From positions 27,538,210 through 27,602,209 of the forward strand of contig OZ316893.1 in assembly GCA_973895155.1 (NCBI GenBank): a DNA stretch of 64,000 bases. Direction: 5' to 3'. Shown here piece by piece: positions 1 to 64,000 of this stretch. The translations under genes and the position numbers were made by a program. Numbering within the stretch: the first letter of the stretch is position 1; each line of letters starts with the position of its first letter. The stretch is from Marsupella aquatica (Eukaryota > Plantae > Marchantiophyta). A model generated the notes under the pieces. That model was not told the DNA's origin and made no database searches. It was given only the letters and a program-made list of their open reading frames with translations.

Positions 1-891
1 AGTAACTCACCTCGGGAGGGCTGGACCCAAGTATTGAACACCCGATTCTTCATATCCATGTGAAAGAGTAACTCACTTTGAACTTCGAATCCACGATCTA
101 GTAGACTCACCTCGTTTCACCCACTACTAATAACTCTTTAGTACATTTAAATTTTCAAAAGCATATGTCCATGTAAACCATGCCGTCAAGATCGATAAAG
201 CTCCAGCGTTCGACAAAAGGACGAACAAACTCGTTGCTAGGATAAATTTTCATTTGAATTTCAATACTCTCCTCGACGAGTTTACCCAATACAGAGGAAA
301 AAGAAATTCGAGGTCAAACATTCGAAGATGTCCTGACTCACGACCTCCTTTCTACGAAGTAATGGAGACTTCGGTTGCCAGACCAGGCTCACAATCATCT
401 TTGCAAATGCGCCTTGCACATAAATCTTTCTGTAGAATCGGGAATCGATTTCTCCACACTAGACGAGTGCTTACTAAGATTGGATGCCTTGAAGCATGCA
501 TCAATCGGTAGAGAATTGTGGTTCTAGGAACTAGCCCTCAGTGAATTTTTGTTTAGCTCCTCTGCACATCATATCCGTCGTCTGGATTTGACCTCCCCAA
601 ATGCGGACGTAGATGACGGATCTAGATTGAGCACATGATTATTCATGAGCGGAAGCTTGATTGACGCTCTTCTTCCGCGCTCTACTTTAGGGTCTTCGCT
701 GTTCTCCTAAGCGAGCAGCTGACTAGTCGATGGTGATGTAGTTCTTGGTGGGACACAATTGATTCCTCGGGATCTCATGGATCGATTGTTGGACAGCTCA
801 TCGGCAAGCTGCAGCAGCTCTCTGATCGACAATTCTGTCAGTTTAAGATCCCTCCACTCTGTTTGTGGGGAGTACCAACACTGTCCCCTTG

Positions 892-1863
892 TCATCGGTC
901 GAACGTGTACAAGATATCAGACCGCATGGTGAACTTTGTCCCTTCTATCACGTCGTCCCCCGAATGCAACAGCCCCGCATGCTGGAAGACGAGAACCCTG
1001 CCCGCCACCGGATCAATGTTCAGTCGGTGCTCCATGTCGCGGCTGTGGAAGGTTGTTGCGCCACCGGTGCAGGTTTGGAACGTGGAGGAGGATGAACGTT
1101 CGGGCTGGACCGCAGCGAGGTCGGTCGCTTCCGAGTTTTTCTTCGCCTGCACAGAATCGTTAAGGTACAAATGCAATGTATAGAACGTTCTTTCCTCTTG
1201 ACCTGGCGTCTTGTAGAAGCCGTCGCAATGTGGCCTAAAAAACTGGCCTCTGCCATAGCGAAGAAACCGTAAGCGCTGGTTCAGCCCGGTAGGTTTCCAT
1301 CTATGGCCCAAGCTCACTGCAGTGCGCCCAAGAATGCTCTCTTTCTCCTTTCCTTCGATGACTGCTAAATCCTGACGGAGCTGTGGCGCGAGCAGGCAGC
1401 GTGACCAGATGCGGTTCGCGACATCGGCCGAGTCCCAGATGATCCGGTCGCTGTTTCGGTAGTCTGGCATGCTGTACTCCAACCCTGCGCGGCCAGAATT
1501 CACGAGGGCGGGCTTCCAGCCGTCGAATACTTTCTCTCCTTTCCCTCCTTTCTTTGGTTCCCTTCCTTCAGAGTGCGGTGCAACAGTACCAGTGTGCCCT
1601 CCGGCGCTGAGCTCTGCGAGGTAGATGAGCTCTTGGCATTCTGAGGGGCTTAGCACGTTGTCGAGCACGACGGCGTAGTGAGCTCGGTACTCGGGGATAG
1701 CGGAGGTGTTGAAGTCAATTTTGGTGTATGTTACCCGTGGTTGTGTGGACGGTGGTTGGCTGGAGAGGAAGTCTGTAGGGATGGAGACAGGGCGGGAGAT
1801 GTAGCTTGTTTCGACAAGTTCGCGTCCGCTGGTCTTGGCTCGGGCCTTTTTGAAGAACACCAT
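892..1863 (-). CDS. 2OG-Fe(II) dioxygenase (prolyl-4-hydroxylase-like), intronless, fungal-like
   Basis: 323-aa intact ORF. HxD motif (RFLRYGRGQFFRPHCDG), TLHLYLND, GGATTF, distal His (VLVFQHAGLLHSG) and 2OG-binding KFTMRSDILY. Confidence 0.85.
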   Translation of the reverse strand: MVFFKKARAKTSGRELVETSYISRPVSIPTDFLSSQPPSTQPRVTYTKIDFNTSAIPEYRAHYAVVLDNVLSPSECQELIYLAELSAGGHTGTVAPHSEGREPKKGGKGEKVFDGWKPALVNSGRAGLEYSMPDYRNSDRIIWDSADVANRIWSRCLLAPQLRQDLAVIEGKEKESILGRTAVSLGHRWKPTGLNQRLRFLRYGRGQFFRPHCDGFYKTPGQEERTFYTLHLYLNDSVQAKKNSEATDLAAVQPERSSSSTFQTCTGGATTFHSRDMEHRLNIDPVAGRVLVFQHAGLLHSGDDVIEGTKFTMRSDILYTFDR

Positions 1864-2230
1864 CGCTAATAGATTTGGCCGGTGGGAGAGGTTTCCAAGT
1901 GGTAACGAGGCTGATGTGCGTCACAACTAGTTGTCACAATCGGGTCAGAGGTTGCCTCAATCTGTATCCGGCGGCGTCAAATTCATGCAATGCTGGCGAA
2001 GAGGTGTTTCTCCAATGTTTCGGAGTCATCGAGAATGATTCCCCTCATTGCCAGGCACTAGTGTTTGAAATATCAACTTCCTCAGTGGAAGCGAATTGCT
2101 ACCAGATCCTCCCGCGCAGACCGTGCTTAATGGAAAGTTGCGTCGGTATGCGGAAGAAGTGAAAACTGAAACCCTCGCTGCCACAAAAAGGCCACAAATT
2201 CAATAAGAGAAGTCCTCCACGCCAAAGCAA

Positions 2231-2740
2231 TCTGCGAAATCGCGAAGCTCAGTAAGTGCTACGGTGGGCATTTTGCCGTGTGCAACAAGATATGTCCGAC
2301 GAAGAGCAGTAAGGTCCGGTACCTAAGGGGTAAGACATTTTCAAAGACTTTTTGACGCGTTTTCACGAATTCAGGAGTCTTCAAAGTCACAGTAGACCGC
2401 ACTCGAGTCGACCCATCCAATAATTTGGTTGCTTCTCAGTGACGGCTACAGCCATGATTTGAAGATGTCGCAGACAAAGTTCAACATTAAGAGCGTGAAG
2501 GGAAATCTAAGCTCCAGAATCCGGAAATCGCGAAGGTCACTACAGTAGTTATTCTCAGTAGATTATACAGTGGGCATCGTGCAGTGTGCAACAAGGCTGT
2601 CCGACGAATTGCAGTAAAGCCAGGTACCTAAGAGGTACGACATTTTCAAAGACAATTTGACGTGTTTTCACGAATCAAAAGTCTTTAAATCACCGAAGAC
2701 CACGCTCCAGTCGAGCCATCCAAAGATTTGGTTGCTTATG
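2231..2740. repeat. Diverged tandem duplication (~2231-2440 vs ~2521-2740) upstream of the oxygenase
   Basis: Shared blocks gaaatcgcgaag, gtgtgcaacaag, tgtccgacgaa, ggtacctaag, gacattttcaaagac, ttttcacgaat and atttggttgctt occur in the same order. Confidence 0.75.
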
Positions 2741-4646
2741 GGTGTACAGGACTGCACAGAATTAAAGACGTAAAATGCAAAGTAAATAATCAAAAGCGCC
2801 TACTTTAAGAGCTTGGACGGAAATCTAACTTCAGAATCCTTGGGCAGTAGAAGGAATGCTAATTTTTATCATACCTTTGAGATTTCACCCGCGGGCAAGC
2901 GAAGACAACAAATAGTGACTTCGAGGATATATACCGTATTCCAGTTGCGGTGGAGTTTTGAGGGCCAAAGAATCCGGTGTTTCAAACAACAAAAGTATAC
3001 TTGGGGAACACGAATTATTATTTAAGCTCTACAGTCTATAGGAATCATGACAAAATAGTGTCAAGTTTGACCTACGGTTCAGACAATCTAAACCGATGGT
3101 TGTTGGAATGAACTGACGAAGTGTCCTCCACATTCTCTTTCGACAAGGGTTGCAGATCGAGCTCCGAAGTACACTGATCGCACGATCAAAGGAAGAAGCG
3201 ATGAAGAATTGTGACCCTGCTGTCGATTCTAAGGAGATCTGGCTTTATTAGTCTATAGCTGACCAATTTTCTGCCCAGGCCGCAGATTGCTCAAGCTGCC
3301 CCTGCATCTCCCATAGCTTCACATTAGATCTTGCCCAACTCTTGCCCTGACTCACCCTCTGTGACCTGGATCCCCTCCTTCTGTGTTTATCTGCGCATTT
3401 GGCAACACAGATATTTCCTGGGTCCCCTACTTCTGTGTTTATCTCCGCATTTGACAACACAGATAAATTGCCAGACTCTCACCTTGGTTGACTCTTCTAC
3501 CCATTTGCGCCTTCCATCCACTACGTTGTGTGAACTTCCGCATCATATTGCAACGTACAGCAATCGCTTGCCCAACTCTGGCCCCACTTTCTCCGCTCAG
3601 TCTTCCATCCCCTACTTTTCTATTAACTTTTGCATCATTCAACTACAAAATGTGACTATAGATTTCCGCAATGTGAACACTTTTGCAATGGCATTTTCCA
3701 CAATGACATGCTTTTTGCAACCACACTCTTTTTGCAATGGCACATTCATACCAAAAGTTAACCTAGCTGCCCCAGAGTCATGGTCGAGAGGTTTCACTTC
3801 AGACCTCGGGCTTTAGTACAGTAGGTCATCTCAAATGTCCCTTTGGTGCCTCCGGTTGCAGTCAGTGATGGATTCCAGGGAAAAAAGTTGCTGACACAAA
3901 ATCCCACGTGTGCACACTGTACACTGCTGAACCGTAACCAAAACTGATAGTTCCAGGCATCGGTTTTTTTTTCGCAACTCCAAGGTTTGATACACCTGGA
4001 ACTATCAGTTTCAGAGACATTGAAGGGACCTAGTCTAGAAAGGGACCGATGCATTATCGCATGGATTATGGTGTAACCTAGCTAAAACAAATTCACTAGC
4101 TAATCCTTGTCACCCCAATCATGGTACTATTAGTAGCAACGAAGTAGCATTGTCAACAGAGTCAAGGGCCAAGAGTTATGACCCCAGCTAGAAGTTAACA
4201 CATGATGGTGCATAATACTCTGCACACATCCTTCCATTGCCCAACTTGAACTGGTGCATGGTGACCTCCAATGCCGGGTGACCTGCCCGTCGCCCGTGCC
4301 ATCAAGCTTCCGTGTGCCCTCTTAGCCCCTCCTCTCTATCACGCTTGCACCGGGTTTTTTTTTTAAGGTCTGGGGCAAGTAGCCACTGTCGTGACTGCCC
4401 ATTTGCTTGCCTAGGACTAGGTTTACTATAGACCTCATGATTCCATGCATCAGGAGGGTGGTGATCTCTCACCCACCCAAGTTATGTTTTTGGCAAGCAG
4501 TCGGATCTGCAAGTGACAAGTCTAATGTGTCTATTAGAAGATTTGGCAAGTTCAATCTGTAGGAAGAACAAGTTTGGAACTTTAGGGTTCTATCTTGCAA
4601 TGATTTAGTTCAGGTTGTGGAACAATCTTAGAAATACTTGAACTAA

Positions 4647-4992
4647 TGTTAGGTTTTACTCTTAAGTCTAGAGTTACGACTGTACCGTAATTAAGGTTAA
4701 CCTTAGTCGCAAACTTGGTTAGGTTAGTCATGTTGTGCACACTCTATAATCAAGCGGTGTTTGCTTGGAGAGTGGGAACTCAGGCTCATTGTTACGGAGC
4801 TAGTTGAGAGATAGGGAGAGTTTGTGCTATGGATGCTTGGTGTGGCCGGTTGGCCTAGAGTGCAGTAAAGCTCTCGTGTGTTCCCGTGGACGTAGCCTCA
4901 TGTGGAGGTGAACCACGTATCTCTATGTGTTGACTCTTGTGCGTTGGATGATTCATGGGTTTGCCGTTGCGATTGTCGTCTATACTTCAACA
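4647..4992 (+). repeat. 5' LTR of Ty1/copia element A
   Basis: TGTT...AACA termini, followed by the PBS. Near-identical to the reverse complement of 18469-18821. Preceded by ACTAA. Confidence 0.9.
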
Positions 4993-4994
4993 AT

Positions 4995-5006
4995 TGGTAT
5001 CAGAGC
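4995..5006 (+). promoter_or_regulatory. Primer-binding site (tRNA-iMet) of copia A
   Basis: TGGTATCAGAGC immediately after the LTR. Confidence 0.92.
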
Positions 5007-7369
5007 ATGTCTGGAGGTGACAAGGTTTTTTCATGATGGTTTTCCAACGTTCATTGTCGGTGTTGCATTTGGAGTTTCATCGCATGAAACTCAAATGTGT
5101 GTGGCTGAGCGGATAGATAAGTGAGAGGGCTTTCTATTGATGTATAGAACTCACTTGTTGGTATCCGTGGTGCGAAGGAATCAAAGTTTGCGTCGTTCTG
5201 GATTTATTAGTGTTCGATGGTTTTTCGGGGGGAGAGACCAGAGTTCGTGTTTTCAACGGTGTGAGCTTTGCGGTGCATGAGGCACTGCATGTTGTAGCTC
5301 AAGTTGAAGATTGAAGCAAGCTGATCGTTTCGGTAGCTGAGTTGCTGTTGAGTGGTTACCGAGTGCGTCGTGACGATTGAAGGAGGCGTTCAGATTTTTT
5401 CACAGGCTATGGAGCTTATTCCCATTTGAACCGGGTTTCTCATTGTTGCGTCCAACTCAGAGGGAGAAACGTGAAGTGCTAGGGCTCAACGGTGTGATCG
5501 TGGCAAAGCGTTCATCTTGAGTCCGAGATTGGCACTTGACACGGAGTGAGTGTGCCACGGCGGAAGGGTTTTTCTCTTGAGCTTGAAGACTGTGCTGACG
5601 AAATTTGGCAACTTTTCCCGTCAGTGGTCATTAGTTTTACTCCTGGAATCAGTGGCGGCAAGGTGTGTAACCAACATTTTTTTCCTTAAAACGACATATT
5701 TTTCTGGGTTACCTTAGAGCAAATGTTTTTGTGTGTTACCCGCCGGTTGTCCCTGCCCGCACCCTGCCCTTTGTGCCGGCCGCACTTCGCGGCGACGACG
5801 TTACTCCCTGGCCCGGCCTTGCCCGCTGCTTGTACTCGGCAGCGTACCGCCGCCAGTACGAGTCCCCCGCGTGTATGCCACCCCGGTCCCGGCCCTTATA
5901 CACGCATTTTTTACAAAGGGGTTTAAACCCCCCTTTTAAGGGCCAAATTTTTGTTTTTTCCCGACACCACTTTCTATTGGCTGTCCTGAGCATGGTGACC
6001 CTCCGTTTTAACCACTTGGACAGGGGGAACGGCCCCCTGTGAAACCTGTCAGACTGTGCAAGAATATTCTTGAAAAACATAGAGCTCTTTTTTGGCTGTC
6101 CGACAAAGATTTTGCACGCCGAAAGGTAACTTTTTTGGTTCTTTTTCGGCAAGGTCATAGCCATTGAAGTTAGCAACACGGCGCACCAATAAAATTGCGA
6201 TTCCAACGACGGGTTGTACTTGGCATTTCGGTTATTCCCTGAGGTGGTCAAAACAGGGGAGTTTCCCAAGGTTTTATCCACCCCGACCAAAATTTGTATA
6301 ACTTTTCCGTCAAAATTTGATTTTGATTTTGGTTTTCAGTGTTGGACTCTTATCTTTGTGGGCTACGCGACGGTGTTTAGTTTTGAGTTTTGTTAGAAGT
6401 TATGAAAAACAACATTTTTTGTGATTTTCTCATATGAGTGATTCGAAGGAGATTTTTGAAGACGTGGAACTTGAAGCACGAGGATCACCGCGGCGGTTTG
6501 AGGTGGAGAGAGAGGATCAGGAGGAAGAGCACATGACACCGGTACCATCACCGTTGCGGCGTGTGGTGGAGGAAGCAGTTGTACTACCAGAGCTCACGGT
6601 AGTGCAAAAGAAGAAGATGGGGACATTCAAGCTTGGGGGACCCAAGTATATCAAAGTGACAAAGTATGATGGGTGCTCTGACTACTTGCTCTGGGAGAAG
6701 CAGGTGAAGGGAGTGTTCTATACTTCAGGGATGGGCCAACTGTTGAGTCCTCGTGAAGATGATGTTGATGAGAAACAATGAGATTGCACCTGCAACATAT
6801 AGTGCAATCATAGTACAAGCTTAGTAAATTAAGTCTTACTGAACAAGTACCACTGTACATTACACTTTTCATATTCTGCATGGAGTCCAACAATGATTGG
6901 TATACAGAAGGGCCTGGAAATATTCGGGACAATTTGATAGCAAAGTGAGATTGAATTGCAGGGCATAGAATAAAATGCAGCATTCCAAATAATTTGGAGT
7001 GGATAATAGAGATAATGAGCAGTAGACTTGACAGTAGGCACAACACCTCGATGTTTCAAATAAACCTTTCATTTCATCTGTATACATAAGTCTTGGCACT
7101 CCAACATGGAGTATTGATTCAGAGACCTGCCAATTTGAAACTTGCATTGCATAAAAAACAAATTCCTTCCAAATTGACTAGGTATATCCAAACGCTACCC
7201 TGATCTTTACGACTATCAGTTGTGCCCAGAGTACACATCTAATGATGAACTAAAGGGTTATACTAGAGTCGGACACGAGGTCGAACAATGGACGACATTG
7301 AGCCTAGCTGCATGAATCATCGACACCATTATCGATTGCATTCCTCCTGTACCAGGTCGGACGAGTCTT

Positions 7370-8300
7370 GTCTGCTTGATGTAGGTGTGGTTTCATCATC
7401 GAAGAGAAACTTGGAATCAAGCTAGTAAGCGTTATCAATGTCTTTACCGCCTAGCTCGTCCCCATCCACCATAATCGGTCTATTTGGGAGTGGTGCGTAA
7501 AAAACATAGGATCCCTTGCAGATGAGTATTCGTCATGCATGTCCTCTCCATTTGGATCTTGTCAATCACCAGTCCACCCACGCAGACGCGTACCAGTTTC
7601 GAACACTCCTGCAACTCGAAGGTATTCATCCTCTAAGTAGACATTTTTCCCCATAGAAGGGCTGGGGAGCTTGGACTTGGCCTATCATTGACCACCACAA
7701 GGCACAGTAGTGGTTGTGCAACACTACATCATGATCTCTATTATAGTCCGGAGACGGAGTTTCGAAGTCGACCCTGAAGAAGGCTGATGGAATTTAGATC
7801 GTTTGTCATGGCAAAGGCTAGAATTTCTGGTTGACGAAGATCGGTGGTGGGATGTCTTCATTCTGCAGGTCTTTACTTCCAGTGGGAAATGCCAAAGGTT
7901 GAGGCTTGAAGCGAGCTGTCTAACTTGCTTCAACAAATCCAATCAGCCTGCCCGACAGTTTTGAGCAACAAAGAAAATCCATGAGCCGGGTATCGATTCT
8001 ATCAAGCTAGCAAACGTGAGAAGACGAGGGACGAGTGCATGTAAGGAGCTGAAACGGATAATCCAGCGAGAAATGAAACCTGCGCCTCATTTTCTTGATC
8101 AATTAATCTCCTGAGCTGTCAGTAGGTAGAGTGGTGAGGGAGAACCAAAAATCGATGAGTGGCCGTCTTCAGTTTTGCATTCATGCACTTGGAAATGAGA
8201 CGCTCCTTGCTATATTTTAGCAACTGAATCAGCTCCTGCCCGGAATGCCAGTCGATGATGCCAAACAACACCGCAGCTGCAGGCTAGGACAAAAACAATC
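7370..8300 (-). pseudogene. Highly degenerate polyphenol oxidase remnant
   Basis: Minus-strand translation gives the CuB-type SARDPMFFTHHSQIDRLW, then ELGGKDIDNAY*LDSKFLFDDE (DWL region) and PSPFYGEK, colinear with the PPO at 10127-11851. Multiple stops and frameshifts. Boundaries approximate. Confidence 0.7.
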
Positions 8301-8701
8301 ACCTTGAGCTATACTTAAAGCCCTCCTCCTTATTAGTTTTGCTATTTATTTTGCAGTATAGTTGTATCACACTAGCTGAATGCATGTGCAAGAAGTCATT
8401 GAGCTAGAGGAAGTGTCTTGAGAGAAAACATTTGGAGGAAGTGTTCTGAAGTCAAAATGATTTCAAAGCCAAATTGTTGTGAAAGAGAAAGTGTTGTAGT
8501 TTGCGGAATTGTGGCTAAATAGTATTATTTATTAGATTGAGCAATATCATCAAACCAAAAGCTTGCAAAGAACATCATCATTCAGCAGAAATGATGTTTG
8601 AAAATGTTATTGTTGTGATTAAAGTGTTGCCTTTCGTTCCAGGTTGTGATGAAGAATATGGCCACATCAAAAGAGAAGGCAAAATATATGCAGGTGGGGA
8701 G

Positions 8702-8988
8702 CTCGGGGGTTAACTAAGTGTATATTTTTGGGGTACCATGTGCAATTATAACCTAATATAAATAGACCTATTTTATAAAGAAAATATTCTAAAAATATTC
8801 TCCATTTTCAATATTAATAACCTATTTTATTTTATAAAAAGTATATATTATAGAATATTTTATAAACATGAGTTTATAATACCTTCTTTTGCCTTCTATG
8901 TTTTTTAAAAATTTAGTTAATTTTTATCAAAAATACCTATTTTGGATCACACGTGGTTCCTAAGATTTTTGATAGTCAACCCCCCGAG
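8702..8988. mobile_element. MITE, CTCGGGGG TIR family
   Basis: TIR ctcgggggttaacta / tagtcaaccccccgag. 8-bp TSD GTGGGGAG. AT-rich core near-identical to 63762-64000. Confidence 0.85.
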
Positions 8989-10126
8989 GTGGGGAGGGGA
9001 TACATAATGAGAGAGAGAGAAAGAGAAATCCACTCCAAAAAAAGGCAAAGTAGTGGGAGGGGCCACCTTGAATAGACAACAACAAACTCTAATGCCCTAT
9101 TCCTATTGGACCGAAACAATTCCAAGCAATTAAAGAAAACTAACACCCCCTCCCAAAGAGAACAAAATCCCTCCCCCTGTTAAAGGTCTTTCTTGCCTTG
9201 TGAGTGTGCGTGTGTGTTGGGGGGCAGTTTTGCCATGTGCCCTTCCTCTAAGAGAATTGGGAGAAGTGAATTAGAAGAAGTGCCAAAAAAAGGGATAAAA
9301 GTAAAACAAACAGCCCCTCACCCCCATATATTGCATGTCTTTTAATAAGCATTGGGCATGGCACTGCCAGGCAGCATGGGCGCGCGCAGGCACTATGGGC
9401 AAGGACGGTCCAGATACATCAACAAACTAATGCATTCCTCAAGATGACAAAAGGTGTGTCTGAAAATCCTGCAATTGATAACATCCTAGCCTTGCTTTGA
9501 ATCTGGACTTGGGCAATTATTTAGGGGTTTCCTTGAAGGACAAAAAGCGCTTTGTAAGGGGAAATACTTCTTGCATGATATTTCAATATAATTCTTACAA
9601 CAACACTACTACAACAGCCTTCGGCTTATCATACATGAAACCCACCCTGGACAGTTGGGAACAGATGCCATGTGATATGCAAAAGACAAGTGTTTGGACC
9701 TCATGGTTACTAATCCCTTTAGTAGCTGGCCACTGAACCACTGAACCGATTATATTTCAATTCGGCAGGGATGCAGAACTATTCTGCTCTACAATTGCAC
9801 GTGATCGAGTCTTTCTGACCGCAGATGTCACCCCTGGCCCCCAGCCTGACCAACTTCTTTAGTTAGTTGACCACCTCGACTCGTTGTGCAATTCGAACTC
9901 TGGGTTTCTGTATTCTCACCAATGTGAGAGGTCCTTGAAGTCCAGGCACTTAGTTACTCCGAACGTACAATGTTTAATTCGATCGAGTCGAAATCGGAGT
10001 CCGAAACCATATCTGATTGTGGATAAACCATGGTGGTAGCTAGCAATGGTAACCTATATTTCACTAATTATACAGCTCTAACTTGGAACAATTTCAAGGT
10101 TCACTCAGGGCCTGATTGATTGAAGA

Positions 10127-11851
10127 TCATTTTGCCCTCTTCATCTCCACCGTCAGGCCCGTAACTGTAACTGAAACCTCAGAGTCGTGCTTTGGATCCC
10201 ATGCGGGAACGAACGTGACTTCCAGCGACTTTTGGTGAACAATGTCCAAAATCTGCAGTGTGTCTCTGATCCCGATAGTTCTACTGAACTTCCGAGCAAC
10301 AGTCCGGTCCATTCCTTCAGCAAGCCCTTCGGCCTCGACTGCCACGGCACCGAGATACTCCACACAATGCTGAACGGTCTTCTCGTCTGCTTCCGGGAAC
10401 TCCAAGAAGATTTTGATCAGCACGGTGACGTCAAAGGGCTTTTCCACGACTCCACTTACCACCATCACCTCATCATACACCGACAAATCGTCTGTGCTCC
10501 TGAGCACCGCGGTCCTAGACACTCGCGAGGTCACCGCCGCTCTCCTCACTCCTCCTAGAACAGCTTTTACACCATTTGTTTCTGTCTGGAAAAAGCTTCC
10601 GAGCACCCTGGCGATTGTTCGATAGGTTCCTCCGGTGATCACTTCGCGCCAGAACCGTCTAGGAATGCTGGCTTGGGCATATTTGGGATCGATATCCCGA
10701 ATGGATTTCGGGGTGAATTGTAGCCAATCCGGATCGTCTTGCTCGTATGTGACCCTGAAGTTGTCGAAGTTCAAACTATCTCGGACGTTCACACGCACAA
10801 GATCCCCGTTCTCATCATAGAATATGAACTCGGAATCAAGCCAGTCAGGATCGTCGTAGCCTTTCCCCCCCCAGCTCTGCCACATCTCCCACAACCGGTC
10901 TACTTGGGAGTGGTGCGAGTGAAAGATAGGATCCCGTGCTGCTGAGTAACAGGTACACATGTCCTCTCCAGCTATATTTCCTTCGTCACCAGTCCAAGTA
11001 TGAATGGCAGTATGCGGACCCCCTTCAAACACCCCTGTACGCGATTTATCGAATCCCTGATTTAGAGGCAATTTCTGACCATAGAAGGCCTCGGGAGTTC
11101 GGACTTGGCCTATCATTGTCCGCCACATCTGATAATAGTTATCTTGCAACAGCACATGGGGATCCTTAATTCCTGGAGGATTAAACAGATCTAAATCGGG
11201 CCTGATAGGAGGCTGGTGGATTTTTTATCGCCGCTCATCGTAAAGGCTAGAATTCTTGTTGGTGAAGATGGCTGGTATCACGTTGGCTGGTGGGTAATAC
11301 TCATTCTGCACGTCCCAAGCCCAGTATGGAACGGCGAGGGTGTTATCCCCTATTAGGCTTCAGAGAATCCGCTCGTAGAAATACACGTACCAGCGGTGGA
11401 ATGGAATTACAAGCCAACTGGCGTGCACATTGAGAGTGTTGGAAGAATTGACTCTCTTGTACGCTCCACAGTAGGCACAATGGAGCCTTGCCTGTGCTTC
11501 GAAGGAGCGCCCATCATCTGGCGGGAGAGCTCTCATGAGCTCCACTGCTCGCTCATACTTACGGAGATCATCATCTAACTTGTGGGCAGGTCTGCGAACT
11601 CGCACTGGCAGGTCGAAATTAAATTTGAAGTCCTTGATTGGCCTGGTAGCATCAACGACGCAGCACTCAACTGCGTCCGCAGCAGTTCTCTTAGGAGGAA
11701 TGACTGGCATACAATTGCTCAAGTCTGGGCCTAGAATGGGAGCTCCTTCAACAAGGACAAGCTTTGTTGAGATAAGTACCACCGCGAAGAAGACTGCAAT
11801 GCACACCGGTTTCGACACCATCCTTTCTGATGCACTTGCTTGCTGCTGCAC
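10127..11851 (-). pseudogene. PPO: Polyphenol oxidase (tyrosinase family) with signal peptide and two in-frame stops
   Basis: CuA (HCAYC; HASWLVIPFHRWY), CuB (GPHTAIHTWTG; AARDPIFHSHHSQVDRLW), DPDWLDSEF (DWL) domain and a hydrophobic N-terminus. ORFs 11360-11851 and 10127-11155 are in the same frame, separated by TGA at 11360-11362 and TAA near 11225. Confidence 0.9.
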
Positions 11852-13700
11852 CTTTGCATTCGGTCTTCTACACCGACTCCAGAGCGAGGACCTGCTCCAG
11901 GCATGAACGTAAAATGATCAATCTAATAAACGGTACTGATCGTACGTTCAATTTCTGTCAAATTTTGTGATTGCTATGTGTCAACTGGAATCCATAACCT
12001 TGAGAAACATTGTACTAGAACAATCGAGCTCACAATCACCGTCTTTTAAAACCTAGAATTTACAACCTACTCGTCTAAAACTACGTAAATACAACTTTAT
12101 TCGGCATCGTTATATACTAGGGAATTCGTCTAGTTGCGAAGTCACGAAGACAAACCGCAAAGGCACTAATTCAAGCATGGTGGCTTCTCCTAGATTATTT
12201 TACTGCCTGTGAGGAGAATGATACCTTGATCAACAGAATTTCTCACATCAAAGCCCCAGACTTTCTGAAAGCATACCGCAGGAGTGCCACGCAGTCTACC
12301 ACGACAGAGTTTAGGGGGTCGACGTACTTAAGGAAGTGAAACATCTGAGACATGCAAAGACTAATCTCAGGACCAACAAAAATCTTTGTCCTTTAATCGC
12401 ATGCAAAAGCCGCAAGGGATATGGATGACGTATTGCCCGGAGAGCGGTCTTCCTGTCTGGACTTTAGACCGCATAAAATGAACACATAAAATACTAGGCT
12501 ATATAGCTAGTGTGACGAATGGAGAGAAGAACGGAAACTTACTGAAACGTCCATGAAATCGTATGGAGATTACAGTTAGAAAATAAATTTTCCCGTTCAT
12601 GATCCTAACAGCATTGTTCTCAAGAAGTTCAGCATGATACATTCATAACCATGTACCTACATAGTGTAGGAAGAGAAACAGGCCCTTCCGACGACTGCCT
12701 GAGTCAGCTTCATGTCGAGCAGATACTAAAAGCAAACCAAAACAACATTGCATAGAGCTCTTGATCTATTGCGCAACACAATGATTGTGCCTTTGCCTCA
12801 GACAAAGGCTAGTCGTAGACCGAATCCCAGGAAAGGAAATCCAGAAAGGACCGTCTCTGCCTGGCTAGCTTGTTTATGCAGGACGTATACAGAGGTACAT
12901 GATGGAGGGACGAGGACTCACACAGCTGACATCTATTGGCACTCAGTAATGCAAACCAATCACTCCAGGCAAGAAAAAGCCAACAATTTTCAATTGAATC
13001 CTACCTGCTTACCTGCTTTGAACGATCAATCTCTTCAGCTCTAGGTAGAGCGCCGCTGGCAAACAACGATCCAGTTCTCGGCCTCCTTCTCCTATATTCA
13101 ATTCGAAACCAGATACTCCTAGCTAGCTCCACTTCTCGGCCTCCTTTTCCTAGATTCAATTCCAAACCAGACACTCCTCGCCATCTACTCTCTTCGTGAT
13201 TTATAAGGAGTGTGAATCTCCATATCCATCATGGTGCAGCTACAGACCATAAATCTAAGGGTGGCTTTACTAGACGGTGTTAGCGGCGGTTTGCCAGTTT
13301 CCGTCTGGTGCTGTTCACTTTACCAATTATTGGGGGCATTTAAATCTAGGCATTTAAACCTAACCTTTTACCAATACTACTTTTTGGGGTCCAACTTTCT
13401 GCTTTTTGCTTGGAGTTCTCTTGTCTAGCCCTTTGGTACACTCCTATTGTAAGTCATTTAGATTAAAAGGGGACCCACAAGCCTTTCATAAGGGGACCCA
13501 CAAGCCTTTCATAATTTCCGAACTTGTTTCATAATTTCTGAACTTGTCACAGCTAGAAAGACTCGAGTAAGCCAAAGAATACCATGACATTCAGGTGGGG
13601 TGCGTCCTAGTCTGTCTTTTAGCAGATTAATGTAGCAGCACTAGCTGTACTTGGCCAGCAAAATACTTGATGGACGCTAAAGACATTAGCTGTACTTGGC

Positions 13701-16700
13701 CAGCAAAATACTTGATGGGCCCTCTAGCTAAAGACATTCCTGACGAGCCCCTAAGTTTTCAACTAGTATGTGGGTCCGGCTCAATTTTTTTAACATAGTG
13801 GTAATATTGTATTTGTTTGTTTTACTAACTCCAAGACTAACTCTCTTTCTTGGTTATCAAGTTTGCCAAAACTCTATGATGTGCCCAAATACACTGCCAA
13901 GAATTTGGAAGGAGCTTTAGCGTCCTACATAATATTGTCATCATTTGTTTGTCTCCACCTCTCTCATGTTCTTTTCACCTCTCTATGTAATTCATATTGC
14001 AACTCCTCACTTTAGCAATCACCTGGCTTGTTTGAGTGACAAATTATTCATCACAAGGGTGAGCAACGAACTATCTTGGAGGCAAGGAGCTAGGCAATCA
14101 CCTGCACTTCATTGTCTTGCAATGTTTTTGTGCAATGGATAATTATGCATTGCACTTGTCTATAAAATTATGAGATGTTTTTAAAAGTATTTGAAGTTTG
14201 CATAATAAAAGTTGACATCACTAACAAACAAATTCATAAACTCAAAAACTATTTATAGCATTGGTTTTTTAATTGTTTTTTTTAGACAAGTATACTTTTT
14301 GTTTGGAAAGTGTAATTTATTCATCATGATTTGTCTAATAATGATAAAAACAAAATTCTCATCAATTTTAATGGCAAATGGCAACAAAGAAAAAACCCAT
14401 AAGTGTAGAATCATAATCATCATGTTGGGAAAAGAGTAACTTTATATAAGACACCTTCATAAGAGAAGAAACATACTAATTTCATTTCTGTTTTTTAAAT
14501 GTATGTTTTACTAATCAATAGAAAGTCATAGCCTTATTTTTGTAGAGATTTTATAATAATAGAATAATTTAATGTTTTGAGAATAGTTGATTAGTCTTGA
14601 ATGTGCAAGTGAGTTTTGACATTAATATATATGCTTATAACTTTTTTGGTGTGTATTCAAGGAATATGTTTGAATAAGACCTAGCGGGAGCTACACTCAA
14701 GTGGCATACAAGATATTTTTTTAAGATTTCTCATGGTGACTACCATCAAGGTAAATGTTTATATCAGTGCATGTTTTTATGACTAGAATTTGTGTTTATT
14801 TGTTATTTGTGAAGTGACTTGATATTTTGTCCATTCAATTGACATGAGCAATTTTGTGCGAGTTTGTAGACAAATTTTGGCATCACTAAGAAACAACCCC
14901 AAGCTATCATCTAAGCTTGAAATAGAGGTTTGTTTCTCTCTTTATTCCTCGTTGAATAAATGTGATTGCTAAAGTTGTTCACTCATAGAGCTAAATCAAA
15001 CATGAATCTATCTATACTTTAAAATCTAATTTTCACATATGTAATATTTATCATAATAGTGTTTATTTTCAAATAAATTATCAGATTAGCTAAAAATTTG
15101 TAGCATTATCATATATGGATGTGCAAATATTAGTATATTAATTATTTGCCACAACACTTACCTTTTATTTGAATCAACACAATAGATTTATGCAATCTTA
15201 ACAAAACTGTAAGTAATTGTAATTTGCAATTTATTTGTGGAAAGCAATGCTCTTGGTAGGTAGATGAGTCTTTTGTAAATCTTGTTTCATTTTGTTATGG
15301 TTATCTTAGGGCATTACAGATTAAGAAAGTGAAATTTGCCCTTTGTTGGATTCCAAAAATGGAGAAGTTAGCTCTTTGTACCTAAAATTATTTACTTAAG
15401 TTTATTATCAATCAGGTACCATAATTATAAGGTCCATATCATATTGTTCAAGTTAAGGCAATAAACTATAGTACACACATGCAGAGGTCGGTGTAATGTT
15501 TGACCCTAATTGTAACTTCAAAATCAATATAAAGTTACAAGTTAAGGCATTCTGGTACACACATCCGCAAGGGTCGGTGTATTGTTTGACCCCAGTTGTA
15601 ACTTCAAAATCAATATAAAGTTACAAGTTAAGGCATCCTGGTACACACATCTGCAAGGGTCGGTGTACTGTTTGACCCCAATTGTAACTTATAAAATCAA
15701 TATAAGGCTACAAGTTAAGGCATTCTGATACACACATCCGCAAGGGTTGGTGGTGTATTGTTTGACCCCATTTGTAACTTCAAAATCAATATAAAGTTAC
15801 AAGTTAAGGCTTTTAGTACACACATCTACAAGGGTCGGTGTACTGGTTGACCCTAGTTGTAACTTATAAAATCAATATAAGGTAACTACAAGTTAAGACA
15901 TTATGGTACACACATCTACAAGGGTTAGTGTACTGGTTGACCCTAGTTGTAACTTCAAAATCAAAATTAGGTTATCCGGGAAGGTTACAAGTCAAGGCAT
16001 TTTGGTACACACATCTACAAGGGTCTTTATGATGTTTGATCCCAATTGTAACTTCAAAATCAATAAGGTCATAAGTTAAAGCACTTGGTACACATATATT
16101 CAAGGGTTTGAGTATTGTTTGACAAGTTGTAACTTAAAAACAAGGTTATAATACTCTAGAGTTTACATTCCAAAAATCTAACATTCAATACCACTTCAGA
16201 ACAATATTTTCATAACCGGACCCTTCCACATGTTAACATTGTAATAATCCTTACATTAAACTTCAATGTAAGGTTCCCATGATCAAACCCTCGCTTATTC
16301 ACCTCACCTTCCTCATGATCTTTCACCCCTACTTATATTTCTAATATTCTTTCCCATTTTACTTGTATGGCTTCAAGAGGTTGAGAAAATGCTTTATATG
16401 TTGCTTACCAAGCTTATTTTATTTGATTGTAATTAAATTGCCTTTTAAAATATACCTAATACCCAAGCTGGAGATTTTTCAAATATGGATTTTTTTCAAA
16501 GCCGACCTACTGCCCAAGTTCTTCTTATTCCTTAGGCACCATAAAGGGCATAATCTAGTTATGTCAACATCCAAGCATGGATAGGTTTAGTTTAATAGAG
16601 TTGTTTGTGTCGAGAAGTGACATTACTCTTCACACGAGGTTTCACACACAAAAGCAACATAGATCATTGGATTCAAAACATCTAATGGTGTAAAAGTTCT

Positions 16701-18046
16701 TTTTGAGCTAAGAGACCACACGAGTATTCACACACAAAATAAATCTGGATGGTTGGATTCATGACATCTAATGGTAGGAAAACTCATTTTCAGTTGAGAG
16801 GCCACACGAGCCTTCACACGAGTCTTCACACACCAAATGGATGTAGATGGTTGGATTCAAACCATCTAATGGTTGGATATTTACAGGGTGACGTGGAATT
16901 TTGACAGAATTTTCAGATTTACAGAAGTCTCTAACTGGACCCGTAAATATACTTATTTAAGGAGCTCCTTGTCCCCCTAACCCTTTCTCAGGACCTGTCA
17001 TATTATTTTTTTCATTTTTTAATTGTAACATATTGTAGAACTATGTAGGTTAGTCCACCAGATGTATTGTCTAGAAGCATATTCTAGTGTTCACCCCATA
17101 TTGTCTTCCCCTACCTCCCTGGCGAATGCTCCCCCCATGCCTCCGTCAGTGCATTGCCTCCCCTCCCCTCCCTGCCTCATCATTAGCTTCCTCCCTTGTG
17201 AATCCCCTTGACCTTAGCAATTCCCTCCCCCTCTTTCTTCATTATGGACAATTCCCCCTAGCAAATGCTCCCCGGGATATGGGCCAGCCTTCCTTGCACA
17301 GTGCAACTCCACACAGGTCTGAGGTCTCATAAGTATATAACTTATGTATAAAGTATTTAGCCCTTCTCACTCCCATATTCATTTGTTTCATGTTTTGAAA
17401 AACTTCAACAAGGGAAAGTACTTCATTTTTGCTCTCTTGAGTTATTTTCTCTCAATTTTTTGGAATTACTCATACCTGAAAGTATTTCTCCAAAGCATAG
17501 TCTTACCTGAACTTTAGGAAGGTGACCAATAGTTTTGGGTTCTATTTTTTTAAAGTGTTTTTTTGCAAATAAATCATGTGGGACTTAAACAATTCCTTGA
17601 TACTATTTTTCCAATTTTTGTTATTGGAAATATTCACCTTAGAAGTGAGCATTTCCTTGGTGTCAATTTTGCGATATTATCTTTAAATGTGAGCACCTAG
17701 GTAGAGTATTTCAGGCAATTTACGCAATGCCTCTTAAACAACAATTTTATTCTTTAGCTTAGTACACAAGGCATTAATTGAATTCACAAGGCATCAATTG
17801 AATTCATAAAAATGAGCATATAGGATGCACCTGGTAACAAGCAGTGTACAAAAGAGAGTACACTGAAAATTGCTTCTAGAGAGTATATCTAATGGACTGA
17901 CGTAGATAATTGTAAAAATGGAAAAAATAATAAGACAGGTCCTGAGAAATGGTTGACGAGGGGCCTTGAGCATTAAGTATACTTGAAAAGTTAGGGGCTA
18001 GTCAGAAATATTGTTAGCTAGGCCCCGCCCATCAAGTATTTTGCTG
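13701..18046. mobile_element. Putative non-autonomous DNA transposon bounded by ~70-bp imperfect inverted repeats
   Basis: cagcaaaatacttgatggg...agcccctaagttttcaa (13701-13765) vs its reverse complement at ~17980-18046. A second inner inverted pair lies at ~16981-17026 / ~17908-17953. No TSD or transposase seen. Confidence 0.5.
15445..16150. repeat. Tandem minisatellite, ~75-bp unit, about 9 copies
   Basis: Repeated aagttaaggcattctggtacacacatc..caagggtcggtgta.tgtttgaccc.agttgtaacttcaaaatcaatataaagttac. Confidence 0.9.
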
Positions 18047-18468
18047 CAAAAAACCGTAGGCTGAGGTGACAAAAGTGACTGTGTAGTAGCACTCCTCAGG
18101 TTTTACTGTGTAGTCTCGCCAGCCCCAGCCCCTCTAAGCCACAAAAATGTACTTGATTGCCAGTGGCCTCTCACAGAAATGTTTGTGATCACCTCCTCCT
18201 CACATACCTGTGTACTAAGTAATTGGCCCCTCCTTGGCAGTAGGTGTATTTGGACCCGTGGATATGTTCAATTCCCTTGCATATAACCCAGCACATAACT
18301 ACTTTAAATGCTCATAATTTGGTAATTAACAATGATTTAGTTTCTCACATGGCCTAAGTTTTCCTCAAAGCTTTTCTTTTTTCCAGTTCAAACAATTTGG
18401 ATGCATAGATGGGTTCAATTCCCTTGCACATAACTACTTTACATTCACGTTGCTAACAATGATTTAGT

Positions 18469-18821
18469 TGTTGAGCATAGATGACAATCGCAACGGCAAG
18501 CCCATGAATCATCCAACGTACAAGAGTCGACACAGAGAGATACGTGGTTCACCTCCACATGATCAAGGCTATGTCCATGGGAACACACAAGAGCTTTACT
18601 GCACTCTAGGCCGACCGGCCATACCAAGCATCCACGTACAGTGCAAGCTCTCCCTATCTCTCAACTAGCTCCGTAACAATGACCCTGAGTTCCCACTCTC
18701 CAAGCAGACACCGCCTGGTTATAGAGTGTGCACAGCATGACTAACCTAACCAAGTCTACGACTAAGGTTAGCCTTAATTACGGTACAGTCGTAACTCTAG
18801 ACCTAAGAGTAAATCCTAACA
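18469..18821 (-). repeat. 3' LTR of copia A (minus strand)
   Basis: Reverse complement of 4647-4992. On the minus strand it is preceded by a PPT-like GGGAGAT and followed by ACTAA. Confidence 0.9.
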
Positions 18822-21800
18822 ATCTCCCATGGCTTGACTCTGGTCTAGCGGAGGGTAAAGACTGCTACCCTGACTGCTACCAATATGATTGCTCAGCGGG
18901 AAGTTCTGGAAAGAAAAACCAAACCGGTTTTTCCCTCTTTATACGAGAGTAGACCAGAACTAAGCCTAGCCTAATTCGAGGAATGAGCAAGAGCATATCT
19001 CAGTATCTACACAAATGTTAAGTAACCCTACAAAGTAGACCTCCAACTTATGCATCCACCTTCCAGTGTGAACACAGAACCTGTTGTTGACCTCCTCCAA
19101 TCCAAATCCTATGCATAGTACGTCAGCATCTACATAGCCCATCAATGATCTAGCATTATCAACATGTGCATCAAACAATAGACCATGATCCACGGTACCC
19201 TTCAGATACCAAATAATCCACTTCATTGCTTCCCAATGTACTTTCCCTGGATTCGACATGTACTTGCTCACCTTGCCCATAGCCATGGCAAGATCAGGTC
19301 TAGTGCAAGTCATCAAATACATGAGACTCCCCACTGCCTTGTCATACGGAGCCTTTGACATCAACCCCTTTTCTATGTCATCTGTAAGACTGAAAGCTGA
19401 TGACAACTTGAAGTGTGGAGCCAACAGGGTACTTACTGGCTTGCTATCCCCCATGTTGAACCTTGCAATTACCTTCCTCGCATAACTGCTCTGCGTCAAC
19501 CATAGCTTGCCAGCCTCCAAGTCCCTAGTGATCATTCTCCATACCCAAAATCCTCTTAGCTAGCCCTAAGTCCTTCATCTTAAACTCTGCACTAAGCAGT
19601 GCCTTGAATGAGCTTAACAATCTCAGACCTATCCTTGGCCGCAATAAACATGTCATCCACATAAAGTACTAAAATAATGAATCCAAAGACAACATTCTTC
19701 ATCGGTTTAAGATACACACAAGGGTCAAATACGCACCCGTGAAAGCCTTGTGCACGAATCCAATCATCAAACCGCTTATTCCACTGTCTTGGTGATTGCT
19801 TCAACCTGTTGAACTATGACATCTTCCTTCCTGACGATCCAATCATTACTCATTCCATGCACACGTAGTCGACACAATCTCTACGTGGTTCACCTCTTCT
19901 TTAAGGCTACGTCCACACGAACACTCAAGCTTTACTTCAAGAGTAGACAAACACACATGCTCTCCCTCTTCCTCAAGTTGCTCCGTTACAATGAGTAAGC
20001 ACCACACACCAACGGCTTACACTAGCCTTGGTATATACAAGGTCACACACAACTAACCTAACCTCAGCTAAGACCCTAACTGTGGTTAGCCTAAGTACCG
20101 TAACCTTTGAGTCACAAGACTAAGAGCAATCCTTAACAAACTTCCCCTTGACTCTAGTCTTGGGGACTGCAATTTCTGCTATCCATATGAGATACTCAGC
20201 GGGAAATTCTAGACAATCACCTAAACCCATAGGTGTCCCCCTAGAAACCATTTAAGGTTAACTAAGGGTTAACTAGAATTAAGCCGTAGCCATAACAGGA
20301 TTGAGTAACCCATATATAGAAATTATATATTGTTAAGTTACTCTCCTACTGCTGCAAATGCAAAACTTGCAAAGTAGCACAGTGCCTTGAGTAACTCTCC
20401 AAAAGAATCATTTTGGTAAAAGCATCAGCCGGGTTGAGCTTTCCATCAATCTTGACTAGCTCAAACATTTTATCAGACATTGCTTGCCTAATAAAATGGT
20501 ACTTGATGTCAATGTGCTTCACCCTACTATCCATAACCTGGTTAATAGCTAGGTGAAGCGCACTCTGGCTGTCACAATGAAGAGCCATTTTTCCATGCTC
20601 CAATCCCATCTCAGTGACCAGCTTATCCAACCAAATTGCTTCCTTTGCTGCTTCTGCTGCTGCAACATATTTTGCCTGTAGTAGACTGAGATACACACTT
20701 CTGCAAGGTAGATCTCCAACTTATGCATCCTCCTCCAAGAGTAAACATATACCCAGTTGTTGACCTCCTTGTTTCCAAACAGCCTCCGTAGTCAGAATCT
20801 ACATAGCCAACCAAAGATTTGGTTTTGTTTGATCTACTTTCAAACAACAGACCATAGTCTATTGTGCCTTTAAGATACCTGAGGATCCATTTCACAGCCT
20901 CTCAGTGTACCTTCCCTGGATTTGACATGAATCTACTAACTTTGCCCGTTGCTAGGGCTAGATCAAGCGTGGTACATGTCTTCAAATACATTAGACTGCC
21001 CACTACTTCTCATAAGGAACCTTATTCATCAAGCCTCTCTCCACTGGATCCGTGGGGCAGAAAGCCGATGATAACTTGAAATGTGGAGCCAAATGAATAC
21101 TTACTGGCTTACAATTTTCCATGTTGAATCTTGCAAGTACCTTTTCAGCATACTTGCCTTGATTCAGCCACAACTGTCCAGTTTCAAAGTTCCTCGTAAT
21201 CTCCATACCTAAGATCCTTTTGGCTTTCCCAAGATCCTTCATTCAGAATTCAGAATTTAATTTTGCTTTGAGTTTTTTAACCTTAGTTTGATCCTTAGCC
21301 GCAATCAACATGTCATCCATGTAGAGCACCAAAATGAGTAAACCAAACACACCATTCTTGACTGATTTTGTATACACACAAGGGTCATATACCATTCTAG
21401 TGAATCCTTGTGCAAGCATGAAATCATCAAATCGCTTATTCCACTGCCGAGGAGCTTGCTTCAATCCATCCAGGGTCTGAAATGCTTGCCTCATGATATG
21501 AAGACGGTTCTCCTTCTTCCAAGATCAGTGCTCTGTCAACATCATCAGGTGCAATGTCAGCATCATCTAACCTTGATGAATCTATCCATTGTCCATACCT
21601 TGTAGGAGCTCGAGTAGTTTGCCTTGATTTTCTAGCTGATGATTGTGGCTGATCTTGCTCTGTTGGTTGATTTTGAGGTATTCCAACAACCTGCTCCTCT
21701 TGTTCCATCACTAGAACCAGCTCCATTATTGGAGCACCTCCTTCAACTATGTCATAAAAACCCTCATGACCAATCTCCCCCTCAACATGGTCCAAGATAG

Positions 21801-23329
21801 GAGATTTACCTTTGTCAGTACGGGAAGTCTGAGCATTCTCCCCCTCCTTTGATGATCGGGATCATTAAAGGATACATCTCTACTGACAAGCAACCTGGAA
21901 GCTGCTGGATCCCATAGCCTGTAACCTTTCACATCCTTTTGATAACCAAGAAAAATACACTTCTTGGAAGTCGGATCTAGTTTAGATTGATTTTGCTTAG
22001 GTGTAAGAGCATATGCATCACTTCCAAAGACTCTCAAAATGTGATAGTCTGCTTGCCGTCCATACCTCATTTCAAACGGCGTCTTGAAATTGATTGCACT
22101 TGAAGGAGAAAGATTTACCAAATAAGTTGCCGTATTTATAACTTCAGCCCAAATTTTATGTGGTAAACCTGATTGACTCAACATACTTCTCGATCGCTCC
22201 AATAGTGTTCGGTTCAGCCGCTCAGAAACACCATTCTGTTGAGGAGTATAAATTGTCGTGAGATGACGAGTAATCCCTTGCTCTGCACAATACAGTTCAA
22301 ATTCACTTGAACCGTACTCCTCGCCGTTATCTGATCACAGATATGTCACCTTGGATCCAGTCTGATTCTCAATTTGGGCTTTTCACTTTGTAAAAGTGCC
22401 AAAAACCTCTGACTTGGCGTGTAGAAATATGATCCACACATACCTTGAGTAATCATCAATGAACGTGACATAGTACAATTTTCCGGAAACACTAGTAGAA
22501 AATGGGGCCTTTTATGACTATGACACATATGACTTATGTGCCCAAATGACAATATATGTCAATGAGAGGACATGAATGACACATAAATGACTGTCTATAA
22601 TGACATAGTGAAGAAAATGACTAGTAATTGCAATAGAGTCATTTAAACCAATTAGCAAAATGACTTTGACTTCTATAATGACAACACTGATGAGTTATAG
22701 TCATTTTGGACAGTCTTTGTCAATGACACAATTGACAACAACCCTGTCATATCAATGTTTTACATTTGGGAAGTCATTTGGACGACGGTGACTAATGACT
22801 AAAAAAACAAATATGCAAATATCAGTGTTTAGTAGTTATTTAAACCAAAAGTGATAAATGACATGATAAACAATATATGACTATTTTGAGGTTTAGGGTT
22901 TAGTATTTGATTTAGGGTTTTAGGGTATGATAAGTCATCCACATGCATGGTAGTATAAAGACAGGGGGCACATACATATTAGATTTTAAATACATTTAGA
23001 GACTCAACAAACCTTGCTTTTCTTGTGAGTTTCATAATGGATATACAACTTAAAGGCTCCATCATCTCTAGTAAGTATGTATCTATAGTACTTGCACCCA
23101 TTCGTTACATCTTTCCTATATATGCAAAGGACTCTGGAAGTGTTACCATTCACATTTCACATATTGGAGTACCAGGGTATGCAAGGTTGCCAAATAACAC
23201 TCTCCGGCATACGTTTAGGGTTTAGGTACTAGATGCCTATATTTGCTTGTCATTTTTTCCAATTACTCCTATTATTTGCAAAGAATTAAGTCATTTATGC
23301 TTTGACTCAACTTTCTAGTCATTTGACAA

Positions 23330-25210
23330 CTGCTGAAAAATGTCATTTATGCAAATGACATGAAAATAGATCATTTGGGATATCAATGTTGTGGTCATAT
23401 ATGTCATGCACAATATGACTCCTAAGGGCCTCCAATGGCTGATTGGCAATAATGGTCATAGGGGCCGGCCATTCAGGATGCTATCCACTCCAAATGGTGC
23501 GGGATAGGGTACGCATCAACTCTGGGCCACTAGTTATCCCAATTCGGCCTTGCAATAGTTTTTATGACCCAAGTTTTGCACCTTGAAAGGGCATCATCCA
23601 AATTTGGGCAAAACACTCCCAAGGTGTATGACTTTGAACAAATGTGGCATCGACTTTGAAATGATTTGCCCAAAGGGGTGCAAACTACTTGCATTTTGTC
23701 ATTTGCAAGGGATTTTGGGTCATTTATGCGCGTGACTGAATGTTTTGGTCATTTATGGAGTCTTGTGAGATGTCATTCATGCGTATGACACAAAAAGAAG
23801 TCATTGATGACGTCAATGTTGCAACCATGCATGTCGCAGACAATATGACTCGTTGGGGCCTCAGGGGGATGATTGGCCATATTCGTGCTGGTAGCCAGCC
23901 ATTAAGGATGCTAACCACCCCACTTGGTGTGGGATAGGGTACTTGTCAACCCTGGGCCACTAGCTATGCCACTTTGCCTTTACAAACCTTTTTGAGGTAT
24001 ACTTTTTGCACCGTGGAAGGGCATCACCCAACTTTGGGCAAAACACTCCCAAGTTGTATGACTTTGGAGTGATTTTCCCAAAGGGGTCCAATTCACTTGC
24101 TTTTTGTCATTGGCAAGGGATTCCAAGTCATTTATACTTGTGACTGAATGTTTTGGTCATTTTATGAGTGCCGCAACATGTCATTTATGCAAATGACATG
24201 GAAACATGTCATTTGGGATGTCAATATTGTGGTCATGTATGCCATGCATAATATGACTCCGGAGGGCCTTGAGGGGCTGATTGGCCATATTGGTGGTAGG
24301 AGCCCGCAATTAAAAATGCTACCCACTCCACATGGTGCGGGATAGGGTACTCATCGACCCTGGGCCACTAGTTATGCCATTTTTCCTTCACAACCCTTTT
24401 TGACATATACTTTTTGCACCATGGAAGGGCATCACCCAACTTTGGGCAAAACACTCCCAAGTTGTATGACTTTGGAGTGATTTTCCCAAAGGGGTCCAAT
24501 TCACTTGCTTTTTGTCATTGGCAAGGGATTCCAAGTCATTTATACTTGTGACTGAATGTTTTGGTCATTTTATGAGTGCTGCAACACGTCATTTATGAAA
24601 ATGACATGGAAACATGTCATTTGGGATGTCAATATTGTGGTCATGTATGCCATGCATAATATGACTCCGGAGGGCCTTGAGGGGCTGATTGGCCATATTG
24701 GTGGTAGGAGCCCGCAATTAAAAATGCTACCCACTCCACATGGTGCGGGATAGGGTGTTCATCAACCATGGGCCACTAGTTATGCCACTTTGCATCCACA
24801 AACCTTTTTGAGGTATACGTTTTGCACCATGGAACCTGGGCATCACCCAACTTTGGGCAAAACACTCCCAAGTTGTATGGCTTTGGAGTTATTTGCCCAA
24901 AGTGGTGCAAGTGGCTCTCATATTGTCATTTGCAAGAACTTATGGGTCATTTGTGCGCGTGACTGAATATTTGAGTCATAAATCTATGGAGTGCTATGAG
25001 ACATCATTTTTGCAAATGACATGATGTGAACGTACAAGTCATTGATGATGGCAATCTAGTAGTCACACAATAAGCCATGGATAATATGACTTGTTAGAGC
25101 CTGAGCTAGCATTTGATTGGCTATATCTTGGGGATGAACCCCACATTAAGTATGTCACCCACCCCAAATGGTGCGGGATAGGGTAATTGTGAACCCTGGT
25201 TACTAGTTAT
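23330..25210. repeat. Tandem repeat, ~408-bp unit, 4-5 copies, inside the CACTA
   Basis: Recurring ggtgcgggatagggta / gggccactagttat / tttgggcaaaacactcccaag. Similar ORF starts at 23740, 24148 and 24556 are exactly 408 bp apart. Confidence 0.9.
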
Positions 25211-27374
25211 TCCACTATGCGATATCCCTTTTCTGGGGTTGAGTCCTCCATTGTGTCATTTGTGCCCAATGGAGTGTTATAAAAGCCAATGATCTGAACT
25301 CCTGTCATTGACACAATCATATGTTGGATCATATCTACCAAATGACTCCAATACCCACCATTACACATGCCATTTTGTGCATCATTGATAGAGTATCATC
25401 AGAAAATGACCTGTTCAGGCAGAGGTTTAGAGTTGGGCCTTATAGTGGCATACATACGGCCCTACATACACCCAGGCATACACCACACTACCTGACAAGA
25501 ACAAGGTCACGAGGGTCCGAGACAAACAAAACTTGCTGACTTTTGGCTCCTAGTGGTAGTGCACAGTTACAATTTCTGGAGCCTTTGGATATGGAGCTCG
25601 ATATGGACGCTGAGTTCTTTTTATTTTGTACGTTTATTGGTCATTCCCTACTATGCCGTTGTTGGTGTAATTGTTGATGTCATTGGTGATGTCCCTTGAC
25701 CGTGCCTTTAGGTTGTTTGCACTCCATTTAGATTCAGGGTTTAGGGTCCCTAATTCAGATATAACATAAAGGGGTGGGTACAGGATTTAGTGTCTTTTTG
25801 TCCAAAGACTAGTTTAGACAGAGTCATCTGGCCAAACTCTAAACCATTAGTTTCATACATAAAGGGGAGGGTATAGGATTTAGTGTATTCTTCAAAGACG
25901 TTGTGGGAAAAGCAATAACCTGAAAAGTTCTAAGGGTTTAAAGTTTGGCTGGATGTGAATGGTTTGACAACTTTTTTTACATTGATTAAAATTGTTCTGA
26001 TACCCCAAATAAAAAAAACAGTTGTGCCCCAAATTCCCCTTTTCCATATTAAATAGTCTGGTAAAGGAAGGGCACAATAAAAATCACTAGTTTGCAATTT
26101 TCCTTGTCAGCTAGCCCATTTACACATTCTTTACAGGGTCTATAAGTCAAGCCTTGCACCCATGTACATTCCCTCACAACTTCTCACTTCTAATTTGGCT
26201 TTGGAACTCAACCCTTACACTTAAAAGGTCATTTAGATTGACTCGGGCCGGTGTCAACTTGGGTTCTAAAACCAAGCTTAACACCAATTTGTAATCTTTT
26301 TTACAGGCCTACAAGGAGCTACTTGTAGTGTAAAATGGCATTTACTACGTCTTCATTTTGCAGTTTCAAAATCTCACTCCCAGAAAGTGTTGCCTTCACT
26401 ACTTTGGGGTGCTTTAATTTAGGCTTTTCAAACTCTAATTAAATTCTATGGAGTTGTGGACCTAATGTCTATCTTTCACACTAATGACCCTAGTTTGTTC
26501 ACTCTTTTAGATGCACTTCTTCATCACAATAAATTTCTTCAGCTTTTTTATTAACTAGCCCATTTACACCCTGTTTACATATGATTTACACACTATTACA
26601 CCTCTGTTATAGGGTATTTAAGTCAAGACTTACACCCATGTAAATTTACTCATGAGTTTTCCAAGCTTGAGCACCGTCTATCCAATGGCCTGAGCCTGCG
26701 CTTGTACCTCACCTTTGTCTTTGGTAAGGGTTTCTTCCAACCTGGCATTCACCTTACCTTTGTCTTTTCTGAGGGTTTCTCCCAACCTGGGTGACGACTA
26801 CCTCCTGTCCTAGCCACCTTCCCGCCGCTACCCAATTTGAAAATGCAAGAGCTTCTTTCAATCGCTGAAACCTGCCCTGCTCACGGCTTCCTCCTGTCCT
26901 AGCGACCTTACAGCCGCTACCCAATTTGAAAATGCAAGAGCTTGTTTCAGTCTCGCTGAAACCTGCCCTGCTCATGAGCTCAGCACTTGCGCTAGCAAAA
27001 CTGCCTAATATTTCTTACGCCTAGCTTTCATGGTATCTAGTGGCAGTGGTGGAATATTTGAGGAGGAAGTGGATCGGGGACTCAAGGATAAGGCAGTGGC
27101 TCATTTGAACAATGCGTACCTTTGTAGTCAGAGCAAGGTCTCGTTGAATTGCACTACGACACAGACTCAGTGTTCCCTATTTTCTGCATTGTTCCATATG
27201 TTTGTGGGAGAATACAGAAGCTTTGGATAGACTTTTTCTATTTGTTTGAACCACAAATCTTGGTGTTGGAAGACTGTTTTGTTGGAAATCGATCTAGCTA
27301 TGTTGATACTCTTGCTCATGCGCCCAACAGCCATGGATCAACCTATTGGTGCCAAAGTCGTTCTAGTGTTCAAG

Positions 27375-28070
27375 TTTCTTCTCAATACGGTACGTGGATG
27401 TTTTCAAGTTCCAATGTCCGCACAATGAATTGCAAAATCCATTTTTCAAATTACTCACTCGATTCTTGATGAACGTTGACAATCATTGGCTCATTAGAAT
27501 TGTCTCTTGAAGATCTTTCCAATGATGTATTCCACGCAGAATTTCATTAGGATTTGACTCGGGAATGTCAAATCAAAAATTGCTGTCAAAACAGGTTCTA
27601 CGAAAATCTGAGAAATTCAATTTAGTGTAACTTTTTCAAATCTTAAGTAAAATCTGCGATGTTGGAGTGGTTAGAAGCGGATTTAACAGATCTTTCTGAT
27701 GCACCATGCCACAACCATTCAACTCTTGAAGTTTCTCCTCAGTACAGTACGTGGATGTTTTCAAGCTTCACTGTCCATACGTACAATGAACTGCAAAATC
27801 CATTTTTCAAATTACTCACTCGATTCTTGATGAATGTTGACAATCATTGGCTCATTAGAATTGTCTCTTGAAGATCTTTCCAATGATGTATTCCACGCAG
27901 AATTTCATTAGGATTTGACTCGGGAATGTCAAATCGAAAATTGCTGTCAAAAAAGGTTCTGCGAAAATCTAAGAAATTCAATTTAGTGTAACTATTTCAA
28001 ATCTTAAGCAAAATTTGCGATCTTGGAGTCTTTAGAAGCAGATTGAAGAGATCATCCTAATGCATCATAG
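27375..28070. repeat. Tandem duplication (~360 bp) inside the CACTA
   Basis: gtacgtggatgttttcaag...ctcactcgattcttgatgaa...gatttgactcgggaatgtcaaatc is present twice. Confidence 0.85.
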
Positions 28071-29662
28071 TACTCTCAGTTTTGTTGCGGATTGACAATG
28101 TCATTAACTCAAAATTATGTTGCTTTACAGGTATGTCGGCCTAGAGAGGTTTTAAAATTGAATTTCTGCAAAAAAAAATTTGGATTTAAAGAATTGCAGA
28201 ATTGTCTCTGGCTTGCTACGTGTCCATTGACACTCAGGTCCTACACTCATTTCAAGAGTTGTGTAAGGACTGTACCACATCTACGAGATCTGTAGAAAGA
28301 TTTTTGCATGGAATATTTTGAAGTAGAAAATGACTTGGTATTTGGCAGGTGACAATCTCTTTCTCTCTCCCTTGTTTTTTTGGCTATCACGTTTTCCCTC
28401 TGTCCCTCTTTGTTTTGTAGATTGTTGTCTGAGAAATCTGAACATGTGTATATCTCTAATGCAGCGTTTCAAGTGTTCTCGGCAATGGACACTTCTGGGC
28501 GAGCACAAAGTGGATGCAGCATAACGTTGGGGAGGGATCTGGGCGCCTCAAAGCTTAGAAGCATCCTTAATTCTAATTTGGGGAGTTCTCGTTTTTAATG
28601 AATCAAAGTTTGGTCCAAGAAGTTTCTCATCTCTTGTGGCCTTGGTGATTGCATAATAGAAAATGAGAGAGCATGAATAGGACAACCTATTGATACTTCT
28701 GGGCCACTTCTGGGCCACAAAGTTGATGCAGCATAAGGAGGGGGGATCTGAGAGGCGTTGTGCTCACAAGCATGTTAATCTCTTTTAACATAACTCTAGT
28801 TTGTTCTCTGTTGTGTACAGTAATGCTATGGCCATCCTATGGGTTTTGAGTACTTCACATTATAAGGTGATCATTTTTTCCTATTCTACCTTTGTGTGTG
28901 TCTTGCAATAAGCTACTTGCTGCATATCACTTGTAAAACTTAAAGTATAAATATAGTGAAGTTTTTGTGTGGTGCAGGACAATTTGGTTTGAAAAGGTTA
29001 TTTCTTGGAGGGTGAAACAAGAGCATTTGTGCCTAATCTCTTTTAAAATAACTGTAGTTTGTATTCTGTTGTGTACAGTAGTGCTATGGCCATCCTATGG
29101 ATTTTGAAGACTTCACATCCTAAGGTGATCATTTTTTTCTATTCTACCTTTGTGTGTTTCTTGCAATAAGCTACTTACTGCATATCACTTGTACAGATTA
29201 AAGTATAAATGTAGTGAATTTTTTGGGGTATAACCACCGTGACAGCAAATAGTAAATAGATTTGCTGTTACGAGCAAAAATTTACTCATATGAGGATTTC
29301 AATTACTCATAGCAGAAATTCTGTTTACTCATACGAGAAACTATTTACTTGTACGAGTTTTATAGGTTATTCAAAGTTCAAAAAAATGGCTCGATGTTAA
29401 AAAATAACACCCATATAAGCGCTCTCTGAAATGCTAACATAATGGGGCCCACCATTCAATGATAATAAATGGGCAATATAAAGGTCATTATAAGAACACA
29501 CGCTTTATTTAACAGTCAATATATTTGCTATTTGTTTCAAATTTTGGCTAGTGCCAGGCGCTAGCAACAGACAACACATTTTTCTGGATAAGAAACGGGT
29601 ACATCTTCTGTCCGTTAGAAAAGACAAATGCCACTTAAAGTTGTTGAACGGCACCAAATTGA

Positions 29663-32600
29663 CTACATGTCCGTTCCATTTTGTCGATCAAGCAGGTAAC
29701 GGACTTCGCCCAATGTCAGAACTGGTTGACTAGATAGTGTTGAATCGTTAAGACTCAACTTTAACACAGTCCTGAATACCCAATATAGATGTTTGCAAGG
29801 CATGTAAGGTTTCCTATAAACGTGCCTCCGATAGAAATCCTCACATGAACAGCAAGGGAAACAACAAATCTGCACCCAATAAGAGGCAGCATTCCTCTCA
29901 TGTTCATGTGTTCTGATACAATACTGCTTCCCCCACGCATTCCCACTCGTGACATCTCTCTCGCATACAAGCCTCATTACTTCTGTTTCGGATGCTTCGA
30001 TCTTCTTGTAATGTGTTTGAGTTAGATTCACTCTCTGCAAGCACTTCCTTCCATTCCTGGAGCCACATTTGAAAATTGGGTCCGCTAAATTGATCCTCTC
30101 TTGGAACAAATTCACATCGATGTGTAACTCAGACGGGGATGGCTCCTGACCTTCCCTTACCTCTCTTGTACCAAGTAGACCTTGTTCTCTCAAGAATTGG
30201 ATCTCGCCCTCCTGGAGATTGGTCCCTCTCGCAATGGGAAGAACGAATGGTATATTGGGAATGTTTGAAACACCTCTTCTTGGCCGACTTTTATGACATT
30301 TGTTGTTTGGGCAAAACCATATCTGGTCCGGATGAGGTTCTCCTCTAAAAAGTCTACATCCTCTTACAGATATTGCAACAACTCCTTCTGGATTTGGAAA
30401 CCCAACCTTCTTTACTCGATTTCGACATTCATCGCAGCTTTCTCTCCAACCGAGGGTCCCATTACAAGCTGGACCAGCACCGCGTTTTGTAGTTCGTCGG
30501 AGCTGCCAGAGACCTGGAGCTATGTCAGTTTCCATTGGGAGAAGAGATTCCTCAGGCGCGGCCTCAGCTTGATGTCCTACGGGAGGAACAGAAGATCTTG
30601 TTGTCCGACATGAGGGTGTCTCAAGGACGACGACCTCCTCAGAATCTTCACCCTCAGTTTGAGACAAATTAACAATGCCACTTCCACCAGCAGAAGGTGT
30701 GGAAGACATCTTCTCGAAGTCTGTGGAATGGAGGTTTCTTCTCTTCAAACCCCTTGTATTTGGTGAAGTCACAAGGATAGTATCATGCCTGTGAGAGTCT
30801 TGTGCCGAGACATTCCCACTTGCATTACCTTTTCGCTTCACCGATCGAGTTATGACGTCTCCATTCAATGGAACAGTTCTTTCCAAATCAAATTCAGCTG
30901 CGTTGGAAAGAAGGAGATTGGTCGCTTCTTCAAATAGACGTGGAGACCCTGTCATGTCGGCAGATCTGAAAGCCAGCTCAAAGATAGTGGGTCCAGTTCC
31001 CGGATGTAATCCTTGACCGTATGCAGTATATGATGCTATCTGACATACGGCTCGGTTTTGGTCAGTTTTGCACCCCTCCATGAGGCCAACCCGCTTCTTC
31101 ATTTGCCATGCCTTCATGCCTGCATGGATCGATTCCAAACCAGTACAATTCGGAATCATACCTGCCTCCTCAGCACTCTTGCTCTGTCATCGGAAACAAA
31201 ATTTAGTACTACAGTAATTCGCGACAAGTGTAGTTTGTATTTATGCAATATGGACTCTCTAATATATAAGTAGCACCTGGTGCTATCAAATCTCTTGCAT
31301 GACTGCCATGTTCATAGTTGCAAAAGTGTGCTTGTTCATACTAGCGCTTGGCGCTACTATACTGTAACAAGGAATTGGAGTCAGAATAATCATTTTCCAT
31401 ATTAGCGCCAGGCGCGATTACAAATCAATGGTAACGGACTATCATGAATCTAAGAAAATCCTTACCATCCTAATGAAGTTTCCCCAGGCCATTGTCTCCA
31501 ACGGACGACCCACCATGAGAGCCATCCTTGCAACATTCGAAGCTTCCCCTGATGGCAATTTCCAGCTCTCCACCAATCGTCGATCTCTCTTGACATACGA
31601 TATGCATCCAAAAATGTTTTTGCGTTACGAAGACCGTCCCACATCTTCTTGTGTTCTTCAAGTTTTCCTTCTGGAACACCTTCGCGTGAATGCCGACGAA
31701 ATGACTAATAAAAATGAAACGCATCTGATCGCTCTCGGTCAGGATCAGGTACCCCATTGAAGAAAACATTTTGCACCGCATTCCATCCAGCCTGGGCATT
31801 GTCCGCCATGAATCCTTGAATTTGAATGTTCTCCAGGCCATTTTCACTCGCAACTTCTATCATCAATCGCCACGCTCTCTCTAAGGACTTGGTGTCTTCA
31901 GCCTTTAATTCACAAGTGAAAATTGTACAAAGCGCCCGATAGTGATGATCATATACATGAACACTAAAAGTTAGCCAGTCCGATGTAATTCTATGCATGA
32001 CGTCGAAACTCACCCATGACCCTTCTAATGAACCACCGGTCTGCATTTTCCGGAGAAGGTCGATCCCAGATCCTTCGCCTTTCACAGTCATCTTGAAGAT
32101 GTGAGCACTTTCATCTCGACATCCTTGGCCTGGAAGCAAATACCTATGAAGAAAGGGAAGTCTCACACACTTTTGCATCCGTACCAAATATTCAAGCTCA
32201 CCTTTGTCTTTCTGGTCTTGTCTCACACTTCGCAGAACAGAAGCAAACTTTTGTGGGGTAGCAACAACCATGAGGGACTCCTAGATCTCCTTCTCCTCTT
32301 CCGAAGACATTTCCTCCATGGATTCCTCACGGAGGGCATTGGTTAGAGAGTCTGTAGCCGCATTCTTTATCAAAGCGGGCGTAGCTCGTGGATTAGCCTG
32401 GAACTCCTTTGCGAGGTGAGTCTTAGCAACCTTTTCAGCCTCTCTCGACCACACTCGACGACTGGGATGGTTGTGAAATCCCATGTGCACAGCCAGTTGG
32501 GACATATACGCCAAATGAGTTGAATCCACTTTGGCCAAAGGATACATATAGAACATCATGGCCGGACACGATGTTGTACACATCGGAAGTTTAGAGCAGT

Positions 32601-33492
32601 GGTGACAGACAATACCACCTTGCGGTATGAGTTCTCCAACTCGAAAGGTGCCTGATAGTTTTGGTGATCTTGCCCAGACTTGGTTGTTCCTAGTCTTTTT
32701 GTCTCTCCAGAATTGGCAAGAATTGTTCCGACATTCAAGAGAACCGATACACTGAACCTTTCCAAAATCCCACATCTTCTTCGGTAAAACATTCGAAGAT
32801 GTCTTGACAATGCGCGTCCAGTAATAGCAATCCTTCCCGCGGTCCATGTCCTTCAGTCGTTCCCCTTTCGAATTCATGCAATCGACTGGAGGCAACTCAA
32901 ACACAACATTCCCATTGTATGTCATCGGGAGGCTGGGAACTATCTGATGCGTGAAATCCTTCTCCCTGATGAAATGAGATAACTCGCTATGTCCCTTTGA
33001 TTTTAGGATAGTATCCATCGCACTTTGCCGATATACAATTGGGATATCTTGAACCTCCATCTTCACCACCAAGGGATCCACTGAGATCCTTTTCGGGACA
33101 TCAAAGGAAAGGGGTGAATTCTTCCCGTCGTCTTCCGAAGTGTCAGACAGATTGACAACATCAACACCACCGGGAACAGGACATAGATCTTCCGATGCTT
33201 CAGAATCTTCCAAAACAAAGACCTCGTATACTTTCTTCGGATACATTGTCCAAAACCTGAGTCCATCGACGACATCATAGAAGATGGTATTTGCCTTTGA
33301 ATCCTTAGGGAGGAGGGACACAGAGAGAATACACTCTTTGGAAACATCAAATCTCAACCCCAAGTATTCATCCAAAACTCTCCTTGACTGAGATTCAGGG
33401 GATACGATAACTGTGACGACATCCCACGTGTCCTTGCGTCTCACTACGATCGATCGTCCCATTTCAGCGGAAGATAGTAATCGATGTCTCAC
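29663..33492 (-). pseudogene. MULE transposase: GCM-like Zn domain + DDE core + SWIM finger
   Basis: CIGSLECRNNSC..CHHC..C..HMGFHNHP (GCM/WRKY-like). D1 in SFDVMHR, D2 in FMADNAQAGWNAVQNVF, DAFH (CxxH position) and E in GLESIHAGMK. SWIM CSCEDF..PCKHL. Intron 31465-31184. Stops at 32281 and 31705, frameshift near 31485. Confidence 0.85.
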
Positions 33493-34108
33493 TTCCCCAA
33501 TCGGTTTAAGGCTTGTTTGATGTACGAGGTTAATAACGACAGTATAAATGAACGTTGAATAATGACAAAGAAAGTTATGTTAATGGTTTGGACGATGTAA
33601 ATCAATTGAATTTTGTCATTATTCAACGGCTGTATTGAACCAGCTTAATTGTCGGGAGTTTAATAGCATCGGGCGCTACTTTTGTGAATAGGGAACAACT
33701 TGACAATGGAAGCATGACTCTCGACCGAATACAGTACTGCATGGCGAGGAGGACAGGGAAAACTCAGATCGTAATAATAGCGCTCGGCGCTATCATCAAA
33801 GCTCGTACGTTCTACCTCTAACAATAGATAGGAAATCCGTGAATCGGTCCAAGTATGCACGTGTGCATTAAAGTTTCCACAATCGACGCATCTCGGACGT
33901 CAATTGCACGGTCGGAAACCATTACATCTAAGACATCCATGGAAATCCGAACGTTCTCACCTCTGTCCTCAAAACCTGGCCGGCGAGTCTGCCTCTCACC
34001 ATTTGAAGTTGTTTGTTCTTAGAAACATTTTTTGCTCTCCTGCGTCCATTTTTATACGAGAAACTTCCGTTCAGTCTTGATCGTTTAGAGTCGTTTGTTT
34101 AAGTTTCC

Positions 34109-37100
34109 ATGGCTCCACCACGAGCTAAGGGGAAGGCGCAAGTTACGTTTCAAAGCGGCAGCGATGGAGAGGGCGTTGAGGAGAAGTCTCTCGCGAAGCC
34201 TCCTTCTCATTTGAACGTCCCGATCTCGGCGAAGGGGAAAGTAATTGCGAAAACCCGGGTTGTATCCGCACCAGATGGTGCTCCTTAGGCTAAAGGTTCA
34301 AGACCCAAGGTGTAAACCTCTTGAAGGTGGTTTCAAGGCTAGGGTTTGGCCTTGAAGAGGAGAATGAGTGGGAAGAGTTTGTTAAGAAGATGAAGCATCG
34401 ATTTTTGATGTCTGATTCTGAGAGGATGACTGAGGGTACCTTTTTGGACTGGATTCGTGAGAGGAACAAGGGGTTGGGGCCAGAGGAGCTTCTCTTGGAA
34501 TTCAAGAGAAAACTTGGACAATTGCCTTCTACTGACCTTGAATTCCTTTCCCTGCAAAAGGTGTCCCTATTTTTGCGTTCAGCTGATAAGAGGCTTAGGG
34601 ATGAACTTGAGTATGCAATTGACATTGTTAACCCTCGTAGAAGGTCTAAGGTAGATTGGAGTCATGTGGAAGAAGCTGTAGAGATCATTTCTAAGAGGCG
34701 AAGAGATAGAGCCTTGGATGATGAGGCTGTTGCAAAGCCAACAGCTGCTCCATCTAAGGCAGGTAAGGGGAAAGTAAAGGAAGAGCCTTCCAAAGATGAG
34801 AAGGGGCTAGAGCCATCTGACTTGGCCAAGATCCTTGAGAGTCTAAACTTGTTGTCTAAACAAGTGTCTGGTCCAAAATCAGGGCCATGAGAAGGTGATA
34901 GGGCAGGTCCAAGTCGAGCTACAAATTGGTCATGTATGTGGTGTGACTCAAAGGAGCATCAAAAGAAGGAATGTCCAGATCTTCCCAAAGCCATTAAGAG
35001 TCATAAGGTTAAGTATGTGGGTGAGCCAGGCATGAGGAAACTTGCCTATTTTGAGTCAGGAGAGGAGATTCCTTTCAACAATGGAAAAGGAGGGATGAAA
35101 GCCTTGGTTGAGAAACGTTTGACTGAAGCTGAGGTAAAAATGGTATCTCTTGCATTTGAGCCTGAGGTTTACACCTTGGGTCTTGAACCTTCATCTTCAA
35201 GAGGTTCGCTCCTACCTATTCAAAACTTACTCAAAGACTCAAAAACTGCCAAAAGCGGCAGCACTTTAGCAGCATCACGGTGTGAGAGAGAGCCCTTGCC
35301 CTTCGAACTCTCCTCTTTAGTACTCTCGTGGGAAGGCCTGGGGCAAGGCACAAGCCCTCCACTTATGGTTTAAGTCCTCGACAATTTTCAGCCCTTGATC
35401 ATCCATCAAAAAATCTAAGGGTCAAAAATGAGCCAAAATACCATCCTTTGTAACTTTGTAACCAAATGAGGCTTCGCACTTTCGAAAAAACCTCGACCTC
35501 CTCCAAACCCTAAGGCACGTCCTCATCCTCAATCCTATCCATTCATCCATTGACTCAACCAAGATCCACCGTTGATGTAGGTTCAATGAATCTAGTCCTT
35601 ATTTCACAAAACTAGGAATCTGGCCCATATCTCACAAAACTGATGCACTTGGACCAAACCCTCTTACATGCCTTGAACCTGGTCACCTCCTCCATGTATT
35701 CAATGAACCTGGTCACCATGTCGCCAAAACCCTAGATACCTTGCTTGTTGAGCAAGCAACCTCCATTCCGCCAATCCGCCAAATGATAACTTAATCGCTG
35801 GTCACAAATGAAAAACATACCCCACAATAGTAACAAGGGTGGGTAGGCTCGACCTCATCCCTACCTTGACCCTCATAACTCTACTTCCTCCTTCACATTG
35901 GTCAAGTTAGCTCAAGTCAAGTCAACTTGCCCAAGTTAGAAGCAAAAATTGGTTTCAACTTCCTTCACAAAACATGAGGATTCCTCCTTTAGGATGGAAA
36001 CCTCATGACATCGGTGTTGCTGGAATTTCAATGGACGATTACATTTCCAAGCATGTCTTGTCCTTTGGGAAAGATTTCAGAGGATTGGAGAAGGAGCCTC
36101 CACAAATTCCTCTATGTCGATTGATTCATATGGAAGTGGTGCGGACGTTGCAGAAGCAGAGCGCCTCCATCGACAAATTGAAGAAGTCATTCCGGATTTC
36201 TGGATACAATTCGCGCATGGGCATGCCATTTTACGTACAGCCAACAAATGCGGATGGGGTTCCATAGATTTGCACTAATGAGATTAGAGCCTCTTGGGAC
36301 CCAATCTGGGTTGCCGAGAATGACAAGTTCGAGGAAGAGTGTGACGTTGATCCTGATTTCAGAGTTTTGAAGGACAAGATATTGTGTGTCTTCGATGGAA
36401 ATCACCGTTTGTATTCGTGGTCGATTGTGACAGCAAAGCAACCGGACAACATTAAGTACCACCCTCATGTGACTTGCATTGTTTTCAATGGAGATAAAGG
36501 TTCCCTCGTGGAGCTCGAGGCTGCCATGCACGCTGTCAACCAGTAAGCCATTCCTCAGGACAACCTCATTTAATATGACGTACTAGTTCAAGATGGATTT
36601 TGGATGTGATATTATCTTTGGTGTTTTACTAGCGCCCGGCGCTGCTAATTTACATTTAAATTTTGACGTAGGTTGGGACAAGCTGTGGTCGAGCCGTCTT
36701 GGATTCTTGATGCCGACATAATCTCTCGTCTTTTATCCCGTGACCTAGAGCACTACAAACCCCTAATTGATGCTACGAGTTATGCTAAGTTTGAAGCCAT
36801 TCGAAAGAAGACTCGAAAGGGTTCTTGGTATACACACAAGATGCCACAAGACGCGCTCATCTACATTTTGTGTGAGAACAAGATTAAATCTTACACAAAC
36901 CAGTTCAAAGTGGACATGGATTTTGCAGCCGCCCAGGGGACTCCGTGGTCCGAAGAGGAGACGCAGAAGAGGCATGAAGCTATGATGAAGGAAGCGACAA
37001 AAGACTGGGCTATCAAAGTAACAAAGATCACTCCATTGCTGCACCCTGATTTTGGTGACTACTTGGCTACATGTTCCGAAATGTTTCTTGTCACAGAGAA

Positions 37101-39580
37101 GAACAAAAGAGAAAAAAAGCCCGATACAGTTGTTTGCACTATGGACTGTGCTCGTCTGTTTACTGCAGTTACTTATCTGGATCCGAAGTTAAGGTGTACC
37201 CTTCTCGTTGCCCATTGCACTCCGGAGATTCGGAAACAGTTCTTTCATCCGGCTAGTGTGAACGACAATCCTGTAAAACAATGGTGCCATACCTGGCATA
37301 TCTGGAATTAATTGGAGGAAATTGCTACTGGATTGATCCTCACCTCGCTCGAGCAGGTTTTGGATTGCATGCCAGATGATCGTCTTGTCAAGTCTGGTTG
37401 TGAGTCCCTGGATGTTCTCATGAAGTCCATTATCAAAGAATTCAAATCATTTGGAGACCTTGTCAAGGCTAAATTTTTCAACATAATGTGGCCATCAAAG
37501 TATGCAGACAAGGAGGACTACACTGAGCGGAACCGGAAATGAGCGAAGCGATACGTTTACCATTTCTACATGTGGATGGAGTTGCGATCTCCTGAGGTTT
37601 TGTGGGCTTACCCTGGTGCATTTCAAAAGTGGGTGATTATCAAAGATGGTGACCACCTTGTTGATCTGTATTCGATGTACCCAGCTGAGGGAAAGTTCCC
37701 ACCTCGCGCCTTGTCAGAGTGGGAGAGACTCCACTGCCCATGGTATCTTGACACTGACAAATGGGATCTGCCTTTCGACGAGGTGGAGAAAGACGCTTTC
37801 ATGAAGTTACAGCAGTCGCAAATCCCAGCAAGGTACATATCGGAGATGAAGCAGGGTCTTGCGATTGAAGTGGACGCTTCGACAACTGAATTGCAGAAGA
37901 AATGTGAGACAGTCATCGTGCATGTTGACCAGAGCCGAAAGCCAAGAGTGAAGGCCAAGAATGAATGATCGCTTAAAAAATGTTAAGTTTGCCTCTTAGG
38001 ATTCAGTAAAGTATTCCCGCTCTTGTTTGTATGACGTATTTTCCCCCAATTGATACTAGCGCCGAGCGCTATTATGAAAACTAGTTCCGTTGAGTACCGT
38101 CTCTCCATCTTTCAGGGGGAAGGAAGTCGGATGCTACCGGTGATGTAAAAAAGGACGCTACTCCTTAGGCCTCTGAAGCTAACACTAGTGCGGAAAATAC
38201 ACCAGATCAGGGAACCCCTGGGGAGAGTGGAAAGACAGTGGTTCCAGTGGACGCGACAAGTATGAAGAAGAAGGAAAAGAGAGGAACACTTGAGGATAGG
38301 CTCGGATCTTCGTCCCAAGATTCAGTTGCGTCTACTGGATTGCAAAGAGATGTGGGGAATTTCAAACAAAAGTGTACTCGACATTGTTTTGTGGAGTCGA
38401 GTGTTACATAATGTTTTGATTCCTTGTTTAACAAGGGAGAAAAGCCGGACTGGGTTTCTAATATTGAAGGTTGGGGGAAAGAGCTAGTGAAGTCTGGGGA
38501 TCGAGCAAAAGGGGTTGTCCGAGGGGGAAAAGAAAGAGCTTTTGGAGTTGATGCTGGTTTCATATATCTTCCAACTGGGTTGAAACCAACACTTGTGGAT
38601 AGGAAGGTTCCTAAATGGAACCTTCAAGATTATACGATTCCAAGTGCCTTTTTCAGAACAATGGATCCTTTCCTAGCAGATGATGGATTGCTAGCAATTT
38701 TGCACAGAGGCGACTATGACCAAGTTTCCGAGGTCATTGCAGCTTGTCAAGATTCACAGAAATTCCAGTGTATCTCGACACACAATGTTGTCATGGGCAC
38801 TCCAATGTACAGGCCTCGCTCGGATATGCAGGTATGTATAGTAGCGCCTGGCGCTATTCCAAAGTTTCTGTTTGGTGTCCTCCTTTGGAGATTGACGGCG
38901 ACGCTAGCGCCAGGCGCTAGTGTGGAATATCCTCTTCGTGAAATGTTTCCGTATTCTTGACGTAGCATCTGATGTTTATTATGAACAAAACGTTATTCGA
39001 TGTGCAGATTTTTACGCTCACTCTCAATGTTTTTGGGCGTGTTTCGTCCAAAGGTAGGGTCCCTAAGGATCCCAAATTTCGGCCTCTTTCACATACAGAG
39101 GATCCTTCAATAACCAATCTCATTGGTTTTCCCGTGCCAAAAAATGATCCTCTGCCGGAGCTTGCGTTCGCCGGGAATTCAAGGCTGCCTGTGGGTTTCA
39201 TGCAGTCCGTTTTAGAATTAATTACCCTCCCTGGGGATATTGTCATGGACTAGACTGTTGGGGCCGGAAGTACATTTGTTGTTGGAGATCATTGTGGGAG
39301 GTTTGTAGTTGGGATTGAAAATCGTAAAGAGTTTCTTGACACTGCCACAAAAGTTTTCTTTGGACTTCTCGAGAGTAAAGAGGCCTCCACGTCCACGCCT
39401 CCGCACCGGCAGGTGGGGAGTAAGAAGCAGGACAAACTCCGTTCTGTTCTTAATTTTGATTCTGACGAGGACAATGATGGAGGCGATGGTACGCAACAAT
39501 CTAAAGATGATGGGGTCTCCAAGAAAGTGGTGAACCTCGGGTCTTCTGAATCTAAGGATAGTGAAGAGTCTTTTGAGTAA
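34109..39580 (+). pseudogene. ParB-like domain + beta-class N6A/N4C DNA methyltransferase-like fusion gene (element 1)
   Basis: ATG at 34109. ParB-like IPLCRL..VVR..IDKLKKSF..SGY..PFYV..FDGNHRLYSW. MTase-like VDAGFIYLPTG, PFLADDGLLAILH and RLPVGFMQSVLELITLPGDIVMD*TVGAGSTFVVGDHCGRFVVGIE. Introns 36543-36672, ~37985-38114 and 38832-39007. Premature stops and a retroelement insertion in exon 1. Confidence 0.75.
34287..35983 (+). mobile_element. Rearranged Ty3/gypsy-like gag fragment inserted in exon 1 of the ParB-MTase gene
   Basis: Gag-like ORFs 34321-34890 and 34936-35373 with Zn knuckle CMWCDSKEHQKKEC. Flanked by a CTCCTT duplication. Removing it restores the frame (PDGAP-LGWKPH). Confidence 0.7.
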
Positions 39581-39639
39581 TGATCTTCAGCTTCCCTATC
39601 TTTTTTTTCTTTTTAAGTGTGACGTTAGTGTCTCCAACA

Positions 39640-40010
39640 TTCCACCATTTTCTCGGACCCGACTGAAGATATTGAATTCAACTTTCCAGGTCTGAGTGGA
39701 ATCTTTGGAGGCGCTTTCAACTACGGAGGAAAGTCGCTAGGAATGCAATAGAAACCCCGGAGAAGCTGTTTGTCTTGCCTTCTTATGCAGAAAAGGCGGC
39801 TTGAAAAGCAGATTCTGTGAGAATGCTGACTTGGGAAAGCAAAGGCCTGAGGCTCAAAAGGGGTCTGATAGAAAGTTTATGAAGAATCGCTATGTCGATG
39901 ACATCGTCCCGAGCAAGTATGTAGACGACGAAGCTGAGTCTACTGATAGATCACAAAGTAGTGAAGAAGAATCAGAACTAGATTCGACTGATTCAGAATC
40001 TGATGGCTAG
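39640..40010 (+). pseudogene. Small conserved acidic ORF/exon of element 1
   Basis: TPEKLFVLPSYAE, LTWESKGLR and YVDDEAESTDR align with ORF 57018-57455 of element 2. Disrupted by a stop and a frameshift. Confidence 0.6.
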
Positions 40011-41540
40011 CCAGACTTTAAAACTATATTTTGGGGATATAGATATTGGCTATTTTACAAAATAGCGCTTGGCGCTATTGTGAACACATGTAATATTGAT
40101 GGGTGTTTATAAAGTGAGACGGACTGTCCACATTGTTTTTTGACTAAACTTTCCTTTGTGAAGCGGACAATCTTAACTTGGGATGTATTACAATTGGGTG
40201 TTTACCCTAAAGTTGATCTCTGTTTTTAAGTCTGTTATTGAGGTCTGTATACTAGCGTCGGGCGCTAGTATACATATGTTTTGGGGGATACTTTTGCAAA
40301 TAGATGTTTCAGGACTGTAGCGCTGGGCGCTAGTATTACGATGTGTTTCAAAATGATGGATTTTAGAGATTTCGATCTCATTTTACGAGAGATGTCGGAT
40401 TAGGGAAGATTTTTTTGGTGCAGACATTTGCTGCTATGAGCTTTACTGTTTGTTGTTTGCTGTTTGCTGTCACCGTGAAAAGCCTCAAGTTTTTGTGTGG
40501 TGCAGTAGTTTTGATTCTCAAGTTGGCATGGCAAAGTTGGGATTAATTCCTGAAAGATTAAAGTAATTCTTCATGCAAGGGGAAGTAATCCTTGAGATGA
40601 TAGTGCAACTGGTATGCTCCAACTGTACCTTTAACTGTTAGATTGAGCTCATCATATTCCTCTGCCCAGGTGAAGAATGTCCCAACAGAGCCTCTACCCA
40701 GGTGAATTTTCATTTTGTCTAACTAATTGAAACCAGACTGTCTAGCAATTATTTCACATAATAGAGATTATATGGTGTCTCACAACTCTTGTGTGTGATT
40801 ACAGGACTGTTGTTGCATCAATTGTACATGTCTTGCCATGATCAATTTCTGGTGAGCAATGAAATCACTCCTTGAGCAAGTTTGACAAAGTTCACGGAGC
40901 ATAAGCTAGTTTGGGGGATAGGATTAGATGGTCATGATTGCCCACATAGTCAATCTATTGACAGTTTCTGAAATGTACAATTGTTTGAAATAATAAAAAT
41001 GTTTGGATCCTTTCAATATAAGATCTAGGAGTTCTTTGAGTTCTTTATTGTGAATGTCATATACATGATGTTTTTGTTATTGTTTAGTGGTTTCCAATCA
41101 TTGTGATGTAACATGTTTACATTTTTAATCTTGTTGTGGGTCTTGTTGTGGACTCATTGTGGATTTCATTTTGAATATCAATCATGTGAATCTGTGCAAG
41201 ATCTCACCTCCCATGAACCCTAAAACCTGAGACACCCCAATTAATGACATCCCAAATGACTTCACCTAATGACATCTCATAAGACAACCCTAATTGACAT
41301 GCCATATGACATCTTAAATGACACCCAGTATGACTCTAAAATGACTCCATAATGACTACACGTGTTGCATGTTCACTTGCTAAATAGCTGTCATTTGCAA
41401 TAGTCATTTGAGACATGACTGAAATAACTACTAATATTGCCCACCTGGTCAACTGGCATTGGGCCATGTGTCATATTTTCATTGGTGGAAACATATTTAG
41501 TCATTTCTGAAATGTTGGTAATGACTAGAAAAAAGAGGAG

Positions 41541-41837
41541 CTCGGGGGTCTCACTATATGGGGACCTCCCCATCGCCTGCAACGTTTTTAGGCCTTGGAC
41601 CCCCTAAAATGTAAGAAACAATTTTTATTTTTTAACCCCTATAAAGTTGGAATATTCTTGGAATATTCCAAAAATTGGATTAAAAAGGCCCTAATGTTCT
41701 TACAAGTCTCAAAATTGAATTTAAAAGACCCTATTGTTCTTCTACAAAAATTCTTAAGTCTTCCCTTACAACCAATAAAATGACCCTATCCTTCATCGCA
41801 CGTGATATGCCATTTTTGTGGAAGTGAAACCCCCGAG
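41541..41837. mobile_element. MITE, CTCGGGGG TIR family
   Basis: TIR ctcgggggtctcact / agtgaaacccccgag. 8-bp TSD AAGAGGAG. Near-identical to 45865-46159. Confidence 0.88.
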
Positions 41838-42724
41838 AAGAGGAGGTGTATCCTTGGTGTCATGCCACATGTTGCAACAAGATTGGTTTATTATTATGTC
41901 ATTTACAACATGTCTTATATGACTTATAATGACAACATTGTGTGCACTTGTGTAATTGCCACATGTTCTAATATCATTTGTTTAGATATGTGTCATTTTG
42001 AATGTCATTAAGGACATGGACAAATGACTGACGGCCGTTCATTCAGTCATTTTGGACACCGTGTCATTTCCAAATATTTGTGTCATTTCAGACACCCATA
42101 AATGACTAATGGGAGTTTTAGTCATTTGTCTTATTTGACTGTCCTAAAAGACGAGGCAGGTATGACCAAAAAGCTCTAGTCATAAAATGGTAGAAATGAC
42201 TGATTTTTTAGTCCTCATTAGAGTCCTTAAAGACAATGTTTTCTACTAGTGAAAGTGAGGGAGTGGGGGTTGGACCCCACACATCACTATGTACATACTC
42301 AAGTATAGCTTTGGTATTGTGAGTTCCAACACCAAAGGTTCTCCTATGTTGCTTCCCAAGCACACAATGTTCACAAAAGTCTAACTTAGATAATTCTAAA
42401 TTAGAAATAAGTCCTTTCCTATAAAGGACCGCCAAACATTTTTCACTCATGTGTCCCAATCTACAATGTCACAATCGAGTCATGTCTTCACGAGTTCTGG
42501 TTACATTGGCTTCGTCCTTGATTACGTTGCCCTCCAATAAATAGAGATTATTGTGCCGCTTACCCTTCAGGATAACTTTGCCTTTCATTGACATCTGAAG
42601 TACACCATTAGCAGAACTCCACTGATGGCCATTCGCTTCCAACATTCCCAGCGAAATCAAGTTCTTTTTCATGTTGGGAATATGTTTGACATCTTTCACT
42701 GTTCGCATAGCTCCATCAAACATC

Positions 42725-43052
42725 CTCGGGGGGGTCACTATATGGAGGGTCATACATCGCGTGCGACGTTTTAGGGTTTGACCCCCCTAACTTTAAAGTG
42801 AAAAATAATTTTTTGCAAAGCCCTTTCTTTCTTAAAATTTTGTCATTTTTTATTAAAAAACCCCTAAAAACTTTATAGAAAGTATTTTTTGCAATTAAAT
42901 AGGCCTATGTGTTCTTTAAAGTCGACCAATCAATAAAACATGCCCTATGTGTTCTTCCACCAAACTTTGGAAGTCTTCCGCCACACCCATTTAAATGGGC
43001 CTATACTTCGTCGCACGTGATGTGTCACTTCCGTGGAAGTGACCCCCCCGAG
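42725..43052. mobile_element. MITE, CTCGGGGG TIR family
   Basis: TIR ctcgggggggtcact / agtgacccccccgag. 8-bp TSD CAAACATC. Interrupts the copia B protease region. Confidence 0.88.
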
Positions 43053-45864
43053 CAAACATCCAAATCTTCACAGATCGAATTCCAGTAATTTGACACGGGT
43101 GATCATTTCCCATCAACACTGAACCGTTTGATACCGAGTAAGAACTGAAAAACTCTGATTTATACATTGTATGATATATACAGGCACAATCCAAAATCCA
43201 TTCATCACCACTATTTCTGGATGAACTGCAAAGGGCAACATCTTGTCGTCACAAGATTTTATCATCGAGCAAGTCGATCATATCAATATCAATGGTTGCG
43301 TTTGCTGATGGTTGATTAGTTTGCTTGACTCGACAGTCTCTTTTCATGTGGCCGGGCTTGTTACATTTTCAGCATATAATCGGTTTCCTTTCTAGAGATT
43401 TCTCTCGAGACCTGGATCTAGACTTAGACCGAGCCTTCTCCTTGCCTCTATTCCATGAGGGGTATGATTGTGAAAAGGACCTATTTTCGCTAGTCATTTG
43501 CTGTTGAGTCCTCCCATGGTTCACATTCAACACACTGCCAGATGAAGATGGTGTCTGGGCATGACCCAGTTTTTTGTGCATCATCTAATAGCAAAGAGCT
43601 TACCACCTCATCATATGAAATAGTTTTGAGGTCTCTATACAAGAGAACCTGCTTCAAACCTTGATCCAATGGGGGTAAGGAGCTGAGAAGAAGCAATGCC
43701 TTATCTTCATCTTCCACTCCCTTGCCAAGATTTGACAAATCTACAGCTAGGCTGTCAAATTCATCCAAGTGATCTCAAAAATACAGTGTATTGGACAAGT
43801 GTATGTGCAGGGGAGGGCATATAGCGCATGTATACAGGGCGGATACGGGGGCAGGGCACGAGGCCCTATGTAGAGTTAAAGAGGGGGGAGGAATACCAAG
43901 TGTGCACTTGCTAATGTGGGAGGAAAGTGGATAAGGCACGGTGCCCTATGTAACATTAAAGCAAGGGAGGGAGGAGAGCAAATGCCAAGGGCACGAGGCC
44001 CTATGTATCATTAAAGAGGAGGGGAGGGGGGGCTGGCATCGTGTCACGTATAGAGGAGGGAGGGCACAAGGCCCTATGATTCATTTAAAGGGAGGGGGGC
44101 GTATACATGGCGTATACAAGGCAGGATACGGGGGGTGGAATACACGGCAGGGGTTTACAAGTGGCCCCCCCCAAAAAACCCCTTTAAACAAAAATTTGCC
44201 TCAATAAAAAATTGTCGATTACACACCTTGTCGCCGCCTTTTCCAACAAGAAAATTGATCACCGCCAACGGGATAAAGTTGCCAAATTTCACCGGCGCCA
44301 TTGGCAACTCCAGCGTTGTAGAAACTTCCACCATGTCTCACTCACTCAGTGTCAAGTGCCAATCTCAGACTCAAAATGACCAGTTCGCTACGATCTCACC
44401 GTTGAGTCTTAGCACTTCGCGTTTGCTCCTTCAAGTCAAACGTCACGACGAGTAACCCGGTTCAGGGAAAAATGAGCACCATAGCTTGTCTAAAATCCAG
44501 AACTCAACTTCCACTCATCTCGACGCACTCGCTCAGCAAACGTCAGCAAACTAGGTACCAAAACGACCAGCTTCGCTCGATCTACAATTTGAGCGATAGC
44601 ATGCAGCACCTCATGCACCGCAAAGCTCACACCGTTGAGAAAATGATCTCAAGTCCCCCCAAAAGAACCGTCAAAGAAAACTGTCGAACACGAATCACAA
44701 AAAAATCCAAATGACGGAAACGTGAATTTGTCCGCACCACAAACTCCGTTCAGAATTTTTTTTGCACCGTCGGAAAGCCCTTGCCCCGATCTATCCGTTG
44801 AGCCCAACACCTCCAAGTTCCATGCGATGGAACTCCGTGAAATCCACCGACTCTAACCGCTGGAAAAACCGTCGCCAACACGTCACAAAAATTTTGATCA
44901 CCTCAACGTCACCTCCTAGGCTTGCTCTGATACCAATTGTTGAACTATGACGTGTTCCTTCATGACAATCCAATCATTACTCATTCCATGCACACGTAGT
45001 TGACACAATCTCTACGTGGTTCACCTCTTCTTTAAGGCTACGTCCACACGAACACTCAAGCTTTACTTCAAGAGTAGACGAACACACATGCTCTCCCTTT
45101 TTCTCAAGTTGCTCCGTTACAATGAGTAAGCACCACACACCAACAGCTTACACTAGCCTTGGTATATACAAGGTCACACACAACTAACCTAACCTTAGCT
45201 AAGACCCTAACTGTGGTTAGCCTAAGTGCCGTAACCTTTGAGTCACAAGACTAAGAGCAATCCTTAACACAACCCGTACAAGGATCTCAACAATCTGCAA
45301 ACCAAATATTTTTGCCCTTTCTTCACAAAACCTAGCGGCTATCTCATGAAGATCACCTCTTCCAAGGTACCATAGAGGAAAGCTATGACAATATCCATCT
45401 GATCTAGCAGCAGACCAAATATAACAACAAAGACACACAATAGTCGTATTGTTGAGTACTTAGCAACTAGTGAGAAGACCTCATTGTAATCCACACCTTT
45501 TTTCTATGTGAATCCCTTGGCTACCAACCTAGCCTTGTAAACCTTTGATCCACCTCCTATGGACTGATTCTTCAGCTTGTATATCCACTTGCTATCCCTC
45601 AGGCAGCTTGACAAGCTTCCAAGTTTTGTTGTCCTTCAATGACTGCATCTCCGTTTGCATTGCTACAGTCCACTCCTGCTTCTCCTTAGAAGCACTTGCT
45701 TCATGAAATGAAGAAGGTTCCCCTTCCAAAATCAACACATCACCCTCATCATTAGTAACAAAATCCTCCTCTTGCAACTGAGATGAATCAACCCACTGTC
45801 CATACCTTGGTGAAGCGCGTACAGTGCAACAAGATATTCTTCTAGGCAATGACTCCGATTGATC

Positions 45865-46159
45865 CTCGGGGGTCTCACTATATGGGGACCTCCCCATCAC
45901 CTGCGACGTTTTTAGGCCTCGGACCCCCTAAAGTAAGAATTTTTTTTAATTTTTTAACCCCTATAAAGTTGGAATATTCCAAAAATATTCCAAAAATTGG
46001 ATTAAAAAGATCCTAATGTTCTTATAAGTCTCAAAATTGAATTTAAAAGACCCTATTGTTCTTCTACAAAAATTCTTAAGTCTTCCCTTAGAACCAATAA
46101 AATGACCCTATCTTTTATCGCACGTGATATGTCATTTTTGTGGAAGTGAAACCCCCAAG
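45865..46159. mobile_element. MITE, CTCGGGGG TIR family
   Basis: Same family as 41541-41837. TSD GATTGATC/GGTTGATC (one mismatch). Confidence 0.85.
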
Positions 46160-49100
46160 GGTTGATCTGCGTGTGCTGGTACAATCTAAAGCTCAGCAGC
46201 ATCCACTTGTTGCTCACCAACATCAACAAACTCCTCTGGTTCCTCTGGCACAGGAACCAATTTCATAATTGGAGCAACTCCTTCTCTCCGGTCATGCATC
46301 TCATGACCAATCTCCCCCTCAATGAGATCCAGGATAGGAGATTTTCCTTTGTCAATACGGGAGACATGAGTATTCTTCCCCCCTTCAATAATCTGGATTT
46401 ATTGAAGGAAACATCCCTACTGACAACCAGCTTACAGGCAGTAGGATCTATAGCCTATAGGCTTTCACACCACTCTGGTACCCAAGAAAAACACATTTTT
46501 TGGAGGTAGGATCCAACTTGGTCCTATTTTTCTTCGGTGTGAGAGCGTATGCATCACTTCCAAAAACTACCAAGCCATGATAGTCTGCTTGCCGCTTATA
46601 GCGCATCTCAAAGGACAACGTTTTGAAATTGATAGCACTAGAAGGAGAAAGATTATTTTACCAAATAAGCTATGGTATTGACAACTTCTACCCAAAATTC
46701 TTGTGGTAAACCTGATTGGCTCAACATACTCCGTGATTGCTCCAATAGTGTCTGATTGAGCCTCTCAACGACACCATTATGCTGCGGAGTATAAACTGTG
46801 GTGAGATGGTGAGTTATCCCCTATTCTGAATAATACTCTTCAAATTCCACTAAAGTGTACTCCCCGCCGTTGTCTGACCTCAGGCTCTTCACCCTTGTAT
46901 CCAAACACTTGACCGTGTTTCCAGTCTGATTCTCCACCTCGGCCTTCCACTTCTTAAAAATGGACAAGACATCAAACTTATGCGTCATGAAATAAATCCA
47001 CATTGTAAATCTTGAGTAATTATCAATAAATGATACATAATATAACTTTCCAAGGTATGAGGGAGTCGGGGATGGACCCCACACGTCACTATGTATGTAC
47101 TCAAGAACCGCCTTGGAACGTTGTGTTCCAACACCGAAAGCACGACGATGCTGCTTTCCAAGAATGCAATGCTCACAAAACTCTAATTTACAAGATTGCA
47201 AATCATAAATGAGTCCATGCTTCCGTAAGATAATCTTGAACGGATAGCCCTTCACGGCTAGACCACAATTGAGTCATCTCCTCGTGAGACTTGGTTACAT
47301 TGGCCTCTCCACATATAGTATTGCCCTGCAACACATACAAATTCTTCTGTTTGCTCCCTCTCAAAATCACTGTCTCTCCCAACCTGACTTGAAGTTCACC
47401 ATCAATAATACTCCATTGATGACCATTTGAATACAACACACTAAGTGAAATCAGATTCTTACACATTTGAGGTACATACCTGACTTCAGACACTGTGCGC
47501 ACAATGTCATCAAATATTTGAATCTTCACAGAGGGTCATTGTAGCGTGCGAGGAAACAGTAAAAAATTTCCTCGCACGGGATCATTTTCTCCTTGGAATA
47601 CCCAAAATTTAGCACGAAAACAACATCGCTAGCAAAAAGTGACACTCGCTAGCCTAAAAGGAACCTTCTATTCCACCTATTTATTTAACTCCCGTTGGGT
47701 TTAAAAAGCGATCCCGACAATGCATTGGTACATATTACGTATTCCCCGGACACGAACGGTCGTCGACGGCACCATAATTCAACATATAATTCTACCGTAC
47801 ATCAGGACAGCGAAGTCGCTAGCCATAACTATGCCCATCATTCTCGCACATTTTTACATATCACGTAATCGTCGCACAACAGTCCACTTAAAGACCCTAT
47901 AAGTGACCATCATCATGGAACGTACGTCAGGCCAGCAAAATCGCTAGCAATCGTGACACCCATAATTCTCGCACGAACTTTGGCGTGCAATCGTTAAAGA
48001 CGTGAATAAATCATAATGACACGGGACAAGGAAGCATGTCTTTTGACTTAAACAATCTCGGGAGCGCATCCAAGGACAGAATCCAAATCTTCATCCAGAC
48101 ACCAAGCGTGAAATGCACAACAGACAAGATCTAAGTACAACCAACAGACAAGATCCCAATCCGTTGGGAAGGATCTCCAGCTATCCACCATCCCCTATAT
48201 CTTACTCGCTTCTTAAGAAACATTTCCATTCATTTCCTTTCAGCCATTCTTTCGGACTTTCATTGGGCTCGACGCTTACTCAAAGCGCGATTTGCTTGTT
48301 GTGTTCCCGATTGTCGAAGCCCTTCCGTGACCTCTGCTACTGTCAGCGAAGCTACTGTCATCCTGGAAACTGTCGTTACTATTGTCGAAGCAAGGAGCAT
48401 ACATTTTCCGCTCGGATCCGGATCGAGGTATCCCCGTTCTCTATCATATGTTGTCCACTTGCAATTTGGTTTTCTATCAGGTATTCGTTGTCATTCGCTT
48501 TCTTGTTCGTCAACATAAGAAGACTTTTTGAAAGATTTCAAGTAAACTTATCGCATTTGTTTTCGTTTCAGGGAGAAATGGCACGGAACGAGGGTGGATC
48601 TTCTCGTAAATGGATTCTGGAAGTTCGGCGATATAACACCGAAACTGACGGTCAACTGGATTCACCTCCAAGGTCCATAGAATCAAAGCAGACTTAGAGT
48701 ACTGTCGACGAACCTAAGAGGAGTACATCCCCTTCCGGTAGCAAGGCTCCCGTCCTATCCAAGGACTACAAGACGGCCGCACCTTGTAAGGAGAAATTGA
48801 CGAATCCGGTCTCCCACACACAAGTTTCTTCTCGTTTGAAAGCGCCTGTCTAGCTGTAAGGGGGTATCGGCAAAGCGGAAGAGAGAAGAGGAGGAGTCAT
48901 ACTAGAGGGACCTCGAGATCCACGACTATTTCACGGAAAACATCCTCGCTTCCTCCCTCTGACTATGATACAATCTCCGACTCTGACTCCGATGCGTACA
49001 AGGCAGCGAGCCCTTGAATAGGAAACAGTAACGGTAGTCCATGGTGTAGGGGCATAGACATTTTGTAGACTGTGTCTATTTTGTAGATCTGGGATCCGAA

Positions 49101-49552
49101 AACGTGATATCGACACTCAATGTCCAACACAGTTGTAAGGGAGAACATCTTTGTTCATTTTGAAATAACTTCTTGAGAAGATTTCCGACTGCAATGTTTG
49201 GACTTACAGTACTAGTTTTGCTAGCGACATCGCTAACAAAACTATGCGTGACTAAAATGGTTTGTTTCTCCGAGTGTATATCCAAAAACCATTTAAAATA
49301 CATGAGTTATTGAACTCTACGTTATGTAGAACTTGGTCAAAAAGAAACCATTTACGGGAAACATAAAACTTTACTTTTACGGGTTTAACGCCAGAGACCT
49401 CGCTAGCAAAATAAACACTATTGCCGATACGTATAGAATAGTACTAGACCCTCGCTAACATTGCATACGCAATATAATTAGTGAGGTGGACGACTTTCCT
49501 ATGTTCTGAAAACCAAAAAGGTGACAAAATTAGGGACGCTGAGACGTTCACC

Positions 49553-52500
49553 TCAACGGATAATAGAGATTAAGTCAACTACACTGCAACGGAATCTGTC
49601 TAGATTCAGTGAGAACTTGTTTAAGTACACCCAAAGGAGGTGTTTACAAGACATATAGGGTCTTCCTCTCGTGTGTCTCTTGTAGAAGTCATCACATGAG
49701 CAAGAAGGAAAGCAACACACTTGGACCCAGTACTTGTGTGCAATTTTAGAATCTGTCTCGTGAGTGACAATAAGATATTGCCATCCCCACCCGTTTCTGA
49801 GGCATATCTTCTCACTTCCAATGACTCTCATATGTTCGTCAGTCGCAGATCGAATGCGTTTTAGAAGCTCCGGGGTGTTCTGGAAACATTGACGAACGCC
49901 TTTCCCATTCCGAGTCTTGAATCTACGGTTTGGAATACCAATGTCAACTCTTTCTGGGAAGGAGTTCACATCATTTTGGAGGTCAACACGATTTGGAGAG
50001 GAGAACGACCCAATTGGTGCTGGATCAGAGTATGATAATCCTCTTATTTCAATCCCATTTCGAAGAAGAAAGTCAATCTCTGTTGGGGTCAGCCTGGTCC
50101 CACGCTGGACTTGCAATGCCTCAGGTGGTTCCGGAAGCTGGGCAAGAGTCCTTCTACCACCTGTTTTATGGCACCTATTATTCGGACAGAAGTATAGAAG
50201 CTGACAATGTGGAGATGACAACCTCAATCCGTGAATCGCAACACCAACCACTCCAGCCCGGAATGCCTTCATTCCAGTTTCTTTGATGAGATTCCTACAC
50301 TCATCTCTTCCAAACATACTTCGGTCCACTCGTCCATTGCAAACAGGTCCACTCCCTTTTCCACTCCGCCTCAAGTGCCAGGTCCCATATGTCACATCAA
50401 CCTCTTCAACAAAAGGGATCCTTCGGGGTGCATCCCGAATTTCATCCCGATTATTTTGAGGCTGTGGTATTTCTCCAACGTAGTTCGGGTCCTGTGTTGT
50501 ATCTCCACGGCTAAGATCTTCACCATCATTTGATATTTTGAGAGACAGTCTAATGTTTCAGTCGGTGACCAAAATACATTTACGAAAGAAGTTTTATTGC
50601 TAGCGATCTCGCTAGCTTAAACTCATCAGAAAGAATTCACCGTTACTCACCACACGAATAAAGTTACCCCATTGTCTCCACCGCACAACCCACCATGAAA
50701 TCCACCCTTGTAGTGATTTAAGCTTGGATGGGTGACAATTCCCCTCTTTCCACCATTTTTGAATGTCTTCGGCGATACGATATGCTTCGACGTATGTTGG
50801 AGCAATTCTTAACTTCTCCCACATCTTATAGTGCTCCGCATGACACCCCTCCTTGATCCCCTCCAAAGTGTGTCTTCTGAGGGATTGAGAGAGATGGAAA
50901 GCATCACTATGCTCTTTCAGAGGATTTCTGACACCCCCAAAAAATACCCTTCTCACAGAAATCCAGCCAGCCTCCGCATTGTCTGCTATGAATCCTCCAA
51001 TAATGGGATTATGCACTCCATTCTCGGATGCGACATCTACCATTAACCTCCACGCAGTTTCAAGCGACTCTGTGTCTTCGGCTCTCAACTCGCAAGTGAA
51101 AATTGTACACAGAGCGCGGTAATTATGGTCATACACGTGTGCGCTGAAGGTCAACCATCCACTAGTGATACGATGCATCACTTCAAAATTGACCCACGAA
51201 CCTTCCAATGCTCCTCCAGCCTCCATGCTCCTCAAAATTTCCACACCCGATCCAGGACCATTTGTACTCATTTTGAATACATGCGCTCGATCATTTCTGT
51301 TTCCTTGACCGGGAAACAGGTACCTCTGCACGAAAGGGAAATTGTTACGTGATTGCATTTCACGAAGTGAGTCAAGTTCTCCTTTTTTAGGATTATCCAT
51401 CTTCACACTCCGAAGAATAGCTTGGAACTTTGGAGCGGTAGAAACTACTCCGATCGAACTCCAAATTTCTTGTTGTTCTTCTCTCGACAACTGAGCCGAT
51501 GATTCTGGATGCAATAGCGAGACAAGGTTCCCAATTGACTGGTTTCTCAGACATGCGGGAGTTGAGACTGGATTCAACCGATGGACCCCTAAAACAACAT
51601 CTTCCGCTGTTTTTCTCGCATAACGAGATTTTCCCTTCCAAACAGGGTGATCGTGGAATCCCATATGCACAGCCAATCTGGACATATGCATTGAAATGTG
51701 ACTCTCCAAACCTGGCTTAGGGTAAACATACAACAGTTTTGCCGGGCATTCTCAAATACAGAGAGGCCTCTCTTCACAGAAGCCACAGACAAGTCCGCCC
51801 TCACTCACTTGCTCTCCAAGACAAAAGATGTCAGTCAGCAACCCTTTCCCTCTGAAAGCGCAGTCATTTTTGACTCCAGTATGTTTCAACTTCCGGCAAC
51901 CCAAATTATGGCATTCAAGATTTCCAGCGCAACGAACTTTCGACACAGCCCAATGAAACCTTGGCTTCAAATTTGCAGATGTAGTGACTAGTCTCGTCCA
52001 AGGATAGCCGTCCTTCTCTCAATCCATATCTTGGAGACCTCCTCCCCTCCCGGCCCCCTCGACTGGAGGAAGTTCAAAAACAACGTTACCATTGTATGTC
52101 GATGGCAGAGTCGAAACCTGACATTCATTCCATTGATTCCCTCTTCTAAATTGTGCAAGTTCACTCGCTCCACTGATATTGAGAAAAGTGTCATAGGCAC
52201 TCATCCGATACACTGTGGTCATGCTATCCCCAGTCCTTTCAATCAAATTTGTCGCTAACCCTTTGGGTTTGGAACCATCTCGTGACTTCATCGAACCACA
52301 AGATGTGTCTTGCCTTATACTCTTTGGAGATATTTCAATGACCTCAGGAGCTCTGTCTTTGGGAGGCGTCCCAAGATCAATCATAGGAGTTTGATGAACG
52401 GGATCTAATTCCATGGGTTCCAAAATGACATCAGGAAAACCATCTTTACTGGACAGAACCTCGACACAAGATCCAACCTTCAGCGTCCAGACCTTCCCGG

Positions 52501-52717
52501 AAGTACTACTGTCCTCTCTCAACTCGTGACTCCGTGGCCCATTTTGAGAATACAACTCAAACAACTTCATGAGAAGGTCATCTTTTGGAATTCCAAAATG
52601 AGTTGCAAGGAATGACTCTGTCACCCTAACCTCCGACGAGTCAGGGGCACTTGGGAGTACCACCACGTCTCCCGTGATTCTACGCTCCAAAACCACCTTG
52701 GAATTCATCGACATCAT
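49553..52717 (-). pseudogene. MULE transposase of element 2 (GCM-like + partial DDE + SWIM), internally deleted
   Basis: Homologous to the element 1 transposase: TYNGNVVFELPPV, CAGNLECHNLGC, HMGFHDHP, FIADNAEAGW, SDAFHL and CSCDDF..SCKHL. Intron donor at ~50648 is at the same position. The ESxH segment is absent. Stops and frameshifts. Confidence 0.85.
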
Positions 52718-53322
52718 CTCTTCTCAGCATACAAAAATACAACGACTATGTTTTGAATCGCCCATACGAATCCTATTTGCAGGACCAAAACTGGGTTTTT
52801 TCCCAACGGAAACAACAATCCGAACAGATTGTCAGTCTGTTCCCGTTGATTTTACCGTTATTTTGTCTTTTACTCAACGTATAGGGACGTCTCCCATGCT
52901 AGCGATCTCGCTAGCTTGGTTTTGATAGTTTTATGGCAAGCAAACTGTTGATTTCAACTCTTTTTAAGGATATCTGTGTCATTGAGTTTATGCCAGCGAT
53001 CTTGCTAGCCAAAAAGTCAAACTGATTTTTGATGAAGTTTACCGTTAGGATCCCGTTGGGAATAGTCAACGGGTACCATAATGTCAACGGTACAAATTAC
53101 ACGGGACACCTGGAGTATTTTGTATGGATAAGATTATCGGTCGTGAAGGTTGTTCTTCGTGTTTTCCAAAAGGTACAACTAGTGGTCCCTGCCAGGAGAT
53201 TTCTGTTATTCCTTACATCGTACTGTTGATCATTGTCAGTATTCACTATCGTAACTCTGTAAGGCTTTGGAAGTTCATAGCAGTTTGTACGGCTGTCCTA
53301 ATTCTCCGAAAGGAGGTGCTCT

Positions 53323-56300
53323 ATGGACGTTTTTGACGCGTGCAGCCGCTGCAGTCTCCGGGCTCGAGCACTCTTCTCCGAAGGGTTTTATTTCATGGAG
53401 TCATTGTTGTCTCCAGAGAGTATTTCTTTGAGAGGATCATTTCAGTCGAGGGAGTCGACAAGGAGAGAAACTAGGTCCACAGCGAACAAGAAAGCGCTTG
53501 CAGCGGGATTGAAGACTCCAAGGCGGCCCAAGATGGTGACAGCGGTAGATGTAGTTGCTCGTGTGTTTGATCCGAGCGCTTCGGAACCTTACACGGTTGT
53601 CATAAACCGTCATCTTCACTCGTTTGGAGTGAATGAGTTTGGATTTGCATTGGCTCCCCCCCGAATTCCTCTGTGCCGGATGAGAAACATGCAGATTGTC
53701 CGGTCTCTGCAGAAGGATTCCACTACGATAGACACATTGAAGTCCGAGTTCAAAACCCAGGGTTACTTCGAGGATGCGCCTCGATTTTACGTTCAGATGA
53801 CAAATGAGGATGGAGAAATCCAGATCTGTACAGATGCCATCCGCGAAACTTGGGATGATATTTGGGTGTTGCAAAACGAGGAGTTTGAGCGCGAATGTGA
53901 TTCTCATGTTTCTTTCCAGATCCTCAAGGACAAAATGTTCTGTGTTTTCGATGGGAACCACCGATTGTATTCGTGGAGCCAAGTGGCGGAGGAACATCCG
54001 GATGATATTAAGTACCATCCTCAAGTGGTCTGCAAGATCTTTAAGGGTGAAAAGAACTCTTTCGTTCAGATCGAGTCGGCTATGCACGCATTGAACAGGT
54101 GGGACTTCTCATGATAAGATAGTTCTGAAATTTCATTTTTACCAGGTCACTTTCAGCTAGCGATCTCGCTAACATGAGGCATGTTGTGGCAGGTTAACTC
54201 AATGTCATGTAGAGAATTCCTGGGTTTTGGAGGCTGAACGCGTCCAGAAGATTCTGAACAATGACTTATCTGTTTACAAAGATATCATCGACGCTGAGAA
54301 TTACAAACTTTTCCAGCAGAAGATGGCCAATGTGCGGAAGGCGGCATGGTATTCGAAGAACATGATGCTGGATGCCTGCACTTATATTCTATCCGCTGCT
54401 AACATTGCATCGCAGACCGAGGACCTTAAGAAGAAATTTGCTCTTAAGGAGGCTCAAGGTGAGCCCCTTTCCAAGGCTGCACAGGACTTAGCAATGCGTG
54501 ACATGATGAAAGAACAACTTGCTGATTGGAATGTGAAAGTTCCAAAGATCGGTCCATTACTAAATCGTGAGTTTGGAGACTTTTTCAAGAAATGTGTCGA
54601 AATGCATAACTACTGTGAGAACGAGAGAAAGGAGGCCCAGAGAACAGATGATAAAGGCAGGGGAAATGTTTCTTGTGGTCTTGATCGAGCTTGATTGTTC
54701 ACTGGTGTGACCTCTTTATCCCCAGAGCTCCGATGTACACTCCTGGAGGCACAGTGTTCGTCCTGAGCTTCGGAAAAAATTCTTTCATCCAGGTCAATTC
54801 TCAGATGGTGAGACTAAGCTTTCGCTTCATCGTTGGGCAATGTGGGAGCAAGTCGAGTCAATTTCGTCTTCCCTCATGTCTAAAATTGTTTCTGAGGTAA
54901 TGCCTACTGTTCCTAAGTCGAGGATCCTTACGTCTTCAGAGAAGACGAAAGCTTCGCTAATCCTTGACATTGAGGAGGATTTTGAGGATTTCCAAACTCG
55001 TGTGAAAACTTGTTTCTTCAAGCAGATTTGGCCACCCAAGACAGGAGAGAAGGTAGACATTACATTGTTTCGGAGGAGAGCGAAGAGATACACGTATCGA
55101 TTTTTTGTAGACAGAGAAGTAGTAGACAAATTTTACTAGTGGTCCTACCCAGCCTGTTTCTCCCCATGGATAGTCGGGGTTAAAGAGGACCCTACAAGTG
55201 ATAAGTTTGGGGAATATTGTATGTTTCCATGCGAGGGAAGTGAAGCTCCGAGGAGATTGAGCAAGTGGGAGGTTCTTCATTGTCCATGGTATTTGGACTC
55301 GGACAAATGGTCTGTGACATTTGACACTGCAGAGAAAGCAGCTCTTCACATGATCAATCGAGGATTCCTTCCGAAATCTTACATCTCCGAGTCCAAATTG
55401 GCACCCACTGATGCTGAAGTTGGTGGTTGCGAGGCGATGGAAAAAGCTTGTCTTGGTGTAGCTACCATAGTGGATAGGAGTCGAGCACGGAAGCCAAGAA
55501 AAGGAGCATTGAAGGACACATCCAAAGATGGGTCCCAGATTTCCGGAAAGCCAAGTAAGTCTGTTAATTGTATGTTACTTTTTATTTTTAAGTCCGGATG
55601 GGTGTCGAATATACAGATACTAATGTCTTTTGCTTCACAGAGAGGAGGAAGGGAGTGGCTTCTGAGAGTTTGAAGAGTGGAGCAGATGATGGTGAGGAAC
55701 CTCAGTCCCCAAATGCCGAAGTCACAACAAAGAGCGCAGTGGATTTAGGAAGTATAAAACGTTTGAAACGGAAGCGGAACATCCAGATTCTTTCAGATTC
55801 GGATGATGAGGAAGTTTCAGTTGCTCAAGGTGTTGCTCGGATGTGTGGTTTGAAGATGGATGGGCAGCAACATTTCCTGGCTCATAGCAATTTGACCGAT
55901 ACTGCAAACTCAATTAGTGTAAGTAAAGTGAGGCCATCTTGGATGGGAGATGGAGATCGATGGATTACTGGGATGTCGAAGAGCGTAGAGTGCCCGAACC
56001 ATGTCGTAATTAATGGAAAGCCTTATGCTGGGATTGGAGCACATTTGGGATTCATTTCTCTTCCCACTGGGCATAGAACAAGCGTTACAGACAAACAGGT
56101 TCCATCTTGGAATGTTTGGAGCAAGAAACTCCCACATTATTTTTTTGGAGTGATGAGACCAATGCTTTCAGACGACGGATATGTTGCTGTCTTGCACAGC
56201 TCAGACTTCAATCACATGAGGCAAATATTTACGGCAGTCGAGCAAAAAAACAAATTCAAACATGTGCAACAATATACCGTTTTGTTGTCCACCCCTTTAT

Positions 56301-57012
56301 GGAGGGCAGATATGGATATTGAGGTAGTTATCCCTTAAATTTCTTGAGAGTTTTAATGCTAGCGATGTCGCTAACAAAATTATAATTTTTATCTACCAAA
56401 CATATCTTGTCTAGGTGTTAATTTTCTATTTTCCGACTAAGTTAATGCTAGCGAGCTCGCTAACAAAGTTAGCATTGTTTCTGATGTATTTTGGTTTTTA
56501 TGCAGGTGTGCACTCTCATCCTGGATGTTTTTTGTCGGGTGGAATTTAGTGCAAAGATTCCTAAAGACCCAGCGTATGTTCCATTGACGTCTTCGGAAGA
56601 TGCAAGACATAAGTCAATGTTGAGTGTTTGTTACCCTAAGACTGACCCCTGTCCAGAAGCGGCTGTTGCTGGATCAAAAAGGCTTTCAATTGGGTTCATG
56701 CAAGTCGTGATGGAATTCCTCATGAAGCCCAAAGATATAGTCCTTGACTGGACTGTGTGTGACGGTAGCTCGTTTTCTGCCGGAGAATTCTCCGGGAGAT
56801 TTGTTGTCGGTGTTGAAGACAGGGACATTCTCCATTGCTGTGCAGAAAAAACTTTAAACAGTGTTCTGGCGAGGCATTCGAGCAAGGCAAAACAGATTAG
56901 GGATCAGCCAGCCAAGGTTAATCAAGACGCTGGGTCGGATGATGAGTTCACGATTCCAGGGGATGAACAGGCTGGGCCTTCAAGCGAGAAAGACGAATTC
57001 GACCTGGAGTAA
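53323..57012 (+). pseudogene. ParB-like domain + beta-class N6A/N4C DNA methyltransferase-like fusion gene (element 2)
   Basis: IPLCRM..IVRSL..IDTLKSEF..QGY..FYV..FDGNHRLYSW. AHLGFISLPTG, MRPMLSDDGYVAVLH and KRLSIGFMQVVMEFLMKPKDIVLDWTVCDGSSFSAGEFSGRFVVGVE. Introns 54099-54192, 55555-55640 and 56324-56505; introns 1 and 3 are at the same codon positions as in element 1. Stops at 54692 and 55137, frameshift near 54760. Confidence 0.78.
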
Positions 57013-57017
57013 AGTAC

Positions 57018-57455
57018 TTGGCCTCTTCTGATGTCGGACTCCCTATTTGGTTTCTTTTGTTTTCTTTATTTTGTTGCTCTTTGTCAACTGATGTCGGTGG
57101 TTGCGTCAGTGATAGGAGGGTGGATTGGTTTTCTGAGGAGAGATTTCGTCTTTGGAGGGAAGTCCAGGAGTCCATTGTGGTTACTCCTGAGAAGCCTTTT
57201 ACTCTTCCGTGCTATGCTGAGACATCGGCAAGGCAGGTTGATGAAGATCCTGTTGTCTTGACTTGGGAGGCGAAAGGACTTCGGTCCATGAGAGGTGCTC
57301 GAAGATATCTGGATTGTTCAAGGTTTATCGACAATGAGGCGGGGACAGTCCGTCAGTATTTAGATGAGTCTGCCGAGTCCACGGAGAGGGAGACCAGTAG
57401 CGATCCTAGTAGTAGTGACATCTCTGATGAATCAGAGGATGAAGTTTATGACTGA
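57018..57455 (+). CDS. Small conserved ORF/terminal exon with acidic tail (element 2)
   Basis: Open 145-codon frame homologous to 39640-40010. The true start is uncertain; a polypyrimidine tract suggests it may be a spliced exon. Confidence 0.55.
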   Translation: MASSDVGLPIWFLLFSLFCCSLSTDVGGCVSDRRVDWFSEERFRLWREVQESIVVTPEKPFTLPCYAETSARQVDEDPVVLTWEAKGLRSMRGARRYLDCSRFIDNEAGTVRQYLDESAESTERETSSDPSSSDISDESEDEVYD

Positions 57456-58668
57456 ACAAGTAAGAGGAAGTAGGACTGGATGTACTGGTCGAGGTCGACT
57501 CTCACCATTTTTCTGTCTTGAAGTTGTTGGCGATCCACACTTTCAATGTCAAGAGGTTCCATATTTTGATGGGAGTTTCTAGTTTTGGTGATCCTTTTTA
57601 GATGATTAAAACGTGTGTGGCTCAAGTATGGAATACTTATGAAAATCATGCAGGATTTTTCATTGTCATATTCGTTTCATTATTGTAAGAGGTGGAAAAC
57701 TGAGACTGTTTTGGCATTGTTTTCATGGAATGTGAGAGAAATTTATCCGCCAGAATGCTTCGCTAACAATGTTGCCTCGCTAGCAAAATCTCCTGTTTCC
57801 TCGCACCATACAATTCCTCCTTCACAGACCCAATACCCTCAATTTGACAGGAGTGATCATTTCCCATTAGAACTAAACCGTTTGAAACAGAGTAAGAATT
57901 GAAAAACTCACGAATGTAATAAATGTGAAAAGAGCAAGCACAATCGAGAATCCACATATCATCTACTCTCCTAGATGACGTGCATAGGGCATACCCCTGG
58001 CTTCATAATACATACTCATCATTGAGTAAATCAGCATCTCCATCAGCCCTAGCCACATTTGTCGATGAAGATTCAGCTGCCTTTCCCTTACAATCTCGCT
58101 TGAAGTGTCCGACCTGGTTGCACTTCCAACATGTCATTTGCCTCCTCTGAGGGGATTTTCCCCTGGACTTAGATCTGGATTTAGATCTAAACTGGGTTCT
58201 ACGGTCCCCAGTTGGTCGCTACATACTCCTCCCACGGTTAACATTGAGGGCAACACCAGATGATGAAGGTTGTGACGTGATGTACATCTTCTGTTGAAGA
58301 TCATCACCAAGCAAAGAACTTACCACATCATTGTACGAAATGGTATCCCTATCACGATGCAACAACACCCGTGATAGAGACTGGTAAGATGGAGGCACTG
58401 TAGAGTCTTCATCATTCAAAGTCTCCCCAAGGTTTTCCAAGTCAACGACCATGTCATTGAAAGCATCCACATGGTCCTGCAATTTTGTACCAGATTCCTT
58501 CATCCTGAAACTCATTAATTTGTAGGAAGTATAGAGCCGGTTCGACAACTCCTTGCGGTGATACTTGCTTTGCAATTTTGCAAACAAGGATATGCAATCT
58601 TTATGTGCACCCAACTGCTTGATGATGGGAGGCATGAGATAGAGTGTAACACACCACACTCCCTGCTC

Positions 58669-59060
58669 AAGATGTTGTTATATGAAGATGTTGTTAAGAA
58701 AAAAGATGTCATGTCACCCAAGATGTCGTTATGTAAAAGATGTTGCCAAGAAAAAAGATGTAATTAAGAATAAAGAAGTTGTGTTGCCAAAGACGTGGTT
58801 ATGTGAAAGATGTCATTGAGTAGAAAGATGTAGGATGTAGTGAAGTAAAAAGATGTCGTGATGCCAAAGATGCTGTGAAATAAAAAGATGTGGGAAAAAT
58901 ATGTCGCGAATTAAAAATTGTTGTGGCGCCAAAGATGTTGTATCGTGTAAAATCTGCCTTGTGAAGTAAAAAGATGTCATGATGCCAAAGATTTTGTCAA
59001 GTAAAACGATGGTGTTATGTCAAAGATGTTGAGGCGCCTAAGATGTTGGAGGTTTGACGG
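58669..59060. repeat. Short-period AAGATGT repeat array
   Basis: Many copies of aagatgt(t/c) variants, starting exactly where copia A gag breaks. Confidence 0.7.
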
Positions 59061-59585
59061 TTTTAATTGAATTGAGTTGGCCAGGGTTTGGAGGGAGAGA
59101 GGGTTCGGAGGGAGAGAGGAGCGCAGGGAAGAGGGCAGCACCAGGCAAGGAGCAACAGGTGGTTGCGCCGCTGTGCATTGAGGGCTGAGAGAAGAAAATT
59201 GCAGGGAGAGAAGTGGAGGGACAGTTTTTCCAGCTTTATCCCTTTCTTTTATAGTTTGGTACCTTCCACCCGAAACGTTGCATTAAATTCAAATGACGGC
59301 ACCAACATTTTTTTGGTGCAATAGTGTTTTATGTGTTTTGATAGAGATAACAAGAAGCAAAAACAGTAAACAAGAGACCTTAATTAATTTCTTCTAATTG
59401 CAAACATTTACAAAGGCTCTCATAATGGAAAGCAAAAATTTTGAACTATGTAAGTTCATATCCTCTGTCGTGCGCATACACATCGCTACACAACATACAT
59501 TGCTTGTCACATACATCCAGACATAGTCACACTGTCACATCACAAACACAAGAGAATGGAATACAAGTGGAACTCATGTCCACAC

Positions 59586-59890
59586 CTCGGGGGCCTCAAT
59601 CCAAGGGGTGTCTCATATCACGCTCAAAGTTTTGGGGGAATAAACACCCTAAAAGTTAAGTCAATAAAGTTTTGTTTAGGAATTTTTTTACCCCTAACTT
59701 AATAGAATATTCCAAGAATATTCCCATATTTGATTTTAAAAACCCCTATGATTCTTGTAATTCTCAAAATTGGATTAAAATAACCCTAATGTTCTTCAAC
59801 AAAAATTTAAAAGTATTTCACTAAACCCAATAAAAAACCCTATACTTATTCGCGCATGATGGTCGGAAGAAAAGAAGTGAGGACCCCGGG
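59586..59890. mobile_element. MITE, CTCGGGG TIR family
   Basis: TIR ctcgggggcctca / tgaggaccccggg. 8-bp TSD GTCCACAC. Confidence 0.8.
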
Positions 59891-62800
59891 GTCCACACAT
59901 GTCCAAAACCCACAATAATCTCAATACAATCGGCACAACGATCCTGGTCAACAATTATACCCCATCGATCCCGCACCGATCTGATCACACACATATGTCA
60001 AGCCAACGCACCTTGCACTACTCAAGGAATCCACGTTACACAAGCGGAGCTCACAGCCACCATAGCCACACTCAAGCTCCTCTCTCTCCAAGGCTCAACA
60101 TTGAAAGATGACCTTTCAATGCCTCAGAAGTGAGAAGTACCCTCTCACACAAACCTGATGGAACCTTATTGGCTCATATAGCACACATACCAAACATACG
60201 GATCTAGATAGTACGATACACTCTAACACTACCTAAAATGGTGTGACACCTCTAATACACATGGATAGTTCTCTTGGAGACCAAATGCGGAAAAAATAGG
60301 CCTTTACAATGGCCTTTGTAATGGCCTTCAAATAACCTATCTCCTATCACTTTCCTAGCTTAATTAATGCCCTTCATGAATTTTCTTTTTGTAATTAATT
60401 TCAGGGCATTTATCAATAACAATGCACATTCAACATATGGATCGCCACATTCTCCTCTACTTTTCTAAAGTAAGGAAAATCAAAATATTTTACTCTTCAG
60501 GTGTGTTAACTTCCTATTACCTGATTATGAGCAATATTAACTTTAAAACCTTGGGCTAAAACCCTTGTTTTGGGGCATTATGGTTAACAATGCTCTCTAC
60601 AATGTATGTTCATAGAGACTAAATGTTATTTGGTTTGACTGGATTTTCTTCTACACCGTGTTTATGTACAACTTACCTCAGATAATCACAACAATTCACA
60701 ATTTTGTACCTTAATTTCCCCTTGTAAAGAACTCGTTGACCACAGTTGAAATCTAGGACCCGCTGACCTTAAAATCCATTGGTCTTCCTTACTGAGTGTG
60801 CACTCCAGTGCCATTAAGGCAGGGCAGGGCTGGCATGGAGGAGGAGGAGGGGAGACTCGGGCGAGGCAAGGCAAGGTCACGGTGAGGGAGCTGGAGTCAA
60901 GGGCGGAAAGGTGAGGCGAGAAAGGGTGGGGCAAGATAGAGGCGAGGGGCGGGAGTAGATAGAGGCCAAGGCCCAAGGGAGGGAGCAGGAGTTGGGGCAA
61001 GGACGGAGGGTCGCGGACGGTGGGCTTGTTGGGGCTCATCAAGGGAGGGAGCAAGGTAGTCGGGGCTTGTTGGGGAGGGAGCAAGATCTCAACACGTTTG
61101 GGCTTGTCAGGGCTTTTCGGGGCATTGCGGAGTCGAGGCGCTGCAAGGATACCGGGGTCACTATGGGACATTTTGTGCACTCGGTGGTTTTTGCTATTTA
61201 TAGCTTCCACTATTTTTAGTGTCAATTTTTCCCCCCAAATGCCCTACCAATTTTGAATGATGACCACGGAAAAAATGCACAACGTTGTATTATAGTCTTT
61301 AATAGCTTTTGATGTTTCCCTATCATCTAACCTATTGTGTTAGATTATTATAATAGGTTAGGGGTTATACAATATTGAAGTACCTCTAATAGTAGACAAT
61401 ATCATATACATTATGTACTTTTGTATTTCTTGTGTATGGATCATGAACCTCCTTGATACTCGTGCATGTGCATTCGCTCCCTCTATTTTGGTGTCCCATT
61501 TGATTCCTCATTTGTTTGGAATGCACTTTATTCACTTTTTGGTGCACACTAAATTTAATACAACTTTGATTCCTTCTATTTGCTAGGATTAACTTTTTTT
61601 GGACACTACAAATTTGAATGACGACCACTGTCTACAAAAAAGTGCGCAAGAGTGTATTACAGTTTAGGATTATACCACTTTCAAACCTAATTTGTGTTAC
61701 TTTACAATGTTGATCTGGGTTACTGTTGCCACATTCCTCTAATTAAGTATGAAAGTTTTGTTTGATTAGAATGTCCCTCATTTTGGCTGTCATATGTTTC
61801 TACTGTCAGGCTGCTAAGCAAAGAATGGCTATGTGGAACTCTTGCCTTTGACCTCTCACCCAATTGCCTTAAGTTTGACCCTCCCCAGTTGGAGTTGGAG
61901 CTCAGCACCATGCCTAAACCAAATCCTCCGGTTCTTGCTCTGCCAGCACTGCTCGCCAGTGTGGATGGTCCATGTCAGCCGACCACTGTACCCAATGCAC
62001 CCTGTTTGCTCACTCCTTTGTTGGCTCTGCCAGCTCCACCTGTGTCTCACCCCACGCCCCAATTGCCAATTCAAAGCAACCCCGTGCACCAGACAAATTT
62101 ACCAGTGTCCCACAGCCCTGTGCACCATAGAAATTGTCCGGTGCCCCTGGCCACCCAAGATGATGACAATGTGGTCATCACAGGAACATTGCAGACTCTC
62201 TGGGTGTGGTCCCTCCTGCAACTTCGGAAAAAAGAAAATGTTACCCCTCGTAGCAAGTTTACCCCACAAAAGTGAAGGTTGGGGTTCTGTATAGAGAGCA
62301 GCCCAGGAGTACTCCACAACAACCTAAGTGTGTACAGCTCATTGACTTAATACAGGATTCATCCCTGGGTTCTCCAAGATCCAATGATTAGCATCCTGGT
62401 CCAAGGGTGCATATGTCTTGAAGAGATACTGAAAAAAATCAGTAATCATTGGGCCTTAGCGTGCATTTTGGTTATTGGAATTGCATATCAACTGTGTTGT
62501 ATAGCACATTGGATCCAATGTTTAGCATTCAAAGGTGAATATGTCAATAGATACTGCAAAATATAATGATCATTGGGCTTGCTTTTTGACATATCATCCC
62601 TGCTATATGCATATATTCTATCTTACTTATAAATCTGCAACTACAAGCTAGAGTTGGGACCTAGGCTTCTAGAATGAAGCCTCTAGACCGTAACTCCATG
62701 GCTCATCATGTGGAATGATGAGAAAATTGATGTCTATGATGTATGTCATGTCAAATGATAATCATGACTGCTTTTTGTTATTATTTCTATTTATATTAAA

Positions 62801-63761
62801 AATTGATCTCTATGGCCCCACCATATTACATGTGCATAAGTGGGATGTAGGATAGAAAAACTACTAGGGATGTGCATAGAAAAAAGTACTATGGTATGTT
62901 ATGTCTGATTATTAAAATGATGCTATGCATGATTTTTTTTTATCATTTCATTAACCTTCAAAATATATGAATAAGGAATATATTTTGGTGACATTTTTAT
63001 TGTCCTCCCTGCTATTCACGTTCAAAGAACGGGTAGTTGGGGCTAGTATGTATAATATGCAATCCCGCCAAAATTGGCTCATCGTCTGCTTATGAAAAGC
63101 AAAAAGAGTGGGAGTAAATTCTGACCATCCATTAAAATCACAATTTATTCTCACCCTTGGATCAAACCAAAAGTACTTGCCCTGCCTCCATTGGCTGTCC
63201 TATTTGGACTGCATTGTGTATATACTCATAAGGTAGTATTTTGGTCCTGACTATACATAGTACATCAGAACCATTGTATTGTTGTGCCCTACTCTAGATG
63301 TTGGTACACTCTGCACAATGGCATCTTTGAGTCCATTGATCCAATATGCCCTTCTTCCCTAGAGGCTTGTACCCTTGTACAATGGTACCATCCTCACGTG
63401 TTATGGAAAGATAGGTACCAGAGGGTATTTACATGTCAGATGATTGTATAGTGTGCAAGGAAGGCACAAAATACTTAAAAATATTTACTTCCCAAGAGAG
63501 AAATGAATAGTACGCAGGGAAGGAGGGCCCTTGAGGGAAAGAGGACGGAGGATAATAAAAGGATATAAATAAAGGAAAGGAAAACAACAAAAATAGATAA
63601 GTTAGGGCAATGCAAAAAAAAGAAAAGTTAGGACAATGAGAGAAAGGGAGCTTTGATCTAATGGAAAAAATTGTTAGGTATTTACTCAAGGTCTAGGGTT
63701 ACCACATGTAACCATAGTTAGGGTAACCATAGTTGGAGACATGGTTAAGTTAACTAGGATA

Positions 63762-64000
63762 CTCGGGGGTTAACTAAGTGTATATTTTGGGGTACAACGT
63801 GTGATCCTAGCCTAATATAGATAGACCTATTTTATAAAGAAAATATCCCAAGAATATTCTCTATTTTTAATATTAATAACCTATTTTACTTTATAAAAAG
63901 TATATATTAGAGAATATTCTATGAACATGAGTTTATAATACCTTCTTTTGCCTCCTACGCTTTTTAAAAATTTAGTTAATTTATATCAAAAATACATATT
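63762..64000. mobile_element. MITE (cut by the window end), same family as 8702-8988
   Basis: Starts ctcgggggttaactaagtgtatattt and is colinear with 8702-8940. Confidence 0.85.

Follow-up and report, generated by a model that had tools for sequence, protein, structure and literature searches.

Two dead Mutator-type transposons of Marsupella aquatica with a ParB-fold and methyltransferase-fold cargo gene and element-specific palindromes

Introduction

The closest described system is Sola1-1_Ec32 of the brown alga Ectocarpus, in which a gene for a 1,104-aa protein combining a ParB-like domain with an N4C/N6A methyltransferase (MTase) is reported on the strand opposite the transposase, and the accessory protein was suggested to act on its own element by binding and modifying it (PMC12477816). 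In Bostrychia, the Plavaka accessory genes PAG2 and PAG3 are described as ParB-like and as adjoining inverted-repeat arrays, with homologues reported from Chondrus Plavaka and Mutator elements (bioRxiv 10.1101/2025.02.11.637652). The Mutator-like VANDAL21 of Arabidopsis carries an accessory gene for VANC21, which is reported to bind motifs lying within introns, between genes and at the termini (PMC5735166). Outside transposons, VirB is described as a ParB-family anti-silencer that loads at a palindrome (PMC10245682).

A 64,000 nt stretch of the Marsupella aquatica genome (GCA_973895155.1, OZ316893.1:27538210-27602209), here called the window, contains two elements of about 10-11 kb with imperfect terminal inverted repeats (TIR), E1 (29226-40486) and E2 (47533-57819), each carrying a cargo gene of this general kind. 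The novelty that the original prediction implied for the fusion is not upheld, because the Ectocarpus gene has the same fusion opposite its transposase; E1 and E2 are the land-plant version, and no paper was found on a Mutator or land-plant version of a ParB-MTase transposon. Compared by description, the likeness to Sola1-1_Ec32 covers the opposite-strand gene, its length of around 1,100 aa (1,084 here) and its two domains, whereas the Ectocarpus element is given as 21.5 kb long with a 4-bp target site duplication (TSD) and a 282-bp TIR, compared with a 9-bp TSD, a TIR of about 28 bp, a SWIM finger and 10-11 kb here. PAG2 and PAG3 share the ParB-like accessory genes and nearby inverted repeats, but, as described, one gene joins ParB to a 2OG oxygenase while another joins the methylase to a SET domain, and their repeats form tandem arrays rather than single palindromes dispersed through introns. 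VANDAL21 is likewise Mutator-like, and its accessory gene goes together with motifs in non-coding DNA that are particular to the family; however, the VANC motifs are reported as 8-9-base non-palindromic words in tandem repeats and the function of VANC21 is proven (PMC5735166), while that of the cargo, which has bacterial-type folds, is predicted.

Results and Discussion

Boundaries and gene order of the two elements

The ends and transposase features are as follows.

29217-29225, unstranded: E1 left TSD; partner 40487-40495, 8/9 identical
29226-29255, plus: E1 left imperfect TIR; partner 40457-40486, 21/30 complementary
29666-31198, minus: E1 transposase exon 2, with ESxH at 31150, a low-complexity stretch and a SWIM-like finger at 29851; 5' edge approximate
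31466-33462, minus: E1 transposase exon 1, with a Cys/His-rich region that looks GCM-like by eye, SFDV, FMADN, DAFH and premature stops
33463-34108, unstranded: E1 divergent intergenic region, with two palindromes (33664 and 33778)
47524-47532, unstranded: E2 left TSD; partner 57820-57828, 9/9 identical
47533-47562, plus: E2 left imperfect TIR; partner 57790-57819, 23/30 complementary
49553-50557, minus: E2 transposase exon 2 remnant, with a SWIM-like finger (49702); ESxH stretch missing
50648-52717, minus: E2 transposase exon 1, with FEV, FIADN, DAFH and premature stops

Over the terminal 28 bases, 19 are complementary in E1 and 22 in E2. Among 146,555 position pairs with a direct repeat of at least 8/9, E2 ranks second and E1 fifth for terminal complementarity, and the E1 ends taken alone barely exceed noise, as nine of these pairs score 18. 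Both boundaries are settled by junctions in public contigs, where the empty site of E2 (47523 joined to 57820) was found in 4/4 runs and that of E1 (29216 joined to 40487) in 3/4; since the flanks are repeats, these empty sites are probably paralogous. The two insertions originally predicted, with TIR and 9-bp TSD, are borne out by these data. So is their common layout: both have a head-to-head order of minus-strand transposase, divergent region, plus-strand cargo gene and small acidic frame, and by tblastn the E1 frames line up in order with those of E2, at 44.5% identity over 683 aa in the transposase and 40% over 91 aa (E 7e-11) in the small acidic ORF, with every cargo exon likewise colinear. 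E1 and E2 are dead copies of Mutator-type DNA transposons, their cargo genes being pseudogenes of multicopy families, and we have high confidence in the identity of the parts (elements, genes and folds).

MULE-type transposases show a DDE motif pattern of D, D, C/DxxH and E, and these motifs are present in E1 and in the transposases of contig L007 and of L008. In E2 the stretch bearing the third acidic motif (ESxH) is gone, and FEV stands in place of FDV. The SWIM finger of the distant relative L008 matches PF04434 above the cut-off (E 1.4e-5) and aligns with both window fingers, which themselves have no Pfam match; the transposases gave neither a Pfam MULE nor a PDB sequence match. Cys pairs and an HxH are conserved at the N-terminus across 13 aligned sequences, and the Mutator/MULE N-terminal finger is described as WRKY-GCM1-type (PMC1702500). 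The predicted GCM-like character of the transposase thus stands as Cys/His spacing judged by eye, and not as a Pfam GCM match, of which there was none. A TSD of 8-11 bp and a TIR of 14-500 bp characterize the Mutator/MULE superfamily (PMC6446971), and the 9-bp TSD of both elements and their imperfect TIR fall within these ranges. Membership of this superfamily, as predicted, is supported by TSD, TIR, DDE-like motifs and SWIM finger. The 9-bp TSD does not agree with Sola1, for which Sola1-1_Ec32 has 4 bp.

Structure, age and decay of the cargo gene

The cargo features are listed below.

34109-34280, plus: E1 cargo, probable 5' part of exon 1, placed by position; low-complexity N-terminus
34281-35960, unstranded: nested insertion in E1, partly a gag/zinc-knuckle-like retrotransposon remnant; ends approximate
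35961-36542, plus: 3' part of E1 cargo exon 1, encoding the ParB/Srx-fold domain with FDGNHR; interrupted by one premature stop
36672-37965, plus: E1 cargo exon 2, encoding the middle domain and interrupted by two premature stops; donor position uncertain
38116-38831, plus: E1 cargo exon 3, encoding the linker and the MTase region of motifs IV-VIII, with YLPT as motif IV
39008-39580, plus: E1 cargo exon 4, encoding the SAM-binding part of the MTase (motifs X-I-II) and an acidic tail; matches PF01555 (E 9e-8) and PDB sequences
39618-40010, plus: small acidic frame of E1, disrupted; probably an additional exon
53395-54098, plus: E2 cargo exon 1, ParB/Srx-fold domain; open frame
54193-55554, plus: E2 cargo exon 2, encoding the middle domain and interrupted by two premature stops and one frameshift
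55641-56323, plus: E2 cargo exon 3, encoding the linker and the motif IV region of the MTase, with SLPT as motif IV
56506-57012, plus: E2 cargo exon 4, encoding the X-I-II region of the MTase, with DWTVCDGS; by itself it has no Pfam match
57110-57455, plus: small acidic frame of E2; probably an additional exon

The E2 gene has four exons and 1,084 codons, interrupted by two premature stops and one frameshift, and that of E1 has six premature stops and the nested insertion of about 1.7 kb in exon 1, which has near-identical repeat contigs and weak Pfam matches to Ty3_capsid (E 0.11) and CCHC (E 0.12). The two are 39% identical over 1,003 positions, and introns 1 and 3 agree in position and phase; the original description of diverged genes with shared introns is borne out for these two introns. 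Both elements do carry the predicted small acidic ORF, but a pyrimidine tract and AG come before it, and it probably represents an additional exon rather than a separate gene. Sequence searches of the middle domain gave no Pfam or Atlas match, and neither a helix-turn-helix nor any other DNA-reading domain was identified.

Because cargo dN is 0.40-0.69 against saturated dS, and relatives occur in Riccia and Adiantum, the results support an old, spliced eukaryotic gene that has been under purifying selection, and not contamination. That part of the prediction agrees with our results, while its term "domesticated" does not fit a transposon accessory gene of which both copies are dead. Where the window copies depart from their relatives, they mostly have A in place of G and T in place of C, a pattern resembling ordinary decay by host 5mC. 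Cargo and transposase are linked in 2/2 window elements; three metagenome loci were all too short and had no cargo match.

The N-terminal ParB/sulfiredoxin-fold domain

FDGNHR occurs in both cargo genes. An AlphaFold model of E2 exon 1 (mean pLDDT 87) was compared with 48,161 chains, of which 12 reached Z 2; the best matches were PadC (Z 7.2, rmsd 3.0, 95 aligned), KorB (7.0) and sulfiredoxin (6.2), all modest scores below Z 8, with Spo0J, SerK and SbnI ranked lower. Foldseek placed Noc and ParB-CDP first, at E 0.05-0.07 and so above 0.001, and no Pfam ParB match was found for the window exons or 30 homologues. In 82 aligned sequences, the Box I-like residues are conserved at L 90%, F 95% and G 83%, and the Box II-like ones at G 94%, N 99%, H 94% and R 84%. 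The cargo motifs L..xF...GY and GNHRLxA resemble, without equalling, ELXXSIXXXGXXXP and GERRXRA, given as the nucleotide-binding motifs Box I and Box II (PMC10245682). The predicted ParB/Srx-like fold is supported, as a modelled structure. Spo0J, Noc, KorB and VirB share with the cargo this N-terminal fold, the Box I/II-like residues and palindromic sites in the same DNA, but differ in that the cargo has GNHRLx[AS]W as Box II, an insert of about 50 residues between the boxes and no identified helix-turn-helix, and E1 and E2 have no ParA partner.

The C-terminal methyltransferase-fold domain

The PF01555 match of E1 exon 4 lies above the cut-off, with Riccia homologues just under it. A model of the Riccia homologue P0176, which is 27-28% identical to the window genes and has a pLDDT of 55, matches CcrM (E 4.6e-8) and MboIIA (Z 10.8, rmsd 4.7, 160 aligned), and profile-profile comparison of the family with six phage MTases gave a probability of 98. 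Motif IV precedes motif I, the permuted order found, with a like fold, in CcrM, M.MboIIA, M1.HpyAVI, phage enzymes, N4CMT and DN4MT1. The predicted beta-class amino-methyltransferase fold is thus supported.

The predicted motif-IV region fared less well. The canonical catalytic (D/N/S)PP(Y/F/W) is absent from the window, being replaced by YLPT in E1 and SLPT in E2. Beta-class enzymes keep DPPY, D[LI]PY or SPPY/TSPPY (D[LIP]PY in 6/6 phage MTases), whereas the cargo family has [DSY][LMF]P[TS]; rotifer N4CMT and Marchantia DN4MT1 are host enzymes with SPPY/TSPPY, a motif that the cargo family lacks. Across ten family sequences the aromatic position holds T in eight, S in one and F in one, the last being a fern protein with DVPF, and the first residue is D in six, S in two and Y in E1 and its relative P0022. 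As the non-aromatic motif is common across the family and Y-first recurs in P0022, the change is not decay of a window copy.

From these motifs, the domain probably does not carry out ordinary methyl transfer, which goes against the working DNA-modifying enzyme of the original prediction. An active amino-methyltransferase with an unusual motif IV, writing 4mC or 6mA on its own element, as also proposed for Ectocarpus Sola1-1, is an unlikely alternative that has several points to its credit: a SAM-binding motif I is kept in E1 (D*TVGAGS, the stop being a sense codon in other copies) and in Riccia (DFAGGWGA), D or S leads motif IV in most of the family and one fern protein has DVPF, purifying selection acts on both MTase exons (dN 0.67 and 0.47, dS 2 or saturated), and unusual strand-4 motifs are reported in eukaryotic N6A-MTases (PMC4738411). 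The predicted GxGS pattern of motif I holds for E1 only, that of E2 (DWTVCDGS) being degenerate. Against activity are the loss of the aromatic in 9/10 sequences, the leading Y of the E1 family and substitutions that look like 5mC decay. Replacing S and Y of SPPY together is reported to abolish activity in N4CMT (PMC8885841); as this mutant is double, the effect of the aromatic is not isolated.

Element-specific palindromes and a proposed function

Each element has its own repeated palindrome.

29549-40332, unstranded: E1 palindrome TAGCGC-N3-GCGCTA, 13 copies, all non-coding, starting at 29549, 31271, 31342, 31403, 33664, 33778, 36630, 38057, 38842, 38905, 40063, 40253 and 40318
47808-56462, unstranded: E2 palindrome TAGCGA-N2-TCGCTA, 10 copies, all outside mapped exons, starting at 47808, 47933, 49222, 49392, 50601, 52900, 52994, 54158, 56360 and 56449

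Exons contain none of them (0/13 and 0/10); they lie in introns of both genes, the promoter and subterminal DNA, and E2 half-sites also cluster just inside both ends. Half-site and spacer are element-specific, neither version turning up in the other element, and the remainder of the window, 42 kb of flanking DNA, has one stray match. In 100 shuffles per element, no gapped palindrome exceeded two copies, compared with seven (E1) and six (E2) exact copies. A third variant occurs three times in the same transposase intron of L007, an unrelated 2-kb contig, while L008 has no repeated palindrome. The palindromes were missed in the earlier sequence-only reading.

On balance, we lean towards the cargo as a self-targeting accessory protein that acts on the palindromes of its own element, lacks the standard catalytic motif and is probably a pseudo-methylase. 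By analogy with ParB at parS, a cargo dimer would load at the palindromes, for which the protein is a reasonable candidate binder, and its nucleotide-binding domain may clamp the DNA and spread; the SAM-binding pseudo-methylase domain would then hold DNA or recruit host factors instead of methylating. The element might thereby stay expressed or be protected against silencing by the host, in the manner of VANDAL with VANC, but this anti-silencing outcome is the least-supported step and is put forward tentatively. More speculative, and rather doubtful, is a general scheme in which liverwort and fern Mutator elements run a nuclear ParB/parS-style self-recognition: a nucleotide-gated clamp would spread from family-specific palindromes, the methylase-fold domain would shield DNA from host methylation or write a mark through a non-canonical active site, and protein and palindrome (half-site and spacer) would co-diverge between families.

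It is improbable that the transposase, through its Cys/His finger, is the binder, using the palindromes for self-regulation or synapsis while the ParB-MTase gene serves otherwise, such as by aiding integration via transposase contact. Palindromes and half-sites inside both ends as well as in introns would suit it, as would L007, which was found with the transposase as query and has no visible cargo gene; transposases alone are reported to be able to activate their own copies in a sequence-specific manner (bioRxiv 10.64898/2026.08.24.746577), and MURB of maize MuDR to bind MURA (PMC12973397). However, neither TIR of either element contains the full palindrome, its presence in the introns of both genes and the promoter is the pattern reported for an accessory protein (PMC5735166), and ParB-family proteins are described as loading on palindromic sites (PMC10245682). 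Finally, hairpins of RNA or of a single strand, acting as signals for splicing or processing, or footprints of a tiny mobile repeat, unrelated to either protein, are a very remote prospect, for although most introns have a palindrome and stems of 6-11 bp could form, copies are also found at the divergent promoter and in subterminal DNA, each half-site and spacer is private to its element, and the letters flanking the core vary.

Element Boundaries and Copy Status

The elements that combine a transposase with a ParB-fold and methyltransferase-fold (ParB-MTase) cargo gene are real, and their parts are well supported. Two decayed copies of Mutator type were confirmed at the positions originally predicted, where the ends and target site duplications (TSD) were checked and contigs joining the flanks were present in public runs:

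29226-40486, element E1 (minus-strand transposase gene, head-to-head with a plus-strand cargo gene)
47533-57819, element E2 (same arrangement)

The termini of E2 are complementary at 22 of 28 bases and its 9 bp TSD is perfect. Those of E1 are complementary at 19/28 bases with a TSD of 8/9, and if judged by the TIR/TSD test alone they are close to noise. Junctions resembling empty sites occur in contigs of all four public runs for E2 (47523 to 57820) and of three of the four for E1 (29216 to 40487); these probably derive from paralogous copies of the flanks, since the flanks are repeats and one run may be the window's own source. In each element, the two genes are covered by thousands of public-run contigs (80–99% identity), so that E1 and E2 each belong to a multicopy family. 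The CpG observed/expected ratios of the elements (0.70 and 0.78, versus 0.36–0.51 in the flanks) are confounded by coding content and age, and the excess was set aside as evidence.

The Transposase Gene

The minus-strand genes of E1 and E2 share 44.5% identity over 683 aa, and a search of 1,895 candidates yielded 12 relatives, including two from the liverwort Calypogeia fissa. The motifs D, D, DxxH and ESxH are followed by a C-terminal finger; the E2 copy is without the ESxH stretch. A GCM-like/DDE/SWIM transposase had been predicted, and the DDE-like motifs agree with this, as does the finger, which matches Pfam SWIM above cut-off in a distant relative (metagenome locus L008). The GCM-like label was given by eye from Cys/His spacing, and a Pfam search of the transposase sequences gave neither a MULE nor a GCM match. 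Assignment to Mutator therefore rests on the TSD, TIR, SWIM finger and motif pattern. A PDB sequence search returned nothing significant, IS256-like relatives sought among plasmids came to a single match (E 7), and none of 20 stretches from a scan of viral contigs was confirmed. Downstream of the transposase in E2, about 1.5 kb (47950-49500) contains degenerate frames resembling coding sequence, which may be an additional exon or a small gene, with no match to E1 or to the protein set searched.

The Cargo Gene and Its Relatives

In E2 the cargo gene comprises 1,084 codons spread over four exons and is broken by two premature stops and one frameshift. The E1 copy contains six premature stops as well as a nested insertion. 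Two of the E1 stops are sense codons in other copies in 4/4 public runs. In each of seven stretches compared between E1 and E2, dN lay within 0.40–0.69 and dS was either 2 or saturated. This indicates prolonged purifying selection, followed by the recent death of the window copies.

The nested insertion (34281-35960, within E1 cargo exon 1) carries gag/zinc-knuckle-like frames flanked by a 40-bp inverted repeat (34281-34320, 35164-35203), and the part following these is a near-identical, high-copy repeat. A small acidic frame (39618-40010 in E1; 57110-57455 in E2) is conserved between the elements, with a pyrimidine tract and AG just ahead of it. It specifies a (F/Y)(I/V)D(D/N)EA-like word that also occurs at the C-terminus of a Riccia protein (P0044), and probably serves as an alternative last exon.

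Searching 1.84 billion representatives with a profile built from the ParB exons of both elements gave 310 proteins at E ≤ 0.001, superseding a word-index search for longer proteins with E2 exon 1 (0/919 candidates, a weak negative). Organism look-up of 26 matches gave nine from the liverwort Riccia sorocarpa, four from two Adiantum ferns and 13 without an organism; no bacterial name appeared among them. On this basis a non-seed land plant is the probable source of the window. One R. sorocarpa protein (P0175, 1,207 aa) is annotated full-length and is colinear with the window genes at 27–28% identity. A metagenome scan with the ParB exons yielded 74 stretches, none confirmed, and one profile match (P0149) was dismissed as a tandem-repeat artefact. 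The model of one Adiantum capillus-veneris homologue (P0164, 1,176 aa) ends in a NIF/FCP1-like phosphatase domain (PF03031, E 2.4e-12) where a clear methyltransferase domain would stand; either the domains were swapped or the gene model may be a fusion.

The ParB Domain

Neither Pfam (window exons and homologues) nor a PDB sequence search gave a ParB match or anything significant, respectively, for this domain. The AlphaFold model of E2 exon 1 has pLDDT of at least 90 in 172 of 235 residues. Foldseek placed Noc and ParB-CDP at the top (E 0.05–0.07), and VIA-align returned Z ≥ 2 for 12 of 48,161 chains, the best being PadC (Z 7.2, rmsd 3.0, 95 aligned), KorB (7.0) and sulfiredoxin (6.2). We take all 12 to be members of the ParB/Srx superfamily. 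The scores are modest and the matched structures homogeneous, and the modelled fold upholds the ParB/Srx-like domain first proposed. Residues resembling Box I and Box II are conserved, by reference to the ParB motifs in the available text of PMC10245682. As leads only, the ESM Atlas linked exon 1 to a ParB_N cluster (0.92), and residues 75-235 of its product (P0001) to fungal DUF3723 and an unnamed cnidarian cluster (0.95); a search with the cargo middle domain gave no usable match. DUF3723 is mentioned in the accessible portions of Starship papers, and the likeness suggests a wider class of mobile-element genes with a ParB fold.

The Methyltransferase Domain

Exon 4 of E1 matches PF01555 (E 9e-8), with the match confined to the SAM-binding end; exon 4 of E2 gave no PF01555 match in Pfam. 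The model of the domain from a Riccia homologue (P0176; pLDDT 55) matches beta-class enzymes from end to end (CcrM, E 4.6e-8; MboIIA, Z 10.8, rmsd 4.7, 160 aligned), and a PDB search with the P0176 sequence alone found nothing significant. Ten family sequences (two of them near-identical paralogues) were aligned with six phage enzymes (probability 98) and compared at the catalytic loop; E2 was read in the wrong frame past exon 3 in this alignment, leaving the motif IV counts unaffected. All six phage proteins have D[LIP]PY, E1 has YLPT and E2 SLPT, and the aromatic residue is absent from 9/10 family sequences. As the close relatives P0021 and P0022 have SLPT and YLPT, the altered loop is a family trait. 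The sections available of two papers give SPPY as catalytic in N4CMT (PMC8885841) and TSPPY as the mark of DN4MT1 (bioRxiv 2021.02.12.428880).

The amino-DNA-methyltransferase originally proposed is retained as a beta-class fold (PF01555, CcrM, MboIIA) but probably not as an active methylase, given the catalytic aromatic lost in nine of ten sequences. That the cargo protein methylates by means of an odd motif is unlikely. Going by its motifs, the domain is likely a pseudo-enzyme that retains SAM binding. With the catalytic motif lost, caution is also due before 4mC or 6mA in plants is ascribed to genes of this kind.

Family-Specific Palindromes

In an unbiased tally of gapped palindromes, E1 has 13 copies of TAGCGC-N3-GCGCTA (seven exact), with none elsewhere in the window, and E2 has ten of TAGCGA-N2-TCGCTA (six exact), with one stray match elsewhere. 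In shuffled controls (100 per element), any palindrome reached at most two copies. No palindrome overlaps a mapped exon, though exons occupy 76% of E1 and 66% of E2. A third variant, TAGCGC-N2-GCGCTA, occurs three times on contig L007, one of three loci retrieved with the transposase; all three copies lie in the same transposase intron. The distant L008 has a nearly intact transposase (844-4164, 29% identity, SWIM finger) and no repeated palindrome where one was looked for; it is possibly a relative without the cargo gene. Three families with three related palindromes provide inherent specificity controls for the idea of self-recognition.

Proposed Role of the Cargo Protein

The most likely role for the cargo protein is that of an accessory factor targeting its own element. 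It would load onto its own family's palindrome, as ParB does onto parS, and might clamp DNA and spread; the catalytically altered methylase fold could serve in DNA gripping or host-factor recruitment, and the outcome would probably favour expression of the element. All steps beyond the anatomy are ones that we infer. Precedents for a self-targeting accessory factor are VirB and, in the text available for each, VANC21 of Arabidopsis VANDAL21 (PMC5735166) and PAG3 of Plavaka elements (bioRxiv 10.1101/2025.02.11.637652). The two main rivals, methyl transfer through an odd motif and binding of the palindromes by the transposase instead, both seem improbable. The identity of the binder is directly testable, because there are three related palindromes and annotated full-length R. 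sorocarpa genes (P0175). A ParB clamp acting on the chromatin of eukaryotes, or a pseudo-methylase put to a new use, would be new to biology and might lend itself to directing epigenetic control to chosen sequences.

To our knowledge, self-binding, self-protecting transposons are proven only in a few flowering-plant systems. For algal ParB-type accessory genes, self-binding and protection are a proposal only. The accessible text of the Plavaka preprint describes PAG2 and PAG3 in Bostrychia Plavaka elements, with homologues in Chondrus Plavaka and Mutator elements. A catalogue of eukaryotic amino-methyltransferase clades has no land-plant transposon gene of such type in the available part of its main text (PMC4738411), ParB is absent from the main text of a study that surveyed 1,007 plant genomes for active TIR elements (PMC12973397) and from the available part of PMC6431247, and 'methyl' does not occur in a MULE review (PMC6446971). 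Within literature coverage that excludes most subscription journals, no account was found of a Mutator-borne or land-plant ParB-MTase, of a lost catalytic motif in a ParB-MTase, or of dispersed family-specific palindromes accompanying one. The finding is less novel than was first estimated.

Repeats in the Flanks

Long copies at 4647-4986 and 18474-18821, with related ones at 19807-20106 and 44938-45237, are both inverted and direct. They have LTR and primer-binding-site features, with TGGTATCAGAGC at about 4996, and represent LTR retrotransposon ends in opposite orientations, not a TIR element. A third candidate element (4957-18503) was dismissed as it sits inside a long inverted pair with such features. 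The flanks also contain three tandem arrays:

15467-16123, 86-bp units
23303-25199, units of about 408 bp
58693-59046, short degenerate units

Follow-up and report, generated by a model that had tools for sequence, protein, structure and literature searches.

Results

A Mutator-like DNA transposon of ~11 kb (element 1, E1; positions 29226 to 40486) lies within the window, the 64-kb stretch of Marsupella aquatica DNA that was analyzed, together with a member of a paralogous family that has the same gene layout (element 2, E2). Both have 9-bp target site duplications (TSDs; 8 to 11 bp are expected for Mutator-like elements, or MULEs) and imperfect terminal inverted repeats (TIRs) of 24 to 27 bp that begin with G, the left ones starting with GGGT and the right ones with GAGG. 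The TSD copies of E1 are identical at 8 of 9 bp, and its ends are supported by an empty-site joint (29216>40487) found in four of four runs; empty-site joints also support the insertion of E2. The E1 copy is damaged by stops, one frameshift, and a nested insertion. Its transposase gene is arranged head-to-head with an accessory gene encoding a ParB-fold/methyltransferase protein, and we infer that the region between them is a divergent promoter.

29217-29225, + strand: left TSD of E1, AATTTTTTG, 9 bp
29226-29249, + strand: left imperfect TIR of E1, GGGTATAACCACCGTGACAGCAAA
29663-33462, - strand: transposase gene of E1, two exons, intron 31184-31465
33463-34108: divergent intergenic region of E1, two palindrome sites
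34109-39580, + strand: E1 gene for ParB-fold, helical DNA-binding-like, and beta-class methyltransferase domains, introns 36543-36671, 38006-38115, and 38832-39007
34286-35983: nested retroelement fragment splitting exon 1 of the E1 ParB-fold gene, approximate ends, CTCCT direct repeat, no palindrome sites
39691-40010, + strand: small terminal open reading frame (ORF) of E1
40463-40486, - strand: right imperfect TIR of E1, GAGGCTTTTCACGGTGACAGCAAA
40487-40495, + strand: right TSD of E1, AAGTTTTTG, 9 bp
47533-57819: E2, sitting in a Copia element, exact 9-bp TSD CTTCACAGA
49553-52723, - strand: transposase gene of E2, core 63% identical to that of E1
53398-57012, + strand: ParB-fold/methyltransferase gene of E2

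A peptide similar to the product of the terminal ORF is encoded 3' of the methyltransferase in E2 and at the end of some Riccia and fern gene models. The E1 transposase has what we take to be a Cys/His N terminus, a D-D-DxxH-E core, and a C-terminal SWIM-like motif. A pattern resembling that of MuDR-type DDE transposases with C/DxxH and SWIM was visible in the transposase alignment; searches of the transposase yielded no Pfam MULE or SWIM match and no PDB sequence match. The GCM-like label given to its N terminus in the first-pass annotation found no support in Pfam or PDB sequence searches. The CpG observed/expected ratio of E1 and E2 (0.78 in both) exceeded those of the nested insert (0.27) and of flanking DNA (0.42). 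Since differences in age and coding content are confounders here, we do not read this contrast as a sign of protection.

Thirteen palindromes in the non-coding DNA of E1

The first-pass annotation had listed 13 copies of a palindrome, and all 13 positions proved right (7 exact copies, 6 with one or two mismatches).

29549-29563: site 1, 3' of the transposase gene, one mismatch
31271-31285: site 2, transposase intron, two mismatches
31342-31356: site 3, transposase intron, exact
31403-31417: site 4, transposase intron, one mismatch
33664-33678: site 5, intergenic, two mismatches
33778-33792: site 6, intergenic, exact
36630-36644: site 7, intron 1, one mismatch
38057-38071: site 8, intron 2, exact
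38842-38856: site 9, intron 3, exact
38905-38919: site 10, intron 3, exact
40063-40077: site 11, 3' arm, exact
40253-40267: site 12, 3' arm, one mismatch
40318-40332: site 13, 3' arm, exact

The consensus, RV-TAGCGCC-N-GGCGCTA-BY, is longer than first noted, and the three positions initially left as "n" are not all free: every copy has C or T at position 7 and G or A at position 9, which gives TAGCGCC-N-GGCGCTA as the site. Eleven of 13 departures from TAGCGCC-N-GGCGCTA are C>T or G>A changes, and at site 5, among the differences listed, other copies have a G at 33668, which is nearer the consensus. The sites are not tandem repeats of one another, as the sequences flanking them are unrelated (mean identity 28%, best 45%).

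With up to two mismatches allowed, the window contained 13 matches, none of them outside E1, compared to a mean of 0.39 and a maximum of 3 in 100 dinucleotide shuffles. Within the window, the proposed confinement of the motif to E1 and its absence from exons hold at this threshold; at three mismatches two further matches appeared, the first (32613) within the transposase coding sequence and the second (44410) beyond the ends of E1. All 13 sites lie in non-coding DNA, as had been claimed. Excluding the nested insertion, ~23.5% of E1 start positions are non-coding, and the chance of 13/13 is 0.235^13 = 7e-9, a value resting on our exon annotation, three borders of which are a few bases off with no site moved. 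The expectation of a site in every intron was borne out for the four GT-AG introns, which equal those of E2 in position and phase; the 110-bp spacer at 39581-39690, before the terminal ORF, has no site. Neither E1 TIR carries the motif, which had been described as distinct from the TIR.

A different palindrome in the co-resident element E2

E2 carries its own palindrome, GY-TAGCGA-NN-TCGCTA-RC, in 10 copies (TAGCGA-NN-TCGCTA at 47808, 47933, 49222, 49392, 50601, 52900, 52994, 54158, 56360, and 56449), and 10 of the 11 matches to this motif in the window fall in E2. The E1 motif had no match in E2 at up to three mismatches. Of the seven compartments that correspond between the two elements, five hold sites in each (3/1, 2/2, 1/1, 2/2, and 1/2 sites), and the non-coding DNA of E1 and E2 aligned no better than shuffles. 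E2 intron 2 contains no site, and the right arm of E2 has half-sites only. The accessory proteins of the two elements are 56% identical in the ParB domain, 41% in the middle domain, and 34% in the N-terminal half of the methyltransferase.

The accessory protein has a predicted ParB-like fold and an eroded methyltransferase motif

Pfam named no relevant domain in the ORFs of E1 or E2. Structure was modeled for a Riccia homologue, ~25% identical to the E1 protein, rather than for the E1 protein itself. The N-domain model showed the ParB/Srx N-terminal fold, and its top three structural matches were KorB (8qa8; Z 8.0, root mean square deviation [rmsd] 2.6 over 95 residues), Pnob8 ParB (Z 7.4), and PadC (Z 7.3). 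Foldseek returned Noc and ParB proteins in the top 11 rows for this domain, but with E values of at least 0.08, and nothing at E ≤ 0.001 for either the N-domain or the middle-domain model. Taken alone, the middle domain weakly matched the parS-bound DNA-binding domain of ParB (6s6h; Z 5.4, rmsd 4.2, 113/140 residues) as well as KorB, Spo0J, and KorB-OB. Four ParB-family DNA-binding domains were among its 50 listed rows (Z 4.3 to 5.4), covering the whole domain but in a range shared with unrelated helical matches; its structural neighbors in the Atlas had a ParB_N+HTH_ParB architecture (TM 0.31 to 0.40), and Foldseek found no ParB match for it. The phosphate-binding motif of the accessory family is (D/E)GNHR; an Arg upstream of it and an Asn downstream are conserved. 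The proposal of CTP-dependent loading found no support in this motif, which has the form DGNHR in place of GERRxR/GARRYR.

PF01555 was detected in two Riccia homologues (P0185, E 1.9e-7; P0201, E 5.2e-6), in which the catalytic motif precedes the SAM-binding motif, and a profile built from these two proteins matched both E1 and E2. Catalytic motif IV deviates from the canonical (D/N/S)PP(Y/F), reading IYLPTG in E1, ISLPTG in E2, and LDLPTG-type in Riccia; near-canonical forms occur in ferns (DVPF/DFPI) and in the metagenome locus L001 (DIPF). With motif IV eroded in the E1 copy, the suggestion that the protein marks its element by methylation was not upheld.

Palindrome arrays in distant metagenome relatives

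In a distant transposase clade, a ParB-like gene was located head-to-head in 8 of 120 metagenome loci (6 distinct); among the 26 distinct loci that extend 8 kb or more upstream, 20 showed no ParB domain. A third, decayed palindrome type with the core TCGGCGCCGA clusters in introns of these distant ParB-like genes. Its motifs were derived from the same loci in which they were then counted, namely L004 (10 copies), L008 (7), L037 (6), L001 (5), L078 (3), L052 (2), and L053 (2); the last three loci were not above shuffles in a generic scan. The flank type of the palindromes tracks the transposase tree, and tandem-like arrays occur in this clade only, not in E1. The co-occurrence of array and ParB gene is partly trivial because the arrays lie inside the gene. 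Both the E1 and the E2 motif were absent from the 120 loci; two short metagenome loci, L097 and L116, are nearer to E1 and E2. A first metagenome scan confirmed 0 of 243 candidates, a search of viral contigs revealed no relatives, and a word search with the ParB exon no long homologues.

Discussion

Judged from sequence and structural models, the palindromes are probably family-specific sites for the ParB-fold accessory protein of E1 itself (probability about 0.68), and this protein is the best candidate for their binder in view of the fold match, the motif swap in E2, and the arrays in distant ParB-like genes. With its predicted ParB-like fold, it would bind in dimeric form to every one of the two-fold symmetric sites, and protein and site would probably co-evolve, each family addressing its own copies only. 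Of the parS-like self-recognition envisaged in the first-pass annotation, family-specific target behavior is supported, while CTP loading and methyl marking are not.

A quite unlikely alternative is that the palindromes are internal binding sites through which the transposase activates or derepresses its own family. The Arabidopsis AtMu1 transposase is described as binding and activating cognate copies by itself, with peaks at the TIRs (bioRxiv 10.64898/2026.08.24.746577), and binding by the transposase, which in E1 bears a Cys/His N-terminal domain, would also account for family specificity. However, neither the TIRs nor the first 300 bp of E1 contain the motif. Right half-sites do lie close to each end of E2 (47626, 47646, 57760, and 57777), and some have CTCGC in common with the E2 TIR word CTCGCAC, but they point in the same direction at both ends rather than being inverted. 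Moreover, the distant arrays lie in ParB-gene introns, and none was detected in either the transposase intron or the 3' arm of L071 and L073, where a separate subterminal word is present.

Binding by a host protein, or small RNA hairpins that aid splicing, is very unlikely. Seven of the 13 E1 sites are intronic and palindromes are able to fold back, but six lie outside introns, two of them in the intergenic region, and distances to the splice donor are widely spread (10 to 180 nt). Loops of 1 to 2 nt are too tight for full-arm pairing, and E1 and E2 differ in both word and spacing despite residing together. Least probable are neutral relics, either footprints of tiny TA-targeting inserts or products of local gene conversion, persisting where no frame is broken: both motifs start and end with TA and coding constraint alone would explain the exclusion from exons, but the >40 kb of other, mostly non-coding window DNA contain no site, the arms are fixed and the flanking bases symmetric while the center base varies, and the same compartments are occupied in both families.

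If the accessory protein does bind the palindromes, it might, at less than even odds, spread from them as a nucleotide-gated clamp in the manner of KorB. Whether bound protein would protect E1 and the divergent promoter from 5mC silencing by the host, or modulate their expression, we consider evenly balanced. In this lineage it would probably act by binding rather than by writing methyl marks, and an active methylase seems unlikely. The broadest version appears somewhat improbable on the sequences and models at hand: early land-plant Mutator transposons would carry a nucleotide-gated sliding clamp of bacterial type. Loaded at parS-like palindromes that are specific to each family and present in every non-coding stretch, it would spread element-wide and shield or mark the element against host silencing, clamp and site being respecified together when families split.

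KorB, the best fold match of the N-domain in the Riccia model, offers a bacterial comparison: KorB-OB of plasmid RK2 is described as having a palindromic operator of ~16 bp with TAGC...GCTA arms and as controlling, over long distances, genes of the mobile element itself (PMC11790492). The operator, ATTTTAGCGGCTAAAAG, shares these arms with the E1 and E2 palindromes, a likeness of 4 bp per arm that may be due to chance. Unlike the proteins of the KorB-OB, ParB-parS, and Noc-NBS systems, the accessory protein lacks a canonical phosphate motif and has a large helical insertion, a methyltransferase fusion, and a eukaryotic host.

Accessory ParB genes beside inverted repeats, and the idea of self-recognition, are already published for algal transposons. 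In Sola1-1_Ec32 of Ectocarpus, a ParB-like protein fused to an N4/N6 methyltransferase (~1100 to 1200 aa) is encoded on the other strand from the transposase, and it has been suggested that the protein binds its own element and modifies it (PMC12477816). By description, E1 and E2 share this fusion and orientation, but have a Mutator-like carrier and a land-plant host. The string "palindrom" does not occur in the main text of that paper and appears in one unrelated row of its supplement. For Plavaka elements of the red alga Bostrychia, a preprint describes a ParB-like accessory gene, PAG3, with adjacent inverted repeats across families in an unrelated transposase superfamily, puts forward the same self-recognition hypothesis, and notes homologues in Chondrus Mutator elements (bioRxiv 10.1101/2025.02.11.637652). 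The fusion partner of PAG3 is a 2OG oxygenase, and the repeats form tandem arrays beside the gene, whereas the sites of E1 and E2 are single and dispersed, occur in introns of the transposase and accessory genes alike, and show a clear motif swap between families. Like these algal elements as described, E1 and E2 have inverted repeats and a gene, oriented opposite to that of the transposase, that joins a ParB-like domain to a DNA-modifying one.

Arabidopsis VANDAL elements, also Mutator-like, carry family-specific motifs in introns and in intergenic and terminal non-coding DNA, and their accessory protein VANC evolves with its targets, binding and demethylation having been demonstrated experimentally (PMC5735166). 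E1 and E2 resemble VANDAL in type and in family-specific non-coding motifs. VANC motifs, however, are described as non-palindromic words of 8 to 9 bp that have been amplified in tandem, whereas E1 sites have unrelated flanks and no tandem amplification; the comparison with VANC is by description, and E1 and E2 gave no sign of homology to it. A bacterial-type amino-methyltransferase in a liverwort has a precedent in Marchantia DN4MT1, a host gene with intact TSPPY (bioRxiv 10.1101/2021.02.12.428880), for which the accessible part of the preprint mentions no ParB domain and shows no relation to the E1/E2 family. ParB-HTH methylase fusions are reported in the accessible part of PMC4738411 for chlorophytes and chytrids only. 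Our literature search for a land-plant description found none, nor did we find in print the land-plant MULE context, the dispersed intronic sites, or motif turnover between co-resident families.

ParB-like self-recognition and modification of eukaryotic transposons has so far been a proposal, from two papers. The window holds two co-resident families with defined, differing sites and readable genes. If the proposal is true, a self-recognition system of bacterial origin would stand beside VANC, and the role of the ParB fold would reach land-plant chromatin, with site-specific DNA-binding modules gained. Should the accessory proteins also act as clamps, these families would supply orthogonal ParB-site pairs of natural, eukaryotic origin.

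Structure and genes of element 1

Contigs from all four runs joined position 29216 to 40487, which fixed the bounds of element 1 at 29226-40486; it has a 9-bp duplication and 24-bp imperfect terminal inverted repeats (TIRs). The 9-bp target-site duplication (TSD), TIRs starting with G, and a core and tail that we take to be of the D-D-DxxH-E and SWIM-like types point to the Mutator superfamily; a Pfam search for Mutator transposase domains gave no match.

Genes of element 1 and of the remaining window
Element 1, minus strand: transposase gene, one intron, divergent from the second gene
Element 1, plus strand: second (accessory) gene, three introns, split by a retroelement fragment
892-1920, minus strand: intronless 2OG-Fe(II) oxygenase ORF (PF13640), in GC-richer DNA
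10127-11917, minus strand: polyphenol oxidase gene (PPO1_DWL, Tyrosinase and PPO1_KFDV domains)

A search with the transposase core of the paralogous element 2 returned 20 matches, and those that carry a name belong to liverworts (Calypogeia fissa and Riccia sorocarpa). For the accessory gene, the N-terminal exon had 247 relatives at E<=0.001; 20 of these were looked up, and the named ones came from a fern, Adiantum, and again from Riccia and Calypogeia. In Riccia models, the full accessory protein ends in a PF01555 methyltransferase. A liverwort is therefore the probable host. The retroelement fragment in exon 1 (34286-35983, ends approximate) contained a gag-like ORF with a CCHC-like knuckle and an inverted repeat (34281-34320/35164-35203). 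A small ORF with LPxYAE...YVDDEA-like motifs, either an alternative last exon or a third gene, followed the methyltransferase stop in both elements (39691-40010 and 57085-57455), and a similar peptide also ends some Riccia and fern gene models. Elsewhere, we observed a Copia-like retrotransposon split by element 2 (46821-47523 and 57829-58677), further Copia-like pieces (18966-22334), and tandem arrays of 86-bp (15471-16140) and 408-bp (23303-25199) units, the latter with hairpin-like palindromes inside the unit.

Non-coding palindromes of element 1

The palindrome TAGCGCNNNGCGCTA occurred in 7 exact copies in the 64-kb window and in 13 at <=2 mismatches, compared with a mean of 0.39 and a maximum of 3 in 100 shuffles at the same threshold, and it ranked top in an unbiased count of spaced palindromes across the window. 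All 13 copies listed in the first-pass annotation were thus recovered at their exact coordinates, and their non-coding placement held as well: 13/13 sites were non-coding, versus ~23.5% of start positions in the element. The site was refined to TAGCGCC-N-GGCGCTA, with partly symmetric flanks (RV...BY). Departures from this consensus were mostly C>T or G>A (11/13), a pattern that would be expected of methyl-cytosine decay; at 33668, other copies of element 1 had the consensus base. Since the sequences beyond the sites were unrelated to each other (mean identity, 28%), the sites are dispersed singletons.

A different palindrome in element 2

Element 2 (47533-57819) has an exact 9-bp TSD, with the empty-site joint found in 3/4 runs and, in one run, 35 contigs with differing left flanks. 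Its gene layout and intron phases are those of element 1, and both elements share asymmetric termini (left GGGT at 29226 and 47533; right GAGG at 40486 and 57819). The element 1 site was absent from element 2 at up to 3 mismatches. Instead, element 2 carried 10 of the 11 window matches to TAGCGA-NN-TCGCTA (6 exact), all non-coding. The two motifs have TAGCG arms in common and differ in their inner bases and, by one base, in spacing. Non-coding compartments of the two elements aligned no better than shuffles, and 5/7 contained sites in both (element 1/element 2): transposase intron (3/1), intergenic region (2/2), intron 1 (1/1), intron 3 (2/2) and transposase 3' region (1/2). Intron 2 of element 2 lacked a site, and its right arm had half-sites only. 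Its left arm contained an extra short ORF region (48579-49020), with near-sites upstream (47808 and 47933) and no counterpart seen in element 1. Transposase exon 2 of element 2 (49553-50557) was ∼170 codons shorter than that of element 1, and the segment with the catalytic Glu appeared to be missing.

Predicted fold of the accessory protein

The Riccia homologue P0043 was folded (predicted model, pLDDT 81) and searched against 48,161 chains, of which KorB (Z 8.0), Pnob8 ParB (Z 7.4) and PadC (Z 7.3) ranked highest. Its middle domain, folded alone (pLDDT 91), matched a ParB DNA-binding domain bound to parS over 113/140 residues, at a middling Z of 5.4, and, also at middling Z, KorB residues 150-252, contiguous with the N-domain match (KorB 52-150). 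Foldseek returned nothing significant for either model. In the Atlas, the ParB-like region was nearest to fungal DUF3723 clusters by features and, by structure, near ParB_N+HTH_ParB clusters at low TM; we found no literature linking DUF3723 with ParB. The nucleotide motif is DGNHR, not GERRxR or GARRYR, the reference ParB/KorB-type motifs in PMC11790492. The methyltransferase catalytic motif was eroded in elements 1 and 2 and in Riccia, and near-canonical in ferns and the metagenome locus L001.

Distant metagenome relatives

A degenerate pattern scan of metagenomes yielded 120 loci (80 with flanks) of about 260 estimated, nearly all from a separate transposase clade, roughly 30% identical; for 29 of the loci (26 distinct), the upstream sequence reached 8 kb or more. 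A ParB profile matched 8/120 loci (6 distinct), the ParB-like gene always lying head-to-head, about 6 to 9 kb from the transposase core. Decayed copies of this clade carry a third palindrome type, with the core TCGGCGCCGA and family-specific flanks, clustered in the 5' intron of the ParB gene and, in L001, also before a methyltransferase exon. In 14 loci scanned with tuned motifs, which were themselves derived from these loci, we counted 10 sites in L004, 7 in L008, 6 in L037, 5 in L001, 3 in L078, 2 each in L052 and L053, 1 each in L036 and L018, and none in L016, L023, L044, L071 and L073; in a generic palindrome scan, L052, L053 and L078 were not above shuffles. Flank type followed the tree, L001, L008, L037 and L036 sharing one type and one clade. 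Co-occurrence of the arrays with the ParB gene is partly by construction, as they lie inside it. A second, CCGAGCTC-like palindrome alternated with the TCGGCGCCGA core (L004, 9500-11800; L008, 13600-14600; L053, 15500-16200), an arrangement that suggests either a composite site or a pair of binders. The subterminal word CCACGGTNATAGG (L073, about 680-790; L071, about 4596) resembles the element 1 TIR core CACGGTG and is a candidate transposase site.

A putative element-encoded binder

Co-evolution with a binder encoded by the element itself predicts such a motif swap, at many unlinked spots, between two families that share a genome. We favor the accessory protein as this binder (probability, roughly 0.68): a dimer would grip the palindromes through a predicted ParB-type DNA-binding domain, and sites would build up wherever coding constraint permits, across the whole element, divergent promoter included. 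We would expect this to shield the element from silencing or to let it regulate itself; KorB-like spreading from the sites may plausibly follow. The main rival, binding by the transposase, appears unlikely: the AtMu1 transposase of Arabidopsis activates its own family but bound TIRs (bioRxiv 10.64898/2026.08.24.746577), while the TIRs of element 1 lack the motif. The swap is not easily explained by a host factor. Of the earlier proposal that the ParB-methyltransferase recognises and then marks its element, recognition is thus retained as probable, and mark-writing is doubtful for this lineage because of the eroded catalytic motif.

Related systems are described in three reports: an Ectocarpus Sola element with a ParB-methyltransferase gene opposite the transposase, for which self-modification was proposed (PMC12477816); Bostrychia inverted-repeat arrays adjoining ParB-like PAG3 genes, with the same self-recognition hypothesis (bioRxiv 10.1101/2025.02.11.637652); and VANC, the precedent examined by experiment, where a Mutator-like element has non-coding motifs specific to its family (PMC5735166). 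Among open-access papers and the main texts of preprints, we found no ParB-methyltransferase accompanied by sites of this sort in a land plant or a Mutator element. The sites of elements 1 and 2 are a real feature, of a kind only recently recognised and for which ParB self-recognition is a hypothesis. Their value is that two paired families each have a defined site of their own, so that the hypothesis can be tested directly.

Follow-up and report, generated by a model that had tools for sequence, protein, structure and literature searches.

Each of two decayed Mutator-like DNA transposons in the window (the whole stretch of 64,000 nucleotides that was analysed) carries multiple copies of a palindrome of its own, TAGCGAnnTCGCTA (motif 2) in element 2 and TAGCGCnnnGCGCTA (motif 1) in element 1, and all 23 copies (10 of 10 for motif 2 and 13 of 13 for motif 1) fall outside the exon map, in non-coding DNA. 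By analogy with the VANC proteins of VANDAL transposons, these palindromes may be the family-specific binding sites of the element's own predicted ParB–methylase protein, acting in anti-silencing; this is the reading that we favour, tentatively and at somewhat less than an even chance.

The elements and their palindromes

Element 2 is flanked by a 9-bp target site duplication (TSD), CTTCACAGA, at 47524-47532 and 57820-57828, and its degenerate terminal inverted repeats (TIRs) of ~27 bp have arms (47538-47559 and 57793-57814) that are 91% complementary. The insertion was into a Copia element, whose pol is a single open frame across the empty site. The TSD of element 1 is also 9 bp long, with one mismatch. 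A TSD of 8-11 bp is a criterion for Mutator/MULE transposons (PMC6446971), with which both elements agree, as they do in their ~24-27-bp degenerate TIRs (GGGT… and …CCTC). Neither the MULE domain of Pfam nor a PDB sequence search gave a match for the transposase, and PDB sequence searches as a whole yielded only galectin-type noise or no match; the nearest ESM Atlas clusters of a homologue, P0013, are MULE (score 0.94, 168 of 256 features), and the conserved motifs FD, ADN, DxFH and ESxH fit MULE by eye. Element 2 has FE in place of FD, and its transposase has stops in frame at 52021 and 51754 and an exon 2 that lacks ~200 codons, among them the ESxH motif that is kept in element 1 and in L001, an independent relative. 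In both elements the accessory gene is divergent to the transposase gene; the transposase cores are 52% identical between the elements and the accessory exons 37-54%. The accessory gene of element 2 is disrupted by stops and a frameshift. Its predicted exon 1 is ParB-like, exon 2 is helical and exons 3-4 have a β-class N6/N4 methylase-like fold, with a short acidic last exon probable near 57117-57296 (tblastx).

Features of the two elements in the window (positions are those of the whole stretch)
Feature	Position	Strand	Basis or remark
Element 1, decayed Mutator-like, layout as in element 2, 13 copies of motif 1	29226..40486	.	TSD, motif scan
Element 2, decayed Mutator-like DNA transposon	47533..57819	.	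TSD, TIRs, empty site
Left subterminal pair of TCGCTAGC half-sites, spaced 20 bp apart	47626..47653	+	
Two near-full motif-2 copies (47808, 47933)	47806..47950	.	Within a 54-bp direct repeat
Motif-2 copies 49222 (exact) and 49392 (two mismatches), half-site 49452; beyond the transposase stop	49220..49459	.	
Transposase gene of element 2, two predicted exons	49553..52717	-	Sequence comparison
Exact motif-2 copy, transposase intron	50599..50616	.	
Divergent promoter region with motif-2 copies 52900 (exact) and 52994 (two mismatches)	52898..53009	.	
Accessory gene of element 2, start codon uncertain	53323..57300	+	tblastn to Riccia homologues; alignment of elements 1 and 2
Exact motif-2 copy, accessory intron 1 (54099-54192)	54156..54173	.	
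Two exact motif-2 copies (56360, 56449), accessory intron 3	56358..56464	.	
Right subterminal pair of TCGCTA(A/G)C half-sites, spaced 17 bp apart	57760..57784	+	

A preliminary description of this DNA had listed 14 motif and half-site coordinates in element 2, every one of which was recovered when we rescanned the sequence. Motif 2 occurs exactly at 49222, 50601, 52900, 54158, 56360 and 56449, with one mismatch at 47808 and with two at 47933, 49392 and 52994; the TCGCTA half-sites described near both ends (47626, 47646, 57760, 57777) are present, and further ones lie at 49452 and, within coding sequence, at 52252 and 54954. The copies of motif 1 are at 29549, 31271, 31342, 31403, 33664, 33778, 36630, 38057, 38842, 38905, 40063, 40253 and 40318. 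With 300 second-order Markov simulations per element as the model of chance, the six exact copies in element 2 and the seven in element 1 compare with none in any simulation, and the 16 occurrences of TCGCTA with a simulated mean of 1.3.

The further claim that each element uses a different palindrome, which a mixture of the two motifs would have contradicted, is borne out. At ≤2 mismatches the two elements have no motif in common: motif 2 is found 10 times in element 2, never in element 1 and once in the rest of the window (at 1676), and motif 1 is found 13 times in element 1 and nowhere in the remainder. The consensus is GCTAGCGA-nn-TCGCTAGC for element 2 and TAGCGCC-n-GGCGCTA for element 1. 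The difference in half-site and spacer had been put at GCGA+2 versus GCGC+3; an inner base and 1 bp of spacing do differ, but the contrast is smaller than that, as a TAGCG…CGCTA core is shared. In viral contigs the motif turned up at 14 loci, once per locus, which we treated as chance, and a search for the motif in the intron read-through tails of 171 proteins yielded nothing usable.

Copy placement had been said to mirror that of element 1. This is correct for the promoter (two copies in each element), accessory intron 1 (one in each) and accessory intron 3 (two in each), and these introns match in position and phase. It fails for intron 2 (one copy in element 1, none in element 2), for the transposase intron (three versus one, element 2 being deleted there) and for the right end, where three full copies in element 1 face two half-sites in element 2. 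The asymmetric copies and lone half-sites of element 2 are polar, with the half-sites in the same orientation at both ends. The 54-bp direct repeat around the two leftmost copies (47796 and 47921) is 78% identical over units 125 bp apart. A weak point in favour of the anti-silencing reading is that the elements have observed/expected CpG ratios of 0.70 and 0.78, against 0.27-0.56 in the neighbouring retroelement-rich DNA; the contrast is confounded by lineage history, age and coding DNA, and the gene-bearing first 10 kb of the window have a ratio of 0.74.

A third variant of the palindrome (GCGC+2) is uniform in L001, where it occurs three times in the homologous transposase intron, and the TAGCG/CGCTA core is common to all three variants. 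L001 consists of 2 kb without an accessory gene, so that the link which it provides is between motif and transposase only. A transposase tree of 15 rows (P0008 left out) does not separate element 1, element 2 and L001, which are 52-57% identical, and a quick ParB tree of 129 rows puts both elements within one weakly supported group. With DNA for three loci and these trees, co-evolution of protein and site into an identity code, as was proposed in the preliminary description, stays an inference. Scanning with the transposase profile gave one locus from 68 candidate stretches in metagenome contigs, none from 47 in viral contigs and none from 72 in prokaryote genomes.

Predicted folds of the accessory protein

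The family of the accessory protein comprises 240 clusters at E ≤ 0.001 in an index-free search; word-index searches for homologues with the ParB exon and with a methylase exon gave no matches, and no ParB or methylase match above the Pfam cut-off was found in the family members scanned. The predicted folds are those of a homologue from the liverwort Riccia (P0169), and not of the window's own proteins. For its N-terminal domain, Foldseek ranks 1-10 are all ParB/Noc, with a best E of 0.085 and none at E ≤ 0.001. The superposition on 6t1f_B (VIA Z 8.1, rmsd 2.6 Å, 91 residues) has a score close to the noise band of the tool, as Z values of 8-9 are, and KorB (8qa9_A, Z 8.0) is also among the structural matches. 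These models give moderate support to a ParB/Srx, ParB/Noc-like fold. A (D/E)GNHR box is intact in both elements (of 129 family rows, 82 have DGNHR and 13 have EGNHR); it is of the GxxR type and we take it to be equivalent to box II of ParB. Since the alignment of P0169 continues through the DNA-binding helices of ParB at an rmsd of 6-12 Å only, a helix-turn-helix is not established.

The methylase region of P0169 matches CcrM with a Foldseek E of 1.2e-11 (Z 14.7, rmsd 3.3 Å, 174 residues), and another homologue, P0170, reaches PF01555 at E 2.5e-5, short of the cut-off. Together with the motif order, the model is strong evidence for a β-class N6/N4 DNA-methylase fold in the accessory homologue. 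Enzymes of the β class have the catalytic motif (D/N/S)PP(Y/F/W) and an FxGxG motif. In their place element 2 has SLPT and TVCDG and element 1 has YLPT and TVGAG, and the catalytic tetrads of the homologues are of the form D-[LMVF]-P-[TSFI] (DLPT, DMPS, DVPF, DFPI). Fold and motif order, with the catalytic before the SAM-binding motif, are like those of CcrM, M1.HpyAVI, PvuII and rotifer N4CMT, but the tetrad here is degenerate. Because of this degeneracy and of the altered SAM-binding motif, an active methylase is argued against, and for the domain in both elements a degenerate module that engages DNA is likelier than a working enzyme.

What may bind the palindromes

In the mechanism that we favour, a dimer of the accessory protein would use the helical region that follows the ParB domain to read the pair of TAGCG half-sites, with the inner base (A versus C) and the spacing (4 versus 5 bp) as the determinants of family specificity. 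The protein would be loaded at the promoter, introns and ends and then spread along the element in the manner of ParB. Like VANC on VANDAL, it would maintain transcription and hypomethylation of the element, so that each transposon family would recognise and protect only its own copies. The two-fold symmetry of the palindromes would suit a reader that is a dimer, which is also the case in ParB/parS and Noc/NBS; the anti-silencing role is taken over from VANC by analogy only. Among the points against this mechanism, besides the moderate ParB match, are that the polar copies and half-sites of element 2 are not predicted by a perfectly symmetric dimer site and that the copies of elements 1 and 2 are themselves decayed. 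A bolder version, in which liverwort and fern Mutators share a parS-like system whose CTP-driven ParB clamp loads at the family palindromes and drags along the methylase-fold module, marking or shielding self DNA, with orthogonal pairs generated by a 1-bp spacer and one inner base, appears to us doubtful. A further point against the favoured mechanism is that some phage ParBs which are fused into or paired with DNA-modifying systems are described as lacking a DNA-binding domain (PMC13229309).

The main rival, which we consider unlikely although not negligible, is that the palindromes are bound by the transposase, for end recognition, synapsis or self-activation. Because the TIRs are only ~27 bp long and degenerate, the transposase would use internal and subterminal sites, and copies and half-sites do cluster within 100-400 bp of both ends. 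Its Cys/His-rich N-terminal region, which has no Pfam match and presumably resembles the GCM/WRKY-type zinc domains, could bind DNA; in AtMu1 the transposase needs no accessory protein to bind its motifs and to activate cognate copies; and L001 links the motif with a transposase gene. However, binding of AtMu1 peaks at the TIRs and not in introns, most copies lie kilobases inside the element, the lone half-sites of element 2 are co-oriented rather than inverted at the two ends, and the TIRs have an element-specific sequence of their own that the transposase could read.

Slightly less probable again is binding by the accessory protein for a purpose other than de-silencing: autoregulation as a KorB-like repressor acting on the divergent promoter, looping or compaction for transposition, or a 4mC/6mA mark of self. 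The pair of copies in the divergent promoter of both elements and the structural match to KorB are in keeping with it, as is the first catalytic position, D in the homologues and S in element 2. Against it stand the tetrads SLPT and YLPT and the altered SAM-binding motif, and for a repressor the sites in introns and ends would be superfluous.

The remaining explanations are improbable. A single host transcription factor or chromatin protein, whose site the elements had captured, might require the core common to all three variants, but spacing and inner base are cleanly distinct and unmixed at ≤2 mismatches between two elements of one genome, and the other 42 kb of the window have no exact or one-mismatch core site. 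An action as structure (RNA hairpins in introns, or DNA cruciforms), in which symmetry and not sequence would matter, is marginally less probable still: one L001 copy does belong to a perfect inverted repeat whose arms extend over at least 24 bp (z -10.9 when folded as RNA) and z is below -2.9 for four of seven folded stretches, but the other three fold no better than shuffles, Rfam gave no match, self-complementarity of the flanks is no higher within than between copies (pooled permutation p 0.08-0.31), and the sequence itself is conserved among copies, which also occur outside the introns of transcripts. The least probable explanation of all is that the copies are neutral by-products of duplication or conversion within each element, since, despite some pairs from tandem duplication (the 54-bp repeat; half-sites 17-20 bp apart) and the polarity of element 2, copies kilobases apart have only the 14-20-bp core in common, recur in homologous introns of elements otherwise hardly alignable as DNA, and keep the palindromic form in three lineages.

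Relation to known systems

The closest precedent is that of the red-algal Plavaka and Mutator elements, which have a ParB accessory gene beside inverted-repeat arrays. The preprint, in its accessible text, describes accessory genes PAG2 and PAG3 in Plavaka (EnSpm/CACTA) and Mutator elements and proposes the inverted repeats as sites of the ParB protein (bioRxiv 10.1101/2025.02.11.637652). As there, we have a DNA transposon with predicted ParB-like and N6-adenine-methylase-like (PF01555) accessory domains. According to the same text, however, PAG3 (ParB and 2OG oxygenase) and PAG2 (methylase and SET) are separate genes and the repeats are tandem arrays beside PAG3, whereas here the predicted ParB and methylase folds are in one protein, no SET or 2OG Pfam match was found in the exons or homologues scanned, and family-specific palindromes are scattered singly through the introns, the promoter and the ends. 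The host there is a red alga and here, by homology, a seed-free land plant; the comparison with PAG2/PAG3 is one of domains and layout.

With VANDAL/VANC, as presented in the available sections of the two papers, our elements share the Mutator type, short degenerate TIRs, a 9-bp TSD, an accessory gene and short family-specific motifs, some tandem-duplicated, in intronic, intergenic and terminal non-coding DNA (PMC5735166, PMC10398659); VANC21 itself binds in introns, the intergenic region and termini (PMC5735166). By the same sections, VANC has DUF1985/DUF287 domains, for which Pfam gave no match in the window exons or homologues, and the accessory protein here is ParB/methylase-like. The sites of VANC are 8-9-bp motifs in tandem repeats, not palindromes as printed, and those here are 14-20-bp palindromes, for the most part dispersed. 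Binding and demethylation have been demonstrated for VANC, and would be expected here by analogy.

In ParB/parS and Noc/NBS, to judge from the part of the study available, four residues switch specificity. Features in common with our elements are an N-terminal fold of the ParB kind that includes a box of the GxxR type, palindromic sites in multiple copies, and different sites for related proteins (PMC7383237). Unlike those systems, ours is a eukaryotic transposon with introns and without ParA, in which a methylase fold follows, a helix-turn-helix is not established and the variants differ not just in bases but also in the length of the spacer. The chlorophyte fusion of Dam with a ParB-type HTH involves, in the text available, a different methylase group and only the HTH of ParB (PMC4738411), and the accessible part of a work on retrotransposon Dam enzymes mentions neither ParB nor Mutator (10.64898/2026.05.21.726589). 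No description of a land-plant ParB–methylase Mutator or of its motifs was found in the literature searched, which covers few subscription papers; Fig. 13 and Table 6 in the supplements to the Bostrychia preprint may bear on this point.

Among transposon proteins, only VANC has to our knowledge been proven to bind and de-silence the family to which it belongs by way of a diverging motif. The spreading of its effect from its sites is called enigmatic in the available text (PMC10398659). A ParB-type protein offers a known mechanism of loading and spreading, and the bolder, sliding-clamp version of our reading would, if true, provide a concrete one for spreading in anti-silencing of the VANC kind; the three natural site variants allow a direct test by cross-binding. 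It would also represent an independent origin of sequence-specific self-recognition, may be a source of orthogonal DNA-targeting pairs with 14-20-bp sites, and would extend ParB-bearing transposons from red algae, where they have been proposed, to land plants.

Structure and identity of the two elements

The features of the window are listed in the table. Elements 1 and 2 both start with GGGT and end with CCTC, with a degenerate terminal inverted repeat (TIR) of ~25 bp, and each carries a minus-strand two-exon transposase and a divergent plus-strand multi-exon gene (the accessory gene). Element 2 splits a Copia element, with gag on the right and integrase on the left; its excision in silico yields a single open pol frame of Copia. 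Pfam and PDB sequence searches gave no name for the transposase; in the ESM Atlas a transposase homologue was closest to MULE clusters, and 3 of the 12 homologues are named as Calypogeia fissa. Because of these nearest clusters, the 9-bp target-site duplications (TSD) and the short TIR, both elements fit the Mutator superfamily (TSD/TIR criteria as excerpted from PMC6446971).

Judging from their sequences, both copies are dead. In-frame stops and frameshifts are present in both, element 1 is additionally disrupted by the nested insertion (weak Ty3 capsid match, E 0.24; inverted duplication of 40 bp at 34281-34320/35164-35203), and transposase exon 2 of element 2 has lost ~200 codons, including the ESxH motif kept in element 1 and in L001, the transposase locus of an independent relative from metagenome contigs. 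The 1.1-kb segment of element 2 gave no Pfam match in six frames and may be a third gene remnant or captured DNA. Element 1 sits inside the second tandem duplication (28440-29225), whose unit resumes after 40486. The short repeats have similar ends (GGGGTCTCACTATATGG… / …GAAGTGAAACCCC) and look MITE-like, by eye only.

Features of the window
Feature	Position	Remarks
2OG-Fe(II) oxygenase	892-1920	host gene, minus strand
Polyphenol oxidase	10127-11917	host gene; tyrosinase, PPO1_DWL, PPO1_KFDV
Tandem duplication	27380-28060	unit about 360-400 bp
Tandem duplication	28440-29225	unit about 230 bp
Element 1	29226–40486	9-bp duplications, one mismatch
Nested insertion, accessory gene of element 1	34290-35990	gag-like ORF with CCHC knuckle; CpG o/e 0.27
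Conserved stretches past apparent stops of accessory genes	57117-57296 and 39688-39864	45% identity
Short repeats	41550-41880 and 45865-46160; related, 42730-43050	inserted in Copia fragments
Element 2	47533–57819	exact 9-bp duplications
Segment downstream of element 2 transposase	48030-49150	no element 1 counterpart; CpG o/e 0.95

Number, placement and variants of the palindromes

A motif scan found six exact copies of TAGCGAnnTCGCTA and four at one or two mismatches in element 2, where all coordinates of the preliminary description were recovered, and seven exact copies of TAGCGCnnnGCGCTA plus six at one or two mismatches in element 1; second-order Markov sequences simulated from each element (300 apiece) contained no exact copies. 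With up to two mismatches allowed, motif 1 is confined to element 1 within the window; motif 2 has 10 matches in element 2, none in element 1 and one in the rest of the window. None of the 23 copies lies in a mapped exon (random-placement P 6e-5 and 4e-8 for the two elements), a test that is slightly overstated because the map is approximate and the motif has TAG on both strands. As had been proposed, the two elements mirror each other in the copies of the promoter, intron 1 and intron 3; in intron 2, the transposase intron and the ends they do not.

The copies of element 2 stack to the consensus GCTAGCGA-nn-TCGCTAGC, those of element 1 to TAGCGCC-n-GGCGCTA. L001 (2078 bp), the sole relative with DNA among 68 candidates and the third locus of our comparison, carries a third variant in three copies, TTGCTAGCGC-nn-GCGCTAGCAA, which combines the inner base of element 1 with the spacing of element 2. 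All variants share the core TAGCG…CGCTA; the gap measures either 4 or 5 bp, and A or C stands at the inner position. The L001 copies lie in an intron at the same codon position as the transposase intron that holds three copies in element 1 and one in element 2 (before its deletion); the palindrome is therefore an inherited trait of the lineage, uniform inside an element and differing between elements. The transposase tree leaves the branching of the three loci unresolved (52–57% identity), and no accessory gene is in view in the 2078 bp of L001. At L001 1180-1225, one copy is embedded in a perfect inverted repeat whose arms measure at least 24 bp.

Imperfect copies in element 2 are polar: all four G-to-A variants are in the right half and all four first-T variants in the left half, and the lone non-coding half-sites (5/5) have TCGCTA in plus-strand orientation. 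Such polarity points to spread by direct duplication (exemplified at 47796/47921) or to an asymmetric reader. Outside both elements, positions 26981-26994 match the third variant (GCGC+2) with two mismatches, followed by GCAAAA, close to a short duplicated segment (26800-26975); this may be what is left of another member of the family.

Predicted folds of the accessory protein

The first exon of element 2, used as query in an index-free search, retrieved 240 clusters at E <= 0.001; of ten homologues looked up, five are from Riccia sorocarpa and three from Adiantum. Together with the Calypogeia names among the transposase homologues, these make a seed-free land plant the probable host. Fold models were those of the Riccia homologue P0169 (1207 aa), which spans all parts of both accessory genes (pLDDT 76.7 for the N-terminal half, 64.9 for the C-terminal part). 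The N-terminal half had no Foldseek match at E <= 0.001, and ranks 1–10 were all ParB or Noc; with VIA the N-terminal domain gave Z 8–9 and an rmsd of 2.6 Å across 91 residues, rising to 6–12 Å in alignments that reach the ParB DNA-binding helices. Both elements have DGNHR or EGNHR, as do 95 of the 129 family rows. The C-terminal part clearly matches β-class amino-methylases (Foldseek, CcrM, E 1.2e-11; VIA, M1.HpyAVI, Z 14.7, and rotifer N4CMT, Z 14.2). Compared with the amino-methylase consensus (D/N/S)PP(Y/F/W), the catalytic tetrad is degenerate: homologues read DLPT, DMPS, DMPT, DVPF or DFPI, element 2 reads SLPT and element 1 YLPT. Identity between the elements is 54% for the ParB exon and 37–41% for the exons of the helical region and the methylase, which leaves room for divergence in the putative DNA-reading region.

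The conserved stretches past the apparent stops are probably a fifth exon; their acidic end, Y(L/V)D(D/E)xAES, recurs at the C-terminus of Riccia P0044 and may resemble acidic histone-binding motifs. In P0109, a ParB-domain homologue from Adiantum capillus-veneris, the annotation adds a NIF/FCP1-like phosphatase domain at the C-terminus (Pfam E 2.4e-12); this could be a genuine fusion to a different effector or the product of a wrongly joined gene model.

Candidate readers of the palindromes and known systems

The reading we tentatively prefer is that an accessory-protein dimer would bind the palindrome, that gap length and inner base would restrict each protein to the sites of its own family, and that the protein, once loaded at the promoter, in introns and at the ends, would be able to spread along the element and keep it active. 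A few residues switch site specificity in ParB and Noc (excerpt of PMC7383237), and VANC21, of the VANDAL anti-silencing proteins of Arabidopsis, binds introns, intergenic and terminal non-coding regions, VANC6 having another motif (excerpt of PMC5735166). CpG is less depleted in the elements (0.70–0.78) than in neighbouring retroelement DNA (0.27–0.56), which is compatible with this mechanism but confounded. The main rival, which we regard as unlikely, is binding by the transposase; in favour of it, the transposase of AtMu1 binds copies of its own family and activates them, though at the TIRs (bioRxiv 10.64898/2026.08.24.746577, in excerpt). Next, and also unlikely, is that the accessory protein binds the palindromes for another purpose. 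Binding by a host factor is very improbable, and so is a hairpin or cruciform role: one L001 copy does lie within a long perfect inverted repeat, but the flank test was not significant and Rfam gave no match. Neutral duplication is the least credible source of the palindromes.

The elements resemble VANDAL/VANC in layout and differ in their palindromic site and predicted accessory-protein fold; membership was rejected on these differences and on the absence of a DUF1985/DUF287 match. The nearest precedent, so far as the excerpted text of bioRxiv 10.1101/2025.02.11.637652 goes, is that of red-algal Plavaka and Mutator elements, in which a gene for a ParB–2OG-oxygenase lies next to tandem inverted repeats and a separate gene encodes a methylase–SET; self-binding to the repeats is an untested proposal there. 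Among eukaryotic adenine methylases, one survey (PMC4738411, in excerpt) includes a fusion of a chlorophyte Dam with a ParB-type HTH, which differs in arrangement from the accessory protein. In the open-access literature searched we found no account of a land-plant ParB–methylase Mutator element or its motifs.

The feature is real: a Mutator lineage of seed-free plants carries a gene with predicted ParB and methylase folds, and its palindromes are dispersed and family-specific, in three variants. The general idea has precedents; the accessory protein is the candidate binder, and the three site variants make a cross-binding comparison straightforward.
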